64,000 nucleotides of DNA, from NCBI GenBank assembly GCA_964612415.1, contig CAZTCT010000001.1, positions 137,949-201,948 of the forward strand. Direction: 5' to 3'. The notes beneath the pieces were generated by a model that was not told the origin of the DNA, searched no databases, and saw nothing but the letters and a program-made list of their open reading frames with translations. The stretch is from an uncultured Candidatus Saccharibacteria bacterium (lineage in GTDB: Bacteria > Patescibacteriota > Minisyncoccia > Phycocordibacterales > CAYRGE01). How positions within the stretch are numbered: the first letter of the stretch is position 1; each line of letters begins with the position of its first letter. Below, one piece after another: positions 1-64,000 of the stretch. The translations under genes were made by a program, and so were the position numbers.

Positions 1-294
1 GAGCCCGTGTGGGCCATTGGGAAAAATGCTGAACGTCCAGCAACCCCGGAAGACGTTCTTGAAATATCAATTCTTATAAAAAAGGTGTTGGCTGACGCAT
101 ATGGACAGCAAAACGCTGAACACGTGCCCATTCTATATGGAGGTTCAGTTGACCATACCAATGCAAAGGGTTTTTTGCTTGATGGTAATGTACGAGGATT
201 GCTTGTGGGGAGAGCAAGTCTTTCGGCGCGATCATTTGGCGAGATTCTTGCCATTGCTGACTCAATAGAAGCATCTCGAAAGAAAAAGAAATAG
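1..294 (+). CDS. tpiA: Triosephosphate isomerase, C-terminal part; gene is cut by the window start (frame is open from nt 1)
   Basis: Translation YGGSVDHTNAKGFLLDGNVRGLLVGRASL matches the conserved TIM C-terminus. The reading frame is open upstream of the first Met. Confidence 0.75.
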   Translation, partial: EPVWAIGKNAERPATPEDVLEISILIKKVLADAYGQQNAEHVPILYGGSVDHTNAKGFLLDGNVRGLLVGRASLSARSFGEILAIADSIEASRKKKK

Positions 295-295
295 C

Positions 296-1456
296 ATGGA
301 AGGCGTAAAATGTATAAATGAAGCAGGAGATGTTCGGGGTAAAAAGGTTTTCGCCCGACTTGATCTAAATGTTCCCCTAGAGAATGGACGAGTAGAAGAT
401 ACTTTCCGTATCGATAAAGTGCTCCCTACGGTCCGGTATCTTATGGAGAGAGGGGCGCGTGTAATCATGGCGTCACATATTGGCGAAGAACCAAATGAAA
501 CACTGCGGCCTGTCGCTGAATATATTCAGGCACAGTTTCCAATTACTTTTATCGATGATATTTATAGCGATGACCTGAAGGATGTTGTTAAGAGTATGAC
601 CGAGGGGTCCGCTATTCTTCTTGAGAATCTTCGTTCAGCACCAGGCGAAACAAAGAACGATCCAGGGTTTTCTCGCTACTTGGCAGACCTTGCGGATATC
701 TATGTGAACGATGCATTTCCTGCAGCGCATCGTGCGCATGCGTCTATTGTTGGCATACCACAACTCATTCCAGGGTTTATGGGCTTACAGTTTAAAGACG
801 AGCTAGAGCACCTTTCAATGGCGCTTAATCCAAAACGCCCATTTCTATTTGCACTTGGAGGAGCGAAGTTTGAAACCAAAATCCCACTGATGGAGAAATT
901 TTTTGATATCGCAGATCATTTGTTTATCGGAGGAGCGCTCGCCAACGACTTTTTTAAACTCAAAGGTTATGAAATTGGGCAATCTCTCTCTGATGATGCC
1001 GGGGTTGATCTAAGGCACATGCTTGAGAGTGACAAACTTCTCCTGCCGGAAGATGTGTGGGTGATGACAGAGGCAGGCGAGAAGGAACTGCGCACACCGG
1101 GTGCGCTTTTGTCTACAGATAAAATTATGGATTCGGGGCCTAAGACTGTCGCGCGTGTCGGCGAGCTCGCAAAAAGTGCGGCGCTTGTGTTGTGGAATGG
1201 TCCGCTTGGAGAGTATGAAAAGGGTTTTGACTCGGGTACAAAAGGTCTCCTCTCTGCGCTTACCGAAAGTGGCGCAACAACCATCGTTGGTGGAGGTGAC
1301 ACTGTCGCACTTGTTCATGAAATGAAGATTGCCGACAAACTCAACTTCATCTCAACTGGAGGGGGTGCAATGCTCGATTTTCTTGCAGACGGGGAATTGC
1401 CCGGTATCGATGCGTTGGAAAAAGGACCTGCTTGGAATCCGGAGTCTACCCAATGA
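296..1456 (+). CDS. pgk: Phosphoglycerate kinase
   Basis: 386 aa with PGK hallmark motifs (hinge GGGDTVALV, GGGAMLDFL). It starts 1 nt after the tpiA stop. Confidence 0.9.
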   Translation: MEGVKCINEAGDVRGKKVFARLDLNVPLENGRVEDTFRIDKVLPTVRYLMERGARVIMASHIGEEPNETLRPVAEYIQAQFPITFIDDIYSDDLKDVVKSMTEGSAILLENLRSAPGETKNDPGFSRYLADLADIYVNDAFPAAHRAHASIVGIPQLIPGFMGLQFKDELEHLSMALNPKRPFLFALGGAKFETKIPLMEKFFDIADHLFIGGALANDFFKLKGYEIGQSLSDDAGVDLRHMLESDKLLLPEDVWVMTEAGEKELRTPGALLSTDKIMDSGPKTVARVGELAKSAALVLWNGPLGEYEKGFDSGTKGLLSALTESGATTIVGGGDTVALVHEMKIADKLNFISTGGGAMLDFLADGELPGIDALEKGPAWNPESTQ

Positions 1457-2826
1457 TTTTTTCTTTAAAAAAGACAGAGCTACTTCTTGGAGTTTTTGTC
1501 TTCCTTTTTTATACAAGTCTTCTTGCGGCGATTGTTTTGGTGGGAAATGGGCGCGGGCTTCAAGCAGAAAATGTTTTTTCCCCTGAGGGGACGGATGCTC
1601 GCGAGTACGTTTCTCTGGCTCAAACATTAGTCTCCTCGCAACGGTATGCGATATCTCCTGATAGCCCCCCAGAGTATTTCAGGAGTCCTGGATATCCTAT
1701 GTTTATTGCCCCAATCCTTTCCGTAACGGATTCAACAGCTGTTCTTATTGTTGTCCAAATACTGCTAGTATCGGTTTCTGCTGTGTTTATTTATAAAATT
1801 GCGGCGGAATTATTTTCTCATTGGGTTGGCTTGGTCACTACCCTTATCTTTGTCTTAGATCCGGCAGTTATTACAACCTCACTCGTTACCCTTACCGAGC
1901 CTCTTTTTATAGCACTACTGCTTGGTACTACATGGGTTCTATTGCGGGAACACTCAACGAGAAACGTTATTTTGGCGGGAGTGCTTATGGGGGCACTTAT
2001 CCTTACACGCCCAGTAGGGATCTTTTTGGCCCCATTGTTTGTCTGCTTACTGATATATAAGGGGAATAAGGATTTAAAGACTATTTTGATAAGGAGTGCC
2101 GCCTTTGTTGGCGTAAGTGTCGTTGTTTTTGTTCCATGGATGATTAGGAATGTGTATCTTTCTGGGCATTTTTCACTTTCTTCCATATCGACCTATAACA
2201 TGCTTTTTTACAACGTAGTTGAGTTTGAAGTACAGAAAGGAGCCCCCAAAACAGAATTCATTAAAGGTCTTCAAGAACGCCTCGGGAGCAATAGTGATTT
2301 TGAGCTTCGGTCTTTTGACTATGCCGCAGAAGAACAAGCCCTTATCCACGAGTACCTTACGGGGCATGTTTTTTCGTACGCACTATTTCATCTGACAAAA
2401 ACAGCCCCCTTCTTCTTAGGGAGTAGTCTTGATGTTGCTGAGCGGCATTTATTTGGGCTTGGGCTTTTGGATAGGGAGCCAGGACCAAGTGCAAATATAT
2501 CTGGTCTTCTAATTTCAGGGGATGTAGAGGGTGTGATGTCTTTAATGCGCGAGCATTTTTGGATAACAGGGGAAAGAATTTGTTGGCTGCTACTCACAAT
2601 ACTTGCTCTTAGTTTGCCAGTGGTTCTGTTTTTTAAAAAAGATTCTCGCGCGGCAATCGCGCTGCTCTTCTCCCTGCTAATTCTTTTGTTTGCGATACTG
2701 GCTGGCCCTGTTTCGCACCCTCGATACCGAATCCCAGCAGAACCCTTCTTGCTCATTCTTGCCTTCGGCAACATTTATGTTATTAGTAAAGCGATTTGGG
2801 CCGCGTATGCCAAGAAATTTATATGA
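1453..2826 (+). CDS. Polytopic membrane glycosyltransferase, GT-C fold (ArnT/PMT, GT83/GT39-like)
   Basis: More than 10 predicted TM helices. The first extracytoplasmic loop carries a GTDAREY motif resembling the GT-C catalytic D-x-x-E-Y. The ATGA start/stop overlaps the pgk stop. The longer upstream start at 1432 is less likely. Confidence 0.5.
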   Translation: MIFSLKKTELLLGVFVFLFYTSLLAAIVLVGNGRGLQAENVFSPEGTDAREYVSLAQTLVSSQRYAISPDSPPEYFRSPGYPMFIAPILSVTDSTAVLIVVQILLVSVSAVFIYKIAAELFSHWVGLVTTLIFVLDPAVITTSLVTLTEPLFIALLLGTTWVLLREHSTRNVILAGVLMGALILTRPVGIFLAPLFVCLLIYKGNKDLKTILIRSAAFVGVSVVVFVPWMIRNVYLSGHFSLSSISTYNMLFYNVVEFEVQKGAPKTEFIKGLQERLGSNSDFELRSFDYAAEEQALIHEYLTGHVFSYALFHLTKTAPFFLGSSLDVAERHLFGLGLLDREPGPSANISGLLISGDVEGVMSLMREHFWITGERICWLLLTILALSLPVVLFFKKDSRAAIALLFSLLILLFAILAGPVSHPRYRIPAEPFLLILAFGNIYVISKAIWAAYAKKFI

Positions 2827-3272
2827 ATACTCCAACTGACATTGTTACATCACCGGAATCTGAAAGTGGAATAACGACGACTATTATAGGCTCTCGTACT
2901 ACCCAGGAATTTGTTCGTTATTTTGCAGCATCTCTCCTTGCGCTTATAGTTGACATTGGGTCTCTTGCTTTACTAACAAGTTTTTTTCACGTCCCGTATC
3001 TTACATCAGGATGGATTGCATTTACCTTCGGGTTGACCATTGTGTATTTATTGAGCATCTTTTGGGTTTTTGAGGTGCGCAAAGTGCGAAATGTCTGGAT
3101 TGAGTTCTTTGCCTTCCTTATTATCGGAGTTGTTGGTCTTGGGATCAATGAGGTAATTCTCTGGGTCTTTACAGGTCTTCTTGGGTTTTTCTACCTTATA
3201 TCAAAAATCGGAAGTGTAATTGTTGTTTTCACATGGAATTTTTTTGCACGTAAATTTTTGCTTTTCCAATAA
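2823..3272 (+). CDS. GtrA-like small membrane protein (polysaccharide-synthesis associated)
   Basis: About 150 aa with four hydrophobic helices and a GtrA-family-like layout. ATGA overlap with the upstream GT-C gene suggests translational coupling. Confidence 0.45.
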
Positions 3273-3273
3273 T

Positions 3274-4839
3274 ATGACTAGCGATAATCAAAAAAAGAAA
3301 ACAGCTGTCATTATTGGTGGTGGGCCCGCTGGGCTGACAGCAGCATATGAGCTTCTCCTTCGAACAGACATAAAGCCAATCATCCTAGAGCGCGACCCTA
3401 AGTATGTTGGAGGGATTTCCAGGACCGTTGATTATAAAGGGAACAAGATTGATATTGGGGGCCACCGGTTTTTTTCAAAATCAGATCGCATCATGCAGTG
3501 GTGGGCAGAAATGCTTCCAATTCGGTTCAAAGAAGGATCTTCGGATATTACTTACCAACGGACTACGCGCGCACTTACAGAAGGGCTTGCCATGGCAAAT
3601 GACTCACATGGAGAAAATGTGATGCATGTTCGCCCGCGAAAGACTCGCATTTTGTACGGGAATAATTTCTATGCATATCCGGTGGAGCTTTCTTGGGATA
3701 CGCTGCGTAAGTTAGGGCCGATAAAAGTCTTTAAAATTGGCGTAACATATACATGGTCCACACTTTTCCCTCGGAAGCCGGAGAAGACTCTAGAAGATTT
3801 TTTCATCAATAGGTTTGGAGAGGAACTTTATAAAACATTTTTCAAATCATATACGGAGAAGGTGTGGGGTGTTTCGTGCAGTGAATTGTCTGCCGAATGG
3901 GGCGCACAGCGGGTCAAAGGTCTTTCTATAAAGAAGGTAATCACACATGCGCTTAAAAAGGTGTTTTCATTTGGGCCTCTTTCAGGGAAGTCTGTTGAGA
4001 CATCGCTTATTGAACAATTTCTTTATCCAGCGTATGGGCCTGGTTTTATGTGGGAAACGGTTGCAAAAAATATCAAACAACTTGGCGGAGAGATATACAT
4101 GGGCGCTGATGTGGTGCGCTTAGATCACAAGGAGATGAAAGTGGTAGATGTCTTGTGTAAAGTCGATGGGCGGGGGCAGTCTTTCCACGCAGATTATGTC
4201 TTTTCTAGTACAGATATAAAGACCCTTTCAAAAATTATGTCACCATCTGTGCCACAGTCAGTCAAAGAAGTATCTGACGGTCTTGAATATCGAGATTTTA
4301 TTACAGTTGGGCTTCTATTAGAAAGACCCCCTCAAGAAAAAAATGGAGAGCCTATCTCTGACACATGGATGTATATTCATGAACCAGGCGTGTCGGTGGG
4401 GAGAATTCAGTTCTTTCACAACTGGGACCCACTTCTCCTTGCCTCACCAGAGAATGGGTGGGTTGGGCTTGAGTTCTTTTGCGCCGAAGGAGATGCTTTG
4501 TGGAGTATGAAGGACGAGCATCTGGCTAAACTTGCAACAAAGGAGTTTATGCAATTAGGGCTTTGCGAAAATAATGTGGTCTTAGACACGGTTGTTATTC
4601 GACAGCCAAAAGCGTATCCTGGGTATTTTGGGAGCTATACTCAATTTTCTGAAATAAGAGATTACTTTGATAAATTCAATAACCTGTTCCTTGTAGGGAG
4701 AAATGGGATGCATCGTTATAACAATCAAGATCATTCAATGCTTGCCGCAATGGCCGCGGTGGACTTCATATTGGGGAATGTTGAAAGGGAAGCAATCTGG
4801 AGTGTAAATACTGAAGAGAGCTACCACGAAACCAAATAG
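3274..4839 (+). CDS. FAD/NAD(P)-binding oxidoreductase (amine-oxidase / UDP-galactopyranose-mutase-like Rossmann fold)
   Basis: N-terminal dinucleotide-binding motif [16 protein letters not shown]. 521 aa. Co-located with glycosyltransferase genes. Confidence 0.55.
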
Positions 4840-4852
4840 AACAAAAAACAAA

Positions 4853-4873
4853 GCCACCTGGTTTCAGGTGGCT
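4853..4873. terminator. Hairpin gccacctg-gtttc-aggtggc between convergent genes; putative bidirectional terminator
   Basis: Perfect 7-8 bp inverted repeat, A/T-flanked, lying between the 3' ends of the 3274-4839(+) and 4902-5882(-) genes. Confidence 0.4.
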
Positions 4874-4901
4874 GTAAAATATAAAGCAAAAATTGGTAGA
4901 A

Positions 4902-5882
4902 CTATTTTTGCAATGTTCTGCCAGAGGACCATAAAGGGGGACAGTTTAGCATCCATCTTCCTGCGGGCCAATTTCTCATGTGTAGCACCATCAAGGAAAC
5001 ATTAGATGTGCCATTCCCCAGAAAGAACTGGGCTTGTGAAGCCAGGAGGGTGTCAATCATGACCTCTTGCCCAAGTTCTACTCCAGATGCATACAAATGG
5101 TGTGAGCCTGTGTTGTTGCATGTACGCTTACAGTCTGTCGCGATAACTCGAGCACCGAAGTGCTGTCGTGTTATATCAAGCCACCTGGTATCATCCGTGA
5201 GTAAGAAAATCTTCACTTCCTGCGGGACTGTTTTGAGCACCTTCATGCCAGACATGTTGACGTCATTGATATTTGGCACCTCGGTGAATTTGTCCGATCC
5301 ACGAATGTGTACGGCAGCATAGGGCCCTTGAAGATTCTCCTGTCGGAAGATGTTTGCCCTAGCTACGATTTCCTGGCGGGGGCGCAAATATTTGGCGGTT
5401 AACCAACGGTAAATTTCTCCGGGATCTTTTTGGTACATCACGTGAGTAGGCGGGATGTGGGGTATCAAATCTACAACTCCAACGAAGAAATCGCAGACCG
5501 CGACTTCTTCATCTTGACCCAGATAGCTTTCGGGCTGCATTCTTGAATGGGGACCTGCCCATTTGGAGACTTCCTCAGTCAGATTCTCTTTGCTCCATTT
5601 GGGCGGGAAGAAATCCCCGTCCGGGATGTTGTTGATACCGGAAGAGTTGATTGGCTCGTAAAAATTTTCAAAACCTCCGAACAGACTGCTTCCTTCCCAA
5701 TGAATGACCGGAATGCGCTCTGTGATCTCTGCGAGCAGTAACGCTCCGAGTGTTGCGAAGACATCGCTGTAGAAACCACACCCCCAGCTTTTAATCAGGA
5801 GGTAGCCGTTATTTGTAGTGCTTTTGCGACGGGGAGTTGCTGACCGTAGTGAATCCGAGGTGAAACTTCTTTGTGCTTTCAC
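4902..5882 (-). CDS. Putative glycosyltransferase, fucosyltransferase-like (GT11/GT23-type HxRRGD motif family)
   Basis: Motif AVHIRGSDK resembles the HVRRGDY motif of alpha-1,2 and alpha-1,6 fucosyltransferases. The C-terminal DTLLASQAQFFLGNGTSNVS resembles GT11 motif III. The call rests on motifs only. Confidence 0.35.
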   Translation of the reverse strand: MKAQRSFTSDSLRSATPRRKSTTNNGYLLIKSWGCGFYSDVFATLGALLLAEITERIPVIHWEGSSLFGGFENFYEPINSSGINNIPDGDFFPPKWSKENLTEEVSKWAGPHSRMQPESYLGQDEEVAVCDFFVGVVDLIPHIPPTHVMYQKDPGEIYRWLTAKYLRPRQEIVARANIFRQENLQGPYAAVHIRGSDKFTEVPNINDVNMSGMKVLKTVPQEVKIFLLTDDTRWLDITRQHFGARVIATDCKRTCNNTGSHHLYASGVELGQEVMIDTLLASQAQFFLGNGTSNVSLMVLHMRNWPAGRWMLNCPPLWSSGRTLQK

Positions 5883-5992
5883 GTGGCTCTCCTTTAGGCA
5901 ATATTGCCAAGATATGTGAATGATCTTCTTTTACAATCATAGCAAAAAAATGGTGCTTTGTCAATGTTAGATGGAGTTAATTGATTCACTTT

Positions 5993-6400
5993 TTATAGAA
6001 GTTCGCGGATTTTTTGTGCAGTTTTTTCCATCTCTCCTTCTTTGTAAGGTGATCCTACCCAATGGGTGTGGCCGTCATCTTTATGGCGAGTTATCACATG
6101 AAAGTGAGCATGAAAAATAAGTTGCCCAGCATAGCCCCCGTTGTTCATGTGAATATTTATGCCGTCTGCATTCACTGCCTCTTTTGCTGCTGCAGCAAGT
6201 TTTTTTAAAATTGGAGCCATGTGAGATAAATCCTCATCAGGGATTTCGTGGAGATTTGCGTAGTGCTCCTTTGGGATTAAAAGTATGTGCCCGGGGTTTA
6301 CTGGTTTTATATCAAGGAACGCGTAGGATTTTTCGTCCTCATACACTTTTTCGCTTGGGGTTTCTCCGGCAACAATCTTGCAAAAGAGGCAATCATTCAT
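5993..6400 (-). CDS. HIT-family (histidine triad) nucleotide hydrolase
   Basis: Histidine triad HAHFHVI. Conserved N-terminus MNDCLFCKI starts at an internal Met (ATG at 6400-6398). The longer ORF-track start at 6559 would overlap recJ. Confidence 0.8.
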   Translation of the reverse strand: MNDCLFCKIVAGETPSEKVYEDEKSYAFLDIKPVNPGHILLIPKEHYANLHEIPDEDLSHMAPILKKLAAAAKEAVNADGINIHMNNGGYAGQLIFHAHFHVITRHKDDGHTHWVGSPYKEGEMEKTAQKIRELL

Positions 6401-6428
6401 AGGGTGATTGTATGCTAAAATGTGATGC

Positions 6429-8150
6429 ATGAAAAGTGCTTCAAAGCGCGTCTCTCCTTCAAAAGCGGCAAAGGAAGAGTTCATTGAGTATCCTCCATTA
6501 TTGCGCGACCTTCTCATAAAGAGAGGAATCGCTACACGAGAAGATGCGGAAGTTTTCATGGCTCCTAATTACGATCGTGACGTGTACGATCCATTTCTCA
6601 TTAAAGGAATGGAAAAGGCGGTTTCCCGTATTCTTGCTGGGATTAGAGCGCAGGAGCGCATTATTATTTATAGTGACTACGATGCCGACGGAATCCCTGG
6701 GGGAGTAATTCTGCATGACTTTTTTCAAAAGATCGGGTACGAAAATTTTGGAAACTATATTCCCGATAGACACACAGAAGGATACGGGCTCAATCATGAA
6801 GCGCTTACCTCTTTTAAAAAAGATAATGCGACGCTCATTATTACCGTAGACTGCGGCATTGCTGATGTTGAAGAAGTTGCATTTGCACAAGACAATGGCA
6901 TGGACGTCATCGTAACCGACCACCATCTTCCGCAGGAAGTTCTGCCAAAAGCATTTGTTATTCTCAACTCAAAACAAGAAGATGATACGTATCCATTCAA
7001 AGAGCTAGCTGGCGCAGGCGTTGCATACAAATTAGTGCAGGCACTTGTTGAAAAAGGAAGAGAAGAGAAATTATTTGACGTGCCGGTGGGGTGGGAGAAG
7101 TGGCTCCTTGATATGGCAGGTATCGCTACGATCTCTGATATGGTGCCGCTAAAAGGAGAGAACAGGGCTCTTGCGCACTTTGGGCTGCATGTATTGCGGA
7201 AGAGCAGACGTCCTGGGTTGAAAAAACTTCTTTCAAAACTGAAAATTAATCAGAGAGATATCACGGAAGACGACATTTCATTTATGGTTGCTCCTCGCAT
7301 CAACGCAGCGAGCAGAATGGATGTTCCGTTTGAAGCATTCAGATTATTTGCTACACAAAATGACGATCTCGCAGCAGAACTTGCTGATCACCTGCATCAT
7401 ATTAATGATATGCGCAAAGGTCTCGTTGCTTCTATTGTGAAAGAAGCGCGCAAGACTCTTGGGAAAAGAGAGGAAAAAAATATTATCGTCATCGGAGATC
7501 CAAATTGGCGTCCGGGCATACTTGGGCTTGTCGCAACACGCCTTGTTGAGGATTTTAAGAAACCCGCATTCGTGTGGGGTGGTGGGGAGAGTGGGCATCT
7601 CAAAGGATCGTGTCGCTCTGATGGGACGGTCAATGTGGTTGAGCTCATGACACAAGTCTCCGCAGGCACCTTTGTTGATGTAGGCGGACATGAGTTTTCA
7701 GGGGGATTTTCTGTTTCACGTGAGCGCGTGCATTTTCTTGAGGAAGAACTTATTCGTGTATATGACTCGGTCAAGAAGTCTACTTCCCACACACCGCTCT
7801 ACAATATAGATGCGGAGCTCCCAGTTTCTGCGGTTACATGGGATACCTATGCATCAATAGAGAAACTTGCTCCGTTTGGTGTGGGGAACCCGAAGCCGGT
7901 CTTTATGTTTCGCGATGTGACGGTAGAGAGTGTCGCTTTCTTTGGAAAAGAACGCAATCATGTGCGCCTTAAAGTTTCTTCTGGAAACGCGCGCTCAGAT
8001 GCAATTGGCTTCTTCTTTCAGAAAGAACTTTTCCCTGAAGTTTCTTTTGAGAAGGGCGCGCGTATCCATCTTGTTGGATCAATAGAAAAATCAACTTTTG
8101 GATCTCGTCGGGAATTGCGTCTACGCATCGTAGATGTTTTGCCGAATTAG
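6429..8150 (+). CDS. recJ: Single-stranded-DNA-specific exonuclease RecJ
   Basis: DHH motif (VIVTDHHLP), a DHHA1-like C-terminal region and a GGGH-like motif. 573 aa. Confidence 0.85.
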   Translation: MKSASKRVSPSKAAKEEFIEYPPLLRDLLIKRGIATREDAEVFMAPNYDRDVYDPFLIKGMEKAVSRILAGIRAQERIIIYSDYDADGIPGGVILHDFFQKIGYENFGNYIPDRHTEGYGLNHEALTSFKKDNATLIITVDCGIADVEEVAFAQDNGMDVIVTDHHLPQEVLPKAFVILNSKQEDDTYPFKELAGAGVAYKLVQALVEKGREEKLFDVPVGWEKWLLDMAGIATISDMVPLKGENRALAHFGLHVLRKSRRPGLKKLLSKLKINQRDITEDDISFMVAPRINAASRMDVPFEAFRLFATQNDDLAAELADHLHHINDMRKGLVASIVKEARKTLGKREEKNIIVIGDPNWRPGILGLVATRLVEDFKKPAFVWGGGESGHLKGSCRSDGTVNVVELMTQVSAGTFVDVGGHEFSGGFSVSRERVHFLEEELIRVYDSVKKSTSHTPLYNIDAELPVSAVTWDTYASIEKLAPFGVGNPKPVFMFRDVTVESVAFFGKERNHVRLKVSSGNARSDAIGFFFQKELFPEVSFEKGARIHLVGSIEKSTFGSRRELRLRIVDVLPN

Positions 8151-8181
8151 TAATGTAGCAGAAATGGTATAGTGTACGGCA

Positions 8182-8895
8182 ATGGAAATATCAAAAAACA
8201 TTATTGCGTATGCGGATGGGAGCTCACTTGGCAATCCTGGCCCAGGAGGATGGGGAGCTCTTGTCTATAAACCAGACACACAGGAAGTAGCAGAGCTTGG
8301 CGGTAGAGATGAGCACACGACAAACAACAGAATGGAGCTTACTGCAGCAATCTCCGCGCTTGTTGAAATCGGAGAAACTTCGTTGCCGATAATTCTCCAT
8401 TCGGATTCTTCATATGTAATAAATGGCATTACAAAATGGGTTTCAGGATGGATGAAGCGTGACTGGATAACAGCCCAAAAAACTCCTGTGCAGAATGTTG
8501 ATCTATGGAAAGAACTTGTGGATGTGTGCGAAGGGAAAAATATTTCATGGCGACATGTTGCTGGACATTCAGGACTACCTGGCAATGAGCGTGCAGATCG
8601 TATTGCGGCTTCTTTCGCGGAGGGGAAGAAAGACGCATTATATCGAGGCCCTATGAAAGGCTACCCCATTGATGTTACGGATGTTTCTTATGACAAGAGC
8701 AAGCAAGATACTCGTGCACGAAGCAAAGCCCGTGCGTACTCGTATGTAAGTCTCGTTGATGGAGTGATCATGCGACATGCTACATGGGATGAATGCAAGC
8801 AACGCGTTGAAGGGAAGGGGAATGTACGTTTCAAAAAAACTTTAGACGCAAAAGACGAAGCTCGCCTTATGAAGGAGTGGCAGAGGACTGTTTAA
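8182..8895 (+). CDS. rnhA: Ribonuclease HI with an approximately 85-aa C-terminal extension
   Basis: ADGSSLGNPGPGGWGAL...TNNRMELTAAISAL...HSGLPGNERAD is canonical RNase H type 1. The extra basic C-terminal tail is not part of the canonical domain. Confidence 0.85.
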   Translation: MEISKNIIAYADGSSLGNPGPGGWGALVYKPDTQEVAELGGRDEHTTNNRMELTAAISALVEIGETSLPIILHSDSSYVINGITKWVSGWMKRDWITAQKTPVQNVDLWKELVDVCEGKNISWRHVAGHSGLPGNERADRIAASFAEGKKDALYRGPMKGYPIDVTDVSYDKSKQDTRARSKARAYSYVSLVDGVIMRHATWDECKQRVEGKGNVRFKKTLDAKDEARLMKEWQRTV

Positions 8896-8898
8896 AGT

Positions 8899-10398
8899 AT
8901 GAAGACAAGCAGGCTCATTCTCCTGTTTGTCATGTTCCTCGGGGGAGTGGTCGCAAGTTTTGTTTTTGATGCGGATGTATATATAGGCGCCTTTGGGTTT
9001 TTGCTCGGGGGCGCTCTTTTTGTGTACGGGAAGATGGTTCGTGTGGGCAGCGTTTTATTTGTTTCATCACTTTTCATACTTTTCTCTGTCGGTGTCTTTC
9101 GTACGGGGATGATTCACTGGACAGAAAGAAGCGCTCTGCTTGATGAACAAGTGGGGGCGGAGATTATTTTGGAAGGAGTTATTGATGATGAGCCTGATGT
9201 AAGAGCAGGGCGTACTATTTTGGTATTCAAGCCGCAATCAATTCAGGAAGGAGGAAGAGATGTAGACATACAAAATCAGAAGAGGAGTCGGGTTAGGGTG
9301 TACGTTGATCCATATCCGCAATGGCGCTATGGGGAACATGTGCGGTTGCAAGGAGTTCTGGAATTCCCAGAAAATTTTGAGAGTGACACAGGTCGTACTT
9401 TCAACTATGTCTCCTATCTTGCAAAAGACGGTATCTTCTATCAAATGTATCGTCCGCAAGTTACAAGTGTTGGTGAGACAAACAAGCGTTCGATTAAAAG
9501 TGTTTTGTTTTCAATCAAAGCTACCCTCGTTGAGAAAGTAAATGAAGTTCTTCCAGAGCCAGAGAGCTCACTTGCTGGCGGCATTACTTTGGGCGCGAAG
9601 TCATCGCTTGGTGAAGATCTGCTCGATAAGTTTCGTATCACGGGGATTATTCATATTGTAGTTTTGTCTGGGTACAACATCACTATTGTTGCGGATTCAA
9701 TCATGAGAGTTCTAGGGATTTTGCCCAGAATGTTTTCACTTTTGGCGGGGTCAATTGGGGTTGTGTTGTTTGCGATTATGACAGGAGCTGGCGCTACTGT
9801 GGTAAGGGCATCTATCATGGCGCTTCTTGTCGTCATTGCGCGTGCAACTGGGCGAGTGCATGAAACGGGACGCATACTGCTCTTTGCAGCTGCAGCGATG
9901 GTGTTATGGAATCCATACATACTTTTATTTGATCCATCGTTTCAACTTTCATTTGTTGCTACGCTTGGTCTCATTTACCTTTCACCAGTACTTGAGCGCG
10001 CCTTTTCCAAAATCCCAAAGCGTTTTGATTTACGCGCAATTGCCTCTGCGACAATAGCCGCACAGATTGCTGTGTTGCCGCTTCTTCTTTATCAGAGCGG
10101 CATCTTCTCGACTGTCTCATTGCCAGTGAACATGCTTATCTTGCCATTTGTTCCGCTTGCCATGCTCGCAAGTTTTCTCGCCGCAATGTGTGGTTTCATT
10201 GGTGTGGCCTTTGCCTTTCCATTTGGGCTGATTGCGTACTCACTTCTTGCTTATATGTTTGGGGTCGTGGAATTCTTTGCCGGAGTTCCGTTTTCTGCAA
10301 TCACCATTCCTACATTTCCTCTGTGGGCCGTATTTGCCTCGTATGGACTCCTCGCTATTTTGCTCGTGCGTATATATAGACCAACGTCCAAAAATTAA
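8899..10398 (+). CDS. comEC: ComEC/Rec2-family DNA-uptake channel, membrane part (DUF4131 plus competence domain); no fused MBL domain
   Basis: N-terminal TM, an OB-like periplasmic segment, then about 8 TM helices typical of the ComEC competence domain. The ORF stops before any beta-lactamase domain. Confidence 0.7.
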   Translation: MKTSRLILLFVMFLGGVVASFVFDADVYIGAFGFLLGGALFVYGKMVRVGSVLFVSSLFILFSVGVFRTGMIHWTERSALLDEQVGAEIILEGVIDDEPDVRAGRTILVFKPQSIQEGGRDVDIQNQKRSRVRVYVDPYPQWRYGEHVRLQGVLEFPENFESDTGRTFNYVSYLAKDGIFYQMYRPQVTSVGETNKRSIKSVLFSIKATLVEKVNEVLPEPESSLAGGITLGAKSSLGEDLLDKFRITGIIHIVVLSGYNITIVADSIMRVLGILPRMFSLLAGSIGVVLFAIMTGAGATVVRASIMALLVVIARATGRVHETGRILLFAAAAMVLWNPYILLFDPSFQLSFVATLGLIYLSPVLERAFSKIPKRFDLRAIASATIAAQIAVLPLLLYQSGIFSTVSLPVNMLILPFVPLAMLASFLAAMCGFIGVAFAFPFGLIAYSLLAYMFGVVEFFAGVPFSAITIPTFPLWAVFASYGLLAILLVRIYRPTSKN

Positions 10399-10997
10399 TA
10401 TTTCTTAAATCCTTCAACTTCCTCAACTACAGCTTCACTGTTTATGTATTTATAGAAAAGGGCGATGACGACTAGCGCGATAAGCGCGAGGACAACTGCA
10501 TATGGGCCAAATACTTTTGCGCTTTTGCCGAAGTAATATCCAATTGCAAGAAATGGTGCAGTCCAAATAACCGAAGAAACAAAAATAATCATGGCGTAAA
10601 CTACGCGGTTCATCTTTGCGATTCCTGCCGGGATGGGGACGAATACTTTAATTGCAGGAAGAAGTTTGCCGACAAAAAGAAAGAAGCCACCTCTTTTTTG
10701 AAATGCGATCTGTACCTTGCTTATCTCGCGCGCGGGAAAGAGCGGCCATCGAGTGAGGTATTCAAGACCTTTGGCACGAGCAAATTCGTAGAGAAGTATA
10801 TTTCCTATTGTGTTGCCGAGTGCTCCCACAAGCACCACAAGCCAAAGTGTGAGATTGCCGGTGAATATGAAATACCCAGCAATAATATAGAGTACTTGGC
10901 TTGAGGGGACACTTACTGCTCCATTAGCGATCATGAGTAGAAATATCCCGGCGTATCCAGAAATCGTGATGATGTGTTCGAGTGTGCCTTCTCCCAT
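10395..10997 (-). CDS. DedA/TVP38 (SNARE-associated) family membrane protein
   Basis: DedA signature spacing (G-x-x-x-G ... F-R-x-LP-like, LLYEFARAKG...RWPLFPAR) and multiple TM helices. The start was chosen at the internal Met (MGEGTLEH). The longer ORF reaching 11252 would overlap the opposite-strand MBL gene. Confidence 0.6.
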   Translation of the reverse strand: MGEGTLEHIITISGYAGIFLLMIANGAVSVPSSQVLYIIAGYFIFTGNLTLWLVVLVGALGNTIGNILLYEFARAKGLEYLTRWPLFPAREISKVQIAFQKRGGFFLFVGKLLPAIKVFVPIPAGIAKMNRVVYAMIIFVSSVIWTAPFLAIGYYFGKSAKVFGPYAVVLALIALVVIALFYKYINSEAVVEEVEGFKKY

Positions 10998-11030
10998 ATT
11001 GATTGGATTGTAGCATGCTACGATAAGGCA

Positions 11031-11885
11031 ATGAATCGCAATCGGCGACTCTTGTGGGCGATTATCTTTTTGATCGGAGTGAATGTGTTTGTCTGGACGG
11101 CGCTTTATATACAAAGCACGCCAAATGAGCTTATCGTTGCTTTCTTGGATGTGGGGCAGGGTGATGCGATTTTTATCAAAGCTCCCAATGGGCATGAACT
11201 TCTTGTTGATGGAGGGCCTCCCGATGGATCGGCACTTAGAGCACTTGGACAAGTTATGCCGTTTTATGATCGCTCTATTGATGTTGTCTTAGCGACACAT
11301 CCAGATCAAGATCACATCGGAGGGCTGCCTGCTATTGTGGAGAGGTTTTCCGTTGGAGCTTTTATTGAATCGGGGAACAAAAAAGAATCTGCGGTAATGG
11401 ATGCTCTATTGTCCGGCGTTGAGAGAAAGGACATTGAACATATAATTGCTACAAGGGGAATGCGCGTCGCGTTTTCTCCCAGTATCTTTTTTGATGTCTT
11501 GTTTCCAGATCGGGATGTGAGTGATCTTGAGAGCAACGCGGCATCCATTGTTGGAGTCCTGACTTATGGCAGTACATCATTTCTTTTGACAGGAGATTCT
11601 CCATCTGCCATTGAACGGTATTTAGTTTCAATAGATGCAAAGAGTCTTGATGTTGATGTTCTTAAACTCGGACACCATGGCTCCCGCACCTCATCATCAC
11701 CAGAATTTCTTGCTGCTGCTTCGCCGGAATATGCGATTGTGTCCGCGGGCAAAGACAACCAATACGGACACCCTCATAAGGAGGTTATAGAGAATGTAGG
11801 AAATATAGGAGCAAAAATCCTCGCTACTATAGATGAGGGGGCGATTGTGTTTTTCTCTGATGGGGAAACCCTAAAGTACAAATAG
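11031..11885 (+). CDS. ComEC-type metallo-beta-lactamase-domain protein with N-terminal TM anchor (the detached C-terminal ComEC module)
   Basis: MBL motifs VLATHPDQDHIGGL and LKLGHHGS, as in the ComEC C-terminal nuclease domain. An N-terminal hydrophobic helix begins at MNRNRRLLWAIIFLIG. An alternative start is 10974. Confidence 0.65.
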   Translation: MNRNRRLLWAIIFLIGVNVFVWTALYIQSTPNELIVAFLDVGQGDAIFIKAPNGHELLVDGGPPDGSALRALGQVMPFYDRSIDVVLATHPDQDHIGGLPAIVERFSVGAFIESGNKKESAVMDALLSGVERKDIEHIIATRGMRVAFSPSIFFDVLFPDRDVSDLESNAASIVGVLTYGSTSFLLTGDSPSAIERYLVSIDAKSLDVDVLKLGHHGSRTSSSPEFLAAASPEYAIVSAGKDNQYGHPHKEVIENVGNIGAKILATIDEGAIVFFSDGETLKYK

Positions 11886-11895
11886 ACAATAAATA

Positions 11896-11925
11896 AACGG
11901 CTCAACCAATTGATTGAGCCGTTTT
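11896..11925. terminator. Palindromic terminator element, family copy 1 (aacggctcaaccaattgattgagccgtt)
   Basis: 10-bp stem with A/T-rich flanks, between convergent genes 11031-11885(+) and rpmB(-). Confidence 0.55.
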
Positions 11926-11930
11926 CCTCC

Positions 11931-12134
11931 TTATTTCACGCTTACGAGATGCTTGTTTGCCTTGAGGCAGCGGGTGCAGATTTTCTCGCGATGACCGTCG
12001 GAAAAAGTAGCCCACTGGAGGTTGGGTTGTCTTCGGACATTGCCGGTCGGGTTGAACTTGGTCGCACGGACACGGTTTGAGTAGCGTCCTCCGACTTGGG
12101 TTCCCTTATTACAAATGGGGCATGCTTTTGCCAT
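11931..12134 (-). CDS. rpmB: 50S ribosomal protein L28 (Zn-ribbon type)
   Basis: MAKACPICNKGTQVGGRYSNRVRATKFNPTGNVRRQPNLQ...CTRCLK matches bL28 with two CxxC pairs. The start was set at the internal Met of the longer track ORF. Confidence 0.75.
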   Translation of the reverse strand: MAKACPICNKGTQVGGRYSNRVRATKFNPTGNVRRQPNLQWATFSDGHREKICTRCLKANKHLVSVK

Positions 12135-12186
12135 ATATTTATCGTGTTCGGCTATGTTATCATAAACCCTATATTTCGCAAGACGT

Positions 12187-12810
12187 ATGGATGCTGACAT
12201 CATAAGCGCAATTTTCTTCATAGCGATACTCATTATGTCTGTGGTGATACACGAAGTTTCCCATGGCTACGTTGCCAATATCTTCGGCGACCCTACTGCG
12301 CGCTTGGCGGGGAGACTTACCCTCAATCCTGTTCCTCACATAGATCCACTGGGTTCGTTTATCATCCCTGCGATCCTCTTCTTCTCTACGCACGGGTCTT
12401 TCGTCTTCGGATGGGCGAAGCCAGTGCCGGTAAATCCATACAATATTAAGAAAGGGAGATTGGGCATGGGACTTGTCAGTGCCGCAGGAGTGCTCTCCAA
12501 TCTTCTTGTCGCCATCATCTTTGGGCTCATTGTGAGATTCTCGGAAGCATTGGCACTATCCTCCTCCTTTGTAGAGATTGCGCTCAATATTATGGTCATC
12601 AACCTCGTACTCGCTATCTTCAATCTCATCCCCGTTCCTCCCCTCGATGGGTCCAAGGTCCTCTTTAGCCTCCTTCCTGTGCGCCTTCATTATATAGAGG
12701 AGGCCTTGGAGCGGTACTGGATGTTCCTTATTATAGGGGTACTTTTGCTCGCTCCCTCTATTATTCTTCCTATTTTGCAGTTCATGGTCAGGCTCTTGGT
12801 AGGGGTATAG
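12187..12810 (+). CDS. Site-2 protease family (M50) intramembrane zinc metalloprotease
   Basis: HEVSHG (HExxH) inside a TM helix plus the LNPVPHIDPLGS motif. About 6 TM helices. Divergent from rpmB. Confidence 0.65.
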   Translation: MDADIISAIFFIAILIMSVVIHEVSHGYVANIFGDPTARLAGRLTLNPVPHIDPLGSFIIPAILFFSTHGSFVFGWAKPVPVNPYNIKKGRLGMGLVSAAGVLSNLLVAIIFGLIVRFSEALALSSSFVEIALNIMVINLVLAIFNLIPVPPLDGSKVLFSLLPVRLHYIEEALERYWMFLIIGVLLLAPSIILPILQFMVRLLVGV

Positions 12811-12896
12811 GCAAAGGGGCGGACAGGGCCCTTGCATTTTGTTCTCGGAAATAGTAAGGTATCCATACGCGCCTTGGGCGCTTGTTTTAATAACTT

Positions 12897-13322
12897 ATGG
12901 CGACAATCAACCAACTCTCACGCAAAAGCCGACGAAAGCCAGTCAAGAAGACAAAGACGGCAGCTTTGTCGCGCGGTTTTAATACACTCAAGAACAGACC
13001 GGTGTACTTCTCATCACCGTTCAAGCGTGGGGTATGTACGAAAGTTACGACCACAACGCCCAAGAAACCTAACTCAGCTCTCCGAAAGATCGCCCGTGTC
13101 CGCCTTACCAATGGAACAGAGGTCACCGCTTATATTCCTGGCATGGGACACAATCTCCAAGAACACTCAGTAGTTGTCCTCCGTGGAGGAAAGGTGAAAG
13201 ACCTTCCTGGTGTTCGCTATCAGGTAGTACGCGGTGTGCTTGATGCATCTGGTGTTGATAAGCGAATGAAAGGACGCAGTCGTTATGGTGCTAAACGCCC
13301 TAAAGCCGGTGCTAAGAAATAA
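12897..13322 (+). CDS. rpsL: 30S ribosomal protein S12
   Basis: [10 protein letters not shown]...[10 protein letters not shown]...[30 protein letters not shown] matches uS12. Confidence 0.95.
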
Positions 13323-13327
13323 TTTTT

Positions 13328-13795
13328 ATGCGACGACCTCTTAAAAAGAAACTCCCTATTACTCCAGATCGTGTTTACGATTCTATTGTGTTGAGCAAGT
13401 TCATCAACTGCCTCATGTGGGATGGAAAGAAAGAAGCTGCCCGCAAAGTGGTATACGACGCTCTCAATATCATCAAAGAAAAGGAGGGGAAGGATCCTTT
13501 GGAAGTATTTGAAAGTGCTATCCGCAACGTTGGTCCTCAGACAGAGGTCCGCTCACGCCGCGTAGGTGGTGCTAACTACCAGGTGCCTCGTGAGGTTCGT
13601 CCAGAACGACGACTTGCGCTTGCAATACGCTGGATCATTGAAGCGGGACGCAGCAAGAAGGGTGTCCCTATGGCAAAGAAGCTTGCAGACGAACTTCTCG
13701 CAGCATCTGCAGGAGAAGGAGAAGCAATCAAGAAGCGTGAGAACGTACACAAGATGGCAGAAGCCAACAAGGCGTTCGCACACTTTGCGTGGTAG
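13328..13795 (+). CDS. rpsG: 30S ribosomal protein S7
   Basis: uS7 signature (LINCLMWDGKK..., NYQVP). 155 aa. Directly downstream of rpsL. Confidence 0.95.
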   Translation: MRRPLKKKLPITPDRVYDSIVLSKFINCLMWDGKKEAARKVVYDALNIIKEKEGKDPLEVFESAIRNVGPQTEVRSRRVGGANYQVPREVRPERRLALAIRWIIEAGRSKKGVPMAKKLADELLAASAGEGEAIKKRENVHKMAEANKAFAHFAW

Positions 13796-13887
13796 TGCCT
13801 TGCGAGAGGGAATTGCTTTGGGGTATAGTGGAGGCAACAAAGCCCGTGCGGCTTATTTTTATTTCTATAAATTATATTTAGTACGTT

Positions 13888-16041
13888 ATGGAACGAGATT
13901 ATCCATTGGAGCGAGTACGAAACTTCGGAATCATTGCGCACATTGATGCGGGCAAGACCACGACATCAGAGCGCATCCTTTTCTATACAGGAATGAGCCA
14001 CAAGATCGGTGAAGTACACGAAGGCGAGACAGTCACCGACTGGATGGAACAAGAGCGAGAGCGCGGCATCACCATCACCGCGGCTGCTATTACTTGTTTT
14101 TGGACAAAGACGGGAGACGATGCGACAAACAAAGACAATAAGTATCGTTTCAATATCATCGATACTCCAGGACACATCGACTTCACCGTAGAAGTGAAGC
14201 GATCTCTTCGCGTACTTGATGGCGCGGTTGTGGTATTTGACGGAGTCGCAGGAGTAGAGCCACAGTCAGAGACAAACTGGCGCTACGCAGAAGAAGCACA
14301 AGTGCCACGCATCTGTTTCATCAATAAGCTTGATCGTACAGGCGCATCCTTTGAGCGCTCATATGCAAGTATTTTAAATCGCTTGAGCAAAAAGGCGGTC
14401 CGCGTGCAAATCCCAATCGGCCTTGAAGATCAATTTGAAGGAGTGATTGATCTTCTTAAGATGAAGGCGTATCACTTTGAAGGTGAGATGGGTAATAAGG
14501 TTATTGAAGGAGAAATCCCAGAGAATCTGAAAGCTGACGCAGAGAAGTACCGCCATGAACTCGTAGAACGCATTGCCGAGCAAGACGATGCTCTGATGAA
14601 TGACTATCTTGAAGGGAAGGAAATTCCAATCGAAGATCTTACTCGCGTTCTTCGAAAGGCGGTCGTGACCAATCAGATCTTCCCAGTGTTTGCTGGCTCA
14701 GCACTCAAGAACAAAGGTGTTCAGCTTGTGCTCGATGCCGTCGTTGACTACTTGCCATCACCAACAGATGTTCCTCCAATGAAAGGTATTGATCCTGAAA
14801 CAGGAGAGGAGATAGAGCGCCACGCCTCAGATGACGAGCCATTCTCTGCGCTTGCTTTCAAACTTCAAGCTGACCCGTTCGTGGGACAGCTTACCTTCTT
14901 CCGTGTGTACTCAGGTACCGTAGAGGCGGGTTCATATATTTATAATTCAACAACTGGTGAGAAAGAGCGCTTGGGACGTATCGTGCGATTGCAGGCTGAC
15001 CAGCGAGAAGAAGTAAAGAAAGTTTTCGCAGGAGAGATCGCTGCCGGGGTAGGTCTCAAAGGTGCGAAGACCTCACACACACTTTGTTCTGAGGACAAGC
15101 CAATCATTCTTGAGCAGATCGTCTTCCCAGAGCCGGTTGTTTCTTTGCGTATTGAGCCAAAGACAAAAGCAGACCAAGAGAAAATGGGCCTTGCACTCTC
15201 AAAGCTTGCTGATGAAGACCCAACATTCCGCGTATCTACCGATCCCGAGACTCTTGAGACAGTTATCTGGGGAATGGGTGAGCTTCACCTCGATATCATC
15301 GTTGATCGCATGAAGCGCGAGTTCAAAGTGGAGGCGAATGTCGGTGCTCCACAGGTAGCGTACCGCGAAACAATCACGAAGCCTGCAGAGACGGAGGTGA
15401 AATACATCAAGCAGACTGGTGGTCGTGGACAATACGGTCACGTCAAAATCAAGGTCAAGCCTCTTGAGCCGATTGAGGAGGGTGCGAAGATCGCCAAGAA
15501 CACTAAGCGCGAAGACCACTTTGAGTTCATCAACAACATTAAGGGAGGTGTTATTCCGCAAGAATTCATTCCTGCGGTTGAAAAAGGTTTGCGCGAAGGT
15601 ATGGACCGAGGAGTTTTGGCAGGGTACTCACTTGTTGATGTATCAGTAGATCTCTTTGATGGTTCGTACCACGAAGTAGACTCATCAGAAGTCGCCTTCA
15701 AGGTTGCAGCATCTCAAGCTATTCAAGAAGCTGCACGAAAGGCGGGCCCTGTTATCCTTGAGCCGGTTATGAAGGTTGAGGTTACTACACCGGACAAATT
15801 CATGGGTGATGTCACAGGACATCTCTCATCAAAGCGTGGACAGATCATTGGTATGGAAGACCGAGACATGTATCGTGTCGTTCGTGCCTTCGTTCCGCTC
15901 TCAGAAATGTTTGGCTACATCACTACCCTTCGCTCAATGACAGAAGGACGAGCGAACTTCTCAATGGAGTTTGATCGCTACGAGATCGTTCCGAACAACG
16001 TTGCCGAGGGCGTCATTGCAGCTCGAGCAGGGAAGAAATAG
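13888..16041 (+). CDS. fusA: Elongation factor G
   Basis: N-terminal GTPase [21 protein letters not shown], full EF-G length (717 aa), in str-operon context. Confidence 0.95.
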
Positions 16042-16066
16042 AGATTTTATTGCTAAAAAAGGGAGA

Positions 16067-16102
16067 AAAAACGGCTCAACCGATCGGTTGAGCCGTTTTT
16101 TG
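16067..16102. terminator. Palindromic terminator element, family copy 2 (aaaaaacggctcaaccgatcggttgagccgtttttt)
   Basis: Perfect 14-bp palindrome with an A-run upstream and a T-run downstream, immediately after fusA. Confidence 0.65.
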
Positions 16103-16178
16103 GTAGTATCGCGAACCTTTTAGATTGGCGGGATTGTGGTATTTTTAAGAAGGAATACACAACAGAGGAGCTTAAGAT

Positions 16179-16700
16179 ATGACAGAAAATCAGAGTGCTG
16201 GTGAAGCTGGTGCAATGGCTGGCGCAAATCTCTTGTCGGTACTAACGACGGGGGTTCCGATTGATCCACAGAGTCTGATTGTTCCAGAAGGACTTTCTGC
16301 CAGAGAACAGGAGTTGCTGGGGATATTAATGCCCAGACTCTATCAACCTTACATTCAGGTTGAATATAACAAGGTTGCCGACAAATATCGGTTTACTTTT
16401 TCTGACGAGCCAATAAAAACGGTCGAAGAACAGACTCCGTGCGTGGAGACTCTTCACGACGAAACCGGGAAAATGGTGGCGTTTGAAGTCCGGGGTATTG
16501 GCTCGACTTGCCGCACGGAGTTGCCGAATCTTGTTTTACGGCCCCGAAACATACGTCTGTCTGACGCACTCGCTCTTATGGAAAGGATCCATGGCCCATA
16601 TTTCTTCGAGAACGGAGGCCGCACAGGGGCTGAGGGGAATCGAGCGTGGCTTTTCACACAAGCCGAACAGTACGACATTCATATTGACCTCGACTGGTAA
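16179..16700 (+). CDS. Hypothetical protein (173 aa) inserted between fusA and tuf
   Basis: Clean ORF with an upstream SD-like agaggag. No recognisable motifs. Bracketed by a terminator upstream and a promoter-like TTGACT-N16-TATGAT downstream, at about 16744-16775. Confidence 0.45.
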   Translation: MTENQSAGEAGAMAGANLLSVLTTGVPIDPQSLIVPEGLSAREQELLGILMPRLYQPYIQVEYNKVADKYRFTFSDEPIKTVEEQTPCVETLHDETGKMVAFEVRGIGSTCRTELPNLVLRPRNIRLSDALALMERIHGPYFFENGGRTGAEGNRAWLFTQAEQYDIHIDLDW

Positions 16701-16936
16701 ACATCGCACTCCTTTCGCTCACCCTCGCAGGTGGGCTTTTTTCTTGACTAATATTCGTGTTTTGTTATGATGACCGGTACCGCAGTGCATGCGCCTTTTT
16801 GTTTTGTGGCGGATTATTTCGCCACACTTTGCGCAGTCTAGCGGGGAGAATCAAGGAAGTGAGCGCTCAAGGAGTGTTCTCGCGCATTGAGCGGTCAATT
16901 CCTATAATTATTTGGAATTAATAACAATTATTTACT

Positions 16937-18127
16937 ATGGCAGATTTTGAACGAAATAAGCCGCACCTCAATGTTGGTACAATCGGCCACGTTGACCACG
17001 GCAAGACGACTCTTACCGCTGCTATCCTCCACTCTCTTGAGTTGGCAGGACAGAAGGTTAAGAAGAAGTCAGTTGATCAGATTGACTCAGCTCCTGAAGA
17101 AAAAGCTCGTGGAATCACGATCGCTCTTTCTCACAACGAGTACGAGACAGAGAAGCGCCACTACGCACACGTAGACGCTCCAGGTCACGCAGACTACATC
17201 AAGAACATGATCACTGGTGCCGCTCAGATGGACGGCGCTATCCTCGTAGTTGCAGCGACCGACGGTGTAATGCCACAGACTCGTGAGCACATTCTCCTTG
17301 CACGCCAAGTTGGTGTCCCAAAGATCATCGTCTTCTTAAACAAAGTAGACATGGTTGATGACAAGGATCTTGTTGACCTCGTTGAAGAGGAAGTTCGCGA
17401 ATTGCTTACCAAGAACGAGTACGACGGAGCAAACGCTCCTGTTATCCGCGGTTCAGGTCTCAAGGCTCTTGAGGCATCATCCAAGGATGACGAGTGGGTA
17501 AAGAAGGTTCTCGAGCTTGCAGCAGCACTTGATGAGTACATCCCGCTCCCAGAGCGAGACACCACCAAGCCGTTCCTTATGCCTATCGAAGACATCTTCT
17601 CAATCGAAGGACGCGGTACAGTTGTTACCGGCCGTATTGAGCGAGGTACTGTAAAGATCGGTGAAGAAATCGAAATCGTTGGTATCAAGGACGCCGCAAA
17701 GACTACTGTTACCGGTATTGAAATGTTCAACAAGCAGCTCCAAGAAGGTGTTGCTGGAGACAACGCAGGAATTCTCCTCCGAGGTCTCAAGAAGGACGAC
17801 ATTACCCGTGGACAGGTTCTTGCAAAGCCAGGTAGCGTTACCCCTCACACCGAATTTGAGGCAGAAGTATACGTACTCTCAAAGGAGGAAGGAGGACGCC
17901 ACACACCATTCTTCTCTGGCTACAAGCCACAATTCTTCGTCCGCACCGCAGACGTAACCGGTGAGGTTACTCTCGCAGACGGCGTAGAAATGGTTATGCC
18001 TGGAGACACTGCGAAGTTCAAGGTTAAGCTCCTTGCTCCAGTTGCTCTCGAAGACCAGCAGCGCTTTGCTATCCGCGAAGGTGGCAAGACTGTAGGTGCA
18101 GGTGTGGTAACAAAGATCGTCGCCTAA
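16937..18127 (+). CDS. tuf: Elongation factor Tu
   Basis: [44 protein letters not shown]; 396 aa. Confidence 0.97.
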
Positions 18128-18149
18128 CTCACAACTATCTAGAAGCTCT

Positions 18150-18506
18150 ATGACAGCAAAAGAAGCGACAAAGAAGGCAGCAACGAAAGACAAGGATATC
18201 ATCCCGAAGCTTCGCATTCGCGTACGCGCATACGAGAGCAAGGTGCTTGATATGTCTGTCAAACAGATCATTGATACCGCACTTCGCTACGAAGCAGGTA
18301 TTGAAGGTCCTGTGCCGCTTCCTACAGAGATCAAGAAGTACACCGTCAACCGCTCAACATTCGTTCACAAGAACGCGCGAGAACAGTTCGAAATGCGAGT
18401 GCACAAGCGCTTGATTGATATCTTGAATCCAAATGCGAAAGTCGTAGAGGCACTTACCAACATGAGCCTCCCATCCGGAGTGAGCATTGAGGTAAAGATG
18501 CTCTAG
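18150..18506 (+). CDS. rpsJ: 30S ribosomal protein S10
   Basis: LRIRVRAYESKVLD...TEIKKYTVNRSTFVHKNAREQFEMRVHKRLIDI matches uS10. The short basic N-terminal extension is unusual. Confidence 0.9.
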   Translation: MTAKEATKKAATKDKDIIPKLRIRVRAYESKVLDMSVKQIIDTALRYEAGIEGPVPLPTEIKKYTVNRSTFVHKNAREQFEMRVHKRLIDILNPNAKVVEALTNMSLPSGVSIEVKML

Positions 18507-18527
18507 TCTCTAAAGACTTTGAGTCAA

Positions 18528-18560
18528 CACAAAACCCGCCGAAAGGCGGGTTTTGTTTTA
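18528..18560 (+). terminator. Rho-independent terminator after rpsJ (aaaacccgccgaaaggcgggttttgtttta)
   Basis: GC-rich 7-bp stem with a GAAA loop followed by a U-tract. It severs rpsJ from rplC. Confidence 0.6.
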
Positions 18561-18570
18561 TAATTAAATT

Positions 18571-19074
18571 ATGCGAAAGCGCGCAAAACAATTAATTCTC
18601 AGGAGAATCGTCGCAAGAATTTATGCGGGGACTACTTTTATTACGAATGTTTATTTAGACCATCATTCACATCCTGATACTGCGTGGATTAGGAATATAT
18701 ACATTCTCTTATCTTTTTATACGGAGCTACTTCTTAAAGCAATCTATATTTACGAGAAAGAATATTCAAAGCGCCAGGATTTGGAAAAGGTACTCATTAC
18801 GCAGGGACATAATCTTGAAAGAATCGGGAAGGAATTAGGACCTGATATATTAAAAAAATACAATATTTACAATATAAAAAAATTTAGAAGACATCAATAT
18901 AAAGTAGTTACAGACGTTGGGACTTTCTATGTTAAGGATTTTGTTGATATTCGATATGATTTTTTAACTCCTCGAGTTCGCAAATTAAAAGGCAATGAGC
19001 ATGAAATGTTTCGAATCCAGATAGCTTTTATTAATCGTATTGTGGCCTTCTTGAATGGCCCAGCTTGGTCCTAA
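18571..19074 (+). CDS. Hypothetical protein (167 aa) in a strongly AT-rich island between rpsJ and rplC; possible horizontally acquired gene
   Basis: Local composition is far more AT-rich than the flanking ribosomal genes and rich in Ile/Tyr/Lys/Asn codons. No recognisable catalytic motif. Confidence 0.45.
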   Translation: MRKRAKQLILRRIVARIYAGTTFITNVYLDHHSHPDTAWIRNIYILLSFYTELLLKAIYIYEKEYSKRQDLEKVLITQGHNLERIGKELGPDILKKYNIYNIKKFRRHQYKVVTDVGTFYVKDFVDIRYDFLTPRVRKLKGNEHEMFRIQIAFINRIVAFLNGPAWS

Positions 19075-19084
19075 GTAAAGCCAC

Positions 19085-19112
19085 TTGCATAATTTCTAGA
19101 CTTCTGTATACT
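19085..19112 (+). promoter_or_regulatory. Sigma70-like promoter TTGCAT-N16-TATACT driving rplC onwards
   Basis: -35 at 19085-19090 and -10 at 19107-19112, about 160 nt upstream of the rplC start. A hairpin at 19127-19146 follows in the leader. Confidence 0.4.
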
Positions 19113-19272
19113 CCTCCCATACAAGAAGTACCTACCCTGGTAGGTACGCCAAGTCCCAGATAGCGGCAGCTTATAGAGGGGACCAATGGCATCTCGCGAA
19201 ATGCGGCATGCTATTGCCGTATTTTTTGTTTCAACAGCTCAACGGGATGCCTCGTTGAGCCGTTCAAAACCC

Positions 19273-19884
19273 ATGAAATTCATTCTTGGACGAAAGCAGA
19301 ATATGACCCAATTCTTCAAGGAGGACGGCACCTGTGTGCCTGCCACTGTGCTTTCGGTCGGCCCTATGGTCGTCACCCAGATCAAGACTCCGGAGAAGGA
19401 TGGCTATGTAGCCGTACAGGTAGGGTATGAGACCCAGAAGGAGTCTCGCCTCACAAAGGCAGAGAAGGGACACACCAAGGACCTCGGTGGTTTCACCACA
19501 CTCAAGGAGTTTGCTCCAGGAGAAACCACTTTTGCTATCGGAGACAAGATTGACGCAAGTGTCTTCGCAGAAGGAGACAAAGTGGTCGTAAGCGGTATCT
19601 CAAAAGGAAAAGGTTTCCAGGGTGTAGTGAAGCGCCATGGATTCTCAGGTGGTCCACGTACCCACGGTCAGAAGCACTCTGAGCGTGAGCCGGGCTCTAT
19701 CGGAGGAGGTGGACGCGCAGGTGGTCGTGTTGCAAAGGGTATGCGCATGGCAGGACGCATGGGAGGTGACCGCATTACAGTGAAAGGACTTCGCGTGCTT
19801 GCGGTAGACAAGGATCAAAACCAGATCCTTGTTTCAGGCGCAGTCCCAGGTCGAAGAGGAACACTTATTGAGATCTACGGATAA
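19273..19884 (+). CDS. rplC: 50S ribosomal protein L3
   Basis: Start chosen at MKFILGRKQNMTQFF, which matches the uL3 N-terminus. The longer track ORF from 19186 is less likely. Confidence 0.9.
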   Translation: MKFILGRKQNMTQFFKEDGTCVPATVLSVGPMVVTQIKTPEKDGYVAVQVGYETQKESRLTKAEKGHTKDLGGFTTLKEFAPGETTFAIGDKIDASVFAEGDKVVVSGISKGKGFQGVVKRHGFSGGPRTHGQKHSEREPGSIGGGGRAGGRVAKGMRMAGRMGGDRITVKGLRVLAVDKDQNQILVSGAVPGRRGTLIEIYG

Positions 19885-19889
19885 ATACC

Positions 19890-20651
19890 ATGGAAACAAC
19901 TATTTACAACCAAGAAGGAAAGAAGACTGGAAGCATCACTCTCCCAGAGCATGTCTTCGCTACTCCATGGAATGCTGACCTCGTACATCAGGTAGTTACT
20001 TCTCTTGCTGAGAACAAGCGTGCAGGTACTGCACACACCAAGACTCGCGGCGAAGTCCGCGGAGGTGGCAAGAAGCCATGGAAACAGAAGGGTACCGGCC
20101 GCGCACGACACGGCTCTACTCGCTCACCAATCTGGGTTGGCGGTGGTGTTGCCCATGGTCCTCGCAATGAGCGCAAGTATGGCGCCAAGATCAATCGCAA
20201 GATGATGGCAAAGGCACTCTACACAACTCTCTCTGAGAAGTTGCGCAACGGTGAGCTTCTCTTCGTTGAGAGCATCTCTCTTTCTGAAGGGAAGACAAAG
20301 GAGGGTAAAGAAGTATTCTCCGCACTTTCAAATATCAAAGGTTATGAGAATATGGCCAAGAGCAAGCGCGCACTCTTTGTCGCAGGACTTGGTCTTGATG
20401 AGAAGACAAAGCGAGGGTTCAGGAACTTCTCAAATATCTTCGTTGGTGATGTCCGCACGATGACACCCGCTGACTTGCTCAACTACACGGCTGTCGCGAT
20501 TGTTTCTCCAAAAGAGGCTGTAGCATTCCTTGGCAAAAAGCTCTCAGCTTCTTCTGAAAAGGCAAAGCCTGTGGCAAAGGAGGAAAAGAAGGTCGAGAAG
20601 AAAGTAGCAAAGAAGCCAACTGCTAAGAAAACTTCAAAGAAAACAGCGTAA
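19890..20651 (+). CDS. rplD: 50S ribosomal protein L4 with Lys-rich C-terminal extension
   Basis: uL4 core (GKKPWKQKGTGRARHGS) with a KKxxKK tail. Confidence 0.9.
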   Translation: METTIYNQEGKKTGSITLPEHVFATPWNADLVHQVVTSLAENKRAGTAHTKTRGEVRGGGKKPWKQKGTGRARHGSTRSPIWVGGGVAHGPRNERKYGAKINRKMMAKALYTTLSEKLRNGELLFVESISLSEGKTKEGKEVFSALSNIKGYENMAKSKRALFVAGLGLDEKTKRGFRNFSNIFVGDVRTMTPADLLNYTAVAIVSPKEAVAFLGKKLSASSEKAKPVAKEEKKVEKKVAKKPTAKKTSKKTA

Positions 20652-20660
20652 ATAATTATT

Positions 20661-21062
20661 ATGGCGATACTTGATGTATTTAAAAAAGAAGATGGCAAGG
20701 ACAAGAAGGACGCTGCTCCAAAGGCAGAGCGTGCTTCTAAAAAGCCAGCCACAAAGTCTGACAAACAAGCAGCTTTAGTAGGTCGCCCTGCGACACATGT
20801 GCTCATCAAGCCTTTCATCACCGAGAAGGCGACTATGCTTGCTGACGGGCAGAATATTTATACATTCCATGTTGAGTCTGATGCCAACAAGAACGAGATC
20901 AAAAAGGCGGTAAAGACTCTCTACGGCGTTGATGCCGTGAAGGTCGCTGTCATCAATCTCCCGGCTCGTCGTGTCATGAGACGCGGTATTCCTGGTACAA
21001 AGTCTGCCAAGAAGAAGGCACTTGTGTATCTTAAGAAGGGAGATACCATAGAATTTGCATAA
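20661..21062 (+). CDS. rplW: 50S ribosomal protein L23 with Lys-rich N-terminal extension
   Basis: uL23 core (HVLIKPFITEKAT...YTFHV...KVAVIN) preceded by about 35 basic residues. Confidence 0.85.
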   Translation: MAILDVFKKEDGKDKKDAAPKAERASKKPATKSDKQAALVGRPATHVLIKPFITEKATMLADGQNIYTFHVESDANKNEIKKAVKTLYGVDAVKVAVINLPARRVMRRGIPGTKSAKKKALVYLKKGDTIEFA

Positions 21063-21912
21063 AATTATGAAAACATATTCATCAGCAACTCCATCACGTC
21101 GCAACATGTCTACCGTCCCATTCAAGGAGACGTTGACTGGCGACAAACCAAAGAAGTCGCTTCTCAAGGGAGGGAAGCGTTTTGCTGGACGCTCAAGCTC
21201 TGGTCGCATCGCTGTCCGACACAAAGGAGGTGGACACAAACGCCGTTTCCGAGCTGTAGATTTTGATTACAACAAGAAGGATGTTCCTGCAAAGGTAGAG
21301 ACGGTGGAATACGATCCACACCGATCTGGCTTCATTGCACTTATCTGCTACGCAGATGGTGAACGTCGCTATGTATTAGCACCTCGCTCACTTCGCCCTG
21401 GTACCAAGGTACTTGTTTCAGAGAAGGCAGATATTGCTCCGGGCAATCGTCTTCCACTCGCGAAGATTCCTGTAGGTACGTTTGTATACAACATCGAGAT
21501 CAAGCCCGGCTCAGGCGCACGCATTGCACGCTCTGCAGGAAACTATGCAGAAGTGATCGCTCAAGACGCCGGCTATACTCACGTGAAGATGCCTTCAACA
21601 GAAGTACGCAAGATCTCTGAGAAAGCATGGGCATGTGTTGGAGAAGTCTCCAATCCAGAGCACCGACTTGTTGCTTTAGGTAAGGCAGGACGTTCACGAT
21701 GGCTTGGTATCCGTCCGACAGTACGTGGCTCTGCCATGAACCCTGTAGATCACCCATATGGAGGTGGTGAAGGACGCCAAGGACGTGGTCGCCGACGCGC
21801 AGTCTCTCTCTGGGGCAAGCCGACAGGCAAGGGGCAGAAGACCCGCCGAGCGAAGAAATACTCAAATGTATTCATTGTCTCTCGCAGGAAAGTAGGCAAG
21901 AAGAGGAAGTAA
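21055..21912 (+). CDS. rplB: 50S ribosomal protein L2
   Basis: uL2 motifs (GGGHKRRFR, NPVDHPYGGGEG). 285 aa. Confidence 0.95.
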   Translation: MHKIMKTYSSATPSRRNMSTVPFKETLTGDKPKKSLLKGGKRFAGRSSSGRIAVRHKGGGHKRRFRAVDFDYNKKDVPAKVETVEYDPHRSGFIALICYADGERRYVLAPRSLRPGTKVLVSEKADIAPGNRLPLAKIPVGTFVYNIEIKPGSGARIARSAGNYAEVIAQDAGYTHVKMPSTEVRKISEKAWACVGEVSNPEHRLVALGKAGRSRWLGIRPTVRGSAMNPVDHPYGGGEGRQGRGRRRAVSLWGKPTGKGQKTRRAKKYSNVFIVSRRKVGKKRK

Positions 21913-21915
21913 GAA

Positions 21916-21946
21916 AAACTCCGCACATGTTGCGGAGTTTTTTGTT
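21916..21946 (+). terminator. Rho-independent terminator after rplB (aaaaactccgcacatgttgcggagtttttt)
   Basis: 8-bp stem plus T-tract directly after the rplB stop. Confidence 0.55.
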
Positions 21947-21996
21947 GTGGATAAGATTTTCCTGTCTGCGTGCAAAAAGAAGTATAATGATTTTGT

Positions 21997-22332
21997 ATGG
22001 ACCAAGATAATCAGATGCAAGAGAGTAAATTCTTTTCTAAGGGGACTCTTACATTTGTAGCTATTGCGGTCATTGCCGTTTTGGTATGTGTCTGGTATCT
22101 CCTTGGAGGTACTCCGGAGGGAGCATCGAATGAGATAGAGCAGGAGGGCGGTTTGCAAGAGGAAATGCTCAATGCGTTGCTTAAAGCAAAGGAAGGTGAA
22201 CCAGAAACACCAGCCCCCGCGGCAGAGGATATGGAGCAGGCCCTTGAGGATGCTAAAGCTGGAGAGAAAAGCATAGCTACTCCTTCAATTGAAGAAATGC
22301 AGACAGCACTTGAACAAGTAAAACAAAATTAA
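21997..22332 (+). CDS. Small single-pass membrane protein with acidic C-terminal tail, inserted between rplB and rpsS
   Basis: 111 aa with one hydrophobic helix (LTFVAIAVIAVLVCVWYLLGG) then an E/A-rich tail. A -10 TATAAT lies 8 nt before the ATG, suggesting a near-leaderless transcript. Confidence 0.4.
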   Translation: MDQDNQMQESKFFSKGTLTFVAIAVIAVLVCVWYLLGGTPEGASNEIEQEGGLQEEMLNALLKAKEGEPETPAPAAEDMEQALEDAKAGEKSIATPSIEEMQTALEQVKQN

Positions 22333-22352
22333 CTTTTTAATATAAATCCTTT

Positions 22353-22823
22353 ATGAAAATCTTTCTTCGTCGATTTGCATTTCTTGTGGTGGCGCTTGTG
22401 GCTGCTCTTGGGATCAATTATGCGTCTGCGGCGTGGACAGCGCCAACGGTAGCTCCCCCAGGGGGGAATATTTCAGTCCCGATTAATATAGGGAACGTTG
22501 CTCAAGCCAAGACAGGGACCATTAGTACTGTTGATTTCTATAGTGGGTACAGCAGCAGCAGGTATAATTTTCAGGTAAATAGTGCAGGGGTTGCTTCCAC
22601 TACAGGTGTTACCATCTATGGTAATCCAGTCGTGAAGTGGTGTTCTTCTACTAATCATTGCCTCGGCACCCCGATTCTCTGTATAAGCAACACAGCGAGC
22701 TTCAACAACAACGGCATTGCCGTAAATGTGTATGGTTCAAGTGTTAGCATTACGTATGCAAGTGGTTCATGGAGAGTTCAAGGGGGAGCAGACAACTGTG
22801 CGGGGGGCGTTCTCGTTATATAA
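22353..22823 (+). CDS. Secreted Cys-containing protein with cleavable signal peptide (A-W-T-A-P-T-x-x-P-P-G-G-N N-terminal motif)
   Basis: Signal peptide MKIFLRRFAFLVVALVAALGINYASA, then a Gly/Ser/Thr/Asn-rich mature part with four Cys. 156 aa. Confidence 0.45.
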   Translation: MKIFLRRFAFLVVALVAALGINYASAAWTAPTVAPPGGNISVPINIGNVAQAKTGTISTVDFYSGYSSSRYNFQVNSAGVASTTGVTIYGNPVVKWCSSTNHCLGTPILCISNTASFNNNGIAVNVYGSSVSITYASGSWRVQGGADNCAGGVLVI

Positions 22824-22880
22824 AGGGGTTCTTCGACAACTCCTTTTAGAGGTGTACCTAATCAAGAAAGGGTGGCCTGT

Positions 22881-22908
22881 TTGACAATCTCCCCCTTTCT
22901 GCTAGTAT
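22881..22908 (+). promoter_or_regulatory. Sigma70-like promoter TTGACA-N16-TAGTAT upstream of rpsS
   Basis: Near-consensus hexamers. A structured approximately 120-nt leader follows, including the perfect hairpin ggccac-tatat-gtggcc at 22928-22944. Confidence 0.5.
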
Positions 22909-23034
22909 TTGCTGCAACCCGTCACCCTGGGCCACTATATGTGGCCTTTGTGTTTTGAAGAGGTTTTCTGCCCCTCCGGCAGAAGGGCGCCTTAAGTACA
23001 TAAGGCGAGCGGGTTTCTTTTACGATTTTTCATC

Positions 23035-23391
23035 ATGGCACGTTCAATCTACAAGGGTCCATACGTTGACCCAAAGCTTTTAAAGAAGATAGAAGGTAAA
23101 AAGCCAGACCAAGCTGGCGTTATTCGCACGTGGGCTCGTCGCAGCCAGATCGCCCCTGAAATGGTAGGTTTTGTCTTTGGCGTACATAACGGCAAAGATC
23201 ATGTTGAGGTGCGTATCACAGAAGAAATGGTGGGGCATCGTCTTGGTGAATTTTCTCCTACAAAGAAGTTTATCCGTCACGGAGGAAAGATGCAGAAGGA
23301 ACTTGAGGTTAAGAAGAAGGAGGCGGAGATCGCTGCAGCCAAAGCAGCAAAGGCCTCAACTGACGCAGCTTCAACGAAGCCTGCTAAATAA
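23035..23391 (+). CDS. rpsS: 30S ribosomal protein S19 with Lys/Ala-rich C-terminal extension
   Basis: uS19 core (HNGKDHVEV...[18 protein letters not shown]). Confidence 0.9.
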
Positions 23392-23396
23392 TTATC

Positions 23397-23810
23397 ATGA
23401 AAGCATTTGTTAAACAGTATCGACAGTCTCCTCGAAAAGTACGCCTTGTTGCAGATCAGGTGCGCGGCAAGAGTGTTACGCGTGCCACCATCATGCTCAA
23501 GATGATGCGCAAGCGAGCAGCTGGTGTGGTACTCAAGGCAGTTTCTTCTGCCGCTGCGAATGCTATTGAGAATGACAAGAAAGAAGCAAAAAACCTTTTC
23601 ATAAAAGAGATTCGTGTAGATGAGGGTATTACCCTGAAGCGCTACATGCCTCGCGCTATGGGTCGTGCAAGTCGTATCAACAAGCGCGCAAGTCACATCC
23701 TTGTTACTTTGGGGGAGAAGGCAGTAAAAGGGGAAGCTGTTGAAGTAAAAGAGGAAAAGAAAGCCGAAAAGAAGCCTCGCGCTGCAAAAAAGGCGAAAGC
23801 AACAAAATAA
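23397..23810 (+). CDS. rplV: 50S ribosomal protein L22 with Lys-rich C-terminal extension
   Basis: uL22 core (SPRKVRLVADQVRGK). Confidence 0.9.
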   Translation: MKAFVKQYRQSPRKVRLVADQVRGKSVTRATIMLKMMRKRAAGVVLKAVSSAAANAIENDKKEAKNLFIKEIRVDEGITLKRYMPRAMGRASRINKRASHILVTLGEKAVKGEAVEVKEEKKAEKKPRAAKKAKATK

Positions 23811-23821
23811 TTTAAAGAAAT

Positions 23822-24484
23822 ATGTCGCACACAGTACATCCATATTCACACCGCCTGGGAATCATCAGAGACTGGAAATCTCGCTGGTTTGGGGTGAAGG
23901 GACAATTTAGGGAATATCTCCGAGGAGATGTTTTGCTCCGTGAATATCTCGAGAAGCGCCTTCGCGGACTTTATGTATCAAGTATTGAGATGGAGCGTGG
24001 TGGTAAATTCTTGCGTGTGCTCGTTAAGACCGCTCGTCCTGGTATGCTCATTGGCCGAAGTGGTGAAGGAGCGGCTCGTTTGCGTGACGACATCAAAAAG
24101 TTTGCTGAGAAGAACAAAATTCAGATTCCTGCTGAGCTTAAGATTGATGTTGAGGAAGTAAGACACCCAGAAACTGATGCTGCTATCGTAGGTGCTATGG
24201 TCGCAGAAGGACTTGAGAAGCGTTTGCCATTCCGAGCTGTGATGAAGCAGACAATCGAGAAGGTGATGGCTAACCGTGAGGTACAAGGAGCAAAGATTGC
24301 TCTCTCTGGTCGCCTGGGAGGCGCTGAAATGAGCCGCGCAGAAGAGCTCAAGCGAGGAGGTATCCCACTGCAGACATTCCGTGCGGATATTGATTTTGCA
24401 AAAGAGAAGGCATATCTCCCTTACGGAGTAATCGGTATCAAGGTGTGGATCTATAAAGGTGAGGTTTTTGAGAATGAGAAATAA
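23822..24484 (+). CDS. rpsC: 30S ribosomal protein S3
   Basis: KH domain plus C-terminal domain (GRLGGAEMSR...IGIKVWIYKGE). Confidence 0.95.
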   Translation: MSHTVHPYSHRLGIIRDWKSRWFGVKGQFREYLRGDVLLREYLEKRLRGLYVSSIEMERGGKFLRVLVKTARPGMLIGRSGEGAARLRDDIKKFAEKNKIQIPAELKIDVEEVRHPETDAAIVGAMVAEGLEKRLPFRAVMKQTIEKVMANREVQGAKIALSGRLGGAEMSRAEELKRGGIPLQTFRADIDFAKEKAYLPYGVIGIKVWIYKGEVFENEK

Positions 24485-24489
24485 ACACC

Positions 24490-24912
24490 ATGCTTTTCCC
24501 TAAGAAAGTAAAACATCGCAAGTGGCAACGAGGCCGCAAGAACCCAAAGAAGATCTCGGCTGATACACGAGGAACTACTCTTGCGTTTGGTTCATATGGT
24601 CTAAAGGCGCAAACCTCTGCGCGTATTCGTTCCAACCAAATTGAGGCAGCTCGCAAAGTTATCGCACACACGCTTACAAAAACGGGGAAGGTATGGATCC
24701 GCGTTTTCCCAGACCGTCCTTACACACAGAAAGCTGCTGAGGTGGGTATGGGTAAAGGTAAGGGTGATCCACAAGGGTTTGAATTTGAGGTACTTCCAGG
24801 GCGCTTTATTTTCGAACTGGACGGTGTCCCAGGCGATGTTGCGAAAGAGGCACTCCGCAAGGCCGGGAAAAAGCTTCCAGTGAAGACAAAGATCATCAAA
24901 CGAGAAGAATAA
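24490..24912 (+). CDS. rplP: 50S ribosomal protein L16
   Basis: MLFPKKVKHRKWQRGR... matches uL16. Confidence 0.95.
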   Translation: MLFPKKVKHRKWQRGRKNPKKISADTRGTTLAFGSYGLKAQTSARIRSNQIEAARKVIAHTLTKTGKVWIRVFPDRPYTQKAAEVGMGKGKGDPQGFEFEVLPGRFIFELDGVPGDVAKEALRKAGKKLPVKTKIIKREE

Positions 24913-24913
24913 T

Positions 24914-25117
24914 ATGGCTACCAAGAAGGATTTTACAGATAAAAAGGATGCGGATTTGCGCAAAGAGCTTGCTGAGAAGCAGGAGGCTTTGCGCGTTTTC
25001 AGGTTTGGTGCAGCAGGCAGTCGCGTGAAGAATGTGAAGGAAGGGCGTGACTTAAGGCATACAATCGCCCGTATTTTGACCGAAATGCGCCGCCGCGCCC
25101 TTGAAGAAAAGGCATAA
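24914..25117 (+). CDS. rpmC: 50S ribosomal protein L29
   Basis: 67 aa, helical and Lys/Glu-rich, in the conserved position after rplP. Confidence 0.8.
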
Positions 25118-25139
25118 TTGTGTAGTATTGCTTTCTATT

Positions 25140-25391
25140 ATGACGACAAAAGAAACATTAAAGAAGAAGCGCCTTACAGGGACAGTGGTCTCTGACAAAA
25201 TGGACAAAACAGTTGTTGTCTCTGTTTTGCGTTATGTAAAACATCCTAAGTATGGCAAGTACCAGAGGATCAGCAAGCGATATAAGGCACATTCTCCTGA
25301 GAATGCTTTTAAGATTGGGGACAAGGTTTCTATTGAGGAGTGTCGTCCTATATCAAGGGATAAGCGTTTCCGTGTTGTAGAAAAGATATAA
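25140..25391 (+). CDS. rpsQ: 30S ribosomal protein S17
   Basis: [20 protein letters not shown]...HPKYGKY matches uS17. Start set at the internal Met MTTKE. Confidence 0.9.
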
Positions 25392-25395
25392 TTTT

Positions 25396-25767
25396 ATGAT
25401 TCAACCAGAGACATGGGTAAAAATTGCTGACAATACCGGAGCAAAACTCGGGGAAGTCTTTAAGATTTTGGGAGGTACACGCCGTCGCTATGCACAGATT
25501 GGTGACATTGTTGTGCTCTCTGTTAAGCTTGCTGAACCACGCAAGGGCGTGAAGCGAAAAGACGTCCTTCAGGCAGTTATTGTTCGACAGACGAAGCCTT
25601 ACCGACGCAAGGATGGTTCATACATCCGCTTTGACGAGAACGCAGCGGTAATTTTGGAAAAAGGAAAACAAGAACCAAAGGGCGGTCGTATCTTTGGCCC
25701 CATTCCTCGCGAGATCGCAGAATTGGGGTATCAGAAGATCGCGTCACTTGCTCCAGAAGTTGTATAA
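25396..25767 (+). CDS. rplN: 50S ribosomal protein L14
   Basis: [17 protein letters not shown] matches uL14. Confidence 0.95.
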
Positions 25768-25772
25768 ATATT

Positions 25773-26051
25773 ATGAAGATCAAAAAAGGAGATACAGTTG
25801 TAGTGATTGCCGGTAAGGATAAAGGCAAGAAAGGGAAAGTTACAGAGAGCTTTCCTCGAGAATTGCGCGTGGTTGTTGAAGGAGTGAATATGCACAAAAA
25901 GCACTCAAAGCCTCGCCGAAGCGGGCAGAAAGGTCAGATCGTCGCTTTTGCCGCACCAATCCATGTTTCAAATGTTGCGCTTGCAGATGCAAAGGAAAAG
26001 CCTGCTCGTGCTACTAAGGCAGCTAAAAAGGGTTCATCTGACGCTGCATAA
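25773..26051 (+). CDS. rplX: 50S ribosomal protein L24
   Basis: [23 protein letters not shown] matches the uL24 KOW domain. Confidence 0.9.
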
Positions 26052-26066
26052 TATAAAACCAAAGCC

Positions 26067-26609
26067 ATGAAAACCGTCAAAGAAAAACAAACAACCTCTT
26101 TCGATACCCTCAAGGGCGCCTTTGGGTATACCAACAAGATGGCTTCTCCTCGCTTGGTGAAGGTAGTTGTTTCAAGCTCTTTTGGTCGTGCAAATGACCG
26201 AAAAGGGAAGATGGAACTTGTTGCAGATCGTCTGTCGAAGATAACAGGGCAAAAGACATCAGTGCGTCCAGCAAAGAAATCAATTGCCTCTTTCAAACTC
26301 CGACAAGGAGATCCTATTGGACTCTCTGTTACTCTCCGTGGAGATCGCATGTATGCATTCCTCGATAAGCTTTTTAACATTGCGGTCCCTCGTATGCGTG
26401 ACTTCCGTGGTTTTGATAAAAAGAGCGTTGATGCCATCGGCAATCTTTCTCTTGGCATTACCGAGCACACTATATTTCCAGAAACGGCCGACGAAGACCT
26501 TCGCGATGTTTTCGGACTTGCGGTGACCATTGTGACTACAGCAAAAACACGTGACGAGGCAGAAAAATTCTTTGAGATTATTGGCGTTCCTTTTAAAAAG
26601 GAAGGCTAA
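26067..26609 (+). CDS. rplE: 50S ribosomal protein L5
   Basis: uL5 motifs (NxMxxPRLxKV..., GxxxxxLxFPE). 180 aa. Confidence 0.95.
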   Translation: MKTVKEKQTTSFDTLKGAFGYTNKMASPRLVKVVVSSSFGRANDRKGKMELVADRLSKITGQKTSVRPAKKSIASFKLRQGDPIGLSVTLRGDRMYAFLDKLFNIAVPRMRDFRGFDKKSVDAIGNLSLGITEHTIFPETADEDLRDVFGLAVTIVTTAKTRDEAEKFFEIIGVPFKKEG

Positions 26610-26622
26610 AGCGTAAACGCGT

Positions 26623-26651
26623 TTGACAAATAGAGTGTTTTGCGCGAATAT
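26623..26651 (+). promoter_or_regulatory. Promoter-like TTGACA-N17-GAATAT immediately after rplE
   Basis: Near-consensus -35 with a weaker -10. It would launch an approximately 150-nt transcript ending at the terminator at 26777-26810. Confidence 0.3.
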
Positions 26652-26776
26652 TGGCAAGCTCGCTGCACGAAAAGCGAATATGCTTTCCTCGTTTCAATGA
26701 TCGTGGCGTTCTGGCCGAAATATTAGTAGGCGAAGTCAAAGACACCGCACTCAAACAGGAATCCTGCACCGATGCC

Positions 26777-26810
26777 CCCGGCCCCTTACAACCTTTGGGC
26801 CGGGGTTTTT
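26777..26810 (+). terminator. Strong rho-independent terminator inside the r-protein cluster (ccccggccc-loop-gggccgggg-ttttt)
   Basis: 9-bp all-GC stem with an 11-nt loop and a T5 tract. Confidence 0.6.
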
Positions 26811-26828
26811 CTTTAAAGCGGGGCGCCA

Positions 26829-26857
26829 TTGACTCGAGGACCCCTATCTGTTAGTAT
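26829..26857 (+). promoter_or_regulatory. Sigma70-like promoter TTGACT-N17-TAGTAT upstream of rpsZ
   Basis: Same consensus architecture as the promoters at 22881 and 39397. About 140 nt upstream of the S14 start. Confidence 0.5.
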
Positions 26858-27001
26858 GCCCCTACATACCCACAGAGGTATGCAGTTCTCTCTTTAATCC
26901 GCATTTCTCCTCCTGGCCTTCTCTTGCAGTAGGTAAGAAGCATAAATGCGTGATATTAAAAAGAAACTACCTTGCTCTTGTAGAAGAGCGCGTTAATTTT
27001 T

Positions 27002-27187
27002 ATGGCAAAGAAATCAACAGTCTATCGTTCAAAGAAAAAGCCCAAGTTTAAATCTCGGGTTGTAAGACGATGTTTTCGATGTGGTCGCAAGCATGGGTTT
27101 ATGAGAGATTTTGACTTGTGCCGCATTTGCTTCCGCGAACTCGCAAACGAAGGCAAGATTCCTGGTGTACGTAAATCATCTTGGTAA
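27002..27187 (+). CDS. rpsZ: 30S ribosomal protein S14, zinc-binding type Z
   Basis: 61 aa with [25 protein letters not shown], the four-Cys type of uS14. Confidence 0.9.
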
Positions 27188-27194
27188 TTTCAAT

Positions 27195-27581
27195 ATGGAC
27201 CCAATCGCAGACATGTTAATACAGATCAAGAATGGCGGCGCTGTCGGCAAAGAGAGCGTCTGTGTCCCATTCTCGAAGTTCAAGCACGAGGTTGCTAAAC
27301 TTCTTGCCAATAAAGGTTATGTGAAAGCAACTTCTATCAAGGGCAAGGCGCCAAAACGAGTCCTTGAGATTGAGCTTGCATACAACGGACGAAAGCACCG
27401 CATCTCTGGCGTTGCTCGTGTTTCAAAGCCATCACGACGCGTGTATCAAAGTTCTCGTAAGTTGTATCCAATTCGCAATGGGTATGGGATCCTCGTGCTC
27501 TCCACTCCTAAAGGAGTCCTTGCGGCTGATGATGCGCGCAAGGCACACGTAGGAGGAGAGGCACTTTTCACAATCTGGTAA
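27195..27581 (+). CDS. rpsH: 30S ribosomal protein S8
   Basis: MDPIADMLIQIKNG matches the uS8 N-terminus. The longer track ORF start at 27111 was rejected. Confidence 0.9.
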   Translation: MDPIADMLIQIKNGGAVGKESVCVPFSKFKHEVAKLLANKGYVKATSIKGKAPKRVLEIELAYNGRKHRISGVARVSKPSRRVYQSSRKLYPIRNGYGILVLSTPKGVLAADDARKAHVGGEALFTIW

Positions 27582-27587
27582 ACATAT

Positions 27588-28121
27588 ATGTCACGTCTCG
27601 GAAAAAACCCAATAGTTATCCCCGCAAACGTAGAAGTGTCTACTGATGGTGTTTCTGTGCGTGTGAAGGGTCCAAAAGGGGAGATTTCTCGTCCAGTTCG
27701 CAGCGAGGTTTCAATTGAGATCAAAGATAAAGAAATCACCCTTGCTCCCAAAAATAATTCAAAGTTCGCACGCTCTCTTTGGGGCACGTATGCAGCACAT
27801 ATCAAGAATATGGTTGAAGGTGTTGTTACTCCTTTTGAGAAAAAGCTTCAAATTGAAGGCGTGGGGTATCGCGCAGAAATGACCGGCAACAAACTCACAC
27901 TTTCTCTTGGTTACTCACATAAAATCAATGTTGAGGTTCCAGCAGGACTTACCGCTACCGTTGAGAAAAATATCATTACCATTGTTGGAGCTGACAAGGA
28001 GTTGGTAGGCTACTTTGCGGCAAAGATCCGCAGCTTCAGGAAGCCAGAGCCATATCAAGGAAAGGGTATTCGTTATGAAGGCGAGGTTATTCGTATGAAG
28101 GAGGGTAAGAAGACCGCGTAA
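27588..28121 (+). CDS. rplF: 50S ribosomal protein L6
   Basis: MSRLGKNPIVIPANVEV matches uL6. 177 aa. Confidence 0.95.
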   Translation: MSRLGKNPIVIPANVEVSTDGVSVRVKGPKGEISRPVRSEVSIEIKDKEITLAPKNNSKFARSLWGTYAAHIKNMVEGVVTPFEKKLQIEGVGYRAEMTGNKLTLSLGYSHKINVEVPAGLTATVEKNIITIVGADKELVGYFAAKIRSFRKPEPYQGKGIRYEGEVIRMKEGKKTA

Positions 28122-28130
28122 TAAAACTGT

Positions 28131-28484
28131 ATGAAAAAGATTCGTAACCAAAAAACAGAAAAACGTTTCTCCCGCCACAAGCGCATCCGCGCCAAGGTTT
28201 CTGGTACCAAAGAGTGCCCACGTCTTTCTGTGTATCGCTCTAACAAGCATTTTTACGCACAGCTTATTGATGATGAGGCACGCCGAACGATCGTCTCTGT
28301 TTCTGATATGGGAACAAAGAAGGGAACAAAGACCGAGCATGCGGGGAAGGCAGGAGAAGAGCTCGCGCGCATGGCAAAGGAGCAGAAGATTGAGAAGGTC
28401 GTTTTTGATAGAGGAGGTTTCCTTTATGCAGGGCGCATCAAGGCTTTTGCAGAAGGGGCTCGTAAAGGAGGACTCAAGTTTTAA
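28131..28484 (+). CDS. rplR: 50S ribosomal protein L18
   Basis: RLSVYRSNKHFYAQLIDD...FDRGGFLYAGRIKAFAEGAR matches uL18. Confidence 0.9.
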   Translation: MKKIRNQKTEKRFSRHKRIRAKVSGTKECPRLSVYRSNKHFYAQLIDDEARRTIVSVSDMGTKKGTKTEHAGKAGEELARMAKEQKIEKVVFDRGGFLYAGRIKAFAEGARKGGLKF

Positions 28485-28487
28485 TAT

Positions 28488-29099
28488 TTGCGTATGACAG
28501 AAGAAACAAAGAAAATTGAACAAGATACAAAAGGTGGTGCTCAGACGACTGAGAAGCCTACATCTCCTGCGCAAGGATTTGGCGGAAGAGAGCGTGGTCG
28601 TCGTGGCGGACGAGGAGGACGAGGCGGACGAGGAGGCAAAGGGCGGGACAAAGGTGGAGAGCGATACCGTCCAGAGTTTGATCAGAAGATGATCGATATC
28701 CGACGCGTAGCTCGTGTTGTTGCTGGAGGACGCCGCTTTAGCTTCCGGGTTTCTGTGGTTATCGGAAACAGGAAAGGTATGGTAGGCGTTGGTCTTGGCA
28801 AAGCGGGAGACACTTCTCTTGCCATTGATAAAGCTGTTCGCGATGCGCGAAAGAATGCGATCAACATTCAACTTACAAAAGAAATGTCTATCCCTCACAA
28901 GACTGAGGCAAAGTACGCAAGTGCTTCAGTAGAGATACGACCTGCTCCAGGAAAAGGTCTTGTCGCGGGAAGCTCTGTCCGTAGCGTACTTGATCTTGCG
29001 GGGGTAACAAACGTGACCGCAAAGATCCTGACTCGTAGTAAGAACAAGTTGAACAATGCCCGTGTTGCGGTTAAAGCACTCGAGAAGCTTAATGGATAG
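28488..29099 (+). CDS. rpsE: 30S ribosomal protein S5 with Gly/Arg-rich N-terminal extension; no rpmD (L30) follows
   Basis: uS5 core (VARVVAGGRRFSFRVSVVIGN) preceded by (GGR)n repeats. rplO starts 10 nt after its stop. Confidence 0.9.
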   Translation: MRMTEETKKIEQDTKGGAQTTEKPTSPAQGFGGRERGRRGGRGGRGGRGGKGRDKGGERYRPEFDQKMIDIRRVARVVAGGRRFSFRVSVVIGNRKGMVGVGLGKAGDTSLAIDKAVRDARKNAINIQLTKEMSIPHKTEAKYASASVEIRPAPGKGLVAGSSVRSVLDLAGVTNVTAKILTRSKNKLNNARVAVKALEKLNG

Positions 29100-29108
29100 A
29101 TAAAGCCT

Positions 29109-29564
29109 ATGAAAATTCACGATCTCAAAAGACATTCTCCTCTCAGAAAGAAAAAGCTCGTTGGCCGTGGAGGTAAAAGGGGTAAGACTTCTGGAAAGGG
29201 AACGAAAGGACAGAAAGCTCGCGCAGGACGCAAGATGCGCCCGGAATTGCGTGATCTTATCAAAAAGATTCCAAAGCTTCGCGGGTACAAGTTTGCTGGT
29301 GTGGAGAAACAACCCGTAAGTATTGTTAATGTTGCAACTCTGCAGAATGCATTTGCTGACAATGACGCAGTAAATCCGAAGACACTTATTGCGAAAAGGG
29401 CAATTTCTGTACGAAAGGGCACTACGCCAACCGTAAAAATTCTCGGTGACGGGGAACTTTCAAAGAAGCTCTCTGTCTCAGGGTGCCTCGTCTCTTCTTC
29501 TGCTCGTGATAAAATCACAAAGGCAGGAGGCAGTGTTGCGGAAATTGCGAAGGCTGCAAAATAG
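29109..29564 (+). CDS. rplO: 50S ribosomal protein L15
   Basis: GRGGKRGKTSGKGTKGQKARAG matches the uL15 N-terminus. Confidence 0.9.
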   Translation: MKIHDLKRHSPLRKKKLVGRGGKRGKTSGKGTKGQKARAGRKMRPELRDLIKKIPKLRGYKFAGVEKQPVSIVNVATLQNAFADNDAVNPKTLIAKRAISVRKGTTPTVKILGDGELSKKLSVSGCLVSSSARDKITKAGGSVAEIAKAAK

Positions 29565-29582
29565 CCCTTTGTAGACAGTTTT

Positions 29583-30845
29583 ATGCAGGAATTTACTCAC
29601 AAACTGAAAATCATACTTACTGACTCAGATCTACGAAAGCGGCTTTTCTTTGTCGCCGCTGCGCTCATTGTGTTTCGCTTTCTCGCGAACATTCCTATCC
29701 CGGCTGCAGATGGTGCGGCTCTCAATACAGACGGTTTCCTTGGATTTCTTAATATATTGACCGGAGGTGGGTTGTCCGCAATCTCTATTGTCATGCTCGG
29801 AGTAGGGCCGTACATTACCGCATCTATCGTGATGCAGCTTCTTACGGTGATGTCTCCAAAGCTTAAAGCTCTCTATCATGAGGAAGGTGAGGCTGGACGC
29901 CGAAGATTCATACAGTACTCACGTATTTTGACCATCCCACTTGCGATACTCCAAGGATGGGGACTTTTTTACTACCTGCAAACACGAGGCGTGCTTCCTG
30001 CTGAACTTTTGCCTTTTGATGTCTTTGTTAACATCGTCGTAATCGTTGCAGGCTCGCTTCTTTTGATGTGGATCGGAGAGTTGATCTCTGAATTTGGTAT
30101 CGGGAACGGCGTCTCTCTTATCATTTTTGCGGGTATCGTTGCCGCACTTCCTCAAACTCTCGCGCAACTTCAACTTACTTTCGTTGCACAGAGCATTCCT
30201 GTGTATCTCGGCTTTCTTGTAGCAGCATTCTTTATCGTAGCGGCGATCGTAGCTGTAACTGAAGCAGAGCGCCCTGTCCCAGTGACGTATGCTAAACGAG
30301 TAAGAGGGATGAAGGTATACGGAGGCACCTCTACATACTTGCCTTTGCGACTCAATCAAGCTGGCGTGATGCCTATCATTTTTGCGCTTTCATTCCTTAT
30401 CTTTCCGCAGGCATTTGTTAATATCCTTGCCCAGACAGCTTCTGGAGCGGTAAGCACTTTGGCAGGATGGGTAAGCGCCATTCTTTCAAATCAGGTCTTA
30501 TTCTCCATTCTTTATTTTGGTTTGGTCTTTATCTTCACCTTTTTCTACACCGCTGTTACCTTTGATCCAGATGCAATTGCAACAAACTTGCAGAAGAACG
30601 GTGCTTTCATTCCTGGCGTACGTCCAGGCAAGTCCACGGCAGAGTTTCTCGGAAAGGTACTCACACGCATCACCCTTGTTGGGGCGGTATTCTTGGGTAT
30701 CGTTGCAATCTTGCCATTTATCATGATCACAGTTACTGGAGAGCCAAACTTTGCTCTCGGCGGCACCGCACTCCTTATCGTTGTTGCGGTAATTCTTGAC
30801 CTCATCAAGAAAGTTGATGCGCAGATCGCGATGCGAGAGTACTAA
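29583..30845 (+). CDS. secY: Preprotein translocase subunit SecY
   Basis: 10-TM topology with the conserved GIQP-like plug/hinge region. 420 aa. Canonical position after rplO. Confidence 0.95.
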   Translation: MQEFTHKLKIILTDSDLRKRLFFVAAALIVFRFLANIPIPAADGAALNTDGFLGFLNILTGGGLSAISIVMLGVGPYITASIVMQLLTVMSPKLKALYHEEGEAGRRRFIQYSRILTIPLAILQGWGLFYYLQTRGVLPAELLPFDVFVNIVVIVAGSLLLMWIGELISEFGIGNGVSLIIFAGIVAALPQTLAQLQLTFVAQSIPVYLGFLVAAFFIVAAIVAVTEAERPVPVTYAKRVRGMKVYGGTSTYLPLRLNQAGVMPIIFALSFLIFPQAFVNILAQTASGAVSTLAGWVSAILSNQVLFSILYFGLVFIFTFFYTAVTFDPDAIATNLQKNGAFIPGVRPGKSTAEFLGKVLTRITLVGAVFLGIVAILPFIMITVTGEPNFALGGTALLIVVAVILDLIKKVDAQIAMREY

Positions 30846-30918
30846 TTTGTGTGCATTAGGGGTGCCACTTTCTATCTGCTACAATGGCAGTAGCGCCTCA
30901 TAAAAAAGGCGATTTACT

Positions 30919-31512
30919 ATGCATCCACAAGCTTTTATATTTTTCGGAATGTCGGGGTCTGGCAAAGGCACCCAAGCAAAACTTCTCAATGAATATCTCA
31001 AAGAGACCACCAAACGGGAGGTTCTCTATATTGAGACAGGGCAAAAGCTGCGCGAGTTCAAAGAGAATGAGAATCTCACCAGTCTCTTGGTTAGAGATAT
31101 TATGGATCACGGGGGTCTTATTCCTGAATTCTTGCCAATTTATCTTTGGACGGAGTTCTTAGTGCACCACTTTAGCGGCAATGAACACCTCCTTCTAGAC
31201 GGACTTTGTCGTCGCATTGATGAGGCACCTGTCCTTACGTCTGCGCTGAAGTTCTATGGCTTTAAAAGCCCATGTGTCATCTTTCTTAAAGTCTCTGACG
31301 AAACAGCATACAATCATATGAAAGCACGACAGAGGAAAGACGATACAGATGAGTATATAAAGAGCAGACTTTCTTGGTTTGGGCAGGAGGTTATGCCCGC
31401 GATAAACTATTTGAAGAAAAATGATTACTATAATTTCATTGAGGTTAACGGAGAGCAATCAATTGAAGACGTACACAAGGAAATCATAAGCAAAATTGTG
31501 ATGCCGGATTAA
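30919..31512 (+). CDS. adk: Adenylate kinase (short form)
   Basis: P-loop FFGMSGSGKGTQAKLL, in the conserved secY-adk-map arrangement. Confidence 0.75.
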   Translation: MHPQAFIFFGMSGSGKGTQAKLLNEYLKETTKREVLYIETGQKLREFKENENLTSLLVRDIMDHGGLIPEFLPIYLWTEFLVHHFSGNEHLLLDGLCRRIDEAPVLTSALKFYGFKSPCVIFLKVSDETAYNHMKARQRKDDTDEYIKSRLSWFGQEVMPAINYLKKNDYYNFIEVNGEQSIEDVHKEIISKIVMPD

Positions 31513-31513
31513 C

Positions 31514-32281
31514 ATGGGAATCGTTAAGACAAAAGAAGAAATTGAACATATTCGCGAAAGCGGCAGGCGTCTTGCTACTGTTTTAAAGGAGGTAATCTCT
31601 GCGACAAAGATAGGGGTGTCAACAAAAGACCTTGATGCGCTTGCAGAGCGGCTCATTCGCGAAGGTGGAGATACTCCTTCCTTTTTGCACTATCAGCCTG
31701 ATGGTGCTGAATATCCGTATCCAGCAACACTGTGTGTCTCTGTAAATGATGAGGTTGTTCATGGGATCCCTGGGGAGTATGTATTGCAAGACGGGGATAT
31801 TGTGGGACTTGATCTGGGACTCTGTCACAATGGCTTTCATACTGATATGGCCGAAACAGTCATCGTAGGGAATGCGCCAAGCGATCGTGTCGAAGCCCTT
31901 GTAAAAGCCACCAAGGAATCATTAAAGCTTGGGATTCAAGCTGCGCGTGCGGGCAATAAGGTCGGAGATATAGGAAGTGCGATAGAACAGGTGGTGCAAA
32001 AGACCGGATTTGGCATTGTGGAAGAGCTTGGGGGTCATGGTATTGGGAAAGACGTACACGAAGAGCCATTTGTTGCAAACTTCGGCACTGAAGGCACGGG
32101 GGTAGATCTCGTCTCCGGTATGGTACTTGCCATTGAGCCTATTGTGACGGAAGGGTCCCCGCGTGTTTTTTTGGATAAGGATGGGTATACATTCAAGACT
32201 CGTGATGGCAAACGTGCCGCACACTTTGAGCGGACTATTTTAGTGCGTGATGGTGCGCCAGAAATACTCACACCACTCTAA
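31514..32281 (+). CDS. map: Methionine aminopeptidase type I
   Basis: Pita-bread fold motifs (VHGIPG, DIVGLDLG, GHGIG). 255 aa. Confidence 0.9.
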   Translation: MGIVKTKEEIEHIRESGRRLATVLKEVISATKIGVSTKDLDALAERLIREGGDTPSFLHYQPDGAEYPYPATLCVSVNDEVVHGIPGEYVLQDGDIVGLDLGLCHNGFHTDMAETVIVGNAPSDRVEALVKATKESLKLGIQAARAGNKVGDIGSAIEQVVQKTGFGIVEELGGHGIGKDVHEEPFVANFGTEGTGVDLVSGMVLAIEPIVTEGSPRVFLDKDGYTFKTRDGKRAAHFERTILVRDGAPEILTPL

Positions 32282-32316
32282 TCTCTTTTGATATAAGTGG
32301 GCTATAATAGGAAGCA

Positions 32317-35079
32317 ATGGCATCTCAAAATTTTGAGCGTCCTTCGCAGCCACTTGCATCGCCTTCTGCTGAGGTGGAGTACTTAAGGCAGGGCGTGCAC
32401 AACAAAGAGCGCGCATACAGAAAAGAAGGGCAATCCTTTGAGCGTCCAGCTGTTGCCCGTGAAGTTGTTAAGGCATATGAAGCAGCGCCTGTTTCTTCGG
32501 TGCTGGATTCTTCGCTTGCAATGAAACGAAGTGAGATTGAAAAATCTGTGCTCCATCTCTCAGCTTCTCATGAAGAAAATGTTGAGAAACTTGCTTCTAT
32601 TATGGAAACAAAGGGAGTGAAGAATGCACTTGAGGTTGCGAAGCGGGCAGGCAATCCCCATCTTGAAGACGATTTCCATCGCTTTCTCATTCAATATCTT
32701 GTAGAAAACGGATCAATCGCGGGACTCAAAGAAGGGACGCCTCTTTTCAAAGCACTTCACATGAAGCTCTTTGAAGTCATTTTGCCGCATACAGATGATG
32801 CAGGGCGTGATAGAAGATTTTCTGAAATAGTATCAGCGATGGAGCAGTTTTATGCGGGGATGCTCTCAGTGTCTGATCAGGGAGAGAAGCTCAAGCAGCA
32901 CTTTACTATTGAACTTGCGCTTTCAAACTATACAGATGAGATGGTGTTGTACTCTGCAATACCCGGACACAAAGCAGAAATGTTCCAGAAACATCTCTTT
33001 GCTATTTTCCCAGATGCACGCATTACAGAGCGCAGAGAAGATTACAATCCTTTTAATTCCAACGGTATTTCGCTTGGCGCGGTTGGGAGATTCGCGGCGT
33101 CACCGCTGTTGCCTATTAAGACATATGAGTCTTTTGATGCTGATCCACTCAACGTCATTCTCAATGCGTTCTCAAAGATGAAGAAAGACGGGGAAGGGGC
33201 TGCAATACAGATTGTCATTGCACCTGCGGGAGATAAATTCAACAAACTTTATGAGTCTGCGGCGGAGAAGCTTAAGAAGGGTGCGTCGCTTAAAGAGGTG
33301 AGTGCTTCTGCAGGGGCAACCGTTGCGAAAGAATTTCTCGGCACCGCGCGCGATATGTTTTTTGGTTCCAAGACTCCAACCAAAGAAGAATCTAAAGAAG
33401 TAAATCAAAAAGCTGTAGAAGGAGTTACTGCCAAGATCTCTGCACCTATTGTATCGGTCAATATTCGTGTCGTTACATCCGCGGAGACGGAGTTGCGCGC
33501 CAGGACTATTCTTGAAAATCTTATCTCCGCATTCAATCAGTTCAATAATACCAATGGGAATTCATTCACATTTACTCCTTTAGGCAAAAAAGATGTTTCG
33601 CCACTTTTACACCAATTCACCTTCCGACTTTTTTCAGAGGACGAGAGTTTGCCGCTCAATACAAAAGAGTTAACCACGATATTCCATTTTCCGTCTGTTG
33701 GAGTGAAATCATCAGAGCTGAAGTATGCAAAAGTGAAATCATCCGCAGCTCCTCACGGGGCATCGGGGGAGGGCATTCTTTTGGGGGTGAACAATCATCA
33801 AGGCGTGCGTAATGAAATCCACTTTGCCCCAGAAGATAGGATGCGGCACTTCTATGTAATCGGTCAGACTGGCACAGGAAAGACCACACTTCTCAAGAAC
33901 ATGATTATACAAGACATAGAGGCAGGAGCTGGTGTCTGTATGATAGACCCACATGGAAGCGATATTGATGATATATTGGCGGCAATCCCACCTCATCGTG
34001 TGGACGATGTGGTCTACTTTGACCCTGCAAGCCCAATTCCTATGGGGCTTAACATGCTTGAATATGATCCTGCTCACCCAGAACAAAAGACTTTTGTAGT
34101 AAACGAGCTACTTTCTATATTTCAGAAACTCTATGCCAGTTCACCTGAATCAATGGGGCCAATGTTTGAGCAATATTTTCGCAATGCCACCATGCTTGTG
34201 ATTGAAGATCCGAGTACGGGTAGCACGCTGCTCGAGGTTTCTCGCGTGCTGTCTGATGCAAAGTTCCGCGCACTCAAACTCTCGCGTTGCCACAATCCTG
34301 TTGTCCTACAGTTTTGGAACGAGATTGCGTCCAAGTCTTCAGGGGAAGCCGCACTTGCCAATATCGTTCCTTACATCACCAACAAGTTTGATGTATTTCT
34401 CGCCAATGACATCATGAGGCCGATCATTGCCCAAGAAAAATCCGCGTTTAACTTCAGACAGATCATGGATGAGCGCAAGATATTCTTAGTCAATCTTGCA
34501 AAGGGGCGCATTGGAGACATCAACTCGCAACTTCTCGGACTCATTTTGGTAGGAAAAATTCTTATGGCGGCACTCTCTCGTGTAGATGCGCAAGAGCGTC
34601 CAGACTTCTATCTCTATATAGATGAATTTCAGAATGTCACGACCGATTCTATTGCAACGATTTTGTCTGAAGCCCGCAAATACAGGCTCGGGCTCAATGT
34701 CGCGCACCAATTCATTGCTCAATTGGTAGATCGTATTCGCGACGCTGTTTTTGGTAACGTGGGTTCTATGGCGGTATTTCGCGTGGGCACTGAAGATGCG
34801 CAATTCTTGGAAAAACAATTTTCTCCCACCTTTACTGCTCGTGATATCATGAATCTTGAGAACAGGAATGCGTACATGAAGATGCTTGTGAATGGGCAAC
34901 CGGAAGCACCTTTTAATATTGAGACCTTACCGCCTCCAAAAGGGGACATGGCGCTTGTGGCGAAGCTCAAAGAGATCTCATCGCTTACTTATGGACGTGA
35001 TAGGCAGGAGGTAGAGGCAGAAATCGCGAAAAAATACCAAAAAGCCCCTCCCGCACAGCCTTCCCAGCAAGGGGCTTGA
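32317..35079 (+). CDS. Large P-loop ATPase, conjugative coupling protein-like (TraG/TraD/VirD4, TrwB_AAD_bind/AAA_10 type) with approximately 500-aa N-terminal domain of unknown function and no predicted TM anchor
   Basis: Walker A GQTGTGKTT. 22 aa downstream is IDPHGS, resembling the x-DPKG-D of type IV coupling proteins. Walker B is YIDEFQNV, then SEARKYRLGLNVAHQF. The N-terminal half is hydrophilic with no TM helix. Confidence 0.5.
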   Translation: MASQNFERPSQPLASPSAEVEYLRQGVHNKERAYRKEGQSFERPAVAREVVKAYEAAPVSSVLDSSLAMKRSEIEKSVLHLSASHEENVEKLASIMETKGVKNALEVAKRAGNPHLEDDFHRFLIQYLVENGSIAGLKEGTPLFKALHMKLFEVILPHTDDAGRDRRFSEIVSAMEQFYAGMLSVSDQGEKLKQHFTIELALSNYTDEMVLYSAIPGHKAEMFQKHLFAIFPDARITERREDYNPFNSNGISLGAVGRFAASPLLPIKTYESFDADPLNVILNAFSKMKKDGEGAAIQIVIAPAGDKFNKLYESAAEKLKKGASLKEVSASAGATVAKEFLGTARDMFFGSKTPTKEESKEVNQKAVEGVTAKISAPIVSVNIRVVTSAETELRARTILENLISAFNQFNNTNGNSFTFTPLGKKDVSPLLHQFTFRLFSEDESLPLNTKELTTIFHFPSVGVKSSELKYAKVKSSAAPHGASGEGILLGVNNHQGVRNEIHFAPEDRMRHFYVIGQTGTGKTTLLKNMIIQDIEAGAGVCMIDPHGSDIDDILAAIPPHRVDDVVYFDPASPIPMGLNMLEYDPAHPEQKTFVVNELLSIFQKLYASSPESMGPMFEQYFRNATMLVIEDPSTGSTLLEVSRVLSDAKFRALKLSRCHNPVVLQFWNEIASKSSGEAALANIVPYITNKFDVFLANDIMRPIIAQEKSAFNFRQIMDERKIFLVNLAKGRIGDINSQLLGLILVGKILMAALSRVDAQERPDFYLYIDEFQNVTTDSIATILSEARKYRLGLNVAHQFIAQLVDRIRDAVFGNVGSMAVFRVGTEDAQFLEKQFSPTFTARDIMNLENRNAYMKMLVNGQPEAPFNIETLPPPKGDMALVAKLKEISSLTYGRDRQEVEAEIAKKYQKAPPAQPSQQGA

Positions 35080-35114
35080 TAAATATTAATTAATGTGATA
35101 TAATTAAAAACAAT

Positions 35115-38100
35115 ATGAGTATGGAAGGAAGGCCAAGGATGCCATCAGAAGAGACCCCAGAAGGGAGTGGAATGACTCCTGAAGATACTAATTTAGAGAA
35201 TACTGAACGTGTTGAGCCCGATCTCCACGGGGCCGCTGAAGAGATTTTAGAACAAAGGGGTGAAACTGGAATTGAAGTTCCAGTTATTTCTGTTGGAGAT
35301 GAAGCGCAAGAAGATCCAGAGGGAGGTGTTTTAGAAGGAGAAGCTCTTGATAATGCTTTGCGAGAAGCGTTGCACGGAGATGACGCAAGGTTTGAGCAGA
35401 ATGTTCAGATAGAAACAGGTGAAATTGCTCCGGTTCAAGGAGAGCATAACGACAAGTATGTACTTCATGAAGAAAATGGAGCTCGTGTCTGGCGTAAAAA
35501 TAACGGAGATGAATCTACTCCAATACAAGAGGGGACTCCTGATGCGCAAAACGGATCAGAAGCACTTATAAACGACGGAGCGCTTGAAGGACAAGAAGAA
35601 GGTGAGGGTACACCTATTGATGCGGATGCCGAAAAGGCACAAGAACCGGCGGTGAGCAAGGAAGAAGTCTCAGCTACCCCAGAAAGTATAGAACGAGAAC
35701 CAGGGTCTCTCGCTGTTGCGCTTGAAGAGACCGCACAGAGTGTTGTTGCAGAAAAACAAGAACGGATGGAGGAGGCCCTCTCTCCTGAACAAATAGCGAC
35801 ACCAGAATATGCCAAGAAGGCAATTGATCACGAACTTGCTCGTTTAGGTATAAACCCGGAGGACATTGCAAAAGACGAAGCTTTCAAAGAATTTAACGAA
35901 CTCTCAGATGGACAGAAGCTTCTTGTTGCGCGCGATCTCAATAGATTTGCTTTCTCTGAATCAAAAATAAAAGCGCACGAGGAATTTAATAAGAGAAACC
36001 AGGAAGAAGGTGTTTTGAATGTAAAGAGAATTGCCCGCAATGTATTCCGCAACGTTAATATCGCTTCGTACCGGAAAGCGGAACTTAAAAAAGCGATGGC
36101 AGGGGGTGTGGGTATGCACGGAGAGACACTCAAAGTTCTTGCAGAAAAAGCCAAGATTGGTCCTGAGGTAGAGATTGACTCAGCGGGGAATCTCAATGTT
36201 CAGTATGCAAAACTTGAAGGCCTTTCTGCTGAAGAACAGAAGGTTGTGAGATTTTACAACAAAGTTGCAGGTAATTATGGCCGAACTCCTGCTGAGTGGG
36301 GCAACAAGAGCGCAACGAATGAGCAGAAAATGGAGTATTGGGCGAATAAAGAGGAGTACAACAGGGCAAGAAAAGAACTCTTGGCCCTTAAAGAGGCGAA
36401 GAGTTCTTCTGAAGATGCCATGCAGTATGTGAATAGTCTTGATGCTCTTGTAACACAGGACCAGTTTTTAAATACAGTCTCAGGAGAGAAACTTGAAGAA
36501 TCAATGCAAAGAGCTGCGACAGGGAGTGCTCTATGGCAAGGGTGGAAGGAAACGATTACTGAGAGAGGCATGTATGCCGCAGTTGGTGCGGGGACACGCT
36601 TTGCTGTTGTAGGTGCATTGGGGATTGCTGCTGTCCCAGTGATGGGTGCTACAGTTGCGCCTGTTGCCGTAGGAGCTATTGCTGCTTCTGCGCTTGTGGG
36701 ACGATGGATTGGGCGAAGACGCATGAGACAAACTCTAGATGAAAAAGAGATGCTTCGCCGCCATGGAGACAAGGCGTCTGAAGAGCAGAAAAATGTCTGG
36801 AAGGACAAACTTGCAAAGACAACTCGTGCAACAGACGGAGGGGATATCGAAAGTTATAAAAAGGGAGCGAATGAGCGTGGCAAAATCTTGGAGAAGCGCT
36901 ATGCAGAGCGGGGTATTACCGTTTCTGCAGAAGCGCTTGATGACAAGCTTGGGTTAGCTTTTGCGCAATTTGAGAAGGAGGAAGATCCTAAAAAGCGCAG
37001 TAAGGCGCTGGTATCTTTACGTGCACGTATTGGCTATACACAAGACAAGATCGATAAAGGGGAGGTTAACTTTGGCAATGGCGTAGACCAGCTTAAAAAT
37101 CAACTTGACCTCATTCAGGGGCTCTCAAGAGCACGCGCTCACTCAGTGATAGAAGACCCTGACGTTAAAAAAGAACTTGACGAGAAGATGGGCGAGCTTA
37201 CGAAGTATCAGGGGCACATGCGCAGCCGAGTTGAACAAGCCGAGAAGAAGAGGATCAACGCTGCGGGGAGGACAGGGGCTCTTATTGCAGCTACATTTAC
37301 TGGTGCATCTTATGCAATTACAGACTTTGTTATGTCTGGGAAAGGCGCTAACCTTGCAGATAATGCAAAGGAGTTTGCTGGGCATTTGAAAGCAAAACTT
37401 CCATATGGGCTTGGAGACGAAGAGCTCCACCGAGAGCTTGAGAGTTCAGCTGCTCGAGTCTATAACCCAGGTTCAGAGAATGGGAGCAATCTTTGGAATA
37501 TGATAGAACACGATCTTCGGGGAGATCTCAAAGGACTTGAGGGACATGAACGCGATGCCGTTATCATGGCTGGCTTGAATAAGTTTCGTGAACTTACCCC
37601 AGAGCAACTCAAAGAGATTGGTTTTTCATCAGCAAGTGGAGAAAATAATGTTGAGAATATATTAAAACTTGTGAGACCTACAGATCGCATTAATTTTTCG
37701 CGAGTTTACAATACAGCAGATCTGCACAATATTCTTGGACGTATGCACGCAGTGGCTCTTGAGAAGGGGGAAATGCCAGTCCCGGCGACAGGTTCTTCTG
37801 TTGTGGCAGAGAGTGCCACTTCATCTGGTACGCCAACTGCCCCAGCTCATGTGCCTAGTGGGGGGAAGGCGCCTTCTGTGAGCGAACTACCTTCGTCTGC
37901 AGGCAAAAGCGTACCACCTGAAGCTGCTGACATGCCACTTACGACACAGCGCGCTATTCCATCAGAGCCAAAAGGGAATGGTTCTATATTTAGTACTGAC
38001 GAGATTGAAAAGTATCGAGGATCAGGCGGCGGGAAAGTTGAACAAGTTGCGTATACTCCTCGGACTCCACAGGAAATCGTCAAAATCCCATCAAGTGATT

Positions 38101-39386
38101 TTGAACGACAGGTTATTTATACCGAGCTTAATAATGATGTGAATCTGATCGTGCCAGGTGGGGCAAGGGGCGCAAACTGGATGTATGTAAAAGGTGAATC
38201 AGTGGAGCGTCTAATGAATACTCGCCTTCAAGCCCCTCGTGCCGGGTATGTACCACAGCAGAGGAGTCCTTGGTCAGTAAGCGGAAGAATTCATATTGGT
38301 GGTCGCCATTCGGCATCTCAAGATTTTCTTAGAATTGAACATCGGCCCACACCTCCACCGCCAGTATATAGAGGTCCATTGCCAGTAGGACTTCGTTCTC
38401 CAGAGACAGTGGCGAATTTGCAAAGTTACATCAATGCCCTTGAAGAGCAGAGCGGTCTTTCATGGAGAAGGAGCGGCTACTCTGTTGAAAGATATATATA
38501 TGAGGCGACCAAAGTTTCAGGAAGGATGAACAATGTACCTGGCTTTGGCGACAACCCGATTCCTGGACCCGGCGGAGGACTCACCAGATCAAGCGGATGG
38601 TCTCAGGCTATTGCTGAGAACATGCGCAATAATGTCAACCAAGTTCCTAATGCAAAAGTTGCTGATGAATTTGTCAGAGACCATTTCAATGAATTCACAT
38701 CGCAATACTACTCTTCTCCAGAAGGAAGGAGTGATGCGGACCTCAATGTGATGCTTCAGAATGCGTACAAGATGCGCACCTCTCTTAATGAGCTCAACGA
38801 CAAATTTGGTATTTCTGATTATCAGGCGCGAAGCGAGCAGATTGAGGGAATCATCACAAAACTAGAGCGACAGACAGGGGCATCAAGTGGGGCTCCTCGC
38901 ATCGTGGCACGGGTATATGAAGAAAAGGATTTAACACCTTCTTCATTTAGCAAATTAGAACCTGGAGAGATTAAGGATATTCTCAATGTGCCTGTAGGCG
39001 AAGAAGAAGGGAAAGAGGTCATGAAGAATGTTGCCGATGAAGTAAATAAAATCTTCCAAACAAATGGCGCGCCAAAGAATGGGTTTGATTATGGAGAAGG
39101 AATTGGAAATATGAGTGCTGACTGGGAGGATATGAAAGGGAGGACTATAGATGAAATTCTCCATGCCAAGCTTCCTACCTCAAAGATCGTCGACGGCAAA
39201 ATCATTCCTCCAGAGGAGGGGGTCGGCATTCACTCTACGAAATTTTTGACGAAGGTACGCGCAGAGCTTATCCCCAAACTAGAATACCAAAGCGGTCTTC
39301 CTGCACATGGGCCAACTACACTTGAAGATTATATTAAGGATGCCCACGTACTTATAAAACGCGGACCTGACTTTAAGCCTGAATAA
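35115..39386 (+). CDS. Giant (1423 aa) protein: strongly acidic N-terminal region, central double-TM hairpin, long charged/coiled-coil and Pro/Gly-containing C-terminal region; function unknown
   Basis: Uninterrupted ORF. The first approximately 200 aa are Glu/Asp-rich. The hydrophobic segment GMYAAVGAGTRFAVVGALGIAAVPVMGATVAPVAVGAIAASALVGRWIGRRR would make two TM helices. It sits immediately downstream of the coupling-ATPase-like gene. Confidence 0.5.
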   Translation: MSMEGRPRMPSEETPEGSGMTPEDTNLENTERVEPDLHGAAEEILEQRGETGIEVPVISVGDEAQEDPEGGVLEGEALDNALREALHGDDARFEQNVQIETGEIAPVQGEHNDKYVLHEENGARVWRKNNGDESTPIQEGTPDAQNGSEALINDGALEGQEEGEGTPIDADAEKAQEPAVSKEEVSATPESIEREPGSLAVALEETAQSVVAEKQERMEEALSPEQIATPEYAKKAIDHELARLGINPEDIAKDEAFKEFNELSDGQKLLVARDLNRFAFSESKIKAHEEFNKRNQEEGVLNVKRIARNVFRNVNIASYRKAELKKAMAGGVGMHGETLKVLAEKAKIGPEVEIDSAGNLNVQYAKLEGLSAEEQKVVRFYNKVAGNYGRTPAEWGNKSATNEQKMEYWANKEEYNRARKELLALKEAKSSSEDAMQYVNSLDALVTQDQFLNTVSGEKLEESMQRAATGSALWQGWKETITERGMYAAVGAGTRFAVVGALGIAAVPVMGATVAPVAVGAIAASALVGRWIGRRRMRQTLDEKEMLRRHGDKASEEQKNVWKDKLAKTTRATDGGDIESYKKGANERGKILEKRYAERGITVSAEALDDKLGLAFAQFEKEEDPKKRSKALVSLRARIGYTQDKIDKGEVNFGNGVDQLKNQLDLIQGLSRARAHSVIEDPDVKKELDEKMGELTKYQGHMRSRVEQAEKKRINAAGRTGALIAATFTGASYAITDFVMSGKGANLADNAKEFAGHLKAKLPYGLGDEELHRELESSAARVYNPGSENGSNLWNMIEHDLRGDLKGLEGHERDAVIMAGLNKFRELTPEQLKEIGFSSASGENNVENILKLVRPTDRINFSRVYNTADLHNILGRMHAVALEKGEMPVPATGSSVVAESATSSGTPTAPAHVPSGGKAPSVSELPSSAGKSVPPEAADMPLTTQRAIPSEPKGNGSIFSTDEIEKYRGSGGGKVEQVAYTPRTPQEIVKIPSSDFERQVIYTELNNDVNLIVPGGARGANWMYVKGESVERLMNTRLQAPRAGYVPQQRSPWSVSGRIHIGGRHSASQDFLRIEHRPTPPPPVYRGPLPVGLRSPETVANLQSYINALEEQSGLSWRRSGYSVERYIYEATKVSGRMNNVPGFGDNPIPGPGGGLTRSSGWSQAIAENMRNNVNQVPNAKVADEFVRDHFNEFTSQYYSSPEGRSDADLNVMLQNAYKMRTSLNELNDKFGISDYQARSEQIEGIITKLERQTGASSGAPRIVARVYEEKDLTPSSFSKLEPGEIKDILNVPVGEEEGKEVMKNVADEVNKIFQTNGAPKNGFDYGEGIGNMSADWEDMKGRTIDEILHAKLPTSKIVDGKIIPPEEGVGIHSTKFLTKVRAELIPKLEYQSGLPAHGPTTLEDYIKDAHVLIKRGPDFKPE

Positions 39387-39396
39387 ATTTTCTTTT

Positions 39397-39424
39397 TGAC
39401 AAAGTCTAGTCTTTGGCTAGAATA
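39397..39424 (+). promoter_or_regulatory. Sigma70-like promoter TTGACA-N16-TAGAAT for ndk (near-leaderless)
   Basis: The -10 ends 8 nt before the ndk ATG and no SD is present. Confidence 0.45.
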
Positions 39425-39432
39425 GTGCCCAT

Positions 39433-39909
39433 ATGACACACCCAAAAGAAGAACAGACACTTATCCTTATTAAGCCAGATGCTATTCATCGTGCGCTTGT
39501 AGGTGAGATCATCAAACGCTTTGAGATGAAAGGGCTCAAGATTATTGGCATGAAGATGATACAGCTAGAGGATGTCTTACTTGAATCACACTATGCACAC
39601 ATCAAAGACAAGCCATTTTTCGTGGGCATCAAGAAGTTTATGAAATCGTCTCCTGTGGTAGGCCTTGTGCTCTCGGGTATTAACGCGATATCGGCAACAC
39701 GTATCATTGTAGGACCCACGAAGGGATATGAAGCGGACGCGGGGAGCATTCGTGGAGATTTGTCTCTCTCAATCCAGTCTAATGTTGTGCATGCATCAGA
39801 TAGCGCTGAAGCTGCCAAGGAAGAGATCAAGAGATTCTTTAAAGATGAAGAGTTGTTCGAGTACGATAGAAGTGATTTCAACTACATTTACGCAGACGAG
39901 ACATTCTAG
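39433..39909 (+). CDS. ndk: Nucleoside diphosphate kinase
   Basis: LILIKPDAIHRALVGEIIKRFEMKGLKI and the active-site region NVVHASDS. 158 aa. Confidence 0.9.
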   Translation: MTHPKEEQTLILIKPDAIHRALVGEIIKRFEMKGLKIIGMKMIQLEDVLLESHYAHIKDKPFFVGIKKFMKSSPVVGLVLSGINAISATRIIVGPTKGYEADAGSIRGDLSLSIQSNVVHASDSAEAAKEEIKRFFKDEELFEYDRSDFNYIYADETF

Positions 39910-39944
39910 ATTTGCTCGGGGTTTCTTTGAAGGTGTATAATACT

Positions 39945-40135
39945 CTCGGGTTGCTTGGATTAATAAGTCCACTTTTGACACTCGTTAGGGAGTCTCTATT
40001 GGAACGCGCAGGGCATGCCGAAAGGCGTACCGAATGAGCGTTCTTGCGGGCACCCACCTTTATATTTAAAAGGGGGCTTCCGTACTCCAAGCAACCCTTT
40101 ACAACACTCGCCCGTGCGGCGAGTTTTGTATTTCA
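39945..40135 (+). ncRNA. Candidate structured small RNA (approximately 190 nt) with its own promoter, 11-bp 5'/3' closing stem and intrinsic terminator; identity unassigned (6S- or SRP-RNA-like size)
   Basis: Extended -10 promoter TTGCTC-N18-TATAAT at about 39912-39941. The 5' gggttgcttgg (39947-39957) is complementary to ccaagcaaccc (40086-40096). There is an internal GNRA-capped helix (ggcatgcc-gaaa-ggcgtacc) and a terminator ctcgcc-cgtg-cggcgag-ttttgtattt at 40107-40135. No ORF is present. Confidence 0.3.
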
Positions 40136-40158
40136 AGCTTTTTTGCATAAATTATTAT

Positions 40159-40545
40159 ATGTCTTTACGTAATTTTCCTACAGAACTTGCATATCTTGTT
40201 CTCGGCATATTTATCGTGAATACAGCGGCGGTATTTTGGGGCTGGTATTACATAGTTCCCTCTATTGATATCCCACTTCATCTGGCTGGAGGATTTTGGG
40301 TTGGGGGAAGTGGCATGTGGGGCTACTACGCGTTTTCCAAAAAAATATCTAAAAAACTCAGCGTCACGATAGTGGGGTCAATGCTGATTGCCATTGTCAT
40401 TGGCGCTCTTTGGGAGGGGTTTGAGTTCTATACCAATTTATTACTCGCTCGAGAGCCTTTCAGCGCGCTTGATACGATGGGAGACATGATATGCGATATA
40501 ATTGGCGGAGTATGTGCGGGCTGGTATATTTCTAGAAAACCATAA
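40159..40545 (+). CDS. Small polytopic membrane protein (approximately 128 aa, 4 TM; VanZ-like size/topology)
   Basis: Start chosen at MSLRNFPTELAYLVLGIFIVN, after the candidate RNA terminator. The upstream part of the track ORF overlaps that RNA and is rejected. Confidence 0.4.
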   Translation: MSLRNFPTELAYLVLGIFIVNTAAVFWGWYYIVPSIDIPLHLAGGFWVGGSGMWGYYAFSKKISKKLSVTIVGSMLIAIVIGALWEGFEFYTNLLLAREPFSALDTMGDMICDIIGGVCAGWYISRKP

Positions 40546-40553
40546 ACGAATAC

Positions 40554-41924
40554 ATGGACAAAAAACTCTCAATTACTTTTCATGGAGGAGCGCGTAAGGT
40601 TACCGGATCAAACTTTCTCGTCACTACACCCGAAATATCTTTTCTGGTTGACTGCGGACTCTTTCAAGGAGAGCAGGGTGATTCAGCACGGAATCAAGAG
40701 AAATTCCCATACGATCCGTCTTCTATCGGGGCCTTGTTTGTGACGCACGCGCATCTTGACCATATTGGGCGCATTCCGGCGCTAGTGAGCTCAGGATTTT
40801 CTGGGCCAATCTATTCAACACATCCAACGCGTGATATGGCAGAGCTTGTTTTTGCCGACGGGGTGCGCATCTTTGAATACAACGAAAGGACAAAAGGTAT
40901 TAAGCCGCCTTACACAAAAGCAGATGTTGCCAAGACGTTGAGTCTTTGGCAGCCGATTGAATACCACAAAAAAATAGAACTTAGTCCAAATGTAACTGTT
41001 TCCTTATTGAACTCAGGGCACATTCTTGGTTCTGCCATGGTGGATATTTCTTATGCAGGGAAGAGGGTTGTGTTCACTGGCGATCTTGGCAATTCTCCTG
41101 CGCCACTTCTGCAAGATGTTGAGTCAATTAAGGGGGCTGACTACTTAGTCATGGAAAGTGTATATGGCAATCGTACGCATGAAGGGCGAGAAGACAGAGT
41201 GCGTATTTTTGAAGAGATCATTGAGGAGACCATCAAGGCGAAGGGTGTGCTCATGATCCCCGCGTTTTCTATTGAGAGGACACAAAATCTTCTTTTTGAA
41301 CTTGATCACCTTGTGACCTCAAAGAAAATTCCGGACGTGCCTGTATTTTTGGACTCACCACTTGCGATAGGAATCACGGAAATTTACAAGAAATATCGCG
41401 GTTCATTTAATGAACGAGCACAGGACATCTTAGCAAATGATGGGACTGTCTTTGAATTCCCACGTCTCAAAAAGACCAAAGAAGTGGAAGACTCTATTGC
41501 CATTAATGACGCACCAGCACCCAAGATCATCATTGCAGGGTCGGGCATGTCGGATGGGGGACGCATTATGCATCATGAGAAGCGCTATCTGGCAGATCCT
41601 CACAATACGCTGCTACTTGCGGGGTTTCAGGCCGTGGGGACGCTTGGACGTGCACTTTCGGACGGGGCAAAAGAGGTTGAAATTGATGGAGCGAAAATTC
41701 CCGTTCGAGCACGTATTATCGCACTGCGCGGGTATTCTGCTCACTGTGACTCAGACGGGCTGCTTGAATTTGTGAACAATGGAGCTGATTCGCTCAAGCA
41801 GGTGTTTGTCGTGTTGGGAGAGCCGGAGAGCTCGTTTTTCCTTGCACAACGGATACAAGATTATTTGGGCGTAAAAGCTACGGTGCCAAATCAAGGGGAT
41901 ACAGTTGAGTTGCAATTTGATTAA
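40554..41924 (+). CDS. MBL-fold beta-CASP family RNA-metabolising hydrolase (RNase J / CPSF73-like)
   Basis: HAHLDHIGRIP (HxHxDH), a beta-CASP segment, and C-terminal RGYSAHCD (motif C). 456 aa. Confidence 0.75.
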   Translation: MDKKLSITFHGGARKVTGSNFLVTTPEISFLVDCGLFQGEQGDSARNQEKFPYDPSSIGALFVTHAHLDHIGRIPALVSSGFSGPIYSTHPTRDMAELVFADGVRIFEYNERTKGIKPPYTKADVAKTLSLWQPIEYHKKIELSPNVTVSLLNSGHILGSAMVDISYAGKRVVFTGDLGNSPAPLLQDVESIKGADYLVMESVYGNRTHEGREDRVRIFEEIIEETIKAKGVLMIPAFSIERTQNLLFELDHLVTSKKIPDVPVFLDSPLAIGITEIYKKYRGSFNERAQDILANDGTVFEFPRLKKTKEVEDSIAINDAPAPKIIIAGSGMSDGGRIMHHEKRYLADPHNTLLLAGFQAVGTLGRALSDGAKEVEIDGAKIPVRARIIALRGYSAHCDSDGLLEFVNNGADSLKQVFVVLGEPESSFFLAQRIQDYLGVKATVPNQGDTVELQFD

Positions 41925-41944
41925 GAGCACGAGATGATACTAGT

Positions 41945-42571
41945 ATGAATGAAAAAAAGCATGACCACCTAAAAGTAAAAATATGTGTTTCTGGCGCAGC
42001 TGAGACAGGACACTGTGGTATGGATGCGCTTGATCGCGCCAAAGATCTCGGACGAGAGATTATACGCAACAATGCAGTGATCGTGACTGGTGCAACCACA
42101 GGGTTCCCCATGTGGTCAGCTATTGGCGCGAAGGAAGAAGGCGGAATTTCAATCGGGCTTTCTCCTGCATCAACCGAGAAAGAGCATGTTGAAAGCTATC
42201 GTCTCCCACTAGACTACATGGACGTCATCATTTATACAGGATTTGGATATTCGGGGCGCAACCTTCTTCTTACCCGTTCGTCTGATGCGGTGATAGTGGG
42301 GTGTGGACGCATTGGGACCATCAACGAATTTACGATTGCGTATGAGGACCATAAGCCCATCGGCATCTTACAGGGGAGCTGGGAGACAGACGAGGTTATC
42401 AAGCTTATCTTAGATAAAGGGCATCGTGGCGATGGGAATGTTGTTTTCGATACTAATCCGAAGCGTCTTGTGGAGAAAGTGCTCAAGCTCGTAGAGGAGC
42501 AGAAGACGAGAGATAATTACGTCTATAAGAATGTAAAGATTGAAGGAGGAGGAGGGAAGCGAATCTACTAA
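41945..42571 (+). CDS. TIGR00725/LOG-family Rossmann-fold protein (SLOG superfamily)
   Basis: ICVSGAAETGH...VIVTGATTGFPMWSAIGAKEEGGISIGLSP...IYTGFGYSGRNLLL pattern of LOG/TIGR00725 proteins. Confidence 0.55.
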   Translation: MNEKKHDHLKVKICVSGAAETGHCGMDALDRAKDLGREIIRNNAVIVTGATTGFPMWSAIGAKEEGGISIGLSPASTEKEHVESYRLPLDYMDVIIYTGFGYSGRNLLLTRSSDAVIVGCGRIGTINEFTIAYEDHKPIGILQGSWETDEVIKLILDKGHRGDGNVVFDTNPKRLVEKVLKLVEEQKTRDNYVYKNVKIEGGGGKRIY

Positions 42572-42583
42572 AAAAGTGCAATA

Positions 42584-42618
42584 AAAAACGGCTCAACCGA
42601 TCGGTTGAGCCGTTTTTC
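42584..42618. terminator. Palindromic terminator element, family copy 3 (aaaaaacggctcaaccgatcggttgagccgttttt)
   Basis: Identical core to copy 2, between convergent genes 41945-42571(+) and rplT(-). Confidence 0.65.
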
Positions 42619-42634
42619 CATCCCAAGAGAGGGG

Positions 42635-42982
42635 TTATTTCTTCACCTCTGCGACGATCTTTGCGAACTCTCCTTCGTGGTTCTCTGCGATATCAGCGAG
42701 GATTTTGCGATCAAGTGCGATATTTTTCTTCTTGAGAGCTCCGATGAAGGCGCTGTATGAGAGTCCAAGTGGGCGTACTGCTGCACCGATCTTGATCTGC
42801 CATAGGCGGCGATAGTCATTCTTTTTATCGCGGCGGTGTGCTCGCGCGTGTGAACCCGCGTGTACGATCGCCTCGTGTGCCTGGCGCTCCTTTTTGCTGC
42901 GGCCAAATTTATATCCCTTAACTTGCTTAAGGACATTTCGGCGGCGCTTTAATGCTACTTTTCCTCCTTTTACTCGTGGCAT
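42635..42982 (-). CDS. rplT: 50S ribosomal protein L20
   Basis: MPRVKGGKVALKRRRNVLKQVKGYKFGR matches bL20. Confidence 0.9.
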   Translation of the reverse strand: MPRVKGGKVALKRRRNVLKQVKGYKFGRSKKERQAHEAIVHAGSHARAHRRDKKNDYRRLWQIKIGAAVRPLGLSYSAFIGALKKKNIALDRKILADIAENHEGEFAKIVAEVKK

Positions 42983-43006
42983 GGTAGTTTCGTTACGTTC
43001 TTAATA

Positions 43007-43189
43007 TTAAGAGGGGATAAATCGGCTTTGAGCCTTCTTCTTCATAATAAAGTGTGTGGTGCGCTTCTTGTTGAGCTGAACTTTGCGGCTCTTCTTTGCG
43101 TTGAAGTGGTCGTGTCCTGGCTTACGCGCAACAAGCTTGCCCGTACGGGTTACCTTCAATCGCTTTGTATATGATTTGTTTGTCTTCAT
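43007..43189 (-). CDS. rpmI: 50S ribosomal protein L35
   Basis: MKTNKSYTKRLKVTRTGKLVARKPGHDHFNAKKS matches bL35. Confidence 0.85.
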   Translation of the reverse strand: MKTNKSYTKRLKVTRTGKLVARKPGHDHFNAKKSRKVQLNKKRTTHFIMKKKAQSRFIPS

Positions 43190-43190
43190 G

Positions 43191-43721
43191 TTATTTTTTC
43201 CCTCTCTCTATAACGATAGTGAAGCCTTTTGGGCTTTTCTTTGCTTCTTCGGCAATCTTATACTCCTCGGAAATAAGGTTCAAAATACGTGAAAGTCGTT
43301 CCTCTTGGAAAGTCTTGTCTGTGTATTTTGCGCGCCCTGGGAGGAAAAGATCTATTTTTACGCGGTGTCCCTCGGTAAGCCATTTTGAGGCCATCTTGGC
43401 CTTAAGTCCCAAGTCATGTTCGGATGTCCCGATCTTGACCTGAACCGTCTTGGTCTCAGTGACATGAGCTCGTGTCTTGGTATCCCTCTGCTTTTTGTTC
43501 TGTTGGTATTGGTACTTCCCGTAGTCCATTATCTTGGCAACAGGAGGTACTGCCGTCGGGGATATCTCGATTAGGTCCAATCCTCTCTCCTTTGCTGTCG
43601 CGAGGGCTTCTTTAAGGGAGATAACACCAAAGTTCTCACCTTCCTCTCCTATAACGCGAAGCTCTTTGGAGCGGATCTGCTCATTTATAGGCGTCCTTTT
43701 ATAGCTATCTTTCGGGGTCAA
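43191..43721 (-). CDS. infC: Translation initiation factor IF-3
   Basis: INEQIRSKELRVIGEEGENFGV... plus the C-terminal domain. Canonical infC-rpmI-rplT order. The true start may be a non-ATG codon. Confidence 0.9.
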   Translation of the reverse strand: MTPKDSYKRTPINEQIRSKELRVIGEEGENFGVISLKEALATAKERGLDLIEISPTAVPPVAKIMDYGKYQYQQNKKQRDTKTRAHVTETKTVQVKIGTSEHDLGLKAKMASKWLTEGHRVKIDLFLPGRAKYTDKTFQEERLSRILNLISEEYKIAEEAKKSPKGFTIVIERGKK

Positions 43722-43853
43722 ATGCGTTCTAAATTAAATTCCGCCGAAGCGGATGTAGGGCAAGTGTACATCTAAGGTAGGCAAAAGTCAACCCTATAAA
43801 CAGGCCTTTTGAAAGGAAACGCCCGCCAAGATAGGCGGGCGTGGGAGATGAAC

Positions 43854-44363
43854 TTACGGCACAATGACTTCCACTTCTGTGACGCTGACACGGCGAGGAG
43901 CTTTCCCGTCGTTGACATCAACCATGAGGGAAAAGTGTTTCCCATCTATGATATAAGGACGGTGCTCCATGGCGGTGCCACCTGACTTCTTCGTATGTTG
44001 CGGGAGCACGTATTTGACCGTACCGGTAAATGGCATTTCTTGCGTGATGGGGGAATAGTCGGTGGAGCCAGTTTTGCGTACGATTTGCTGAATGGTCTTT
44101 TGCTCCACCCATCTCACTTTTTTGCCAATCCAGTCGTGTGCGTCCACCATGTGCCCGATCCGCTCCTTTGTTCTTTTTAGGTTCTCTTCCGGATTTCGTC
44201 CGATATATTTTAGCCACTCACTTGCTACGCTTGCATGCATTTGCTCAATAAAATCTGCTTCGATGGCACAAACCACGCACATTTCTTTTAGCACAGAACG
44301 TGAATGAACGTCCGAGAAAAAAATCATCGGACCGGGGTTTCTCCGTAGGTGACGTTTTTGCAT
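43854..44363 (-). CDS. Hypothetical protein (169 aa)
   Basis: Clean ORF followed downstream (lower coordinates) by the hairpin cgcccgcc-aagatag-gcgggcg. No recognisable motifs. Confidence 0.4.
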   Translation of the reverse strand: MQKRHLRRNPGPMIFFSDVHSRSVLKEMCVVCAIEADFIEQMHASVASEWLKYIGRNPEENLKRTKERIGHMVDAHDWIGKKVRWVEQKTIQQIVRKTGSTDYSPITQEMPFTGTVKYVLPQHTKKSGGTAMEHRPYIIDGKHFSLMVDVNDGKAPRRVSVTEVEVIVP

Positions 44364-44475
44364 CAGGAACCTCCTGCTTTACTAGGCGTATCGTTGTCTG
44401 TGCCGAATATAACACAGATTTATAAAAAAACGACCCCCAACAAAGAGGGTCAAAGGGGTGGACGCGACGGTGGTA

Positions 44476-44580
44476 TTAGTCGGCAGAAGCTACGATGAGA
44501 TACAGAGCAATAATAACTGCAGCAAGTGGCAGAATGTCTTCGGGTGCAATGTGTGGGAGCCTTATCTTTGGCATTTTCAT
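44476..44580 (-). CDS. Candidate small hydrophobic peptide (34 aa; MKMPKIRLPHIAPEDILPLAAVIIALYLIVASAD)
   Basis: A GGAGGTG Shine-Dalgarno lies 5 nt upstream of the ATG. The C-terminal half is a single TM helix. It is below the ORF-track size cutoff. Confidence 0.25.
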   Translation of the reverse strand: MKMPKIRLPHIAPEDILPLAAVIIALYLIVASAD

Positions 44581-44661
44581 CAGCACCTCCTAGCAAACAA
44601 TCCCACTACAAGAGTATCACAAAAGATGTTCGGATGCAGGAGTCCGATATATACTAAGCAT

Positions 44662-45309
44662 ATGAAGATTACAAAGTTCGGACACAGCTGTCTTTTGATA
44701 GAAGAAGGGATTGCGCGTATCTTACTTGATCCAGGAGAGTATTCCGACATCCCTCGCGTGTCTGGACTCTCGGCCATTTTGATCACACACGAACATCGCG
44801 ATCATATATCAATACCAAAGCTGCAAACTATTTTAGAAAACAATGAAGGAGTAGAGATTATCACACATGAAGGAGTGGGCAAGCTTCTTGATACTGCGGG
44901 GATTGCGTATCGTTATTTAGGACACGAGGACGGAATAAATATAAATGGAGTTTCAATTGAGAGCTTTGGCGTCAATCACGAAGTGATACACGACACGGTC
45001 CCCATTGTGAGAAACACAGGATTTCTGATCGCAAAGCATTTTTTCTATCCAGGTGATAGGCTCTACAATCCTCATGTTCCAGTTGAGATACTTGGGTTGC
45101 CGGTTGCAGCACCATGGGCCACCATAGGGTATTTGGCGGATTACGCAAAAGAGGTAAATCCAAAAAAAGTAATCCCCATGCATGATGGGATGCTCAAACA
45201 AGGAGATATTCTCACTAATGGTCCCACACGCAAACTTTTAAAAAAAATTTTAGAACCGCTTGGTATTGAGTATGTAGACATGGAGGAAGGTTCTGTGTGG
45301 GAGGGGTAA
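44662..45309 (+). CDS. MBL-fold metallo-hydrolase
   Basis: Starts at MKITKFGHSCLLIEEG with HxHxDH as ITHEHRDH. The start was set at the internal Met. The 5' part of the longer track ORF overlaps the antisense small ORF. Confidence 0.7.
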   Translation: MKITKFGHSCLLIEEGIARILLDPGEYSDIPRVSGLSAILITHEHRDHISIPKLQTILENNEGVEIITHEGVGKLLDTAGIAYRYLGHEDGININGVSIESFGVNHEVIHDTVPIVRNTGFLIAKHFFYPGDRLYNPHVPVEILGLPVAAPWATIGYLADYAKEVNPKKVIPMHDGMLKQGDILTNGPTRKLLKKILEPLGIEYVDMEEGSVWEG

Positions 45310-45366
45310 AAAGAAAAGCTCTGCGAGGCATTCGCAGAGCTTTTGCTCAAAGGCAAGACGGTTGCT

Positions 45367-45780
45367 TTAGAGCGCGCGACGGATTCGTTCAACTGATCTT
45401 CTGAATGATTTGGTGTTGAATGTACCGTCTGAGATTTTAATAGCGCTTGTTTTGGTATACAACAAGCGGGCTGGAGATCCCACATTACCATCATACAAAA
45501 TAGGGCCACCTATCATTGCGATAGGGTACACATCAATGATGTTGTTCGTGGGAGTGCATACCCAACTGTGACGGTACACTCTGTGGAAGTATCCATCACA
45601 GTAAGGTAAATGGAATACTCTTGCCACCGCCCGGGCGAGCATGTGGCAGGATAGTACAATAGGTCTTCCCATCTCATTGACCCCCAGGTCAATATCTGGG
45701 AGGGCCTGTATTCTTTTGCTGACTTCCTCGAAAAGGACTATCTCATCATCGGGGATGTATCTACGAACGTAGGGTGTCAT
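45367..45780 (-). CDS. Hypothetical protein (137 aa)
   Basis: ORF downstream of ssrA on the same strand. No motifs recognised. Confidence 0.4.
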   Translation of the reverse strand: MTPYVRRYIPDDEIVLFEEVSKRIQALPDIDLGVNEMGRPIVLSCHMLARAVARVFHLPYCDGYFHRVYRHSWVCTPTNNIIDVYPIAMIGGPILYDGNVGSPARLLYTKTSAIKISDGTFNTKSFRRSVERIRRAL

Positions 45781-45884
45781 CGGAGACTCCTCCTCTAGAA
45801 GGTGACTTCTGGGGGCACTCTAAACAATGGTGATATTGTTGTCAAAAACAAAAACGCCCACGAAAGGCGTTTTGTTGTTGGCTG

Positions 45885-46277
45885 TGGAGATGGGGGGATT
45901 CGAACCCCCGTGCAAAAGTGTTCCTCGAACGGTTCTACAAAGCGTAGTTTGTTTCATTTGTTTAGATGCAATGAGTAGAAAACAAACAAAATCTTCATTA
46001 CATCGATCCTCTACATTTCAAAATATTGTCGAGGCGAGCAATATTTCTACATCTGAAGATATAACACCTGTTTGATCATGTCAGATTCACAATCAGCAGA
46101 TGGCTACGCGCTATTTAGGCGTATGCAAACGCGAAGTCGTTCTTCGTAAAGTACGGAGAGACGAGCGCCCGCGCTTTTTGTGCGATATTTGCACTTTTGT
46201 TTGGCATGTTTTTCGAGAGTTGCCATCTCGGCTTTGCGCATAAGAGGGGAGTACCCTTGTCGATGCCTAGCATCCCC
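45885..46277 (-). ncRNA. ssrA: Transfer-messenger RNA (tmRNA, SsrA); inferred tag ending ...KNDFAFAYA-stop
   Basis: The minus-strand 5' end GGGGAUGCUAGGCAUCGACAAGGG parallels the E. coli tmRNA 5' GGGGCUGAUUCUGGAUUCGACGGG. The 3' end is ...GGGGGUUCGAAUCCCCCCAUCUCCA, a tRNA-like T-arm plus acceptor. It sits immediately downstream of smpB. An internal ORF ends GCA-UAC-GCC-UAA. Confidence 0.7.
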
Positions 46278-46730
46278 TTATTGAAAACGGGATTTTATTT
46301 CTCTTTCAACGTCCCGAGCAGTATCGCGCTTCTTAATGGTTTCGCGCTTGTCGTGTTTCTTTTTGCTTCTAGCGAGACCCAAGGAGAGCTTGATATGCCT
46401 ATTTTTAGTATATAACGAAATAGGCACTATTGTCAAGCCCTTCTGGGATTCTTGCGAGGCGAGCCGCTCAATCTCCTCTTTGTTGAGGAGGAGCTTTCTG
46501 TTGCGGAGTGGGTCAAAATCTTTCGGCGCATTATTTTTTTGAAACGCAGGGATATCAGCTCCCACGAGAAATGCTTCGCCGCCACGGACGAGTACGCGTG
46601 CGCCTTCAAGGGAGCCGTGTTTTGCGCGGAGCGTCTTCACCTCAAATCCGTGCAGGGAAATACCGGCCTCCCATTCCTCGAGGATGTCATAGTCAAGCCG
46701 CACCTTTTTTCGCTCTACTAATATAGGCAT
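46278..46730 (-). CDS. smpB: SsrA-binding protein SmpB
   Basis: Full-length match to SmpB (GISLHGFEVKTLR...LLLNKEEI...LARSKKKHDKRE). Its stop codon abuts the predicted tmRNA 5' end. Confidence 0.9.
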   Translation of the reverse strand: MPILVERKKVRLDYDILEEWEAGISLHGFEVKTLRAKHGSLEGARVLVRGGEAFLVGADIPAFQKNNAPKDFDPLRNRKLLLNKEEIERLASQESQKGLTIVPISLYTKNRHIKLSLGLARSKKKHDKRETIKKRDTARDVEREIKSRFQ

Positions 46731-46822
46731 GTCGTGCGTATTGTAGCATGGGGAGGGGGCTTTAAGAGCGGTTTCCTTTTTAAGGGTTTTGGGTATAATG
46801 AAGCTCTTAATTCTTACATCTC

Positions 46823-48766
46823 ATGCTTCCCGGCAAACAACAAAAGAAGAACGGGGCTCCTGAGCGTGCGCCCAATAAGCGATCTCCTGAAGGAGGGAAG
46901 GAGCAGTTTTTTGGTAATCTCGTTACTGCTATTCTTATATTCCTCATCATTGCGACTGCGTATTCTCTCATCGCTGAGCGTGGTGATGCAGCAGAGAAAA
47001 TCGCACTCTCTACTCTTGCGTCAGATATAAGCGCGGGTAATGTGGTGTCACTTACCGTGTCTGGCAATGTCGTAGAGGCCACATACGCGGATGATTCAAT
47101 AAAAGAGACTCGCAAAGAGAATGAGACAGCTCTCTCTGAGACACTTGCAAACTACGGTGTGCGCCCCAATGCGCTTGAGCATGTAGAGATCACCATAAAA
47201 GAGCAAAGTGGATTTGGGTATTGGTTTGTAAATCTCCTGCCGCTTATCCTACCCATTGCACTCATCATCCTTTTCTTCTGGCTTATCTCACGACAAGTGC
47301 GTGGTGCAGGTATGCAGGCGTTCACCTTCGGGCAATCAAAGGCGCGCATGATTGATCCGAATGACAAAAAGCAGAAGGTGACATTTAAAGATGTTGCCGG
47401 AGCAAAGGAGGCAAAAGAAGAGTTAGTTGAGATCGTAGACTTTTTGAAAAATCCCAAAAAGTTTTTGGAGATCGGTGCGCGTATTCCAAAAGGCGTGCTA
47501 CTTATCGGTGCCCCTGGTACAGGTAAGACATTGCTTGCTCGCGCCGTAGCGGGGGAAGCGTCGGTGCCGTTCTTCATCATCTCTGGCTCTGAATTCGTAG
47601 AGATGTTTGTCGGTGTGGGTGCAAGTCGTGTGCGTGACCTTTTCAAAATGGCGAAAAAAGCTGCGCCCGCAATTATTTTCGTAGATGAGATCGATGCCGT
47701 GGGGCGTGTGCGCGGCACAGGTATCGGTGGAGGTAATGATGAGCGGGAGCAAACACTCAATCAAATCCTCGTTGAGATGGATGGATTTGAACCGAACGAA
47801 AAAGTGATAGTTATGGCAGCCACGAACCGGCCGGATGTATTGGACCCAGCACTCTTGCGACCAGGAAGATTTGATCGTCGCGTGGTGCTTGATCTACCGG
47901 ACATAAACGATCGTGAGGAAATTCTCAAAACTCATTCAGGCAAAAAGCCCCTTGCGGAAGATGTGAACTTTCGCGTTATTGCAGAGCGCACACCAGGATT
48001 CTCTGGTGCCGACCTTGCATCTCTCATGAACGAAGGGGCGATCCTTGCTGCGCGAGAGAATCGCAAGACAGTTTCGCAGTTTGACCTCATTCGCTCCATT
48101 GAGAAAGTGATGCTTGGTCCTGAACGCAAGAGTCATCTTTTGAGTAAAAGGGAAAAAGAAATTACCGCATATCATGAAGGTGGGCATGCGCTTGTTGCGT
48201 CTGTGTTGCCGCACTCTGATCCGGTGCACAAAATCTCTATTGTCTCGCGTGGACACGCAGGAGGGTATACGCTCAAGTTGCCGCTTGAAGAGAAGCGACT
48301 TCGTTCACGCAATGAATTTCTCGATGATATATCAAGCGCGCTTGGTGGGTATGTTGCGGAGAGGATGCTTTTCAATGATTTCACTACTGGGCCTTCAAAT
48401 GATATTGCAGTTGCAACAGCGCTCGCGAGAGATATGGTCACAAAATATGGCATGTCAGAAAATATTGGCCCTGTCGCACTTGAACCGGGGGGAGGCCGAT
48501 TAAGTCCAGGGCATGAGCTCGGGAGACATGAATATTCAGAAACAATCTCAACGAAGATTGATGATGAAGTTTCAAGAATAATGCAGGAGGCAAAAAAGAA
48601 AGCAGAAGACGCTATCACTACACACCGAGAGGCATTAGACGCCATTGCCAAGGAACTCATCCGTGTGGAAACTATTGAGCGGGAAGATTTTGAAAAGATA
48701 CTCGTTGCTCATGGGATTACACCCAAGAAGCTCCCTGAAGAGGAGGCAGCGGACCCGACAAAATAA
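46823..48766 (+). CDS. ftsH: ATP-dependent zinc metalloprotease FtsH
   Basis: Two N-terminal TM helices, an AAA module ([25 protein letters not shown]), SRH, and the HEGGHALVA zinc site. 647 aa. Confidence 0.95.
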
Positions 48767-48782
48767 GTAAGAAATAGGTAAG

Positions 48783-48817
48783 AAAAACGGCTCAACCGAG
48801 CGGTTGAGCCGTTTTTT
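48783..48817. terminator. Palindromic terminator element, family copy 4 (aaaaacggctcaaccgagcggttgagccgtttttt)
   Basis: Same stem as copies 2 and 3 with one central substitution (gatc to gagc), between ftsH(+) and the tRNA(-). Confidence 0.6.
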
Positions 48818-48818
48818 C

Positions 48819-48894
48819 TGGTCCGCCTGGCAGGACTCGAACCTACAACCACGGAGATATAAGCTCCGTGCTCTAACCATTGAGCTACAGGCGG
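48819..48894 (-). tRNA. tRNA with anticodon UAU (tRNA-Ile, AUA-reading); CCA encoded
   Basis: Cloverleaf: CCGCCUG-UA-GCUC-AAUGGUUA-GAGC-A-CGGAG-CUUAUAU-CUCCG-UGGUU-GUAGG-UUCGAGU-CCUGC-CAGGCGG-A-CCA. 7/4/5/5-bp stems, U33, A37. Confidence 0.7.
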
Positions 48895-49010
48895 CTTCTG
48901 GCTTGACTATAGTATACAAAAAGTATTGTCCGAGCAATGCATGTTTGTATCCACAGCAAGAAATAAATCTCTCCTATCTAAGAGGGTATAATGTGGGCAT
49001 ATACTTTTTT

Positions 49011-52000
49011 ATGAAGCGCGCGCTTCTTGCTCTGCTTAAAACATTGTTCATTTCTTGCGTTCTTCTTTTTGGAGGTACGCTTGCATTTGCTCAGACTATT
49101 TCTTATACACCGCTTGCTCCTTTGCCTGGAATCAATGATAGTGGTGGGCCAATTACCCTTACCACGTATCTAAGCGGGCTCTTTTATCTTGGACTTGGTA
49201 TTGCAACTATTTTGGCTGTGGTGATGATCGTCTTTGCTGGCGTGCAAATGATCGCAAGCGCAGGCAATGAAGCGTGGCGAAGCGCAGCAAAAGAAAGAAT
49301 TAAAAATGCATTATTTGGCTTGCTCCTTGCTTTGTTTGCATGGCTTATTATTTTTACAGTGAATCCACAAATTCTTGGGGTGCTCTCAACCGGGTTTACG
49401 CTCCAGAGCTCTCCATTTGAGCCGCGTATTCCTGGCACAGGAGGGTGGACTCCAGCAGGTGGGTTCACTCCGCCGCTCGGCACTACACTACCTGGCGGGA
49501 CTGGTTCGGGCGGATCTGGGTTTCCCGTTGGAACATCTGAGCCAAATCCATTTGATATTGACCAGATCATGAGAGATATTGAGAGTGGCAAGCTTGTTCG
49601 AGATCAAATAGAAATTGACCCATCAAGTGACGGGTCGCTTATCCGAACTTGTGCTCAAAAAGAACAAAATGATGGCGAGTGTGCAGCTGCGGATGTGAAT
49701 GGCGATGGGGCTGTGACCATTCTTGACTACAGTTTTCTTATTGATACAACAACAAGATTTGATCTCAATATGGACGGTGTCATTGACCCGTATCCATATA
49801 GACCAATTGAGAGCATGTGCTACATACACGATGGCAGGTACAATCTTTTGGGCATAAATAGTGCTGGAGAGCCGACGACAATCATTGGGATTGATTCAAC
49901 TCCTACACGCACCACGGGGTTCGTATTTGGATTTAATAAGTATGATCCATTTGTAGTCACTGTAGGGGACACTCAATATGAGATACCAAGTAGTGATTAT
50001 CAATATAACTATACACCACGTAATCTTTGGTGGGATTATTTAAGAGCAGATACAGAGCCACGACTTATACAACCACCACTATCAGCGGACGAAATATTCA
50101 ACTTAACTGGCTCTGGTTTGCCACCGGGGCCGCCAGCATTCCCGGGAGACAATCTTCCTCCTCCGCCACCACCTATCCCCAATATTGGCGACGGCGCTCT
50201 TCCACCACCACCACCCGACTTTCCACCAGGTGGGGCGAGTTCTTCTTCGGGGACAGGGAGTACTGGCACCACAGGATCCGTGCCTTCAGGGAGTATCCCA
50301 GTAGTATCTCCTGGGGGTATAACTAGTTTGCCGCTTGTCTCAGAGACGTACTCTCAGAATCAATGTTTTGCAAGTTCGTACGGGACTCGTGTTGGGTTTA
50401 CCATAGCGGAAATTGACATGCTCACAAAAGTTCTCCAGAGCTCTACTGGCGGGGTTCCTGCAACGACAAATTATTATCTCGATCTTAATAAATTGAGTGC
50501 TAATGTTGGGGGATGTTTTGTAAATGGTGCAACATTTGAATTCCTTGGCGGGGATTTCCCTGACAGCTTTAATTTTGGTAGTGGCACCCTTCCTCGGTGG
50601 ATGCATCCTGTGTACTCACATTATTTGTTTAATAATGACTTTTGGCCAAACCCGGACAATTTTTCATTCGGACAATTCTTCTCATTATTTAATAATGACA
50701 GAATCTATGCTTTAGCGGGGTGTAATGTGCAAAGATTCCTCCCGAGCTCCAGTAATCCTGGGCCATTCAGTGCCTATGATCCGATTACCTATACAGAATT
50801 CATGGATAGACCACAGTACATGACAGATACAACCGCACCTCTGCAAATCTTCGGGGCGGCACTTTACGCGACGCTCGTGCAGGCTGACCTCAATCATGAT
50901 GGACGTGTCAATCTTGCAAGCATCGGAGCTCCAACAGGAGATGCTACGCCAGAAGAAATTTCAGCGTGTCTTTCACAAGACCCGGAGAATTTATCAGCAG
51001 AGTGCCAGTCATTAGATATTACCTACGAAGATTTTAGTGGTGACAATGATGATCTTGCGATACTCAACCGCTGTATCACGCAGGATACTGCCACAGGTCC
51101 AGTGGGGGATTGTGTTCAAGCAGACTTCAACCAAGATGGGCATGTTACGACGGCAGACCATAACGGACTTTCTGCGTTGCTCGGCCTTGTGGGGCTAACT
51201 GAGGATCTGCGCACGGAAGGTCTAAGCAGAGCTCCTAATGGAGTAGTCCCTGTTCAAGACTTTGATATCTTACTTTGGACTCCCGACACAACCTATTCTG
51301 ACGCTGACATTCTCAATTTCTGTCTTGGGAAGAAAAAGTGGGGAGGGTGTGAGACGTCCGATCTTGATGGAGATGGACGTATTGATGCAAATGCTCCACC
51401 CCAGGCAACGCGGACCGATGCAGCAATCAACTTCAATTGGGGGTCAGGGAGTCCTATGTCTGGCATTGGGAATGATTGGTTTATTGCCCGATGGACAGCA
51501 GATGTAGATCTTCCAGCTGGAGATTACCGCTTCACGGTGACTGTTGATGACGGGGTTCGTGTGTATGTAGACGACAGACTCATTATTGATAAGTGGAAGA
51601 ACCAAAACTCTCCTACATATACAGCAGATATGACTTTAGCTGCCGATACGCACAATATTCGCGTTGAATATTATGAAGCACGCAATGCGGCGCTTATACA
51701 ATTTGACTTTGGTCTTGTGGGAGGCTCTCCAGTCTCTGTCCCCGGAGGATATGCTGCAGAATTTTGGAACATGGCAAGTAATGCCCGCGGAGCGTCACCT
51801 GCTATTCCTACGGGTGATCAACTTTTGATGAATGATATCAAGAAGTATGACATCAATGGCGACGGGATCATCTCCTTTGAAGGCAATCTTGTTCACCTCA
51901 CCGCACTCTCAACTACTATTGAGGTGGGTGGTAGAGTGCGTTTGGATTGGGATACTTCACGTGTTACGGATTGTGTTGCATCAAGTGAGCCTGCTGGGCT

Positions 52001-52931
52001 CTGGTCTGGGCCAAAGGCACTCAATGATAGTGAGATCAGTCCAATTTTAAATCAAAAAACAGCGTTCACTCTTACATGTACTAATGAACGTACAGGCTTA
52101 CCGATGTCTAATACTGTTAAAGTAGACGCTGTAGATACCACACCAATTGAGTTTAATCCAGATAACATCACTATTTCAGTATCTCCTTCATCAGTCTCTG
52201 CAGGAGATAGTGCGCGTATTTCTTGGAATGCCATTGGGGCCACAAGCTGTACCGCATCAGGAGGATGGAATCCCGTCATCAACACCTTTGGCACATATCC
52301 AGCAGATAATGTCCAAACAACCCAAACATTTGTCATCACTTGCGAACGAGATGGCGTGTCGGGAACTGCAAGCACTACGCTTGAGGTGGTACCAAGGGTT
52401 CCTGTCACATTGCTCGCTGCTCCAAGCGATGTTGCAATGAATGGATCAGCAAAAATTTCATGGGTTGCTTCAAATGTGCGACAAGGAAGAGATGGTGTGT
52501 GCACTGCTTCAGGGGATTGGAGTGGCTCTTATCGCGCCTCTGGAGAAGTTACAGTGAATAATCTAACTGCGACGAGCACGTTCTTTATGACTTGTGGGGG
52601 AGAGACTGCATCTGTTGTCGTCACCGTGAGACCATCTGTTTCTGGTGGAGGGTTTATTCCGGAAGCTATCGTTCTCTCTGCTACGCCTCCGCAAATCAAT
52701 CCAGGGTCTGTTGTTTTCCTCACATGGAGCGCACCTGGTGCAACCAATTGTATAGCAAGTCATCCGGTAGGGAGCCCTACTGTTCCCGGGTGGACTGGAC
52801 TCAAGGAGAGTGGAGGATTTGAACAATATACACTCCCTGCTTCAATTATTTCTGATACCATTGAATTTGCTCTTTCCTGTACGGATGGGACAAATAGTGG
52901 CTCAAAAACAGCAAGCATTGTCGTAAACTAG
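49011..52931 (+). CDS. Giant secreted/surface protein (1306 aa): signal peptide, VirB2/TrbC-pilin-like double-TM N-terminal domain, Pro-rich linker, dockerin/EF-hand-like Ca-binding repeats, PA14 domain, C-terminal Ig-like domains
   Basis: Start set at MKRALLALL... (signal peptide). The upstream part of the track ORF overlaps the tRNA. Hydrophobic pair LFYLGLGIATILAVVMIVFAGV / LFGLLLALFAWLIIFTV. Repeats DVNGDGAVTILD, DLNHDGRVNL, DFNQDGHVT and DLDGDGRID. PA14-like NFNWGSGSPMSG...FIARWTADVDLPAGDYRFTVTVDDGVRVYVDDRLIIDKW...HNIRVEYYE. Confidence 0.6.
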   Translation: MKRALLALLKTLFISCVLLFGGTLAFAQTISYTPLAPLPGINDSGGPITLTTYLSGLFYLGLGIATILAVVMIVFAGVQMIASAGNEAWRSAAKERIKNALFGLLLALFAWLIIFTVNPQILGVLSTGFTLQSSPFEPRIPGTGGWTPAGGFTPPLGTTLPGGTGSGGSGFPVGTSEPNPFDIDQIMRDIESGKLVRDQIEIDPSSDGSLIRTCAQKEQNDGECAAADVNGDGAVTILDYSFLIDTTTRFDLNMDGVIDPYPYRPIESMCYIHDGRYNLLGINSAGEPTTIIGIDSTPTRTTGFVFGFNKYDPFVVTVGDTQYEIPSSDYQYNYTPRNLWWDYLRADTEPRLIQPPLSADEIFNLTGSGLPPGPPAFPGDNLPPPPPPIPNIGDGALPPPPPDFPPGGASSSSGTGSTGTTGSVPSGSIPVVSPGGITSLPLVSETYSQNQCFASSYGTRVGFTIAEIDMLTKVLQSSTGGVPATTNYYLDLNKLSANVGGCFVNGATFEFLGGDFPDSFNFGSGTLPRWMHPVYSHYLFNNDFWPNPDNFSFGQFFSLFNNDRIYALAGCNVQRFLPSSSNPGPFSAYDPITYTEFMDRPQYMTDTTAPLQIFGAALYATLVQADLNHDGRVNLASIGAPTGDATPEEISACLSQDPENLSAECQSLDITYEDFSGDNDDLAILNRCITQDTATGPVGDCVQADFNQDGHVTTADHNGLSALLGLVGLTEDLRTEGLSRAPNGVVPVQDFDILLWTPDTTYSDADILNFCLGKKKWGGCETSDLDGDGRIDANAPPQATRTDAAINFNWGSGSPMSGIGNDWFIARWTADVDLPAGDYRFTVTVDDGVRVYVDDRLIIDKWKNQNSPTYTADMTLAADTHNIRVEYYEARNAALIQFDFGLVGGSPVSVPGGYAAEFWNMASNARGASPAIPTGDQLLMNDIKKYDINGDGIISFEGNLVHLTALSTTIEVGGRVRLDWDTSRVTDCVASSEPAGLWSGPKALNDSEISPILNQKTAFTLTCTNERTGLPMSNTVKVDAVDTTPIEFNPDNITISVSPSSVSAGDSARISWNAIGATSCTASGGWNPVINTFGTYPADNVQTTQTFVITCERDGVSGTASTTLEVVPRVPVTLLAAPSDVAMNGSAKISWVASNVRQGRDGVCTASGDWSGSYRASGEVTVNNLTATSTFFMTCGGETASVVVTVRPSVSGGGFIPEAIVLSATPPQINPGSVVFLTWSAPGATNCIASHPVGSPTVPGWTGLKESGGFEQYTLPASIISDTIEFALSCTDGTNSGSKTASIVVN

Positions 52932-53017
52932 TCTTTAAGAGGGGTATAAACACAAAGAGTTTTGAAAGAGAGGGAATGACGATATAATGGACTCATTAAC
53001 AATGAGTCCATTATTTA

Positions 53018-56000
53018 TTGTGTATGATGCGTAAATTCCTTCCGATTTTTGCTTTGACCTTAGTTGCTTCCGCTAGTTTTTTGCTCTCTCCTTCATTAAG
53101 TCGCGCGCAAACGACACTCTCTGAGGAGGAGCAGCTCGCGCAAATGGCCTCATTGCTGCAAGCGCTGCAGTCTGTGGTCAATACACTAAGCGCTGCGTCA
53201 GGGCAGAGTGCGCAGGGTGTTCCGCCACCGCCACCTCCGCCACCATCACCTGCAGGTGATGGATACTTTGGGGAATATTGGAGCACTCCTTCTGCGGGAG
53301 CGTCACCTGCGATACCAACAACTGCGCCAACCGCCACTCGTCTTGATACAAGCATTAACTTCTCTTGGGGGTCGGGGTCTCCTATGTCGAGTATCCCCTC
53401 CGATCACTTTATTGTTCGTTGGACAAAACAGCAGGATTTTTCGGGAGGGGACTATCTATTTAGTGTAAATGCCGATGATGGCGTGCGTTTGTATATAGAT
53501 GACCAGCTCGTTATTAATCAATGGATCAACCAATCCGCAACAACATATACCGCCGGGCGAACGCTTGCTGCAGGGACTCATACATTGCGAATTGAATATT
53601 ACGAAGCAGCTGGCTCTGCGACGATGCAGTTTAGCTTTACTCAAACAGCTGTTGCTCCTCCGGTTACCCCAGCCCCCACCGTCACCCTCACCGCAAACCC
53701 AACTTCAATCACACAAGGACAATCATCCACCCTCACCTGGAGCTCAACCAATGCCACAAGCTGTACCGCATCAGGCGGATGGACAGGCACCAAGACAACG
53801 TCAGGTACTCAAGCAGTCTCACCAACCGCAAACACTACCTACACCCTCACTTGTACAGGAGCAGGTGGAAGTGCAAACCAGAGTGTGACGGTGGGGGTGA
53901 GTGCAAACCCTGCACCAACGGTTACCTTTACCGCAAACCCAACTAGTACGACCGCTTCTCAGGGCGCAACTCTTTCGTGGAGCTCAACCAATGCCACAAG
54001 CTGTACCGCATCAGGCGGATTTTTGTGGACAGGAAGTCGCGCATTGTCTGGCTCTCAATTTATTACCCCTGAATCAACCACTACCTTCACTCTTGCATGT
54101 ACTGGGGCAGGTGGAACTACCACAAAAACGGCCACCGTTACGGTTGTCTCTTCTGGAACTACAAGTGGTCAGCTTTCTGGGAGCGCAAGCGTAAAGGCTT
54201 CGTCGCAGAACACCGATCTTTCGTCAGAAGGCACTACTGATTGGGTTCATTGGGGTTTATCAATCCCAACAAGTGTGAATCGAAAGTCTGGAGTGACGGG
54301 GCAGATTGGTTCTATGACGACCATTGGTGCAGCCTCTCTCAAGCGCTACGCTGACGATCGTGCGAAAGTATCTTGGGTCGGCGGTACGCCTACTGCAAGT
54401 ACAGGGAGTACTCCTGCCGGAGTGTACATAAAAGTAAATGGAAGTGGTTACACATTCACTGTTCCTGCAGATACGACAACACGCACACTAAAAATTTATC
54501 TTGGTGCGTGGAATGCGCAAGGTCTATTCCAAGCTTTTCTCAATGACAACAGTGCGAGTCCATACTCGGTGATTGTTGATGCTGGGTCAACGGGGACAGC
54601 AACAGATCGTGTCATTACGCTCACATATAAAGCTGCGTCAGCAGGGCAATCCCTGACAGTGCGCTACACACTTTTTGATGATTATGGGCTTGACGGGAAC
54701 ATCACTTTACAAGCAGCTACGCTTCAAGGTGTTTCTTCCACCCCAGCCCCCACCGTCACCCTCACCACAAACCCAACTTCAATCACACAAGGACAATCAT
54801 CCACCCTCACCTGGAGCTCAACCAATGCCACAAGCTGTACCGCATCAGGCGGATGGACAGGCACCAAGACAACGTCAGGTACTCAAGCAGTCTCACCAAC
54901 CGCAAACACTACCTACACCCTCACTTGTACAGGAGCAGGTGGAAGTGCAAACCAGAGTGTGACGGTGGGGGTGAGTGCCGCAACGGCCTACAATCTTGTT
55001 TACAGTACATCAGCGAGCCGCTCAAACCCCGCCGCTCTTAATGGCGCGGTAGTTTCGGGAGGTATCTATGTATTCTTGACCCCAGAGACGAACATAACTG
55101 GGGATGTGCTCTTTTATATAGATAACGTTTCTGGCAGTGGTACTGCGTATAAGACAGAATCAAACGCTCCGTATGATCTTGCGGGTACAAACACAAGTAA
55201 TGGAAGTGCGGCGCCGTACAACACAGCACAACTTTCTAATGGAACTCATACTGTTACCGTGCGACTTAACACGAATACGGTACTTACCTCAACGTTTACT
55301 GTGGCGAACAGCTCTTCCACCCCAGCCCCCACCGTCACCCTCACCACAAACCCAACTTCAATCACACAAGGACAATCATCCACCCTCACCTGGAGCTCAA
55401 CCAATGCCACAAGCTGTACCGCATCAGGCGGATGGACAGGCACCAAGACAACGTCAGGTACTCAAGCAGTCTCACCAACCGCAAACACTACCTACACCCT
55501 CACTTGTACAGGAGCAGGTGGAAGTGCAAACCAGAGTGTGACGGTGGGGATAGAGCTCGGGTATTTTGGAGAGTATTGGGATGTACCAACGGCGGGAGCC
55601 TCTCCTTCAATCCCAAGCACTGCACCAACATTTACGCGCATTGACCCAGCAATTGATTTTGATTGGACTACGAATGCACCAGGTACCTCGGTCGCCGCTG
55701 ACCACTTCATTGTACGCTGGACACGAAATGTTGATTTTGTCGCGGGAACATATCGCTTTACTGCATCAAGCGATGATGGGGTGCGCGTGTACGTTGACAA
55801 TCAACTACTTATAAATGACTGGACTAATCATGGCGTACGCACCTATGTGAATGACCTGACCCTTTCTGCGGGCAGTCATGCATTGCGCATTGAGTATTAT
55901 GAAAATACAGGCAGTGCGGTCGCGCAATTTAGCTTCGCACCAGTAACCTCTACCGGGAGTGTTGATACACAAGCTCCAACAGTAGTTATGACCTCTCCAT

Positions 56001-58306
56001 CATCAGGGGCTACTGTATCTGGTACGGTCGGTATCAGTGCTAGTGCCGCGGATGATGTGGGAGTAGTCGGAGTACAGTTCAAATTAGATGGAGCAAATCT
56101 TGGACCCGAAGATACAAGTGCTCCGTACGCCATGTCTTGGGACACCACAAGCGCGGCGAGTGGGGCACATACCATTAATGCAGTTGCACGAGATGCAGCG
56201 GGGAACAATAGGACATCTACCGGCGTATCTGTCACAGTAAATAATCTCACCGCACCACCGCCACCGCCAGCACCAGCACCCTCTTTTGACTCGCAGGCGC
56301 CGACAATTTCAGGAATAACTACCTCCAGTATTACTACAAGTGGAGCAGTTATCTCATGGACCACAAACGAAGCAACTACGCAGCAAGTAGACTATGGGCT
56401 TTCGGCATCATATGGGGCACAAACAAGTACACAAACGAGCCTTTCTACAAGTCACAGTGTTACATTAAGCAATCTCTCGCCAAACACTACGTATCACTTT
56501 CGAGTTCGCTCTGCTGACGCGGCGGGGAACGTGAGTGTCTCTCTTGATCAAACACTTACTACTGCATCCTTGGCAGATACGCAAGGTCCAAACGCAATCA
56601 CCAATGTTTCCGTTTCTGATATTCGTTCAAATTCAGCAACGGTGACATGGACTGTTCCCTCGGACATTCCTTCCGGTGCTCCTGCTTCATATGACTTGCG
56701 CTATAGCACCACGCTCATAACGCTAAGCAACTTCTCATCACGCACACAAGTGGCTGGTGAGCCAACTCCAACGAGTGCGGGTGCAACGCAAACATATACC
56801 CTTGCTGGGCTATCTCCCAGTACGCTCTACTATGTGGCTATTGTGTCAAAAGATGCTGCGGGGAATACATCATCTATATCAAATGTGATGACGTTTACCA
56901 CTGTCGCTGAAACAACCACTACCACAACCAGCACAAACAGTGGCACGAATACCTCTACCTCTTCTGGGACAAATAGTGGCACCTCGTCTAGTGGCGGAGG
57001 TGGTGGAGGAGGTGTTGTACAAACAATTGCTTCACCAAGAAACTTTATTGCGAGAGGGGCATCAAACCAGATTCTACTCTCATGGAGCAATCCACAAGAC
57101 ACTGAATTTATTCGTGTAAAAATAGTGCGAAAAGCAAACAGTGTTCCATCTTCATCATCCGACGGTACTACTGTGTATGAGGGAACAAACCAGACTTTCA
57201 CTGACACTAATCTTTCAAGAGACATCCTCTATTATTATGCTGCGTATAGTATTGATCGATCACTCCGTACTTCATCCGCTGTGTACGCCCAAGCGCGGCT
57301 AGGGCAACTCTCCGACGCAGAGGCAACGCAATCTCTTACGACCACTTCAGGAGGCGTCCCCACTGCACCCACAGCTCCTTCTGCGCCACAAATAAACACA
57401 GGCACAGTACCAACGGGAGTGTTTACCATAGGCTTGCAGGTGGGCTCTCGAGACATTCAAGTAAAACAACTCCAGCAACTTCTCAACTCTCTCGGCTTCA
57501 CGGTCGCTGAAAATGGCGCAGGTTCATCTGGTAATGAAACCGAGTTCTTCGGCCCAGCAACGGCGAATGCTGTCGCGCGATTCCAAGCTGAAAATATCCC
57601 TGAAGTTTCTCCGACGGACCGTGGTCTTGTCGGGCCAGTCACAAGAGTAAAACTTAACTCACTCGCATCAAGTGCTGGACTTGTGTCAACTACAGCTTCT
57701 TCTGTTTCAAATACCACCTCAACACAAGTACCCGCAGTATCTAGTGGGGCAGTACGTTTTACGCGGAACCTAAAAGTAGGCGATAGAGGAAGTGATGTGA
57801 AAGATTTGCAACAAGCGCTCAACTCTCTCGGCTTTACGGTCGCGTCTAGTGGCGCGGGGTCCTCAGGTAATGAAACCGAGTTCTTCGGTCCAGCGACGGC
57901 GGACGCGGTAGCACGTTTCCAAGAAGAATATAAGCAGGAAGTGCTTGCTCCGTACAATCTTGCTCGCGGGACTGGATTTTTTGGAGCATCAACTCGAACA
58001 AAGCTCAATACTCTTGTGGGGGGAGAAGGGAGTGGGGCAGGAGATACCGCAGCACTCATTGCGCTTCTCCAGGCACAACTTCTTGCGCTTCAAGCACAAC
58101 TTGCAGCTATTCTTTCAGGGCAAACAACTCAAGTAACTGTGCCATCTATTTCAACCCCAATTCCTACCACACCAAGTGCACCAACGACTTCACCTGACAA
58201 CAGTGCGCAAACATCAACTGATACATCGGGAGATACTACAGGGAGTACCTCTTCGGATTCTGGCGTACCACCGCCACCTCCGCCTCCACCGCCTCCTGCG
58301 TTTTAA
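53018..58306 (+). CDS. Giant cell-surface protein (1762 aa): signal peptide, two PA14 domains, at least four near-identical Ig-like (Big) repeats, two FN3 domains, two peptidoglycan-binding (PG_binding_1) repeats, poly-Pro C-terminus
   Basis: Signal peptide MRKFLPIFALTLVASASFLL. PA14-like blocks at about 53273-53648 and 55551-55935 (HFIVRWT...DDGVRVYVDNQLLINDW...LRIEYYE). Repeated PAPTVTLT(A/T)NPTSITQGQSSTLTWSSTNATSCTASGGWTG...YTLTCTGAGGSANQSVTVG. FN3-like ISWTTNEATTQQVDYG...YHFRVRSADAAGN. PGBD-like DIQVKQLQQLLNSLGFTVAENG...FFGPATANAVARFQ (twice). Confidence 0.65.
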   Translation: MCMMRKFLPIFALTLVASASFLLSPSLSRAQTTLSEEEQLAQMASLLQALQSVVNTLSAASGQSAQGVPPPPPPPPSPAGDGYFGEYWSTPSAGASPAIPTTAPTATRLDTSINFSWGSGSPMSSIPSDHFIVRWTKQQDFSGGDYLFSVNADDGVRLYIDDQLVINQWINQSATTYTAGRTLAAGTHTLRIEYYEAAGSATMQFSFTQTAVAPPVTPAPTVTLTANPTSITQGQSSTLTWSSTNATSCTASGGWTGTKTTSGTQAVSPTANTTYTLTCTGAGGSANQSVTVGVSANPAPTVTFTANPTSTTASQGATLSWSSTNATSCTASGGFLWTGSRALSGSQFITPESTTTFTLACTGAGGTTTKTATVTVVSSGTTSGQLSGSASVKASSQNTDLSSEGTTDWVHWGLSIPTSVNRKSGVTGQIGSMTTIGAASLKRYADDRAKVSWVGGTPTASTGSTPAGVYIKVNGSGYTFTVPADTTTRTLKIYLGAWNAQGLFQAFLNDNSASPYSVIVDAGSTGTATDRVITLTYKAASAGQSLTVRYTLFDDYGLDGNITLQAATLQGVSSTPAPTVTLTTNPTSITQGQSSTLTWSSTNATSCTASGGWTGTKTTSGTQAVSPTANTTYTLTCTGAGGSANQSVTVGVSAATAYNLVYSTSASRSNPAALNGAVVSGGIYVFLTPETNITGDVLFYIDNVSGSGTAYKTESNAPYDLAGTNTSNGSAAPYNTAQLSNGTHTVTVRLNTNTVLTSTFTVANSSSTPAPTVTLTTNPTSITQGQSSTLTWSSTNATSCTASGGWTGTKTTSGTQAVSPTANTTYTLTCTGAGGSANQSVTVGIELGYFGEYWDVPTAGASPSIPSTAPTFTRIDPAIDFDWTTNAPGTSVAADHFIVRWTRNVDFVAGTYRFTASSDDGVRVYVDNQLLINDWTNHGVRTYVNDLTLSAGSHALRIEYYENTGSAVAQFSFAPVTSTGSVDTQAPTVVMTSPSSGATVSGTVGISASAADDVGVVGVQFKLDGANLGPEDTSAPYAMSWDTTSAASGAHTINAVARDAAGNNRTSTGVSVTVNNLTAPPPPPAPAPSFDSQAPTISGITTSSITTSGAVISWTTNEATTQQVDYGLSASYGAQTSTQTSLSTSHSVTLSNLSPNTTYHFRVRSADAAGNVSVSLDQTLTTASLADTQGPNAITNVSVSDIRSNSATVTWTVPSDIPSGAPASYDLRYSTTLITLSNFSSRTQVAGEPTPTSAGATQTYTLAGLSPSTLYYVAIVSKDAAGNTSSISNVMTFTTVAETTTTTTSTNSGTNTSTSSGTNSGTSSSGGGGGGGVVQTIASPRNFIARGASNQILLSWSNPQDTEFIRVKIVRKANSVPSSSSDGTTVYEGTNQTFTDTNLSRDILYYYAAYSIDRSLRTSSAVYAQARLGQLSDAEATQSLTTTSGGVPTAPTAPSAPQINTGTVPTGVFTIGLQVGSRDIQVKQLQQLLNSLGFTVAENGAGSSGNETEFFGPATANAVARFQAENIPEVSPTDRGLVGPVTRVKLNSLASSAGLVSTTASSVSNTTSTQVPAVSSGAVRFTRNLKVGDRGSDVKDLQQALNSLGFTVASSGAGSSGNETEFFGPATADAVARFQEEYKQEVLAPYNLARGTGFFGASTRTKLNTLVGGEGSGAGDTAALIALLQAQLLALQAQLAAILSGQTTQVTVPSISTPIPTTPSAPTTSPDNSAQTSTDTSGDTTGSTSSDSGVPPPPPPPPPPAF
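53670..53904 (+). repeat. Intragenic direct repeat copy 1 (approximately 230 bp, Ig-like domain unit)
   Basis: Near-identical at nucleotide level to 54744-54978 and 55321-55549. It differs by one or two bases, e.g. accgcaaac versus accacaaac. Confidence 0.8.
54744..54978 (+). repeat. Intragenic direct repeat copy 2
   Basis: Same approximately 230-bp unit. It also creates spurious alternative-frame ORFs in the track (54675-54962). Confidence 0.8.
55321..55549 (+). repeat. Intragenic direct repeat copy 3
   Basis: Same unit. It ends at the junction with the second PA14 domain. Confidence 0.8.
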
Positions 58307-58342
58307 CACAAAAAGCCCGTCGCATATGCGCCGGGCTTTTTG

Positions 58343-60523
58343 TTATTCAAAATGTGTACCAAGAGAACGGGATACATGTTTCTCCCCCAACGTACTCTTT
58401 GAGAGAAAATCAGGATTTTCCAAAAGAATCCTCTCAGCCTCTGCGCGTGCGGCTTTTACCATATCAAGATTTTTTATTGCCTGCATACCAACATCGGAAA
58501 TACCCCACTGTTTTCCTCCAGATAATTCGCCTGCGCCACGGAGCTCAAGATCAAGTTCGGCAAGCTCAAAGCCATTTTTCGCTTTCACCAGCGCAGAGAG
58601 GCGCTTGTTTGTCTCGGCACTCTCGCTTGAGACAAAGCAATACGCCTGATGGGAACTTCTAAGCACCCGACCTCTTAGTTGGTGTAGTTGAGCAAGGCCA
58701 AATCGCTCTGCGCCTTCAATGAGAATCACGGAGGCATTGGGGACATTCACCCCTACTTCAACAACTGATGTTGCGACAAGAATATCTATTTCTCCCTGAG
58801 CAAATCGCTCCATCACCTCATCTTTTGCTTTAGGTGTCATCTTGCCATGCAGTACGGCAATCTCCTTATCAGGGAACACTTCCTTCTTAAGACGTTTTGC
58901 TTCTGCGACGGCCGACTTTGCATCAAGCGCATTCTTTTTGTCTGGGTCAGGTTCATCAATACGCGGACATATCACATAAGCTTGTCGTCCGGCGGTGAGC
59001 TCTTTACTCATCGTTTCGTAAGCCCGCGCAACTGTTTTTTTGCTGACAATTTCTGTGATAATAGTTTTGCGACCTTTAGGCATCTCGTCAATGATTGAGA
59101 GATCAAGGTCGCCATAGAGTGTAAGTGCGAGCGTGCGTGGGATGGGGGTTGCAGTCATGGATAAGAGATGAGGTGCAGGAGTCCGCATCTCACCCTCTTG
59201 TCCTTTGCGTGAGAGCTTCATTCTCTGCATGACGCCAAAGCGGTGCTGTTCATCAATAATCACGCACGCAAGATTCTTGAAGCGCACGGTTTTTTGTATG
59301 AGCGCATGAGTGCCTACTACAATTGAAATGTCGCCGCTTGCAACCCATTTAAGAAATTGAGCGCGGGAAATATCAGTATGCGAATCTGGGGAAACCTTAG
59401 AAGGGAATTTCCTGCATCCGGAGCCAGTAATGAGACCTATTTGAATAGGTAAGTGAGAAAAATAAGAGATGAATGATTCAAAGTGCTGCTTAGCGAGAAT
59501 CTCTGTCGGGGCCATATACGCCACTTGCAGGTTGGTGTATTGAAGTGACGATGGCTTTGCCATGACTATGGCATATGCAGCAGCTGCTGCGACGAGTGTC
59601 TTGCCAGAACCAACATCACCTTCAAGGAGTCGTGTGCCAGGACTGCCCTTTGAGAGGTCTTTAAGTATCTCGTCTATTGCTCTGCGTTGAGCATTTGTCG
59701 GAGGGAAGGGGAATCGCTCTAGGAACTTTGTGACATGAGTGTTTGCATCCTCAACATGATACGCCGGGTATTTTGCATACTCTTGTTTTTGTTTAAGGCG
59801 TCCAAGTTGGATAAAAAATATCTCCTGGAAAGAAAAACGTTTCTGGGCAGCTTGCGCGTCTGACTCCTTGCGTGGTGCGTGCATCCATACCAAGGCGGTC
59901 TTCAGAGATGGAAGGTGGTATCTTTTAAGGATCTCTTCGGGGATAGGGTCTTGGAGATGTTCGTGAATCCCTGTTTTCAGTACACGCTCAATATGATGAT
60001 GAAACCACCGAGATGAGAGATTCCCTCGTGCTGGGTATATAGGGTAGAGATTGGAAGTAAGTTCTTTACCAAAGAGTGGCAGGGAAAGCTCATCAAGGAC
60101 TTCTTGTGCTATGGGCTCTACTATTGGGTTTGCTAAATAAAGCGAACCACTACGCTCAGATATTGTGCCAGCTGCTTTGACGGGCATTCCTTTCTTTAAC
60201 ATCTTTGCGATGTAGGGTTGGTGGAACCAAATGATTTTAAGAGACCCGGTTTGGTCTTTGATCACTCCTTCTGCCATAGGGATCTTTGAGCGGAATGTTT
60301 TTGCGGTTTTAAGTGACGAGATGACTCCGAAGACAGTGATCTTTGCTCCTTTATTTATGGATGATATAGCCTGCGCTTCTGTAAGGTTTTGATATCGAGA
60401 GGGGAAGTATTGCAAGAGATCGGCAAGCGTCTCAATTCTCAAGCTTTCAAGTGCGCGAGACTGTTTTGGGTCTATACGAAAGTAGTCAGAAAGTGGAGTG
60501 TCTGGCGTGGCGGGAAGATTCAT
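58343..60523 (-). CDS. recG: ATP-dependent DNA helicase RecG
   Basis: N-terminal wedge/OB region, helicase motifs (GDVGSGKT, DEQHRFGV) and the C-terminal TRG motif. 726 aa. Confidence 0.9.
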   Translation of the reverse strand: MNLPATPDTPLSDYFRIDPKQSRALESLRIETLADLLQYFPSRYQNLTEAQAISSINKGAKITVFGVISSLKTAKTFRSKIPMAEGVIKDQTGSLKIIWFHQPYIAKMLKKGMPVKAAGTISERSGSLYLANPIVEPIAQEVLDELSLPLFGKELTSNLYPIYPARGNLSSRWFHHHIERVLKTGIHEHLQDPIPEEILKRYHLPSLKTALVWMHAPRKESDAQAAQKRFSFQEIFFIQLGRLKQKQEYAKYPAYHVEDANTHVTKFLERFPFPPTNAQRRAIDEILKDLSKGSPGTRLLEGDVGSGKTLVAAAAAYAIVMAKPSSLQYTNLQVAYMAPTEILAKQHFESFISYFSHLPIQIGLITGSGCRKFPSKVSPDSHTDISRAQFLKWVASGDISIVVGTHALIQKTVRFKNLACVIIDEQHRFGVMQRMKLSRKGQEGEMRTPAPHLLSMTATPIPRTLALTLYGDLDLSIIDEMPKGRKTIITEIVSKKTVARAYETMSKELTAGRQAYVICPRIDEPDPDKKNALDAKSAVAEAKRLKKEVFPDKEIAVLHGKMTPKAKDEVMERFAQGEIDILVATSVVEVGVNVPNASVILIEGAERFGLAQLHQLRGRVLRSSHQAYCFVSSESAETNKRLSALVKAKNGFELAELDLELRGAGELSGGKQWGISDVGMQAIKNLDMVKAARAEAERILLENPDFLSKSTLGEKHVSRSLGTHFE

Positions 60524-60623
60524 TGTATGACAATTGTATCATTTCTCTTGGTCTCAAGATGACGTGGTATACTTGGCGGCAGGTTTTGTTCCTCTTCAAC
60601 TAAATAAAAGTGAGGTAATCGCC

Positions 60624-61718
60624 ATGGAAACAATTGTATACGGCCTCTGGGGTCTTGCCTGGTGGCAGAAAATCCTTTTTGTCCTTGTGGCAACTCATAT
60701 TACGATCGCTTCGGTGACCATTTATCTGCATCGCGCGCAAGCACACCTTGCGCTGAGTCTGCATCCTGCGATCGCACATTTCTTCCGCTTTTGGCTCTGG
60801 CTTACTACTGGTATGCAAACGAAAGAATGGGTTGCAGTACATCGCAAGCATCATAGTACCGTTGAGACAGAGGCTGATCCGCATAGTCCCCAAGTGTTTG
60901 GCATCTGGAAAGTCCTTTTTGAAGGAAGTGAATTGTATACGCAGGCCCGGGCAGACAAGGAAATGGTTGAGCGATGGGGCAAAGGAGCTCCTGACGACTG
61001 GATTGAGCGGCACATCTACTCAATGCGGTGGCTTGGGATTTTCTCTTTGCTTATCGTCGACATTATTCTGTTTGGGATTTCAGGGATATCCGCATGGGGT
61101 GTTCAGATGCTCTGGATTCCATTTTTCGCGGCAGGTGTCATCAACGGCGGTGCGCACTATTTCGGGTATCGTAATTACGAAACAGATGACTCGTCAACAA
61201 ACCTCGTGCCGTGGGGGATATTGATCGGAGGCGAAGAGTTGCACAACAATCATCACCGTTTTCCTGTCTCAGCACGCTTTTCTGTGAAGAAAGGGGAGTT
61301 TGATGTAGGTTGGCTTTACATTCGTTTACTGGAGATATGTAAGCTTGCGCGGGTGAGCGCAGAAAAACTTGCTCCGCATTGGAATGAGCATGACCCAAGA
61401 TGGATGCTCAATCGATACAGACAGCAAGTACTGCTTCCTGTTGCCAAAGAAACTTTCTCCAAAGAGATGTATCGCCGATTCAAACGACTTGCCATGTATC
61501 AATCATGGAGTGCTTCGCATCGCGAGGAGCTCTCAGTGCTCCTCCGGCAGAACGATACTTTGGCTCGTATCTGGTACATGAGAGAAAGACTGGCCGCTTC
61601 TCTCCAGGAAAAAGGCGACTCAATTATTGCGTGGCGCAAAACTGCGCAAGAAAGTAGCATCAGACTACTGCAAGAGTTTGCCAAACGTTTCCAATCCTTA
61701 CCTCACAACGCCCAGTAG
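60624..61718 (+). CDS. Membrane fatty-acid (acyl-CoA/acyl-lipid) delta-9 desaturase with approximately 120-aa C-terminal extension
   Basis: Three histidine boxes in canonical order: HRAQAH, VHRKHHSTVETEADPHSP (HRxHH...DPH) and HNNHHRFP. Four predicted TM helices. Start set at METIVYG with an upstream GTGAGG SD. Confidence 0.75.
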   Translation: METIVYGLWGLAWWQKILFVLVATHITIASVTIYLHRAQAHLALSLHPAIAHFFRFWLWLTTGMQTKEWVAVHRKHHSTVETEADPHSPQVFGIWKVLFEGSELYTQARADKEMVERWGKGAPDDWIERHIYSMRWLGIFSLLIVDIILFGISGISAWGVQMLWIPFFAAGVINGGAHYFGYRNYETDDSSTNLVPWGILIGGEELHNNHHRFPVSARFSVKKGEFDVGWLYIRLLEICKLARVSAEKLAPHWNEHDPRWMLNRYRQQVLLPVAKETFSKEMYRRFKRLAMYQSWSASHREELSVLLRQNDTLARIWYMRERLAASLQEKGDSIIAWRKTAQESSIRLLQEFAKRFQSLPHNAQ

Positions 61719-61834
61719 GGCAATCCCGTTGCGGCTATATAAGTGCCGCACGACCCCGTAGAGACCCTCCTTAAGATATGACTCTTTCTGCGGGGTCTTT
61801 TTTGTATATGAATTTTAAATGTATGAGAGGGAGT

Positions 61835-61871
61835 TTAAAGCGGGTCAACCGATCGGTTGACCCGCTTTAAG
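61835..61871. terminator. Palindromic terminator element, family copy 5 (outer-stem variant: aaagcgggtcaaccgatcggttgacccgcttt)
   Basis: Conserved central tcaaccgatcggttga. The outer stem is replaced by compensatory gcggg/cccgc. Confidence 0.5.
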
Positions 61872-61895
61872 AAAAAAGGCTTAACAGAGGCAAAA

Positions 61896-61930
61896 TAAAC
61901 GGCTCAAGCGTACGCTTGAGCCGTTTATTT
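61896..61930. terminator. Palindromic terminator element, family copy 6 (inner variant: aaacggctcaagcgtacgcttgagccgttt)
   Basis: Conserved outer aacggctcaa/ttgagccgtt stem with the central tetramer changed to gcgtacgc. It is tandem to copy 5, between the desaturase(+) and tRNA-Ser(-). Confidence 0.55.
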
Positions 61931-61935
61931 CCTAC

Positions 61936-62021
61936 GGAGGCGGAAGGATTCGAACCTTCGGACCAGTTTCCCGGTCAGCAACTTAGCAGGTTGCTGCATT
62001 CGACCGCTCTGCCACGCCTCC
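61936..62021 (-). tRNA. tRNA-Ser (anticodon GCU), class II with long variable arm, G73 discriminator; CCA not encoded
   Basis: GGAGGCG-UG-GCAGAGCGGUCGAAUGC-A-GCAAC-CUGCUAA-GUUGC-UGACCGGGAAACUGGUCC-GAAGG-UUCGAAU-CCUUC-CGCCUCC-G. Confidence 0.75.
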
Positions 62022-62067
62022 AGTGTGAGAATGGTGCTACTCTAACACATTTTCTGTTTGCGGGCGA

Positions 62068-62742
62068 CTAATGTGCGAGAGCAAACCCGTATACTCTTTT
62101 TGCCCCTGCTTTCTTTAAAATCTTCATTGCCTCGTGCATGGTTGCGCCAGTGGTGACGATATCGTCCACAACAATGACAGTCTTGTCCCGCATGTCATCA
62201 CTGACACAACGAAAACACCCCTTTATATTTGATGCGCGGGCGCTCCTGGTTCTCATTGTGGTTTGGGGGTTTGTTTTTTTGACTCGGGCAAGAACATCTG
62301 GTCGCACCTTTACTTTATCTTTGCGAGCATGAGATATGATTTCTGAAATGATTAAAGATTGATTAAAGCCACGCTCGCGCTCTCTCTCGTGCCATAGCGG
62401 GATGGGGACGAGCACAAAAGGATCTTCTTCTGTGATGCTAAATTTATCTAATGTGCCCAAAAAGGCATCTTTGAGTTTGCGTTCCAATACATCAAGTGCC
62501 GATTTTCTGTACTTGAATTTCACATGAGTGATTACTTCTTTCACAACCCTGTCTTGATAAAAACAAGCTGCAATAATGTCTTGCTCAACCAAAATGAGAG
62601 GGAAATGGATATTTTTGCCACATTCATCGCACAATAGGACTCCGAATCTTTTGCACCCGACACATGAGTCAGGAAATAGGGTACCCAGCGCCTTTTGAGT
62701 TAACAATTCCACACCTTTCCCCAAACGTTTCAGTGCGTTCAT
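62068..62742 (-). CDS. comFC: ComF-family protein (ComFC; zinc-finger plus phosphoribosyltransferase domain)
   Basis: N-terminal CVGCKRFGVLLCDECG Zn-ribbon and C-terminal PRTase motif VIVVDDIVTTGATM. Confidence 0.75.
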   Translation of the reverse strand: MNALKRLGKGVELLTQKALGTLFPDSCVGCKRFGVLLCDECGKNIHFPLILVEQDIIAACFYQDRVVKEVITHVKFKYRKSALDVLERKLKDAFLGTLDKFSITEEDPFVLVPIPLWHERERERGFNQSLIISEIISHARKDKVKVRPDVLARVKKTNPQTTMRTRSARASNIKGCFRCVSDDMRDKTVIVVDDIVTTGATMHEAMKILKKAGAKRVYGFALAH

Positions 62743-62825
62743 GTGATATAATTTTCCTTGTGTATTAGCACACTATGATATCCATACTCTATCATCATAG
62801 TGAGGCAATGCGGTATTGACACGAC

Positions 62826-63947
62826 ATGGCTGGAGTTATTTCAAAAATCTTAAAATTTAATCTGACACCCGGGAAAGTAGTGATTGGTATTGATATCGGA
62901 ATGTCAGCGATCAAAGTAGTGGAGCTTTCTGGTGAGAGAGGGAAGGCGATACTCAAAAATTACGGAGAGATCGCTCTTGGTCCTTACGCAAGCAGCACGA
63001 TAGGCCAGGCGGTGCGGCTTTCTGAGGAACGTATCGCACAGGCTATCACTGATGTCCTTAAAGAAGCTAAAATAGAAACAAAAAGAGCGGTGCTTGCGCT
63101 TCCTCTTGGCTCCACACTCCTCTCTTTCATTGAAGTGCCTACGGCAGACGAAGAAAAACTTGCGCGGATTATTCCCATTGAAGCCAGAAAATATATTCCG
63201 GTGCCAATATCAGAGGTGACGCTTGATTGGTGGGTCCTTCCACAACATGGTGATATCACACAAGTAAAAGCGGGAAGTGTGGGCGAGCCCGCAGAAAAGC
63301 AGAGTAAAATGTCTGAAGTGGTCATCTCTGCGATTCACAATGAAACGCTGAGTAAATTTTTAAGAATTCAGTCTGAGGCGAAGCTTGATGTTAAGCAATT
63401 TGAAATAGAAATATTCAGCAGTATCCGCTCTGTTATTGGTCGGGACATGTCTCCGATCATGGTTTTAGACATGGGCGCTGGAAGCACAAAACTTGCAATG
63501 GTAGAATATGGAATAGTGAGAGGGTACCATATCATCAACAAAGGGGCGCAAGATGTAACACTTGCCCTCGCTTCATCTTTGGAGATTAGCATGGAGAAAG
63601 CAGAGGAGGTGAAGCGCACAGCTGGTCTTGATGGAATGGTTGACGGTAAAAAGATCGCAGATGTTGCTTCTACTACCCTTGAGTATATTTTCAGCGAAGC
63701 TGAAGCGGAAATGTTGAAATATCAAAGAAAGACAGGTAAGCCAGTGAGCCGCCTTATCCTTGTGGGGGGAGGGGCGATGCTCAAGGGCGTTGATAAGCTT
63801 GCTAAGGACACGCTCAAAGTTGAGGTTGTGCGTGGCGATCCATTTGCAAAAACCGAGGCTCCCGCCTTCCTTGCCCCAACGCTTCGCGAGGCTGGTCCTG
63901 AGTTTGCAGTTGCCATCGGCGCGGCACTTAAAGCCCTTGCAGAATAA
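62826..63947 (+). CDS. pilM: Type IV pilus assembly ATPase-like protein PilM (actin/FtsA fold)
   Basis: VIGIDIGMSAIKVVEL...ALPLGSTLLSFIEVP...LDMGAGSTKLAMVEYG...LILVGGGAML is the PilM/FtsA-like pattern. 373 aa. Confidence 0.8.
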   Translation: MAGVISKILKFNLTPGKVVIGIDIGMSAIKVVELSGERGKAILKNYGEIALGPYASSTIGQAVRLSEERIAQAITDVLKEAKIETKRAVLALPLGSTLLSFIEVPTADEEKLARIIPIEARKYIPVPISEVTLDWWVLPQHGDITQVKAGSVGEPAEKQSKMSEVVISAIHNETLSKFLRIQSEAKLDVKQFEIEIFSSIRSVIGRDMSPIMVLDMGAGSTKLAMVEYGIVRGYHIINKGAQDVTLALASSLEISMEKAEEVKRTAGLDGMVDGKKIADVASTTLEYIFSEAEAEMLKYQRKTGKPVSRLILVGGGAMLKGVDKLAKDTLKVEVVRGDPFAKTEAPAFLAPTLREAGPEFAVAIGAALKALAE

Positions 63948-64000
63948 GCAATAGTTATGGCCTTTAACCAAAATCAAAAAATCTCCTTCATCCCCAAAAA

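Follow-up and report, generated by a model that had tools for sequence, protein, structure and literature searches.

Gene content and layout of the locus

The window, a stretch of 64,000 nucleotides, carries three open reading frames at 8899-11885 whose layout agrees to the base with that given in a preliminary description of this DNA, and products of 499, 200 and 284 aa are also present in the public gene calls (Table 1). The recJ, rnh and channel genes are tightly spaced, with gaps of 31 nt between recJ and rnh and 3 nt between rnh and the channel gene, and their order is kept in more than 20 Paceibacteria loci in the synteny comparison. The Pfam domain of the RNase H occupies residues 5-144 of 237 and is followed by a C-terminal tail that has no Pfam assignment. 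At the other end of the channel gene, its stop codon and that of dedA share the TTAA at 10395-10398. The start codons of dedA and of the metallo-beta-lactamase (MBL) gene, previously described as about 35 nt apart on opposite strands, are separated by 33 nt, and the terminator-like hairpin beyond the MBL gene would end its transcript. The comFC and pilM genes named in the same description were both found. Its further argument, that a reduced genome would depend on DNA uptake for nucleotides, is weak; the sole genetic evidence in the phylum for a role in DNA import concerns comEC of Saccharibacteria (PMC10633639).

Table 1 Features of the comEC locus and of related genes in the window
Feature	Position	Strand	Description
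recJ	6429-8150	+	DHH, DHHA1 and RecJ_OB (Pfam); heads the same-strand run recJ, rnh, comEC channel
RNase H gene (rnh)	8182-8895	+	Pfam E 1.7e-41; directly upstream of the channel gene
ComEC channel subunit gene	8899-10398	+	499 aa; DUF4131 and Competence
DedA/VTT membrane protein gene	10395-10997	-	200 aa; PF09335
Divergent spacer between dedA and MBL start codons	10998-11030		33 nt; candidate shared regulatory region
ComEC nuclease (MBL) subunit gene	11031-11885	+	284 aa; TM helix and ComEC-type metallo-beta-lactamase
Terminator-like hairpin	11895-11924		13-bp stem between the convergent MBL and rpmB genes
ComF-like phosphoribosyltransferase gene	62068-62742	-	Pribosyltran E 2.8e-11; further DNA-uptake component (context)
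pilM, type IV pilus assembly	62826-63947	+	PilM_2 E 1.1e-28 (context)

The separation of the two outer genes had been held not to be a simple frameshift, and it reflects neither a frameshift nor an assembly error. Two independent assemblies show zero differences to the window over the region they cover, which is the whole region of 2987 nt in one (L082) and 2419 nt, ending inside the MBL gene, in the other (L083). The same three-gene layout recurs in L081, a relative whose MBL is 75% identical, and the codon differences to this relative are mostly synonymous (83 synonymous vs 18 nonsynonymous in dedA, 103 vs 70 in the MBL gene). In addition, the synteny block is kept across many genomes and neither half is degraded, the catalytic and the channel residues being invariant. 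These data are considered to refute already both a misassembly and a pseudogenisation of ComEC through insertion of a gene; no point in favour of such an origin was found and its probability is close to nil.

Domain composition of the channel and nuclease proteins

The channel protein contains a DUF4131 domain (E 1.4e-19) and a Competence domain (PF03772) that spans model positions 1-269 of 270 (E 3.4e-53, 181 bits; Pfam), and it matches positions 91-364 of the 663-position NCBIfam model TIGR00361 (ComEC_Rec2) with 75.0 bits. In the PDB sequence search it aligns to residues 79-487 of the solved ComEC 30bt_A (E 8e-29). The AF2 model of the protein (pLDDT 81.8) displays three N-terminal helices followed by the β-strands of an OB fold at residues 88-192, and it terminates with the elements β402-404, H407-432, H436-461, β467-469 and H475-493. 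These final elements of the model match NS6, NS7 and TM10 as described for ComEC (PMC13539106), the protein being predicted to end right after its TM10 equivalent. A Foldseek search of the model against a PDB set without full-length ComEC returned OB-fold-level matches only (MCM, AspRS and the ComEC OB fold 9iew).

The nuclease protein has one hydrophobic segment, at residues 6-29, with a basic MNRNRR stretch N-terminal to it, and the first element of its AF2 model (pLDDT 90.9) is a helix at residues 3-28. The protein contains a Lactamase_B domain (E 6.7e-16; Pfam), and its best NCBIfam match is again TIGR00361, at positions 408-662 (E 4.3e-37, 127.6 bits). The PDB sequence search identified the ComEC nuclease domain 9ic4 (E 2.4e-37) and residues 522-789 of 30bt_A, with E values for the MBL range of 4.5e-36 to 2.4e-37, and 9ic4 is also on top of the Foldseek matches of the model (E 1.7e-26). 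In both sequence and structure matches the ComEC nuclease domain exceeds the next fold by ten orders of magnitude. The MBL motif H90-x-D92-x-D94-H95, together with Asp-189, His-215/216, Ser-218 and His-247/249, is invariant in 29 homologues. The residues needed for nuclease activity of ComEC are His-598, Asp-600, Asp-602, His-603, Asp-700, His-725 and Ser-728 (PMC12455585), and these align to His-90, Asp-92, Asp-94, His-95, Asp-189, His-215/216 and Ser-218 of the window protein. With every catalytic residue present, the nuclease is predicted to be catalytically intact. Its anchor is the counterpart of TM11 in the solved ComEC structure; it is also colinear with that helix in the fused Chloroflexota ComECs and has in common with them a Trp near the outer end.

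Other MBL families also match the 284-aa protein, which would agree with a B3-type beta-lactamase or an anti-phage effector (Avs1a, 6A-MBL) unrelated to ComEC, but the secondary NCBIfam matches of 79.3 bits to blaAHM, 62 bits to Avs1a and 32.7 bits to 6A-MBL remain far from the respective cutoffs of 590, 420 and 220, and the score of TIGR00361 is the highest. Membership of subclass B3 was further rejected on the motif, which is H-x-D-x-D-H and not the H-x-H-x-D-H of MBL enzymes (PMC12455585), and an anti-phage role on the neighbours of the gene, which are dedA, rpmB and an M50 peptidase gene with no defence partner genes adjoining. As the ComEC nuclease domain leads the PDB matches in sequence as well as in structure and the MBL gene of relatives stands in tandem with the channel gene, an identity outside ComEC is extremely improbable.

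The two proteins cover positions 91-364 and 408-662 of TIGR00361 without overlap. The equivalog cutoff of 190 bits applies to a single polypeptide with all domains, and the two chains, at 75.0 and 127.6 bits, each lie below it; the pair is thus a split variant and not a canonical member of the family. According to the cryo-EM description, just a short cytoplasmic helix lies between TM10 and TM11 (PMC13539106), and the break falls exactly after TM10, in the TM10/TM11 loop. Around the break there are approximately 35 residues in a fused ComEC (L044) vs 29 in the split pair, with no sequence lost. The earlier proposal that the outer genes encode the two halves of ComEC is therefore supported by the profile searches and the PDB matches: the first product contains the Competence domain, and the second groups with ComEC and not with other MBL families.

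The intervening slot and the distribution of the split

Fused ComEC was found in 0 of 57 patescibacterial loci vs 18 of 20 Chloroflexota loci, and each half has only stand-alone proteins, of approximately 285 aa and 500 aa, among its best 120 homologues. The condition named earlier as refuting, a single fused ComEC in related genomes, was thus checked and the outcome favours the split. The split is thus old and common to every patescibacterial locus sampled. In 18 of these loci the halves lie in tandem with nothing between them and with the same break after TM10. The stop and start codons of such tandem pairs often overlap, by 4 or 8 nt. Stop-codon recoding was rejected as the origin of the apparent splits in tandem loci, where the stops are mostly TAA and the two genes lie in different frames.

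The slot between the halves is occupied by an antisense gene for an Fe/Mn superoxide dismutase (sodA) in 15 sister loci and is empty in 18. The dedA gene is found there only in the window, in L081, L082 and L083, and in L002, L003, L004, L007 and L036, which together represent the lineage of the window and a Yonathbacteria-like group; no superoxide dismutase gene was found in the window. The view that ComEC is split by the dedA gene therefore does not hold, since the same break occurs in loci that have no intervening gene, and the question of whether DedA is always interposed is answered in the negative. The encoded protein is a member of the VTT/DedA family (PF09335; E 6.2e-13, 49.7 bits, above the Pfam gathering cutoff of 33.9) with approximately five to six hydrophobic segments. 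Its identification as UptA was rejected, the scores being 54.3 bits for NF052604 (cutoff 250) and 51.8 bits for NF052605 (cutoff 300). DedA is a lineage-specific later insertion and a bystander to ComEC, and no functional link between the two is indicated because sister lineages hold sodA in the slot. The interposition of dedA is itself a detail of synteny only.

An antisense gene between the halves does, however, have a consequence for expression, as the channel and MBL genes cannot share a transcript and the nuclease gene would need its own promoter in the tight divergent spacer. This spacer is identical to that of L081 at 32 of 33 positions, against approximately 77% identity in the surrounding coding DNA, and a perfect palindrome, GTAGCATGCTAC, lies within it at 11010-11021. 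As a regulon motif the palindrome has one exact copy in the window, with near-matches at chance level, and a sigma-70 scan of 6000-13000 gave 5 sites vs 10.7 in shuffled sequences, with none in the dedA/MBL spacer, so that no promoter is assigned from it. Judged from the sequence, separate regulation of the nuclease gene is plausible, with the conserved 33-nt spacer as the candidate control region.

These features also bear on whether the MBL protein still works with the channel. It could instead be an independent membrane-tethered surface nuclease, similar to EndA or NucA, that cleaves DNA from the environment or the host, for uptake or nucleotide salvage, under its own regulation, possibly with sodA or dedA through the spacer. 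Consistent with this, the clade of the window has lost translational coupling and gained a divergent partner, usually at 14-115 nt from the MBL gene, and in the lineage of the window the spacer is more conserved than coding DNA. Linkage of the MBL gene to the channel gene is also missing in several genomes: six loci whose upstream flank extends over 8 kb or more (L001, L005, L012, L029, L073 and L076) have no channel gene close to the MBL gene, so that tight co-expression is not obligatory. Stand-alone TM-anchored ComEC-type MBLs occur outside Patescibacteria as well (L061, L074 and L041), and S. pneumoniae has a separate membrane nuclease, EndA (PMC12455585; PMC8579336). Against this, most patescibacterial loci keep the MBL gene beside the channel gene, often with a stop/start overlap that points to stoichiometric co-production, and the anchor retains the TM11 position and its Trp with no decay to a generic signal anchor. 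Moreover, DNA binding by the isolated ComEC nuclease domain is too weak to be detected in vitro and a DNA-binding domain within one chain with it results in markedly higher activity (PMC12455585), so that an enzyme in two pieces would work poorly without docking. An independent nuclease that no longer works with the channel is judged improbable. One of the loci from other phyla, L041, was rejected as a clean nested fission within Chloroflexota, its channel ORF having an unexplained tail of approximately 250 aa.

The preliminary description had left the direction of change between an ancestral two-gene state and a fission. Patescibacteria branch within Terrabacteria, adjoining Chloroflexota, in recent rooted phylogenies, and this placement makes one fission the more parsimonious course. 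The fused form is present both in Bacillota (30bt) and in 18 of the 20 sampled Chloroflexota loci, and the break lies in a short cytoplasmic loop from which no sequence was lost. Fission, which rests on parsimony, is thus a reasonable reading. The alternative, that channel and TM-anchored MBL were originally separate, became fused in other phyla and were retained as two genes in Patescibacteria, agrees with the reconstruction by Pimentel and Zhang, in which the ancestor had the Competence domain only and Lactamase_B was gained several times afterwards (PMC6299819). It is also compatible with the outgroup-rooted NJ tree of the MBL, in which Patescibacteria are monophyletic only weakly (11 of 50 bootstraps) and the deep order is not resolved. 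An ancestral two-gene state is retained as a rival to fission, although an unlikely one.

A proposed two-subunit ComEC and its relation to known systems

Natural transformation universally relies on ComEC as its pore. The locus is best explained by a naturally split, two-subunit ComEC, an interpretation held to be likely. The second subunit would consist of a cytoplasmic basic N-terminus and a TM11-homologous helix leading to a Mn-dependent MBL nuclease outside the membrane, where it probably docks on the channel or acts nearby. The two proteins would reassemble in the membrane through TM11 and extracytoplasmic surfaces, and, as with the fused protein, one strand would pass through the pore and the nuclease would meanwhile degrade the strand that is not transported. 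The proposed starting state is a pair of adjacent, translationally coupled genes, between which an antisense gene would have been inserted in the Paceibacteria lineage of the window, this being sodA in most relatives and dedA in the genome of the window and the Yonathbacteria-like group. The nuclease gene of Paceibacteria could have a conserved bidirectional control region of its own, shared with sodA or dedA, by which DNA degradation could be controlled apart from the synthesis of the pore. That Patescibacteria as a whole have a two-subunit ComEC, with a separate TM11 and MBL nuclease docked on the channel, is put forward more tentatively, at slightly less than an even chance, and the stand-alone proteins from other phyla (L061, L074 and L041) hint at a wider use of the same solution.

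The absence of a fused ComEC nuclease from CPR was known before, through the MBL-less family fam000603 (Méheust 2019, PMC6744442), and the 499-aa protein is exactly of that kind. What appears to be new here is the separately encoded nuclease half, a variant of the known ComEC system. Méheust 2019 and Pimentel and Zhang 2018 took the MBL as absent or lost, whereas it is found here to be encoded by a conserved gene of its own, in most cases an adjoining one. Full-text literature searches found no published account of a CPR gene that encodes the ComEC nuclease separately, and the words split, separate, adjacent and fission do not occur in Pimentel and Zhang 2018 (PMC6299819). Provided that the split reading is correct, Patescibacteria did not lose the nuclease but moved it to its own gene, and surveys that score just the Competence-containing protein miscount this as a loss. 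Similarly, a survey of CPR "MBL-like" genes considered them as potential resistance enzymes (PMC10459063), and some of these genes may be ComEC nuclease halves. Approximately half of known ComECs seem to be without a nuclease domain, second-strand removal in these being an acknowledged open question (PMC8579336), and Silale et al. 2021 asked how nuclease-less ComECs degrade the non-transported strand. A docked separate nuclease, if true, would explain this for one very large clade. The split would also represent a natural experiment, with the TM10/TM11 loop as a cut site still maintained by selection and useful for expression and structural work.

The window proteins together display the same order as the fused ComECs of B. 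subtilis, Neomoorella carbonis (30bt) and N. glycerini (nuclease domain, 9ic4), namely three TM helices, OB fold, Competence pore, TM11 and MBL. They also have in common the H-x-D-x-D-H motif, the further metal and DNA ligands and the MBL facing outside. In contrast, the window chain is broken between TM10 and TM11, the CH1 helix region is essentially gone and the antisense gene precludes a common transcript. Two separately encoded ComEC-related genes in one genome are also known from D. radiodurans (DR1854 and DR0361), a likeness that is a lead only. ComEC of Deinococcaceae is listed without Lactamase_B (Pimentel and Zhang, PMC6299819); DR0361, the second homologue, is dispensable for transformation (PMC7314969), and in this it differs, its deletion mutant being still transformation-proficient. 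EndA of S. pneumoniae is similar in being a nuclease apart from the channel polypeptide that is tethered to the outer face of the membrane, serves DNA uptake and degrades the non-transforming strand. However, EndA is neither MBL-fold nor ComEC-derived, and an MBL domain, probably inactive, is still part of pneumococcal ComEC itself.

A ComEC encoded as two genes

The preliminary description had reported a ComEC channel gene, an antisense dedA and a metallo-β-lactamase (MBL) gene in succession, and the three open reading frames match it exactly in position and domains; these products are also the ones predicted in the public annotation. The channel protein carries the Competence domain and the MBL protein groups with ComEC rather than with other MBL families. 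The latter aligns with positions 408–662 of the 663 of the ComEC/Rec2 model TIGR00361 (E 4.3e-37) and the channel protein covers positions 91–364, thus making the two proteins complementary pieces of one ComEC. The stop codons of the channel gene and dedA overlap within a TTAA (10395–10398), and 33 nt separate the start codons of dedA and the MBL gene. Two more MBL-fold genes in the window, one encoding a beta-CASP/RMMBL protein (RNase J or CPSF-like) and the other a Lactamase_B_3 protein, have only the fold in common with the ComEC-type MBL.

Features of the window discussed in the text (window positions)
Feature	Position	Strand	Remarks
Strain-variable stretch	1432-4839		~3.4 kb
Conserved Paceibacteria block	5993-12810		HIT to M50
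RNase H gene (rnh)	8182-8895		237 aa; RNase_H at residues 5-144 only
ComEC channel gene	8899-10398	+	499 aa; DUF4131 E 1.4e-19, Competence E 3.4e-53
dedA	10395-10997	-	200 aa; VTT/DedA domain above Pfam cutoff
dedA-MBL spacer	10998-11030		33 nt
Palindrome	11010-11021		12 nt, perfect
MBL gene	11031-11885	+	284 aa; MBL fold; best curated match, C-terminal part of TIGR00361
Hairpin	11895-11924		strong
rpmB (L28-like), longest ORF	11931-12233	-	Ribosomal_L28, weak, E 0.0025, residues 37-94
M50 peptidase gene	12187-12810	+	
ORF	27915-28898	-	327 aa; no Pfam match at E ≤ 0.001
ORF	40015-40545	+	176 aa; no Pfam match at E ≤ 0.001
Further MBL-fold gene	40554-41924		
Further MBL-fold gene	44458-45309		

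The split is neither a simple frameshift nor an assembly error. Two independent assemblies of other sequencing runs, L082 and L083, display the layout of the window with 0 nucleotide differences over the region covered, which is the whole 2987 nt in L082 and 2419 nt in L083, whose contig ends within the MBL gene. A relative with a 75% identical MBL protein, L081, has the same gene order and orientations, and its codon differences from the window are mostly synonymous (83 synonymous vs 18 nonsynonymous in dedA, 103 vs 70 in the MBL gene). An artefact was rejected on these three grounds. Elsewhere, L082 (795-2984), an otherwise identical strain assembly, is without the strain-variable stretch, which lies between PGK and an O-FucT-like gene and has genes for a PMT_2 glycosyltransferase, a GtrA-like and an amine-oxidase-like flavoprotein product; in L083 the GtrA and oxidase genes, at least, are present. 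The difference looks like an indel between strains that affects a glycosylation island.

Distribution of the split and content of the slot

Among 80 loci from species-representative genomes (57 patescibacterial, 20 Chloroflexota), a fused ComEC gene occurs in 18 of the 20 Chloroflexota loci vs 0 of the 57 patescibacterial ones, and the relatives are thus split rather than fused. Each of the best 120 homologues of the MBL protein stands alone, is ~285 aa long and comes from Parcubacteria/Paceibacteria; the best 120 of the channel protein all have a length of ~500 aa and contain DUF4131 and Competence but no MBL. Some stand-alone MBL homologues carry the NCBI or JGI name "ComEC/Rec2 family competence protein", and the models behind such annotations therefore already pick up the kinship with ComEC. 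What proves real is a ComEC in two parts, seen in all patescibacterial loci sampled, and an antisense insert that varies.

Both halves are seen in 41 patescibacterial loci, directly in tandem in 18, with an antisense dedA between them in 5, an antisense Fe/Mn superoxide dismutase (SOD) gene in 15 (as sole intervening gene in 11, with further genes in 4) and other content in 3. DedA is thus not always interposed, and the proposal that it splits ComEC fails against the tandem and SOD loci. In tandem pairs the two genes typically share 4 or 8 nt (ATGA, ATGnnnTAA); recoding was rejected as their explanation because they are mostly in different frames and end in TAA stops. In six loci no channel gene was found up to 8 kb from the MBL gene; in one of these, L001, a channel gene is probably located elsewhere on the contig. 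The window matches, gene for gene, a block kept in >20 Paceibacteria loci (L003, L004, L008, L011, L014 and others), namely HIT (reverse), recJ, rnh and channel gene (forward), a slot with reverse sodA, reverse dedA or nothing, MBL gene (forward) and, further on, rpmB (reverse) and M50 (forward). It follows that dedA did not cause the split: the two genes were already separate when a slot opened between them, and dedA and sodA are its alternative occupants. The slot SOD of sister Paceibacteria lineages (~197 aa, antisense; L006:1697-2299(-), L017:7301-7894(-) and 13 further loci, L008, L009, L011, L014, L015, L016, L020, L022, L023, L025, L028, L032 and L035) and the MBL gene usually diverge from a short spacer, ~20–100 nt long; the window contains no SOD gene. 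A shared metal-responsive control tying this Mn/Fe enzyme to the Mn-dependent nuclease is pure speculation.

Divergent spacers are tiny in the window's clade, mostly 14–115 nt, and the MBL gene must there have its own promoter. The window spacer is identical to that of L081 at 32 of 33 positions, with flanking coding DNA ~77% identical, and holds the palindrome GTAGCATGCTAC. Conservation and palindrome suggest a conserved candidate control element; a consensus promoter was not detected in this spacer. It also contains a mini-ORF, ATG CTA CGA TAA, ending 5 nt upstream of the MBL start codon. The hairpin separates the MBL gene from rpmB, which is convergent with it. The longest rpmB ORF runs 47 nt into the divergent M50 gene; rpmB translation probably begins at an internal Met, and the overlap would then disappear. 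Upstream, recJ, rnh and the channel gene share a strand and are spaced by 31 and 3 nt, an arrangement that points to joint transcription of the import pore and an ssDNA exonuclease. The C-terminal ~90 residues of the RNase H protein have no Pfam match.

Fused ComEC is present in Bacillota and Chloroflexota, and parsimony favours a single fission at or near the base of Patescibacteria. That two genes were the ancestral state is unlikely; this reading draws on the weak recovery of monophyletic Patescibacteria (11/50 bootstraps) and Chloroflexota (6/50) in the outgroup-rooted NJ tree. ComEC-type MBL proteins that stand alone behind a TM anchor are found outside Patescibacteria too, with best matches to TIGR00361 positions ~412–663: in Chthonomonadales (L061:2784-3755), in Chloroflexus (L074:7581-8942; by eye, a putative N-terminal zinc-ribbon-like segment and an Excalibur-like C-terminal tail) and in Anaerolineales (L041:7872-8831, scanned against Pfam only, as Lactamase_B), where a channel ORF with a ~250-aa tail without assignment lies 6 kb away.

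Break point and nuclease active site

The two proteins align with consecutive parts of the Neomoorella carbonis ComEC structure 30bt_A (801 aa), the channel protein with residues 79–487 and the MBL protein with 522–789 of the same chain. Cryo-EM of ComEC revealed 11 TM helices, three of them before the OB fold, with non-spanning helices NS6 and NS7 and two short flanking β-strands between TM9 and TM10, and a short cytoplasmic helix linking TM10 to TM11, which precedes the nuclease domain and is not visible in one protomer (PMC13539106). The AF2 model of the channel protein (pLDDT 81.8) displays three N-terminal helices and OB strands at 88–192, and terminates with β 402–404, helices 407–432 and 436–461, β 467–469 and helix 475–493. 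This order matches the cryo-EM structure, and thus the chain ends directly after TM10. The MBL protein model (pLDDT 90.9) begins with helix 3–28, followed by the MBL fold. Its sole hydrophobic segment in a hydropathy scan (6–29) is preceded by MNRNRR, which by the positive-inside rule implies an N-in, C-out topology; the nuclease is predicted to lie outside the membrane, as in fused ComEC. This anchor lines up with TM11 of the fused ComECs of Chloroflexota, with a Trp near the outer end in both, and sequence loss at the break is almost nil (~35 residues in the fused protein vs 29 in the split pair).

In a Foldseek search with the MBL model, the N. glycerini ComEC nuclease domain (9ic4) ranks first (E 1.7e-26, TM 0.84), and the next fold trails it by ten orders of magnitude. 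Mutation of H598, D600, D602, H603, D700, H725 or S728 abolishes or reduces activity of the ComEC nuclease domain (PMC12455585). The equivalent residues, H90, D92, D94, H95, D189, H215/H216 and S218, are invariant in 29 homologues, and by sequence the nuclease half looks active.

Significance and proposed mode of action

A ComEC family without MBL had been described as typical of CPR bacteria (Méheust et al. 2019; PMC6744442). Pimentel and Zhang (2018) scored such proteins as without Lactamase_B and did not consider separate genes (PMC6299819), and for Silale et al. (2021; PMC8579336) it was an open question what becomes of the second strand where ComEC lacks the MBL. The structural papers of 2025 and 2026 do not mention split forms, and full-text searches found no description of a separately encoded nuclease half. 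The split is moderately interesting, chiefly as a correction to the view that the nuclease was lost and as a naturally occurring cut site in ComEC. The observation in the preliminary description stands and its interpretation is supported in part, the nucleotide-scavenging rationale for DNA uptake being weakened by Tn-seq in Saccharibacteria.

Domain content, break point, an intact active site and conservation of both genes are established here, and translational coupling is frequent in the gene pairs of relatives. The main rival, that the MBL protein is an independent surface nuclease like the membrane nuclease EndA of Streptococcus pneumoniae, finds some support in loci where the MBL gene is unlinked from the channel gene and in the window's clade, where coupling has been lost; we consider it improbable, and a freely diffusing nuclease half would be a poor enzyme. 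Because TM11 features are retained and the genes are adjacent, the channel and MBL proteins probably reassemble instead via TM11 and extracytoplasmic surfaces, and the reassembled pair would act as fused ComEC does.

Follow-up and report, generated by a model that had tools for sequence, protein, structure and literature searches.

The stretch of DNA analysed here, a 64-kb window, carries a family of short palindromic elements, all of them extragenic. The six palindromes listed in the original prediction were confirmed, and none would be expected by chance: exact matches to AACGGCTCAA-N8-TTGAGCCGTT identify five copies in the window and 0 in 100 dinucleotide-preserving shuffles. All six are real, but a seventh member, at 19229-19268, had been overlooked. 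It was found by a relaxed scan of the window (at most four mismatches over the 20 core positions, spacer 0-16), which returned 0-1 matches per shuffle when applied to 30 shuffles. The density is 7 copies per 64 kb, or about 1 per 9 kb. The best named matches to the FtsH protein, at 72-75% identity, come from Yonathbacteria, Parcubacteria, Paceibacterota and Minisyncoccia, and ribosomal protein L30 is absent; on these two grounds we assign the window to a Parcubacteria (Patescibacteria) genome.

No strand is assigned to copies 1 to 6, and their RNA folding energies are given below for the plus and minus strands in that order. Copy 1 (11895..11925, AAACGGCTCAACCAATTGATTGAGCCGTTTT; -15.3 and -19.9 kcal/mol) lies between an MBL-fold gene on the plus strand, with its stop at 11885, and rpmB, encoding L28, on the minus strand, with its stop at 11931. 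Copy 2 (16066..16101; -25.4 and -24.8 kcal/mol, z-scores -6.3 and -8.9) is a perfect 36-nt palindrome of the form A6-CGGCTCAACCGATCGGTTGAGCCG-T6; the fusA stop is 25 nt upstream, and a 173-aa ORF with no known identity and tuf follow. Copy 3 (42584..42617; -24.0 and -28.4 kcal/mol), a perfect 34-nt palindrome that shares 34 identical bases with copy 2 (AAAAACGGCTCAACCGATCGGTTGAGCCGTTTTT), separates a SLOG/LOG-like gene (plus strand, stop at 42571) from rplT, encoding L20 (minus strand, stop at 42635). Copy 4 (48783..48817; -27.3 and -25.9 kcal/mol) has the loop CCGAGCGG, in which the palindrome is broken by one base; a 95%-identical relative (L114) has the consensus base at this position and reads CCGATCGG. 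The ftsH stop is 17 nt upstream, and the 3′ end of tRNA-Ile (anticodon UAU; 48819..48894, minus strand) abuts the element at a distance of 2 nt. Copy 5 (61835..61870, variant TTAAAGCGGGTCAACCGATCGGTTGACCCGCTTTAA; -28.4 and -28.0 kcal/mol) differs from the consensus by two compensatory double substitutions, one per arm (AAGCGGGTCAACCGATCGGTTGACCCGCTT), and lies downstream of a fatty-acid desaturase gene. Copy 6 (61893..61930, AAATAAACGGCTCAAGCGTACGCTTGAGCCGTTTATTT; -28.9 and -28.3 kcal/mol) has an inner C-G pair changed to G-C and a central AT changed to TA, and is abutted by the 3′ end of tRNA-Ser (GCU; 61934..62022, minus strand), 4 nt away. Copy 7 (19229..19268, plus strand, tttcAACAGCTCAACGGGATGCCTCGTTGAGCCGTTcaaa) stops 5 nt short of the rplC ATG at 19273. 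Its core is followed by CG, with T before the element and A after it and no U-tract, and it is of the type common among other Patescibacteria. Directly upstream in the rplC leader, a terminator-like hairpin followed by a U-run (19198..19225, plus strand) is possibly an attenuator; the two hairpins fold jointly at -33.5 kcal/mol. Window copies adjoin genes that are missing in relatives or from the usual operon order, namely the 173-aa ORF between fusA and tuf, a 167-aa ORF between rpsJ and rplC, the desaturase gene and a 9.4-kb giant-gene block.

The six copies at 3′ ends resemble ordinary bidirectional intrinsic (Rho-independent) terminators in that a GC-rich hairpin, in most copies set between an upstream A-tract and a downstream U-tract so that either strand would read as a terminator, is placed right after stop codons or tRNA 3′ ends. 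On either strand the folding energies range from -15 to -29 kcal/mol and the z-scores from -6 to -9, and most window copies are preceded by an A-run and followed by a T-run. The tails are T5-T6 on both strands in copies 2, 3 and 4, and interrupted (TTTT / TTTATTT) in copies 1 and 6. Tabulation against gene ends places six of the seven copies 8-29 nt past a stop codon or 2-4 nt past a tRNA 3′ end; the earlier statement that every copy sits at the 3′ end of a gene thus holds for these six and fails for copy 7, in the rplC 5′ leader. Convergent genes or tRNAs flank five of the six originally listed copies, in four gaps, and not four of the six as first described. About ten further, unrelated A-run/stem/T-run hairpins occur in the window, which indicates that the organism uses such signals. 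Because the copies fold on both strands, are flanked by A- and T-runs and lie in 3′ gaps, we conclude from this anatomy that they probably act as bidirectional intrinsic terminators, as had been proposed. Two copies do not fit this role well: copy 5 has a weak tail (UUUAA on either strand) and its upstream desaturase gene already has a terminator-like site of its own (61780-61797), and copy 7, in a 5′ leader, has no tail.

Ordinary terminators have unrelated stems, whereas in the window one 34-nt sequence recurs and is palindromic through the loop. The pattern of variation had been attributed to selection on structure. That idea does not account for the whole pattern: symmetric double changes are also found at loop positions that cannot pair, copy 1 having A-T in place of G-C and copy 6 a TA where the central AT would be. 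In three syntenic relatives (L134, L135 and L136), the orthologous gap between the SLOG gene and rplT holds bidirectional terminators with unrelated stems, and the 22 kb searched in each contained no family copies. This result indicates that the shared stem is not ancestral. The presence of terminators of other sequence in the same gap supports the terminator role, and the unrelated stems at the same positions suggest that the family spread within the lineage of the window. The suggestion that the elements form a repeat family, and did not each evolve as a separate terminator, is borne out.

Outside the window, many Parcubacteria and Saccharibacteria carry the core AACGGCTCAAC...GTTGAGCCGTT as an intergenic palindrome in multiple copies. 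Taxon proportions describe only a sample, the matches listed from a genome scan, with taxa taken from record titles. Among the matches listed, Patescibacteria account for 69 of 113 loci; a C directly follows the searched core in 61 of 73 Patescibacteria copies compared with 12 of 39 elsewhere (p = 5e-8, again for the matches listed). Fourteen Patescibacteria assemblies and one labelled 'bacterium' carry at least two copies, and no assembly labelled as another group does so among the matches listed. About ten additional, diverged copies, some with compensatory changes, were found only in Patescibacteria loci of those examined. Seventy of 78 copies, five window copies included, are intergenic, and the stems run past the core with variable but complementary sequence. 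One Saccharibacteria locus (L108) contains four copies within 8 kb. Loop length is genome-specific, being equal in 38 of 47 same-genome pairs compared with 9.6 expected, and the half-site spacing ranges from 4 to 19 nt. A metagenome scan for the window's CC-N4-GG subtype gave 14 matches, none with the window's GATC centre, and four contigs of one sample (Ga0209211) share an identical CCGTACGG subtype.

The family in other genomes mostly lacks the U-tracts of ordinary terminators. A/T runs on both sides in the window's arrangement occur in 0 of 72 copies in other Patescibacteria, with the reverse arrangement in 25, and divergent ORFs appear to flank roughly a fifth of these copies. At one locus (L012), an ABC ATPase gene verified with Pfam and a tRNA-Glu both have the element on their 5′ side. 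These observations, taken together, indicate that termination cannot be the general role of the family. Viral contigs yielded three pattern matches and zero relatives of the winged-helix protein described below; the near-absence of both argues that the system is not phage-borne. Rfam 15 contains no family at the elements, either in the window at the gathering score or in four Patescibacteria loci at E<=1, the matches seen being spurious miRNA hairpins on long stems only. Literature searches by sequence and by topic returned no description of the element, and the core repeat is apparently new to both the literature and Rfam. Two further ideas were rejected. The CGATCG centre does not mark a restriction site, as GATC and CGATCG occur at the expected frequency, and a resemblance to a 16S rRNA helix (GGCTCAACC) was judged coincidental, since the rRNA word is a loop and not an arm.

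The recurrent neighbours of the element are generic (MreB, ABC ATPases, response regulators), with one exception, a CPR-specific winged-helix protein of 95-125 aa with a predicted N-terminal transmembrane helix. In six homologs picked independently, by protein and not by element, the palindrome lies 4-105 nt past the stop codon in five (p about 1e-8); the sixth has a truncated wing and no palindrome. The same adjacency is seen at L004, L013, L042 and L108, and at two further loci (L009 and L036) a copy lies approximately 125-140 nt downstream of the gene. The winged-helix family comprises 1,441 representatives at 50% identity, its recognition helix SDATATRY is nearly invariant, and restriction-modification and defence gene clusters have its gene at their 3′ edge. 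No homolog is encoded in the 64-kb window or in L134, L135 or L136. The structure, a generic MarR/ArsR/eS25/Z-alpha-like fold, gives no clue to the ligand, and it is from the genomic association in other genomes that we infer recognition of the element by the protein.

On balance, we think it reasonably likely that the elements are copies of a Patescibacteria hairpin repeat that has been copied within the lineage, serves as bidirectional terminators here and has a core recognised by the winged-helix protein. The elements would be copies of a palindromic repeat widespread in Parcubacteria and Saccharibacteria. A transcript of either strand would fold into a hairpin of 13-17 bp with a U-tract behind it, stopping transcription of the flanking convergent genes and tRNAs. 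Spread would occur by copying, through mobilisation or gene conversion between hairpins, and a process acting on the DNA would hold the copies dyad-symmetric, loop included. The membrane-anchored winged-helix protein may recognise the core as DNA or as an RNA hairpin, and we propose that the core is identical across very distant lineages because of this recognition.

A wider form of this proposal matches the winged-helix protein with the palindrome AACGGCTCAACG...CGTTGAGCCGTT as a previously unrecognised cognate pair, with binding at about 100 hairpin sites per genome throughout Parcubacteria and Saccharibacteria. We put this forward only tentatively. Binding could serve to end transcription or to insulate it, defence-cluster ends being one possible place, or could tether DNA or RNA to the membrane, and some lineages, such as that of the window, may have gained U-tracts that turned the sites into self-sufficient bidirectional terminators. 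ParB-parS and Noc-NBS offer a parallel, in which the gene for a DNA-binding protein is likewise followed by a copy of a palindromic site that has further copies around the chromosome, and Noc is likewise membrane-associated. They differ in that the protein here, a putative binder of the element, combines a winged helix with a transmembrane helix and has no ParB fold, and in that its candidate sites are hairpin-forming, with half-sites at varying distances.

The winged-helix protein or another factor might instead use the elements, on double-stranded DNA or on a hairpin, mainly for something other than termination (as a regulon operator, as a roadblock or insulator at island ends, or for membrane tethering of DNA), the A/T runs in the window being incidental. 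The tight linkage of gene and element is consistent with such a role, as are the location of the gene beside restriction-modification and defence clusters, the dyad symmetry held even in the loops of copies 1 and 6, and the position of copy 7 and many Patescibacteria copies 5′ of genes. However, a half-site spacing of 4 to 19 nt is a poor fit to a fixed dimer on double-stranded DNA, half-sites alone are not enriched, and the complementarity of the variable flanks and inner bases points to a hairpin. In addition, six of the seven window copies have terminator-type tails and lie in 3′ gaps, and we regard this explanation as rather unlikely.

Somewhat less probable still is a REP/REPIN-type element moved by a RAYT (Y1 HUH transposase) encoded elsewhere in the genome, with terminator activity as a by-product. 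REP/BIME and REPIN-RAYT elements of Enterobacteria and Pseudomonas are likewise short, multi-copy extragenic palindromes, often in 3′ UTRs, that can affect termination or mRNA stability and form genome-specific subfamilies. The gain of the family in some lineages and its absence from relatives would also agree with such a history, as would the tandem pair at 61835-61930. However, the REP-like membership suggested originally is not borne out: the conserved GT[AG]G head (GTAG in REP) is lacking, the copies beginning with A-runs or AACGG, and the palindromes are perfect where those of REP are imperfect; being perfect, they have no orientation by which an analogy with BIMEs could be judged. REP families are usually confined to one species or genus, whereas the core here is common to several classes of the superphylum. 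The partner of a REPIN is a RAYT transposase, and the gene linked to this element encodes a membrane-anchored winged-helix protein. A Pfam scan of about 40 window ORFs, which addresses the RAYT question raised by the original prediction, found no Y1_Tnp (PF01797). The sole Y1_Tnp seen near a copy (L140), part of an IS200-like insertion within another gene, has no elements flanking it, and no transposase or integrase recurs beside the 73 Patescibacteria copies. The comparison with MITEs fares no better: these have terminal inverted repeats and target-site duplications and usually measure 50-500 bp, whereas the window elements consist of a hairpin of 30-36 nt only and are not flanked by direct repeats.

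The attC core consensus is RYYYAAC...GTTRRRY, which GCTCAAC...GTTGAGC matches, and attC sites of integrons likewise place these words in a hairpin at gene 3′ ends in variable regions. Sites of this or another recombination type, bounding inserted gene cassettes, would account for window copies beside genes missing in relatives or the usual operon order and for the winged-helix gene and element at the ends of variable defence clusters, and at one locus (L060) a XerC/D-like recombinase gene lies 65 nt from the element. We nevertheless consider this very unlikely. The motif lies at the tip of a 24-36-nt hairpin, beside the loop, whereas attC has it at the foot of a fold of 57-141 nt; the L box and extrahelical bases are absent; IntI genes were neither found in the window nor recurrent in the loci, and no recombinase recurs near copies. 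In a compact genome, moreover, each gap is a gene junction anyway.

That the copies are intrinsic terminators that evolved independently and are alike only through constraints on stems is highly improbable, and we judge it refuted by the identity between copies and their absence from syntenic relatives. The approximately 39 same-pattern matches in unrelated phyla do resemble ordinary terminators in their A/T-run flanks and random loops, and suggest that a 10-nt stem can recur by chance across about 186,000 genomes. Against this stand the 34 bases shared by copies 2 and 3, seven copies in 64 kb with none expected, the different stems in the orthologous gaps of relatives, and a core that is multi-copy in many Patescibacteria with extra conserved bases beyond the searched pattern.

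The least probable explanation is DNA uptake sequences in inverted pairs, as in Neisseria and Haemophilus terminators. The DUS and USS are likewise fixed 10-12-nt words found inverted downstream of genes in hosts with competence genes, but they are spaced at roughly one per kb and mostly stand singly, a density some ten times higher than that of the window copies (about 1 per 9 kb, none inside genes). The half-site 8-mer is within palindromes in 5/5 cases on one strand, and the other strand has four unpaired half-sites compared with about one expected. The window does encode ComEC, a ComF-like protein and PilM, and Saccharibacteria are naturally competent (PMC10633639), but the paper on competence mentions neither uptake sequences nor any palindrome.

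Patescibacteria, with genomes of about 1 Mb, account for a large part of bacterial diversity, and to our knowledge almost nothing is known of how they control gene expression or organise their genomes. A 24-nt palindrome that spans classes, is multi-copy and is tied to one small predicted DNA-binding protein would provide a testable handle; if the elements were only lineage-specific shared terminator stems, the interest would be modest. Saccharibacteria are now open to genetic manipulation (PMC10633639), and the elements are candidate compact bidirectional terminators for genetic tools in Patescibacteria. Perfect palindromes of 34-36 nt also break k-mer assemblies and may fragment metagenome-assembled genomes; related Logan contigs terminate inside them.

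We located all six palindromes of the original prediction in the window (copies 1 to 6, at 11895-11925, 16066-16101, 42584-42617, 48783-48817, 61835-61870 and 61893-61930), and an inverted-repeat scan ranked them among its longest perfect hairpins. The pattern AACGGCTCAA-N8-TTGAGCCGTT occurred exactly in five copies and had zero matches in 100 dinucleotide-preserving shuffles of the window; the arms of the family core are ACGGCTCAAC ... GTTGAGCCGT. A relaxed scan added a seventh copy at 19229-19268, tttcAACAGCTCAACGGGATGCCTCGTTGAGCCGTTcaaa, with shuffled sequences (n=30) giving 0-1 matches each. In four of the six palindromes zero bases separate the arms, so that the symmetry runs right through the centre. 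A stretch of 34 bases is identical in copies 2 and 3, and copy 4 differs by a single loop base, at which a 95%-identical relative carries the consensus. Copy 1 combines a symmetric G-C to A-T change with one asymmetric base, copy 5 has two double substitutions (A-T to G-C and C-G to G-C), and copy 6 has one stem swap (C-G to G-C) plus a central AT to TA. The variants had been taken to preserve pairing. The stem swaps in copies 5 and 6 are indeed symmetric; however, symmetric double changes are also found where no pairing can occur, at loop positions 3 and 6 of copy 1 and at the central dinucleotide of copy 6. These changes suggest that a process at the DNA level may maintain the dyad symmetry, as template switching within hairpins could do.

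Copy 1 is flanked by an MBL-fold gene and rpmB, copy 3 by a SLOG-family gene and rplT, copy 4 by ftsH and tRNA-Ile (UAU anticodon), and copies 5 and 6 together by a desaturase gene and tRNA-Ser. All of these settings are convergent, but they include five of the six copies (1, 3, 4, 5 and 6), not four as the original prediction had it. Copy 2 lies 3' of fusA and is followed by a 173-aa ORF and tuf. The further claim that every copy sits at the 3' end of a gene applies to these six, which occupy 3' gaps, but not to copy 7, which ends 5 nt before the start codon of rplC, directly 5' of that gene and behind a separate hairpin with a U-run. The 3'-gap copies 1-6 have hairpin potential on both strands, with RNA folds of -15 to -29 kcal/mol and z-scores of -6 to -9. 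Their anatomy fits the proposed bidirectional terminators flanked by an A-run and a T-run, with T5-T6 tails in both directions in copies 2-4 and interrupted tails in copies 1 and 6, but copy 5 has a weak tail (TTTAA only) and copy 7 has none. Judged from sequence, copies 1-4 and 6 would stop transcription both ways, including that of the abutting tRNA-Ile and tRNA-Ser genes. Approximately 10 unrelated A-run/stem/T-run hairpins are also present in the window, which indicates that the organism uses canonical intrinsic terminators; the family accounts for roughly a third of the strong terminator-type hairpins.

Two of the gaps have additional features. Between fusA and tuf (16102-16936), copy 2 is followed by the 173-aa ORF (16179-16700; no Pfam match); then come a second terminator-like hairpin (16717-16736) and, after it, a promoter-like site (16744-16771). 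The genes rpsJ (18150-18506) and rplC (start at 19273) are ~770 nt apart, and the intervening DNA holds a 167-aa ORF (18571-19074) and a terminator-like hairpin with a U-run (19198-19225), then copy 7 right up against the rplC start codon, where no Shine-Dalgarno sequence is obvious. The segment 19075-19272 looks like a leader or attenuator of the L3 operon.

The window FtsH has its best named relatives, at 72-75% identity, in Candidatus Yonathbacteria, Parcubacteria, Paceibacterota and Minisyncoccia. The genes for ribosomal proteins S5 and L15, in this order, are 9 nt apart (28488-29564) and have no L30 gene between them; a missing L30 is typical of the candidate phyla radiation, and this gene order is consistent with such a genome. 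Three syntenic loci from other genomes (L134, L135 and L136) retain the window gene order, with NDK, RNase J and SLOG facing L20-L35-IF3, SmpB facing FtsH, and then RecG; in L135 and L136, ComF facing PilM comes next. The family has no copy in any of the three (22 kb each). At their orthologous SLOG/rplT gap the bidirectional terminators are built on unrelated stems (AAAAACTCCCGCGCACGCGGGAGTTTTT in L134, AAAAGCGGCCGCCCCTTTGGGGCGGCCGCTTTT in L135 and L136), which suggests that the function conserved at this site is bidirectional termination. The differing stems, together with the lack of family copies, indicate that the shared stem of the window is a gain of its lineage that spread to several sites rather than a product of independent convergence. 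The feature is real and is more than a set of ordinary terminators.

The tRNA-Ile(UAU) gene adjoins ftsH in the window (48819-48894), in the Taylorbacteria locus L011 (2601-2675) and in the Yonathbacteria locus L135 (~11955-12030); given its presence in three genomes, AUA decoding by a UAU tRNA seems conserved in the group. Two giant ORFs of ~1,375 and 1,762 aa (48900-58306), with PA14, T4SS-pilin-like, Big_7, fn3 and PG_binding_1 domains, form a 9.4-kb block that is missing between ftsH and recG in all three syntenic relatives, and the second contains the 22-nt repeat CCTGTACAAGTGAGGGTGTAGG three times. At 32317-39386, the gene for a 920-aa VirD4/TraG-like ATPase precedes a 1,423-aa ORF without any Pfam match. 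Across the whole window, the tetranucleotides TCGA (98 observed vs 263 expected), GGCC (102 vs 190) and AATT (258 vs 418) are much rarer than expected, which may reflect restriction-site avoidance. Logan contigs of close relatives (L114, L115 and L133) start or end exactly inside palindromes (window 42591, 48807 and ~61900). Assemblies of this kind break at perfect palindromes that exceed the assembly k-mer in length.

Searching one genome per species for AACGGCTCAA-N4-12-TTGAGCCGTT, with taxa assigned by record label, gave at least 113 loci. Of the matches listed, 69 came from Patescibacteria, namely Saccharibacteria and many Parcubacteria lineages; 39 belonged to other phyla, and for 5 the label read only 'bacterium'. 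Among these listed matches, C directly followed the searched core in 61/73 Patescibacteria copies and 12/39 from other phyla (p = 5e-8), and the next two bases were CG in 41/73 and 3/39 (p = 2e-7). A/T runs were found on both sides in 0/72 and 13/38 of the listed copies, respectively, on at least one side in 12/72 and 26/38 (p = 1e-7), and in the reverse arrangement, T before and A after, in 25/72 and 1/38 (p = 9e-5). Those from other phyla have the appearance of chance terminators; within a hairpin one arm alone must match, and the collection holds, by our estimate, on the order of 1e8 terminators. Among the Patescibacteria copies listed, 70/78 were intergenic (five window copies counted in), and crude ORF calls placed ~11 in convergent, 27 in tandem and 10 in divergent gaps, which is the random intergenic expectation. 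In several divergent cases one neighbour was confirmed by Pfam, and in L012, a locus found via the element, an ABC ATPase gene and tRNA-Glu both have the element on their 5' side. Stems often extend past the core into outer sequence that is variable yet complementary, with Watson-Crick pairs at the first three outside positions in 62%, 53% and 51% of the listed Patescibacteria copies.

The core is superphylum-wide and, as the search across species genomes showed among the matches listed, multi-copy across Patescibacteria: two or more copies were present in 14 Patescibacteria assemblies and one labelled only 'bacterium', and in no assembly with another label. The element-derived locus L108 holds four copies within 8 kb. 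About 10 more diverged copies, some with compensatory changes, came from Patescibacteria loci only, again among the listed matches. Subtypes are genome-specific: loop length was the same in 38/47 listed same-genome pairs vs 9.6 expected by permutation, and in one metagenome sample four contigs carried an identical CCGTACGG subtype. This is the signature of a repeat multiplying or homogenised within each genome while its core is fixed across classes, and the family would spread by copying. Copy 7 is of the general Patescibacteria type, and the other six window copies have added A/T runs. Some genomes have a longer hairpin, in which the arm has grown into tandem 8-mers, (AACGGCTC)n ... (GAGCCGTT)n (L031 3063-3100, L109 2516-2553 and L033 44-90).

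No Rfam family matches the element, and we found no literature report of its sequence or of such a repeat in these bacteria. The REP/MITE-like character originally suggested agrees with a multi-copy repeat with identical stems, but the element has neither a GTAG head nor target-site duplications. Membership in REP/RAYT proper is not supported, since that head is missing, the palindromes are perfect, and no Y1 transposase, the RAYT-like enzyme considered in the original prediction, was detected in Pfam scans of ~40 window ORFs or recurred near copies. A MITE was rejected because target-site duplications and internal sequence are both lacking. The words RYYYAAC/GTTRRRY of an attC site are present but wrongly placed, and an uptake sequence was rejected because single half-sites show no enrichment. 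The safest reading is that of a lineage-amplified palindromic repeat, of the REP-like or terminator-repeat kind, which would be used as bidirectional terminators.

Clustering of all ORFs in the fetched loci singled out one family as adjoining the element. Its proteins (95-125 aa) consist of a hydrophobic N-terminal stretch, read as a putative transmembrane helix, a charged linker and a winged helix-turn-helix with a nearly invariant recognition helix, GISDATATRY(L/F)(D/E)ELEKEGKVRQVG. In the AlphaFold2 model (mean pLDDT 82.6), the predicted winged-helix fold is generic and resembles MarR, ArsR, eS25 and Z-alpha. The family comprises 1,441 representatives at 50% identity (E<=1e-10), and its named members are from Patescibacteria only; viral contigs gave three pattern matches and no relative of the protein. 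In a test independent of the element, homologs were found by protein search and the DNA around six was retrieved (L137-L142). A palindrome begins 4-105 nt 3' of the stop codon in five of the six (105 nt in L137, 67 in L138, 4 in L139, 5 in L140 and 10 in L141; binomial p ~1e-8 with a generous base rate). The L137 copy falls inside a tandem paralog, in its low-complexity N-terminal part, and L141 has a 19-nt spacer between the arms; in L142, the sixth locus, the wing is frameshifted and the 3' side rearranged. The same adjacency is seen in L004, L013, L042 and L108, which were ascertained by the element, and in L009 and L036 a copy lies ~125-140 nt downstream of the gene.

These data raise the possibility that the winged-helix protein recognises the core. 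The variable spacing and complementary flanks would make a hairpin (RNA or extruded DNA) or single half-site duplexes likelier targets than a fixed dimer on linear DNA. For the window genome the protein link is an extrapolation, as no homolog is encoded in the 64-kb window or in L134, L135 and L136. A protein-palindrome pairing conserved across Patescibacteria would be the more interesting of the two readings, and is less certain than that of a terminator repeat.

Restriction-modification and other defence genes lie upstream of the winged-helix gene and co-oriented with it in 5/6 homolog loci. In L138-L142, upstream of position 5001, the gene forms the 3' edge of variable defence clusters containing N6_N4 methylases, ResIII, Mrr, reverse transcriptase, NgoFVII, Vsr, OLD-type, Tsp45I, AlwI and Ymh genes. 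Some family members (proteins P0246, P0247 and P0305) reach 580-820 aa with 8-11 tandem domain copies. Patescibacteria loci also hold another hairpin repeat, ATAACATCCTTA-N-TAAGGATGTTAT, which the window lacks; it occurs at L139 5377, 6421 and 7322, at L140 5443, and five times between small ORFs in L013 (3103-6602). In L013 the 5' end of the winged-helix gene is present in three further partial copies, and the layout of this locus looks like a cassette array.

Follow-up and report, generated by a model that had tools for sequence, protein, structure and literature searches.

An AT-rich, horizontally acquired gene with a predicted HEPN-like fold in the spacer between rpsJ and rplC

The window, by which we mean the whole stretch of 64,000 nucleotides that was analysed, carries on its forward strand an open reading frame of 167 codons between the ribosomal protein genes rpsJ and rplC. 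The product of rpsJ is 67-84% identical to the S10 genes of 80 metagenome loci, and its 90%-identity cluster is labelled 'small subunit ribosomal protein S10'. The features of the junction are as follows.

18150..18506, + strand: rpsJ (S10), which closes the upstream tuf-rpsJ unit (from the list of open reading frames)
18529..18560, + strand: intrinsic terminator of tuf-rpsJ, with a 12-bp stem of which 7 pairs are G-C, a 4-nt GAAA loop and a T-run (terminator scan)
18571..19074, + strand: inserted gene of 167 aa, flanked by rpsJ and rplC (from the list of open reading frames)
19085..19112, + strand: rplC operon promoter, TTGCAT (19085-19090), a 16-nt spacer and TATACT (19107-19112), the latter preceded by TG
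19128..19147, + strand: first hairpin of the leader, with a stem of 8 bp and a loop of 4 nt (fold)
19148..19190, + strand: leader helix GCCA/UGGC enclosing a variable hairpin (RNA folds)
19198..19231, + strand: terminator-like hairpin and U-run inside the leader, a candidate for attenuating transcription of the rplC operon (terminator scan)
19273..19884, + strand: rplC (L3), with the conserved start MKFILG

A preliminary description of this DNA, made from the sequence alone, had remarked on an AT-rich reading frame between rpsJ and rplC and had proposed a sliding-window analysis of base composition as a check. The observation is borne out: the GC content of the reading frame is 0.339, against a mean of 0.469 (sd 0.026) for the remaining 504-nt windows (z = -4.9), and the dip stands out as the lowest value among the 504-nt windows of the 64 kb. 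The GC content at third codon positions (GC3) is 0.31 vs 0.47 in the neighbouring genes, so that the dip is not a matter of amino acid composition alone, and the residues Ile, Tyr, Lys, Asn and Phe together make up 38% of the protein vs 25% of the neighbouring proteins. Within the window, no second reading frame was found inside the insert (small frames on both strands were checked), nor were direct or inverted repeats bracketing it, target duplications, or a recombinase or terminal repeats nearby. An integron cassette was rejected as an origin, and nothing marks the gene as the passenger of an insertion sequence or transposon: no repeats bracket it, and a recombinase adjoins only one of about 15 loci of its family (L012).

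The gene fits tightly between the two signals around it. Its start ATG lies 14 nt past the stem of the rpsJ terminator and its stop codon only 10 nt ahead of the -35 element of the promoter. Both the rho-independent terminator after rpsJ, with its hairpin at 18529-18556, and the sigma70-like TTGCAT-N16-TATACT promoter ahead of rplC are present, the promoter as first described. The promoter escapes a consensus scanner because its -35 element fits the E. coli consensus at only 3/6 positions, and the call is supported by the conservation of TTGCAT...TATACT in relatives: TTGC...N17...GTATACT is invariant in an alignment of the window with loci L042, L075, L094 and L032, and the promoter of the insert-free locus L098 is near-identical to that of the window. 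No convincing promoter or Shine-Dalgarno sequence was found for the 167-aa reading frame itself, hence its expression is probably by weak read-through of the rpsJ terminator, which would draw on the very highly transcribed tuf-rpsJ unit.

Comparison of the junction among relatives with DNA, a set that leaves out the closest relative by L3 (81% identical), places the gene in the spacer between two ancestral signals. In the closest relative covered, L098 (L3 73% identical), the order is rpsJ, terminator, a spacer of ~20 nt, TTGCATAATTT...TGTATACTCCTGCCATAC...GGACCAATGGCATCTCGC, hairpin, U-run and rplC, and the insert is absent; since terminator, promoter and the GGACCAATGGCATCTCGC leader are all in place in this locus, the gene was dropped into an ancestral spacer of ~20 nt. 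The gap between rpsJ and rplC measures 177 nt in L098 and 217 nt in L042, both without insert. Promoter and leader are also shared with L042, L075, L094 and L032, and in 23/74 related loci, among them L098 and L042, which lack the insert, a hairpin with T-run follows the rpsJ stop at a distance of no more than 110 nt. Judged by this sequence comparison, the rpsJ terminator and the rplC promoter are ancestral and were not delivered by the insert. The preliminary description had read the junction as an operon rewired by the insertion; this does not hold, as relatives without the insert possess the terminator, the structured leader and the TTGCAT-N16-TATACT promoter as well, and an insertion-created promoter and leader were likewise rejected on the same signals in L098 and L042. 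The insertion point is the short spacer between the tuf-rpsJ terminator and the promoter and attenuator-type leader of rplC-rplD-rplW-rplB, and neither of the two units was disrupted.

Homologs of the 167-aa protein were found in none of the 80 related rpsJ loci, and at the junction itself in none of about 74. The junction comparison that the preliminary description had suggested therefore reveals no conserved homolog at this position in relatives, and its proposal of a horizontal insertion is upheld by this absence (~74 junctions), by the unrelated contexts of the gene elsewhere and by GC and GC3 values below those of the host in most loci. It seems very improbable that the reading frame is an ancestral S10-cluster gene, lineage-specific, ribosome-associated and odd in composition, or a spurious frame in an AT-rich spacer. 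Nothing but its place inside a ribosomal protein cluster speaks for either, and the junction comparison refutes them: the gene is missing in all related loci, the closest ones included, and homologs elsewhere never adjoin rpsJ or rplC. A spurious frame is further excluded by 112 homologs with invariant residues and by a confidently predicted fold. The preliminary suggestion of a ribosome-associated factor finds no support either, because the family is not tied to ribosomal genes elsewhere. We conclude that the 167-aa reading frame is a real, intact gene gained by horizontal transfer.

Other cargo lies at or near the same site. HicB/HicA and DUF4258/DUF2283 pairs (both Pfam-confirmed) lie inside the rpsJ-rplC gap of L038 and L078, respectively, and weak ParD/HigB-like matches inside that of L040. 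Downstream of rpsJ, HicA is found in L046 and PemK/MazF in L085 (both Pfam-confirmed), in each case without rplC in the retrieved sequence, and RelE-like/RHH cassettes occur likewise downstream of rpsJ, at or near the junction, in related Paceibacteria. The HicAB, MazF and DUF4258/DUF2283 cassettes at or near the junction mark it as an insertion hotspot, and it behaves in related Paceibacteria as a recurrent safe harbour. Type II cassettes of the kinds that use this junction or its vicinity in relatives (HicAB, MazEF/PemIK, RelBE/ParDE, DUF4258-DUF2283) resemble the insert in being small, co-oriented and often below the GC of their flanks. They differ from it in being two-gene modules with recognisable Pfam domains, whereas the window holds a single gene with a different fold and no antitoxin.

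The family to which the protein belongs is small and rare. It comprises 112 close homologs (40-68% identity, 23 invariant columns) and, in its wider extent, only 108 clusters among 1.84 billion representative proteins; a search of 185,579 species-representative genomes gave only 10 loci, all in Patescibacteria, and wherever a source names the organism the host is a member of this phylum. The GC content of the gene lies below that of its flanks in 16/16 family-carrying loci, by 0.04-0.23, and GC3 lies 0.10-0.41 below host GC3 in 9/13 loci, being about equal only in low-GC hosts. Neither tblastn searches of 72,556 plasmids and 50,697 phages nor the viral contigs of IMG/VR yielded a match to the family. 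Members occupy about 15 unrelated contexts: between dnaK and HIT-dnaJ (L003/L009), between Trypsin_2 and NfeD (L005) or groES (L101) genes, after holB, after Ldh_2, after hisS, between pnp-tRNA and Smr, between SpoU and ASCH, beside a large serine recombinase (L012) and after a Type ISP restriction-modification enzyme. The family loci share no conserved flanking DNA or common target sequence. Nor is there a conserved antitoxin or partner gene, since the upstream and downstream neighbours differ at every locus, and the upstream reading frames that overlap the gene in L001/L002 and in L011 are related neither to one another nor to the family. The family moves as a single gene.

Two readings that rest on these contexts have to be weighed. 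The first makes the protein an accessory factor of stress response or proteostasis, tied to chaperones and proteases and co-transcribed with heat-shock genes, as would suit the members between dnaK and HIT-dnaJ, the L005 member directly after a Trypsin_2 protease and ahead of an NfeD/S49 peptidase, and the L101 member between another Trypsin_2 protease and groES-groEL. The two Trypsin_2 proteases are not detectably similar by BLASTP. We consider this reading improbable: such neighbours are missing in most contexts, including the window, L001, L007, L008, L010-L016 and L099, the patchy distribution and GC3 deficit suit an accessory mobile gene, and, Patescibacteria having small genomes, housekeeping neighbours are expected by chance. 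The second, a selfish element that, in the manner of free-standing homing endonucleases, copies itself beside conserved housekeeping genes by cleaving empty alleles, would account for insertions that comprise the reading frame only, with 6-60 nt of flank, immediately behind rpsJ, dnaK, pnp/tRNA, hisS and holB, for the shared orientation of the gene and the neighbour upstream of it in the loci that were examined, and for a window free of recombinase and terminal repeats. It appears more improbable still, as the insertion sites have no target sequence in common, housekeeping neighbours again need no explanation beyond chance in small genomes, and the predicted fold is unlike GIY-YIG, HNH, LAGLIDADG and PD-(D/E)XK nucleases, its best matches being HEPN bundles.

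In the libraries searched, no sequence-level tie to HEPN families emerged, nor to families of any other kind. The statement of the preliminary description that the protein has no recognisable motif is in keeping with the lack of a match in Pfam and NCBIfam and of any defence family at E <= 10 in PADLOC (PADLOC-DB v2). When 48 close and 75 wider members were each scanned singly against Pfam, no HEPN model was matched; PHROGs gave no match to the family, and sequence-profile searches of the PDB (A1, A2) were empty. A single AbiJ_NTD4 match among the family members (0.059) was dismissed as noise, as were recurrent weak matches to COX16 (best E 5e-4), a mitochondrial membrane protein to which homology is unlikely.

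The AlphaFold2 model of the protein (pLDDT 92, pTM 0.87) predicts an all-alpha, four-helix up-down bundle that is HEPN-like, with a three-stranded beta insert between helices. Foldseek comparisons with the PDB and BFVD returned no significant E-values, yet HEPN domains are among the best TM-scores, the top BFVD entry by this measure being a 'HEPN domain-containing protein' (TM 0.50/0.56). All 23 residues that do not vary within the close subfamily are present in the protein. Among them are those of R137-x6-H144, a motif at the N-terminal end of the last helix; both R137 and H144 are invariant in 48/48 close homologs. In the wider family R137 is kept in 67/75 members and H144 in only 19/75, and residue 144 is Asn in P0104 (50% identical). 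The core of the wider family consists instead of E52, H80, R128 and Y129 (74/75 each), S48 (71/75), and D36 and R41 (70/75 each), and ahead of the universally conserved H80 no Arg is fixed at a distance of 4-6 residues. The loss of H144, together with an H80 that lacks such an Arg, means that the canonical HEPN catalytic motif does not define the family.

We tentatively read the 167-aa protein as a solitary HEPN-like toxin or defence gene that targets RNA, an interpretation that we regard as quite possible though short of probable. The effector would be metal-independent and RNA-cleaving, or at least bind RNA or nucleotides, and is predicted to be of the toxin or single-gene abortive-infection type; the guess of the preliminary description that the gene is toxin- or abortive-infection-like is compatible with the HEPN-like predicted fold and with the toxin-antitoxin cassettes at the junction in relatives. 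In several respects the family resembles HEPN toxins and single-gene abortive-infection (Abi) proteins, namely HepT/DUF86 of the HEPN-MNT type VII systems (PDB 7ae2, 5yep), AbiD/F, AbiU2 and AbiV: the size is alike, ~165 aa; in the window protein, as in its close subfamily, the last long helix has Arg-x6-His at its N-terminus; the family is patchy, horizontally mobile and AT-rich; and some of its loci adjoin restriction-modification genes and a recombinase. In other respects it is unlike them, as it resembles none of the HEPN models of Pfam or PADLOC in sequence or profile and has no MNT or other antitoxin neighbour, a motif His that is not kept family-wide while the universal E52, H80, R128 and Y129 lie elsewhere, a beta insert between the helices, and hosts in Patescibacteria only, where a source names the organism. 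The solitary state without conserved antitoxin or partner also counts against this assignment, being unusual for a constitutively toxic RNase.

A mobile but non-catalytic helical bundle, be it an orphan protein of immunity or antitoxin-like type, a small regulator, or an adaptor for nucleotides or ligands similar to the HEPN-like domains at the C-terminus of kanamycin/lincosamide nucleotidyltransferases, would sit well with the disappearance of the canonical Rx4-6H His from most of the wider family and with the toleration of a solitary gene without antidote partner in about 15 contexts. The near-universal set of polar and charged residues (E52, H80, R128 and Y129, with S48, D36 and R41) is however typical of active sites, and we hold this alternative to be conceivable but doubtful. 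Returning to the toxin or defence reading, its parts can be joined into an unrecognised, Patescibacteria-specific, single-gene effector that targets RNA through a HEPN-like scaffold with a non-canonical catalytic set (E52, H80, R128 and Y129 with D36, R41 and S48), needs no neighbouring antitoxin, and spreads as a bare reading frame between CPR lineages into terminator-promoter spacers or behind highly expressed core genes, the rpsJ-rplC junction being a dedicated cargo hotspot beside an undescribed attenuator leader that would control the L3-L4-L23-L2 operon. As a whole this combination is speculative and rather unlikely to hold in every part.

Patescibacteria (CPR) have tiny genomes in which few accessory genes are understood, and here a small, rare and well-conserved family with a confident predicted fold and clear candidate catalytic residues is missing from every protein-family library that was searched. 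Should it prove to be a toxin or defence gene of the RNase type, it would add a single-gene system specific to CPR and illustrate a HEPN-like scaffold whose active site has shifted. The rpsJ-rplC junction, for its part, is a recurrent landing site of toxin-antitoxin cargo in Paceibacteria.

As far as the sequences tell, the 'S10 operon' is split in this clade, with rpsJ terminated together with tuf and rplC served by its own promoter and an attenuator-like leader. The first hairpin of this leader had been put forward as a perfect 9-bp stem with a 2-nt loop; it is present, with coordinates that were off by one base, and is realistically a stem of 8 bp with a 4-nt loop. In L042 and L098 its place is taken by a hairpin of different sequence. 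In the helix that follows, the pairing is GCCA/UGGC in the window and L098 and CCUA/UGGG in L075, L094 and L032; its UGGC strand belongs to the conserved GACCAAUGGC box (19181-19190), which is invariant in the leader alignment and has an AUG, at 19186, inside it. RNAalifold on six leaders returned 0 pairs, owing to indels, and the leaders were then folded one by one, which gave the same helix arrangement in all six. Right behind the GACCAAUGG box a strong hairpin followed by a U-run is found in 6/6 leaders, the stem sequences being unrelated. The preliminary description had taken the leader hairpin for a new autoregulatory element; the leader is instead ancestral and was not created by the insertion. 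No Rfam family reaches its gathering score in the window, and in the region 18400-19400 noise alone appears at E <= 10.

The E. coli S10-operon leader, studied by Zengel and Lindahl, reportedly combines L4-mediated transcription attenuation with translational control. The leader described here is like it in being a promoter-proximal, structured leader that ends in an intrinsic-terminator hairpin just ahead of the gene with which the L3-L4-L23-L2 unit begins, and in keeping its architecture from relative to relative with stems of varying sequence. It is unlike it in preceding rplC and not rpsJ, which follows from the transcription of rpsJ with tuf and from its own terminator, and in having no sequence or Rfam similarity to it. 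The split operon and its inserts bear on binning and phylogeny based on ribosomal protein synteny, and the split also bears on the organisation of ribosomal protein autoregulation beyond model bacteria and on the annotation of the L3 start codon. On this last point, the in-frame ATG at 19186 leads gene callers to annotate rplC as 232 aa (the call P0221), whereas L3 homologs are mostly 199-208 aa long. A match to GACCAATGG in L057 is probably coincidental.

The order of terminator, ORF, promoter, hairpin and rplC reported for this region in the preliminary description is present in full:

rpsJ, ending at 18506
18529-18556, terminator after rpsJ: 12-bp G+C-rich hairpin, GAAA loop, T-run
18571-19074 (+), inserted ORF of 167 aa
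19085-19090 and 19107-19112, TTGCAT and TATACT of the rplC promoter, 16-nt spacer
19128-19147, first leader hairpin
19273, conserved rplC start MKFILG

The GC dip claimed for the ORF is borne out by sliding-window analysis: with a GC of 0.339 against a mean of 0.469 (sd 0.026, z = -4.9) for all other 504-nt windows, the ORF ranks lowest in the 64 kb, and its family has one copy in the window. The dip does not come solely from amino-acid content, since GC3 is low as well (0.31 vs 0.47 for neighbouring genes). The second-lowest GC segment (2812-3316, 0.369) coincides with a 393-nt gap lacking a long ORF (2827-3219). A consensus scanner left the rplC promoter uncalled because TTGCAT fits TTGACA at only three of six positions; conservation in relatives is the better evidence for it.

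That evidence comes from 80 metagenome loci sharing 67-84% S10 identity with the window. In the closest relative with readable DNA (L098, L3 73% identical), rpsJ is followed by a terminator, AAAAAGCGCCC-tctg-GGGCGCTTTTT, a spacer of ~20 nt, then TTGCATAATTT...TGTATACTCCTGCCATAC...GGACCAATGGCATCTCGC, a hairpin with U-run and rplC; the promoter and leader blocks are identical or nearly so to window 19085-19202, and the rpsJ-rplC gap of 177 nt is without an ORF. L042 (217-nt gap, without insert), L075, L094 and L032 share this promoter and leader; of 74 related loci, 23 have a terminator-like hairpin no more than 110 nt past the rpsJ stop. The presence of rpsJ terminator, rplC promoter and leader in relatives shows a clade in which rpsJ is co-transcribed with tuf and then terminated, and L3-L4-L23-L2 have their own promoter. 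The "operon rewiring" attributed to the insertion is thus not supported, both signals being already in the insert-free L098 and L042, and so is the "new autoregulatory element", as these two loci carry the leader, which is ancestral.

The ORF occupies the short terminator-promoter spacer, leaving ~14 nt on the left and 10 nt on the right, and no direct or inverted repeats were found around it. The proposed horizontal insertion itself is supported by the lack of a homolog in any of the 80 related rpsJ loci, by the dissimilar contexts of the family elsewhere and by the low GC; we consider it very probable that the ORF entered a pre-existing spacer in this way. That the ORF is spurious, or an accessory ribosomal gene of ancestral origin, is scarcely credible against these observations and the conservation of the family described below. 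Elsewhere in the window, the stretch 16179-16771 between fusA and tuf holds a 173-aa ORF without Pfam match, then a terminator-like hairpin of its own (16717-16736) and, ahead of tuf, a good extended -10 promoter of sigma-70 type (16744-16771). From this terminator and promoter it follows that the str/S10 region is split into several transcription units, and the fusA-tuf spacing may be a second insertion slot. Directly after rplB, ORFs of 111 and 156 aa (21997-22332 and 22353-22823), both hydrophobic near the N-terminus and without a Pfam match, further break the canonical ribosomal-protein gene order.

A search of 5.8 billion proteins returned 112 homologs of the product at 40-68% identity, almost always 162-170 aa long and none of them annotated; the named hosts are Minisyncoccota, Paceibacterota, Magasanikbacteria or "Patescibacteria group". 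An alignment of 48 homologs has 23 invariant columns (for example PDxAWIRNIYILLSFYTELLLKAI, GHNLE, F-DIRYDF and R137...E143-H144). Only 108 clusters (E <= 0.001) emerged when 1.84 billion cluster representatives were searched by profile, and a scan of 185,579 species-representative genomes with exact peptide patterns, which detects closer relatives only, gave no more than 10 loci, all Patescibacteria. No family matches were found in IMG/VR, 50,697 phage records or 72,556 plasmids. The ORF is thus a genuine gene, one of a small family restricted to Patescibacteria where the organism is named.

The family members in other fetched loci have the following contexts:

L003/L009, between dnaK and HIT-dnaJ
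L001, after holB and an unrelated membrane ORF
L005, between a Trypsin_2 protease and NfeD/S49 peptidase; DNA methylase and weak PD-(D/E)XK match just upstream
L007, after Ldh_2
L008, after hisS
L013, abutting an apparent tRNA 3' end (by eye), after pnp and before a Smr gene
L016, between a SpoU-like methylase and an ASCH gene
L012, adjoining a large serine recombinase
L101, between another Trypsin_2 protease and groES-groEL
L099, distant member, 4-nt overlap with the end of a Type ISP restriction-modification enzyme

No neighbour is conserved across the loci examined, and upstream ORFs that overlap the start codon (L001/L002, L011) are related neither to one another nor to the family. The dnaK, groES and Trypsin_2 neighbours suggest a proteostasis-linked factor, which we regard as improbable; a homing-type selfish gene is more improbable still. 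All 16 loci with a member show a gene GC 0.04 to 0.23 under that of the flanks (0.354 vs 0.583 in L008); GC3 is 0.10-0.41 under that of the host in 9 of 13 loci and roughly matches it only in low-GC hosts such as those of L001 and L013. This pattern fits low-GC lineages as long-term carriers, with repeated recent transfer to higher-GC lineages including the organism of the window.

In the stretches L005:394-2524 and L101:46-1547, the two family members are only 33% identical and each lies directly 3' of its protease, the two proteases having no detectable mutual similarity; a functional link with Trypsin_2 proteases is possible, as is chance. In L013 (3905-4513) the database protein P0109 (202 aa; N-terminus MPIAAVVKLVDTPALGAG...) would be a mis-call translating the apparent tRNA end, the tRNA being recognised by eye. 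In L099 (2-1170) and L100, P0154 (257 aa), the distant member overlapping the Type ISP enzyme (Type_ISP_C, E = 3e-37), has an extra N-terminal domain of ~85 aa, and similar extensions are found in P0160 and P0174.

The rpsJ-rplC gap is 0-300 nt in most related loci. About a dozen have either a gap of 0.4-2 kb or no rplC found in the 1.6-3 kb available downstream. This additional DNA carries small cassettes that differ between loci, with these Pfam matches:

L038 (2847-4921), in the gap: HicB-like 2.4e-13, HicA 1.6e-14
L046 (2303-5107), no rplC found in the fetched sequence: HicA 6.5e-10; also an RHH/RelE-like pair, recognised by eye
L078 (1960-3260), in the gap: DUF4258 2.6e-6, DUF2283 7.8e-15
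L085 (3357-4710), no rplC found in the fetched sequence: PemK/MazF 7.4e-14
L040 (3348-4555), in the gap: weak ParD 0.003, HigB-like 4e-4

In the closest L3 relative (81% identical), a 98-aa gene that has no Pfam match and is not S10 lies 290 nt upstream of rplC. The junction downstream of rpsJ is an insertion hotspot in related Paceibacteria. That it is shared with toxin-antitoxin cargo is circumstantial, though consistent with a toxin- or defence-type role of the window gene. A small membrane ORF starting MNFKP is common to L040 and L078.

A confident AlphaFold2 model from the 48-sequence alignment (pLDDT 92.1, pTM 0.87) has helices 3-29, 40-62, 68-78 and 82-96, three strands within 99-122, a short helix 127-132 and a last helix 143-166. 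The best fold matches include the Csm6 HEPN domain, sacsin HEPN, AF0298, the 4nqf HEPN protein, YutE and HI0074, as well as HEPN-like domains from nucleotidyltransferases for kanamycin and lincosamide; scores of 6.5-7.8 belong to generic helical bundles (rhodopsins, designed proteins). Foldseek gave no significant E-value against PDB, where sacsin HEPN ranks second, or BFVD, where the top TM-score (0.50/0.56) belongs to a phage "HEPN domain-containing protein"; profile methods linked the family to no HEPN model. A HEPN-like fold is probable on the predicted model. R137 and H144, invariant in 48 of 48 close homologs, make up an Rx6H motif at the N-terminal end of the final model helix, where the HEPN Rx4-6H motif is reportedly located. 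H144 is retained in only 19 of 75 wider relatives, and no fixed Arg lies 4-6 residues before H80 in the family. On this reading the window protein has the canonical HEPN catalytic motif, which is not family-defining. Other positions are kept in the 75 wider relatives as follows:

E52, H80, R128 and Y129, 74 each
S48, 71
D36 and R41, 70 each
R137, 67

The gene is real, intact, foreign and solitary, inserted between ancestral signals, and its product combines a HEPN-like predicted fold with a conserved polar cluster: a small, mobile, HEPN-like accessory gene of a new uncharacterised family of known general kind. Since E/H/R/Y clusters typify metal-independent RNases, the product might be an RNA-targeting (RNase-type) toxin or a single-gene abortive-infection-like effector, a reading we hold tentatively; the toxin-like guess in the preliminary description is supported only at the level of fold (HEPN-like model) and context (toxin-antitoxin cassettes at the junction). 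A non-catalytic binding or immunity-type protein is rather unlikely. The activity of an RNA-targeting effector would have to be latent or conditional, because an antidote gene is absent. The ATG follows the terminator stem by 14 nt, and the ORF has no Shine-Dalgarno or convincing promoter ahead of it, so low-level transcription would come from read-through of the rpsJ terminator; a TATAAT at 18559-18564, 6 nt before the ATG and without a -35 partner, could give a leaderless transcript.

The rplC leader was compared in six loci:

Window 19085-19272, L098:1365-1541, L042:2865-3021, L075:3908-4054, L094:4168-4362 and L032:1264-1407, conserved promoter and leader

All have the promoter and an ACCUAY/GCCA element in common, as well as an invariant ACCAAUGG box directly followed by a strong hairpin with U-run; the stem sequences are unrelated. 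Each folds well below shuffled controls (z -3.1 to -7.6), and in all predicted folds but that of L042 a variable hairpin is enclosed by pairing between the 5' element and UGG(C/G) in the box. This looks like a transcription-attenuator architecture, undescribed and without Rfam match, and a candidate control of the L3-L4-L23-L2 operon. In E. coli an L4-responsive S10 leader is found at the corresponding place; the leader here is likewise attenuator-like at the equivalent site but stands before rplC. Neither gene, junction nor leader upsets current understanding.

The AUG within the GACCAATGG box (19186 in the window) shares the rplC reading frame in the window, L098 and L042; in L075 it is out of frame, and the short ORF from it ends in a TGA overlapping the rplC ATG. 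Because of this frame, L3 is called with N-terminal extensions of ~20-30 aa, as in the window (232 aa instead of ~203 aa), where the "extension" (19186-19272) spans the terminator hairpin and shows no sequence conservation. In L075 a second, partial promoter and leader start (3540-3600; TATACT, ~45 nt, GGACCAATGGGCGG) lies ~390 nt upstream of the real promoter within the 749-nt rpsJ-rplC gap, which suggests a duplication tied to an insertion event. Rfam places a tmRNA and two tRNA genes at 45882-46277 (-), 48822-48894 (-) and 61935-62021 (-) of the window; a greedy ORF call overlapping the tmRNA (45827-46075, GC 0.39) is probably spurious.
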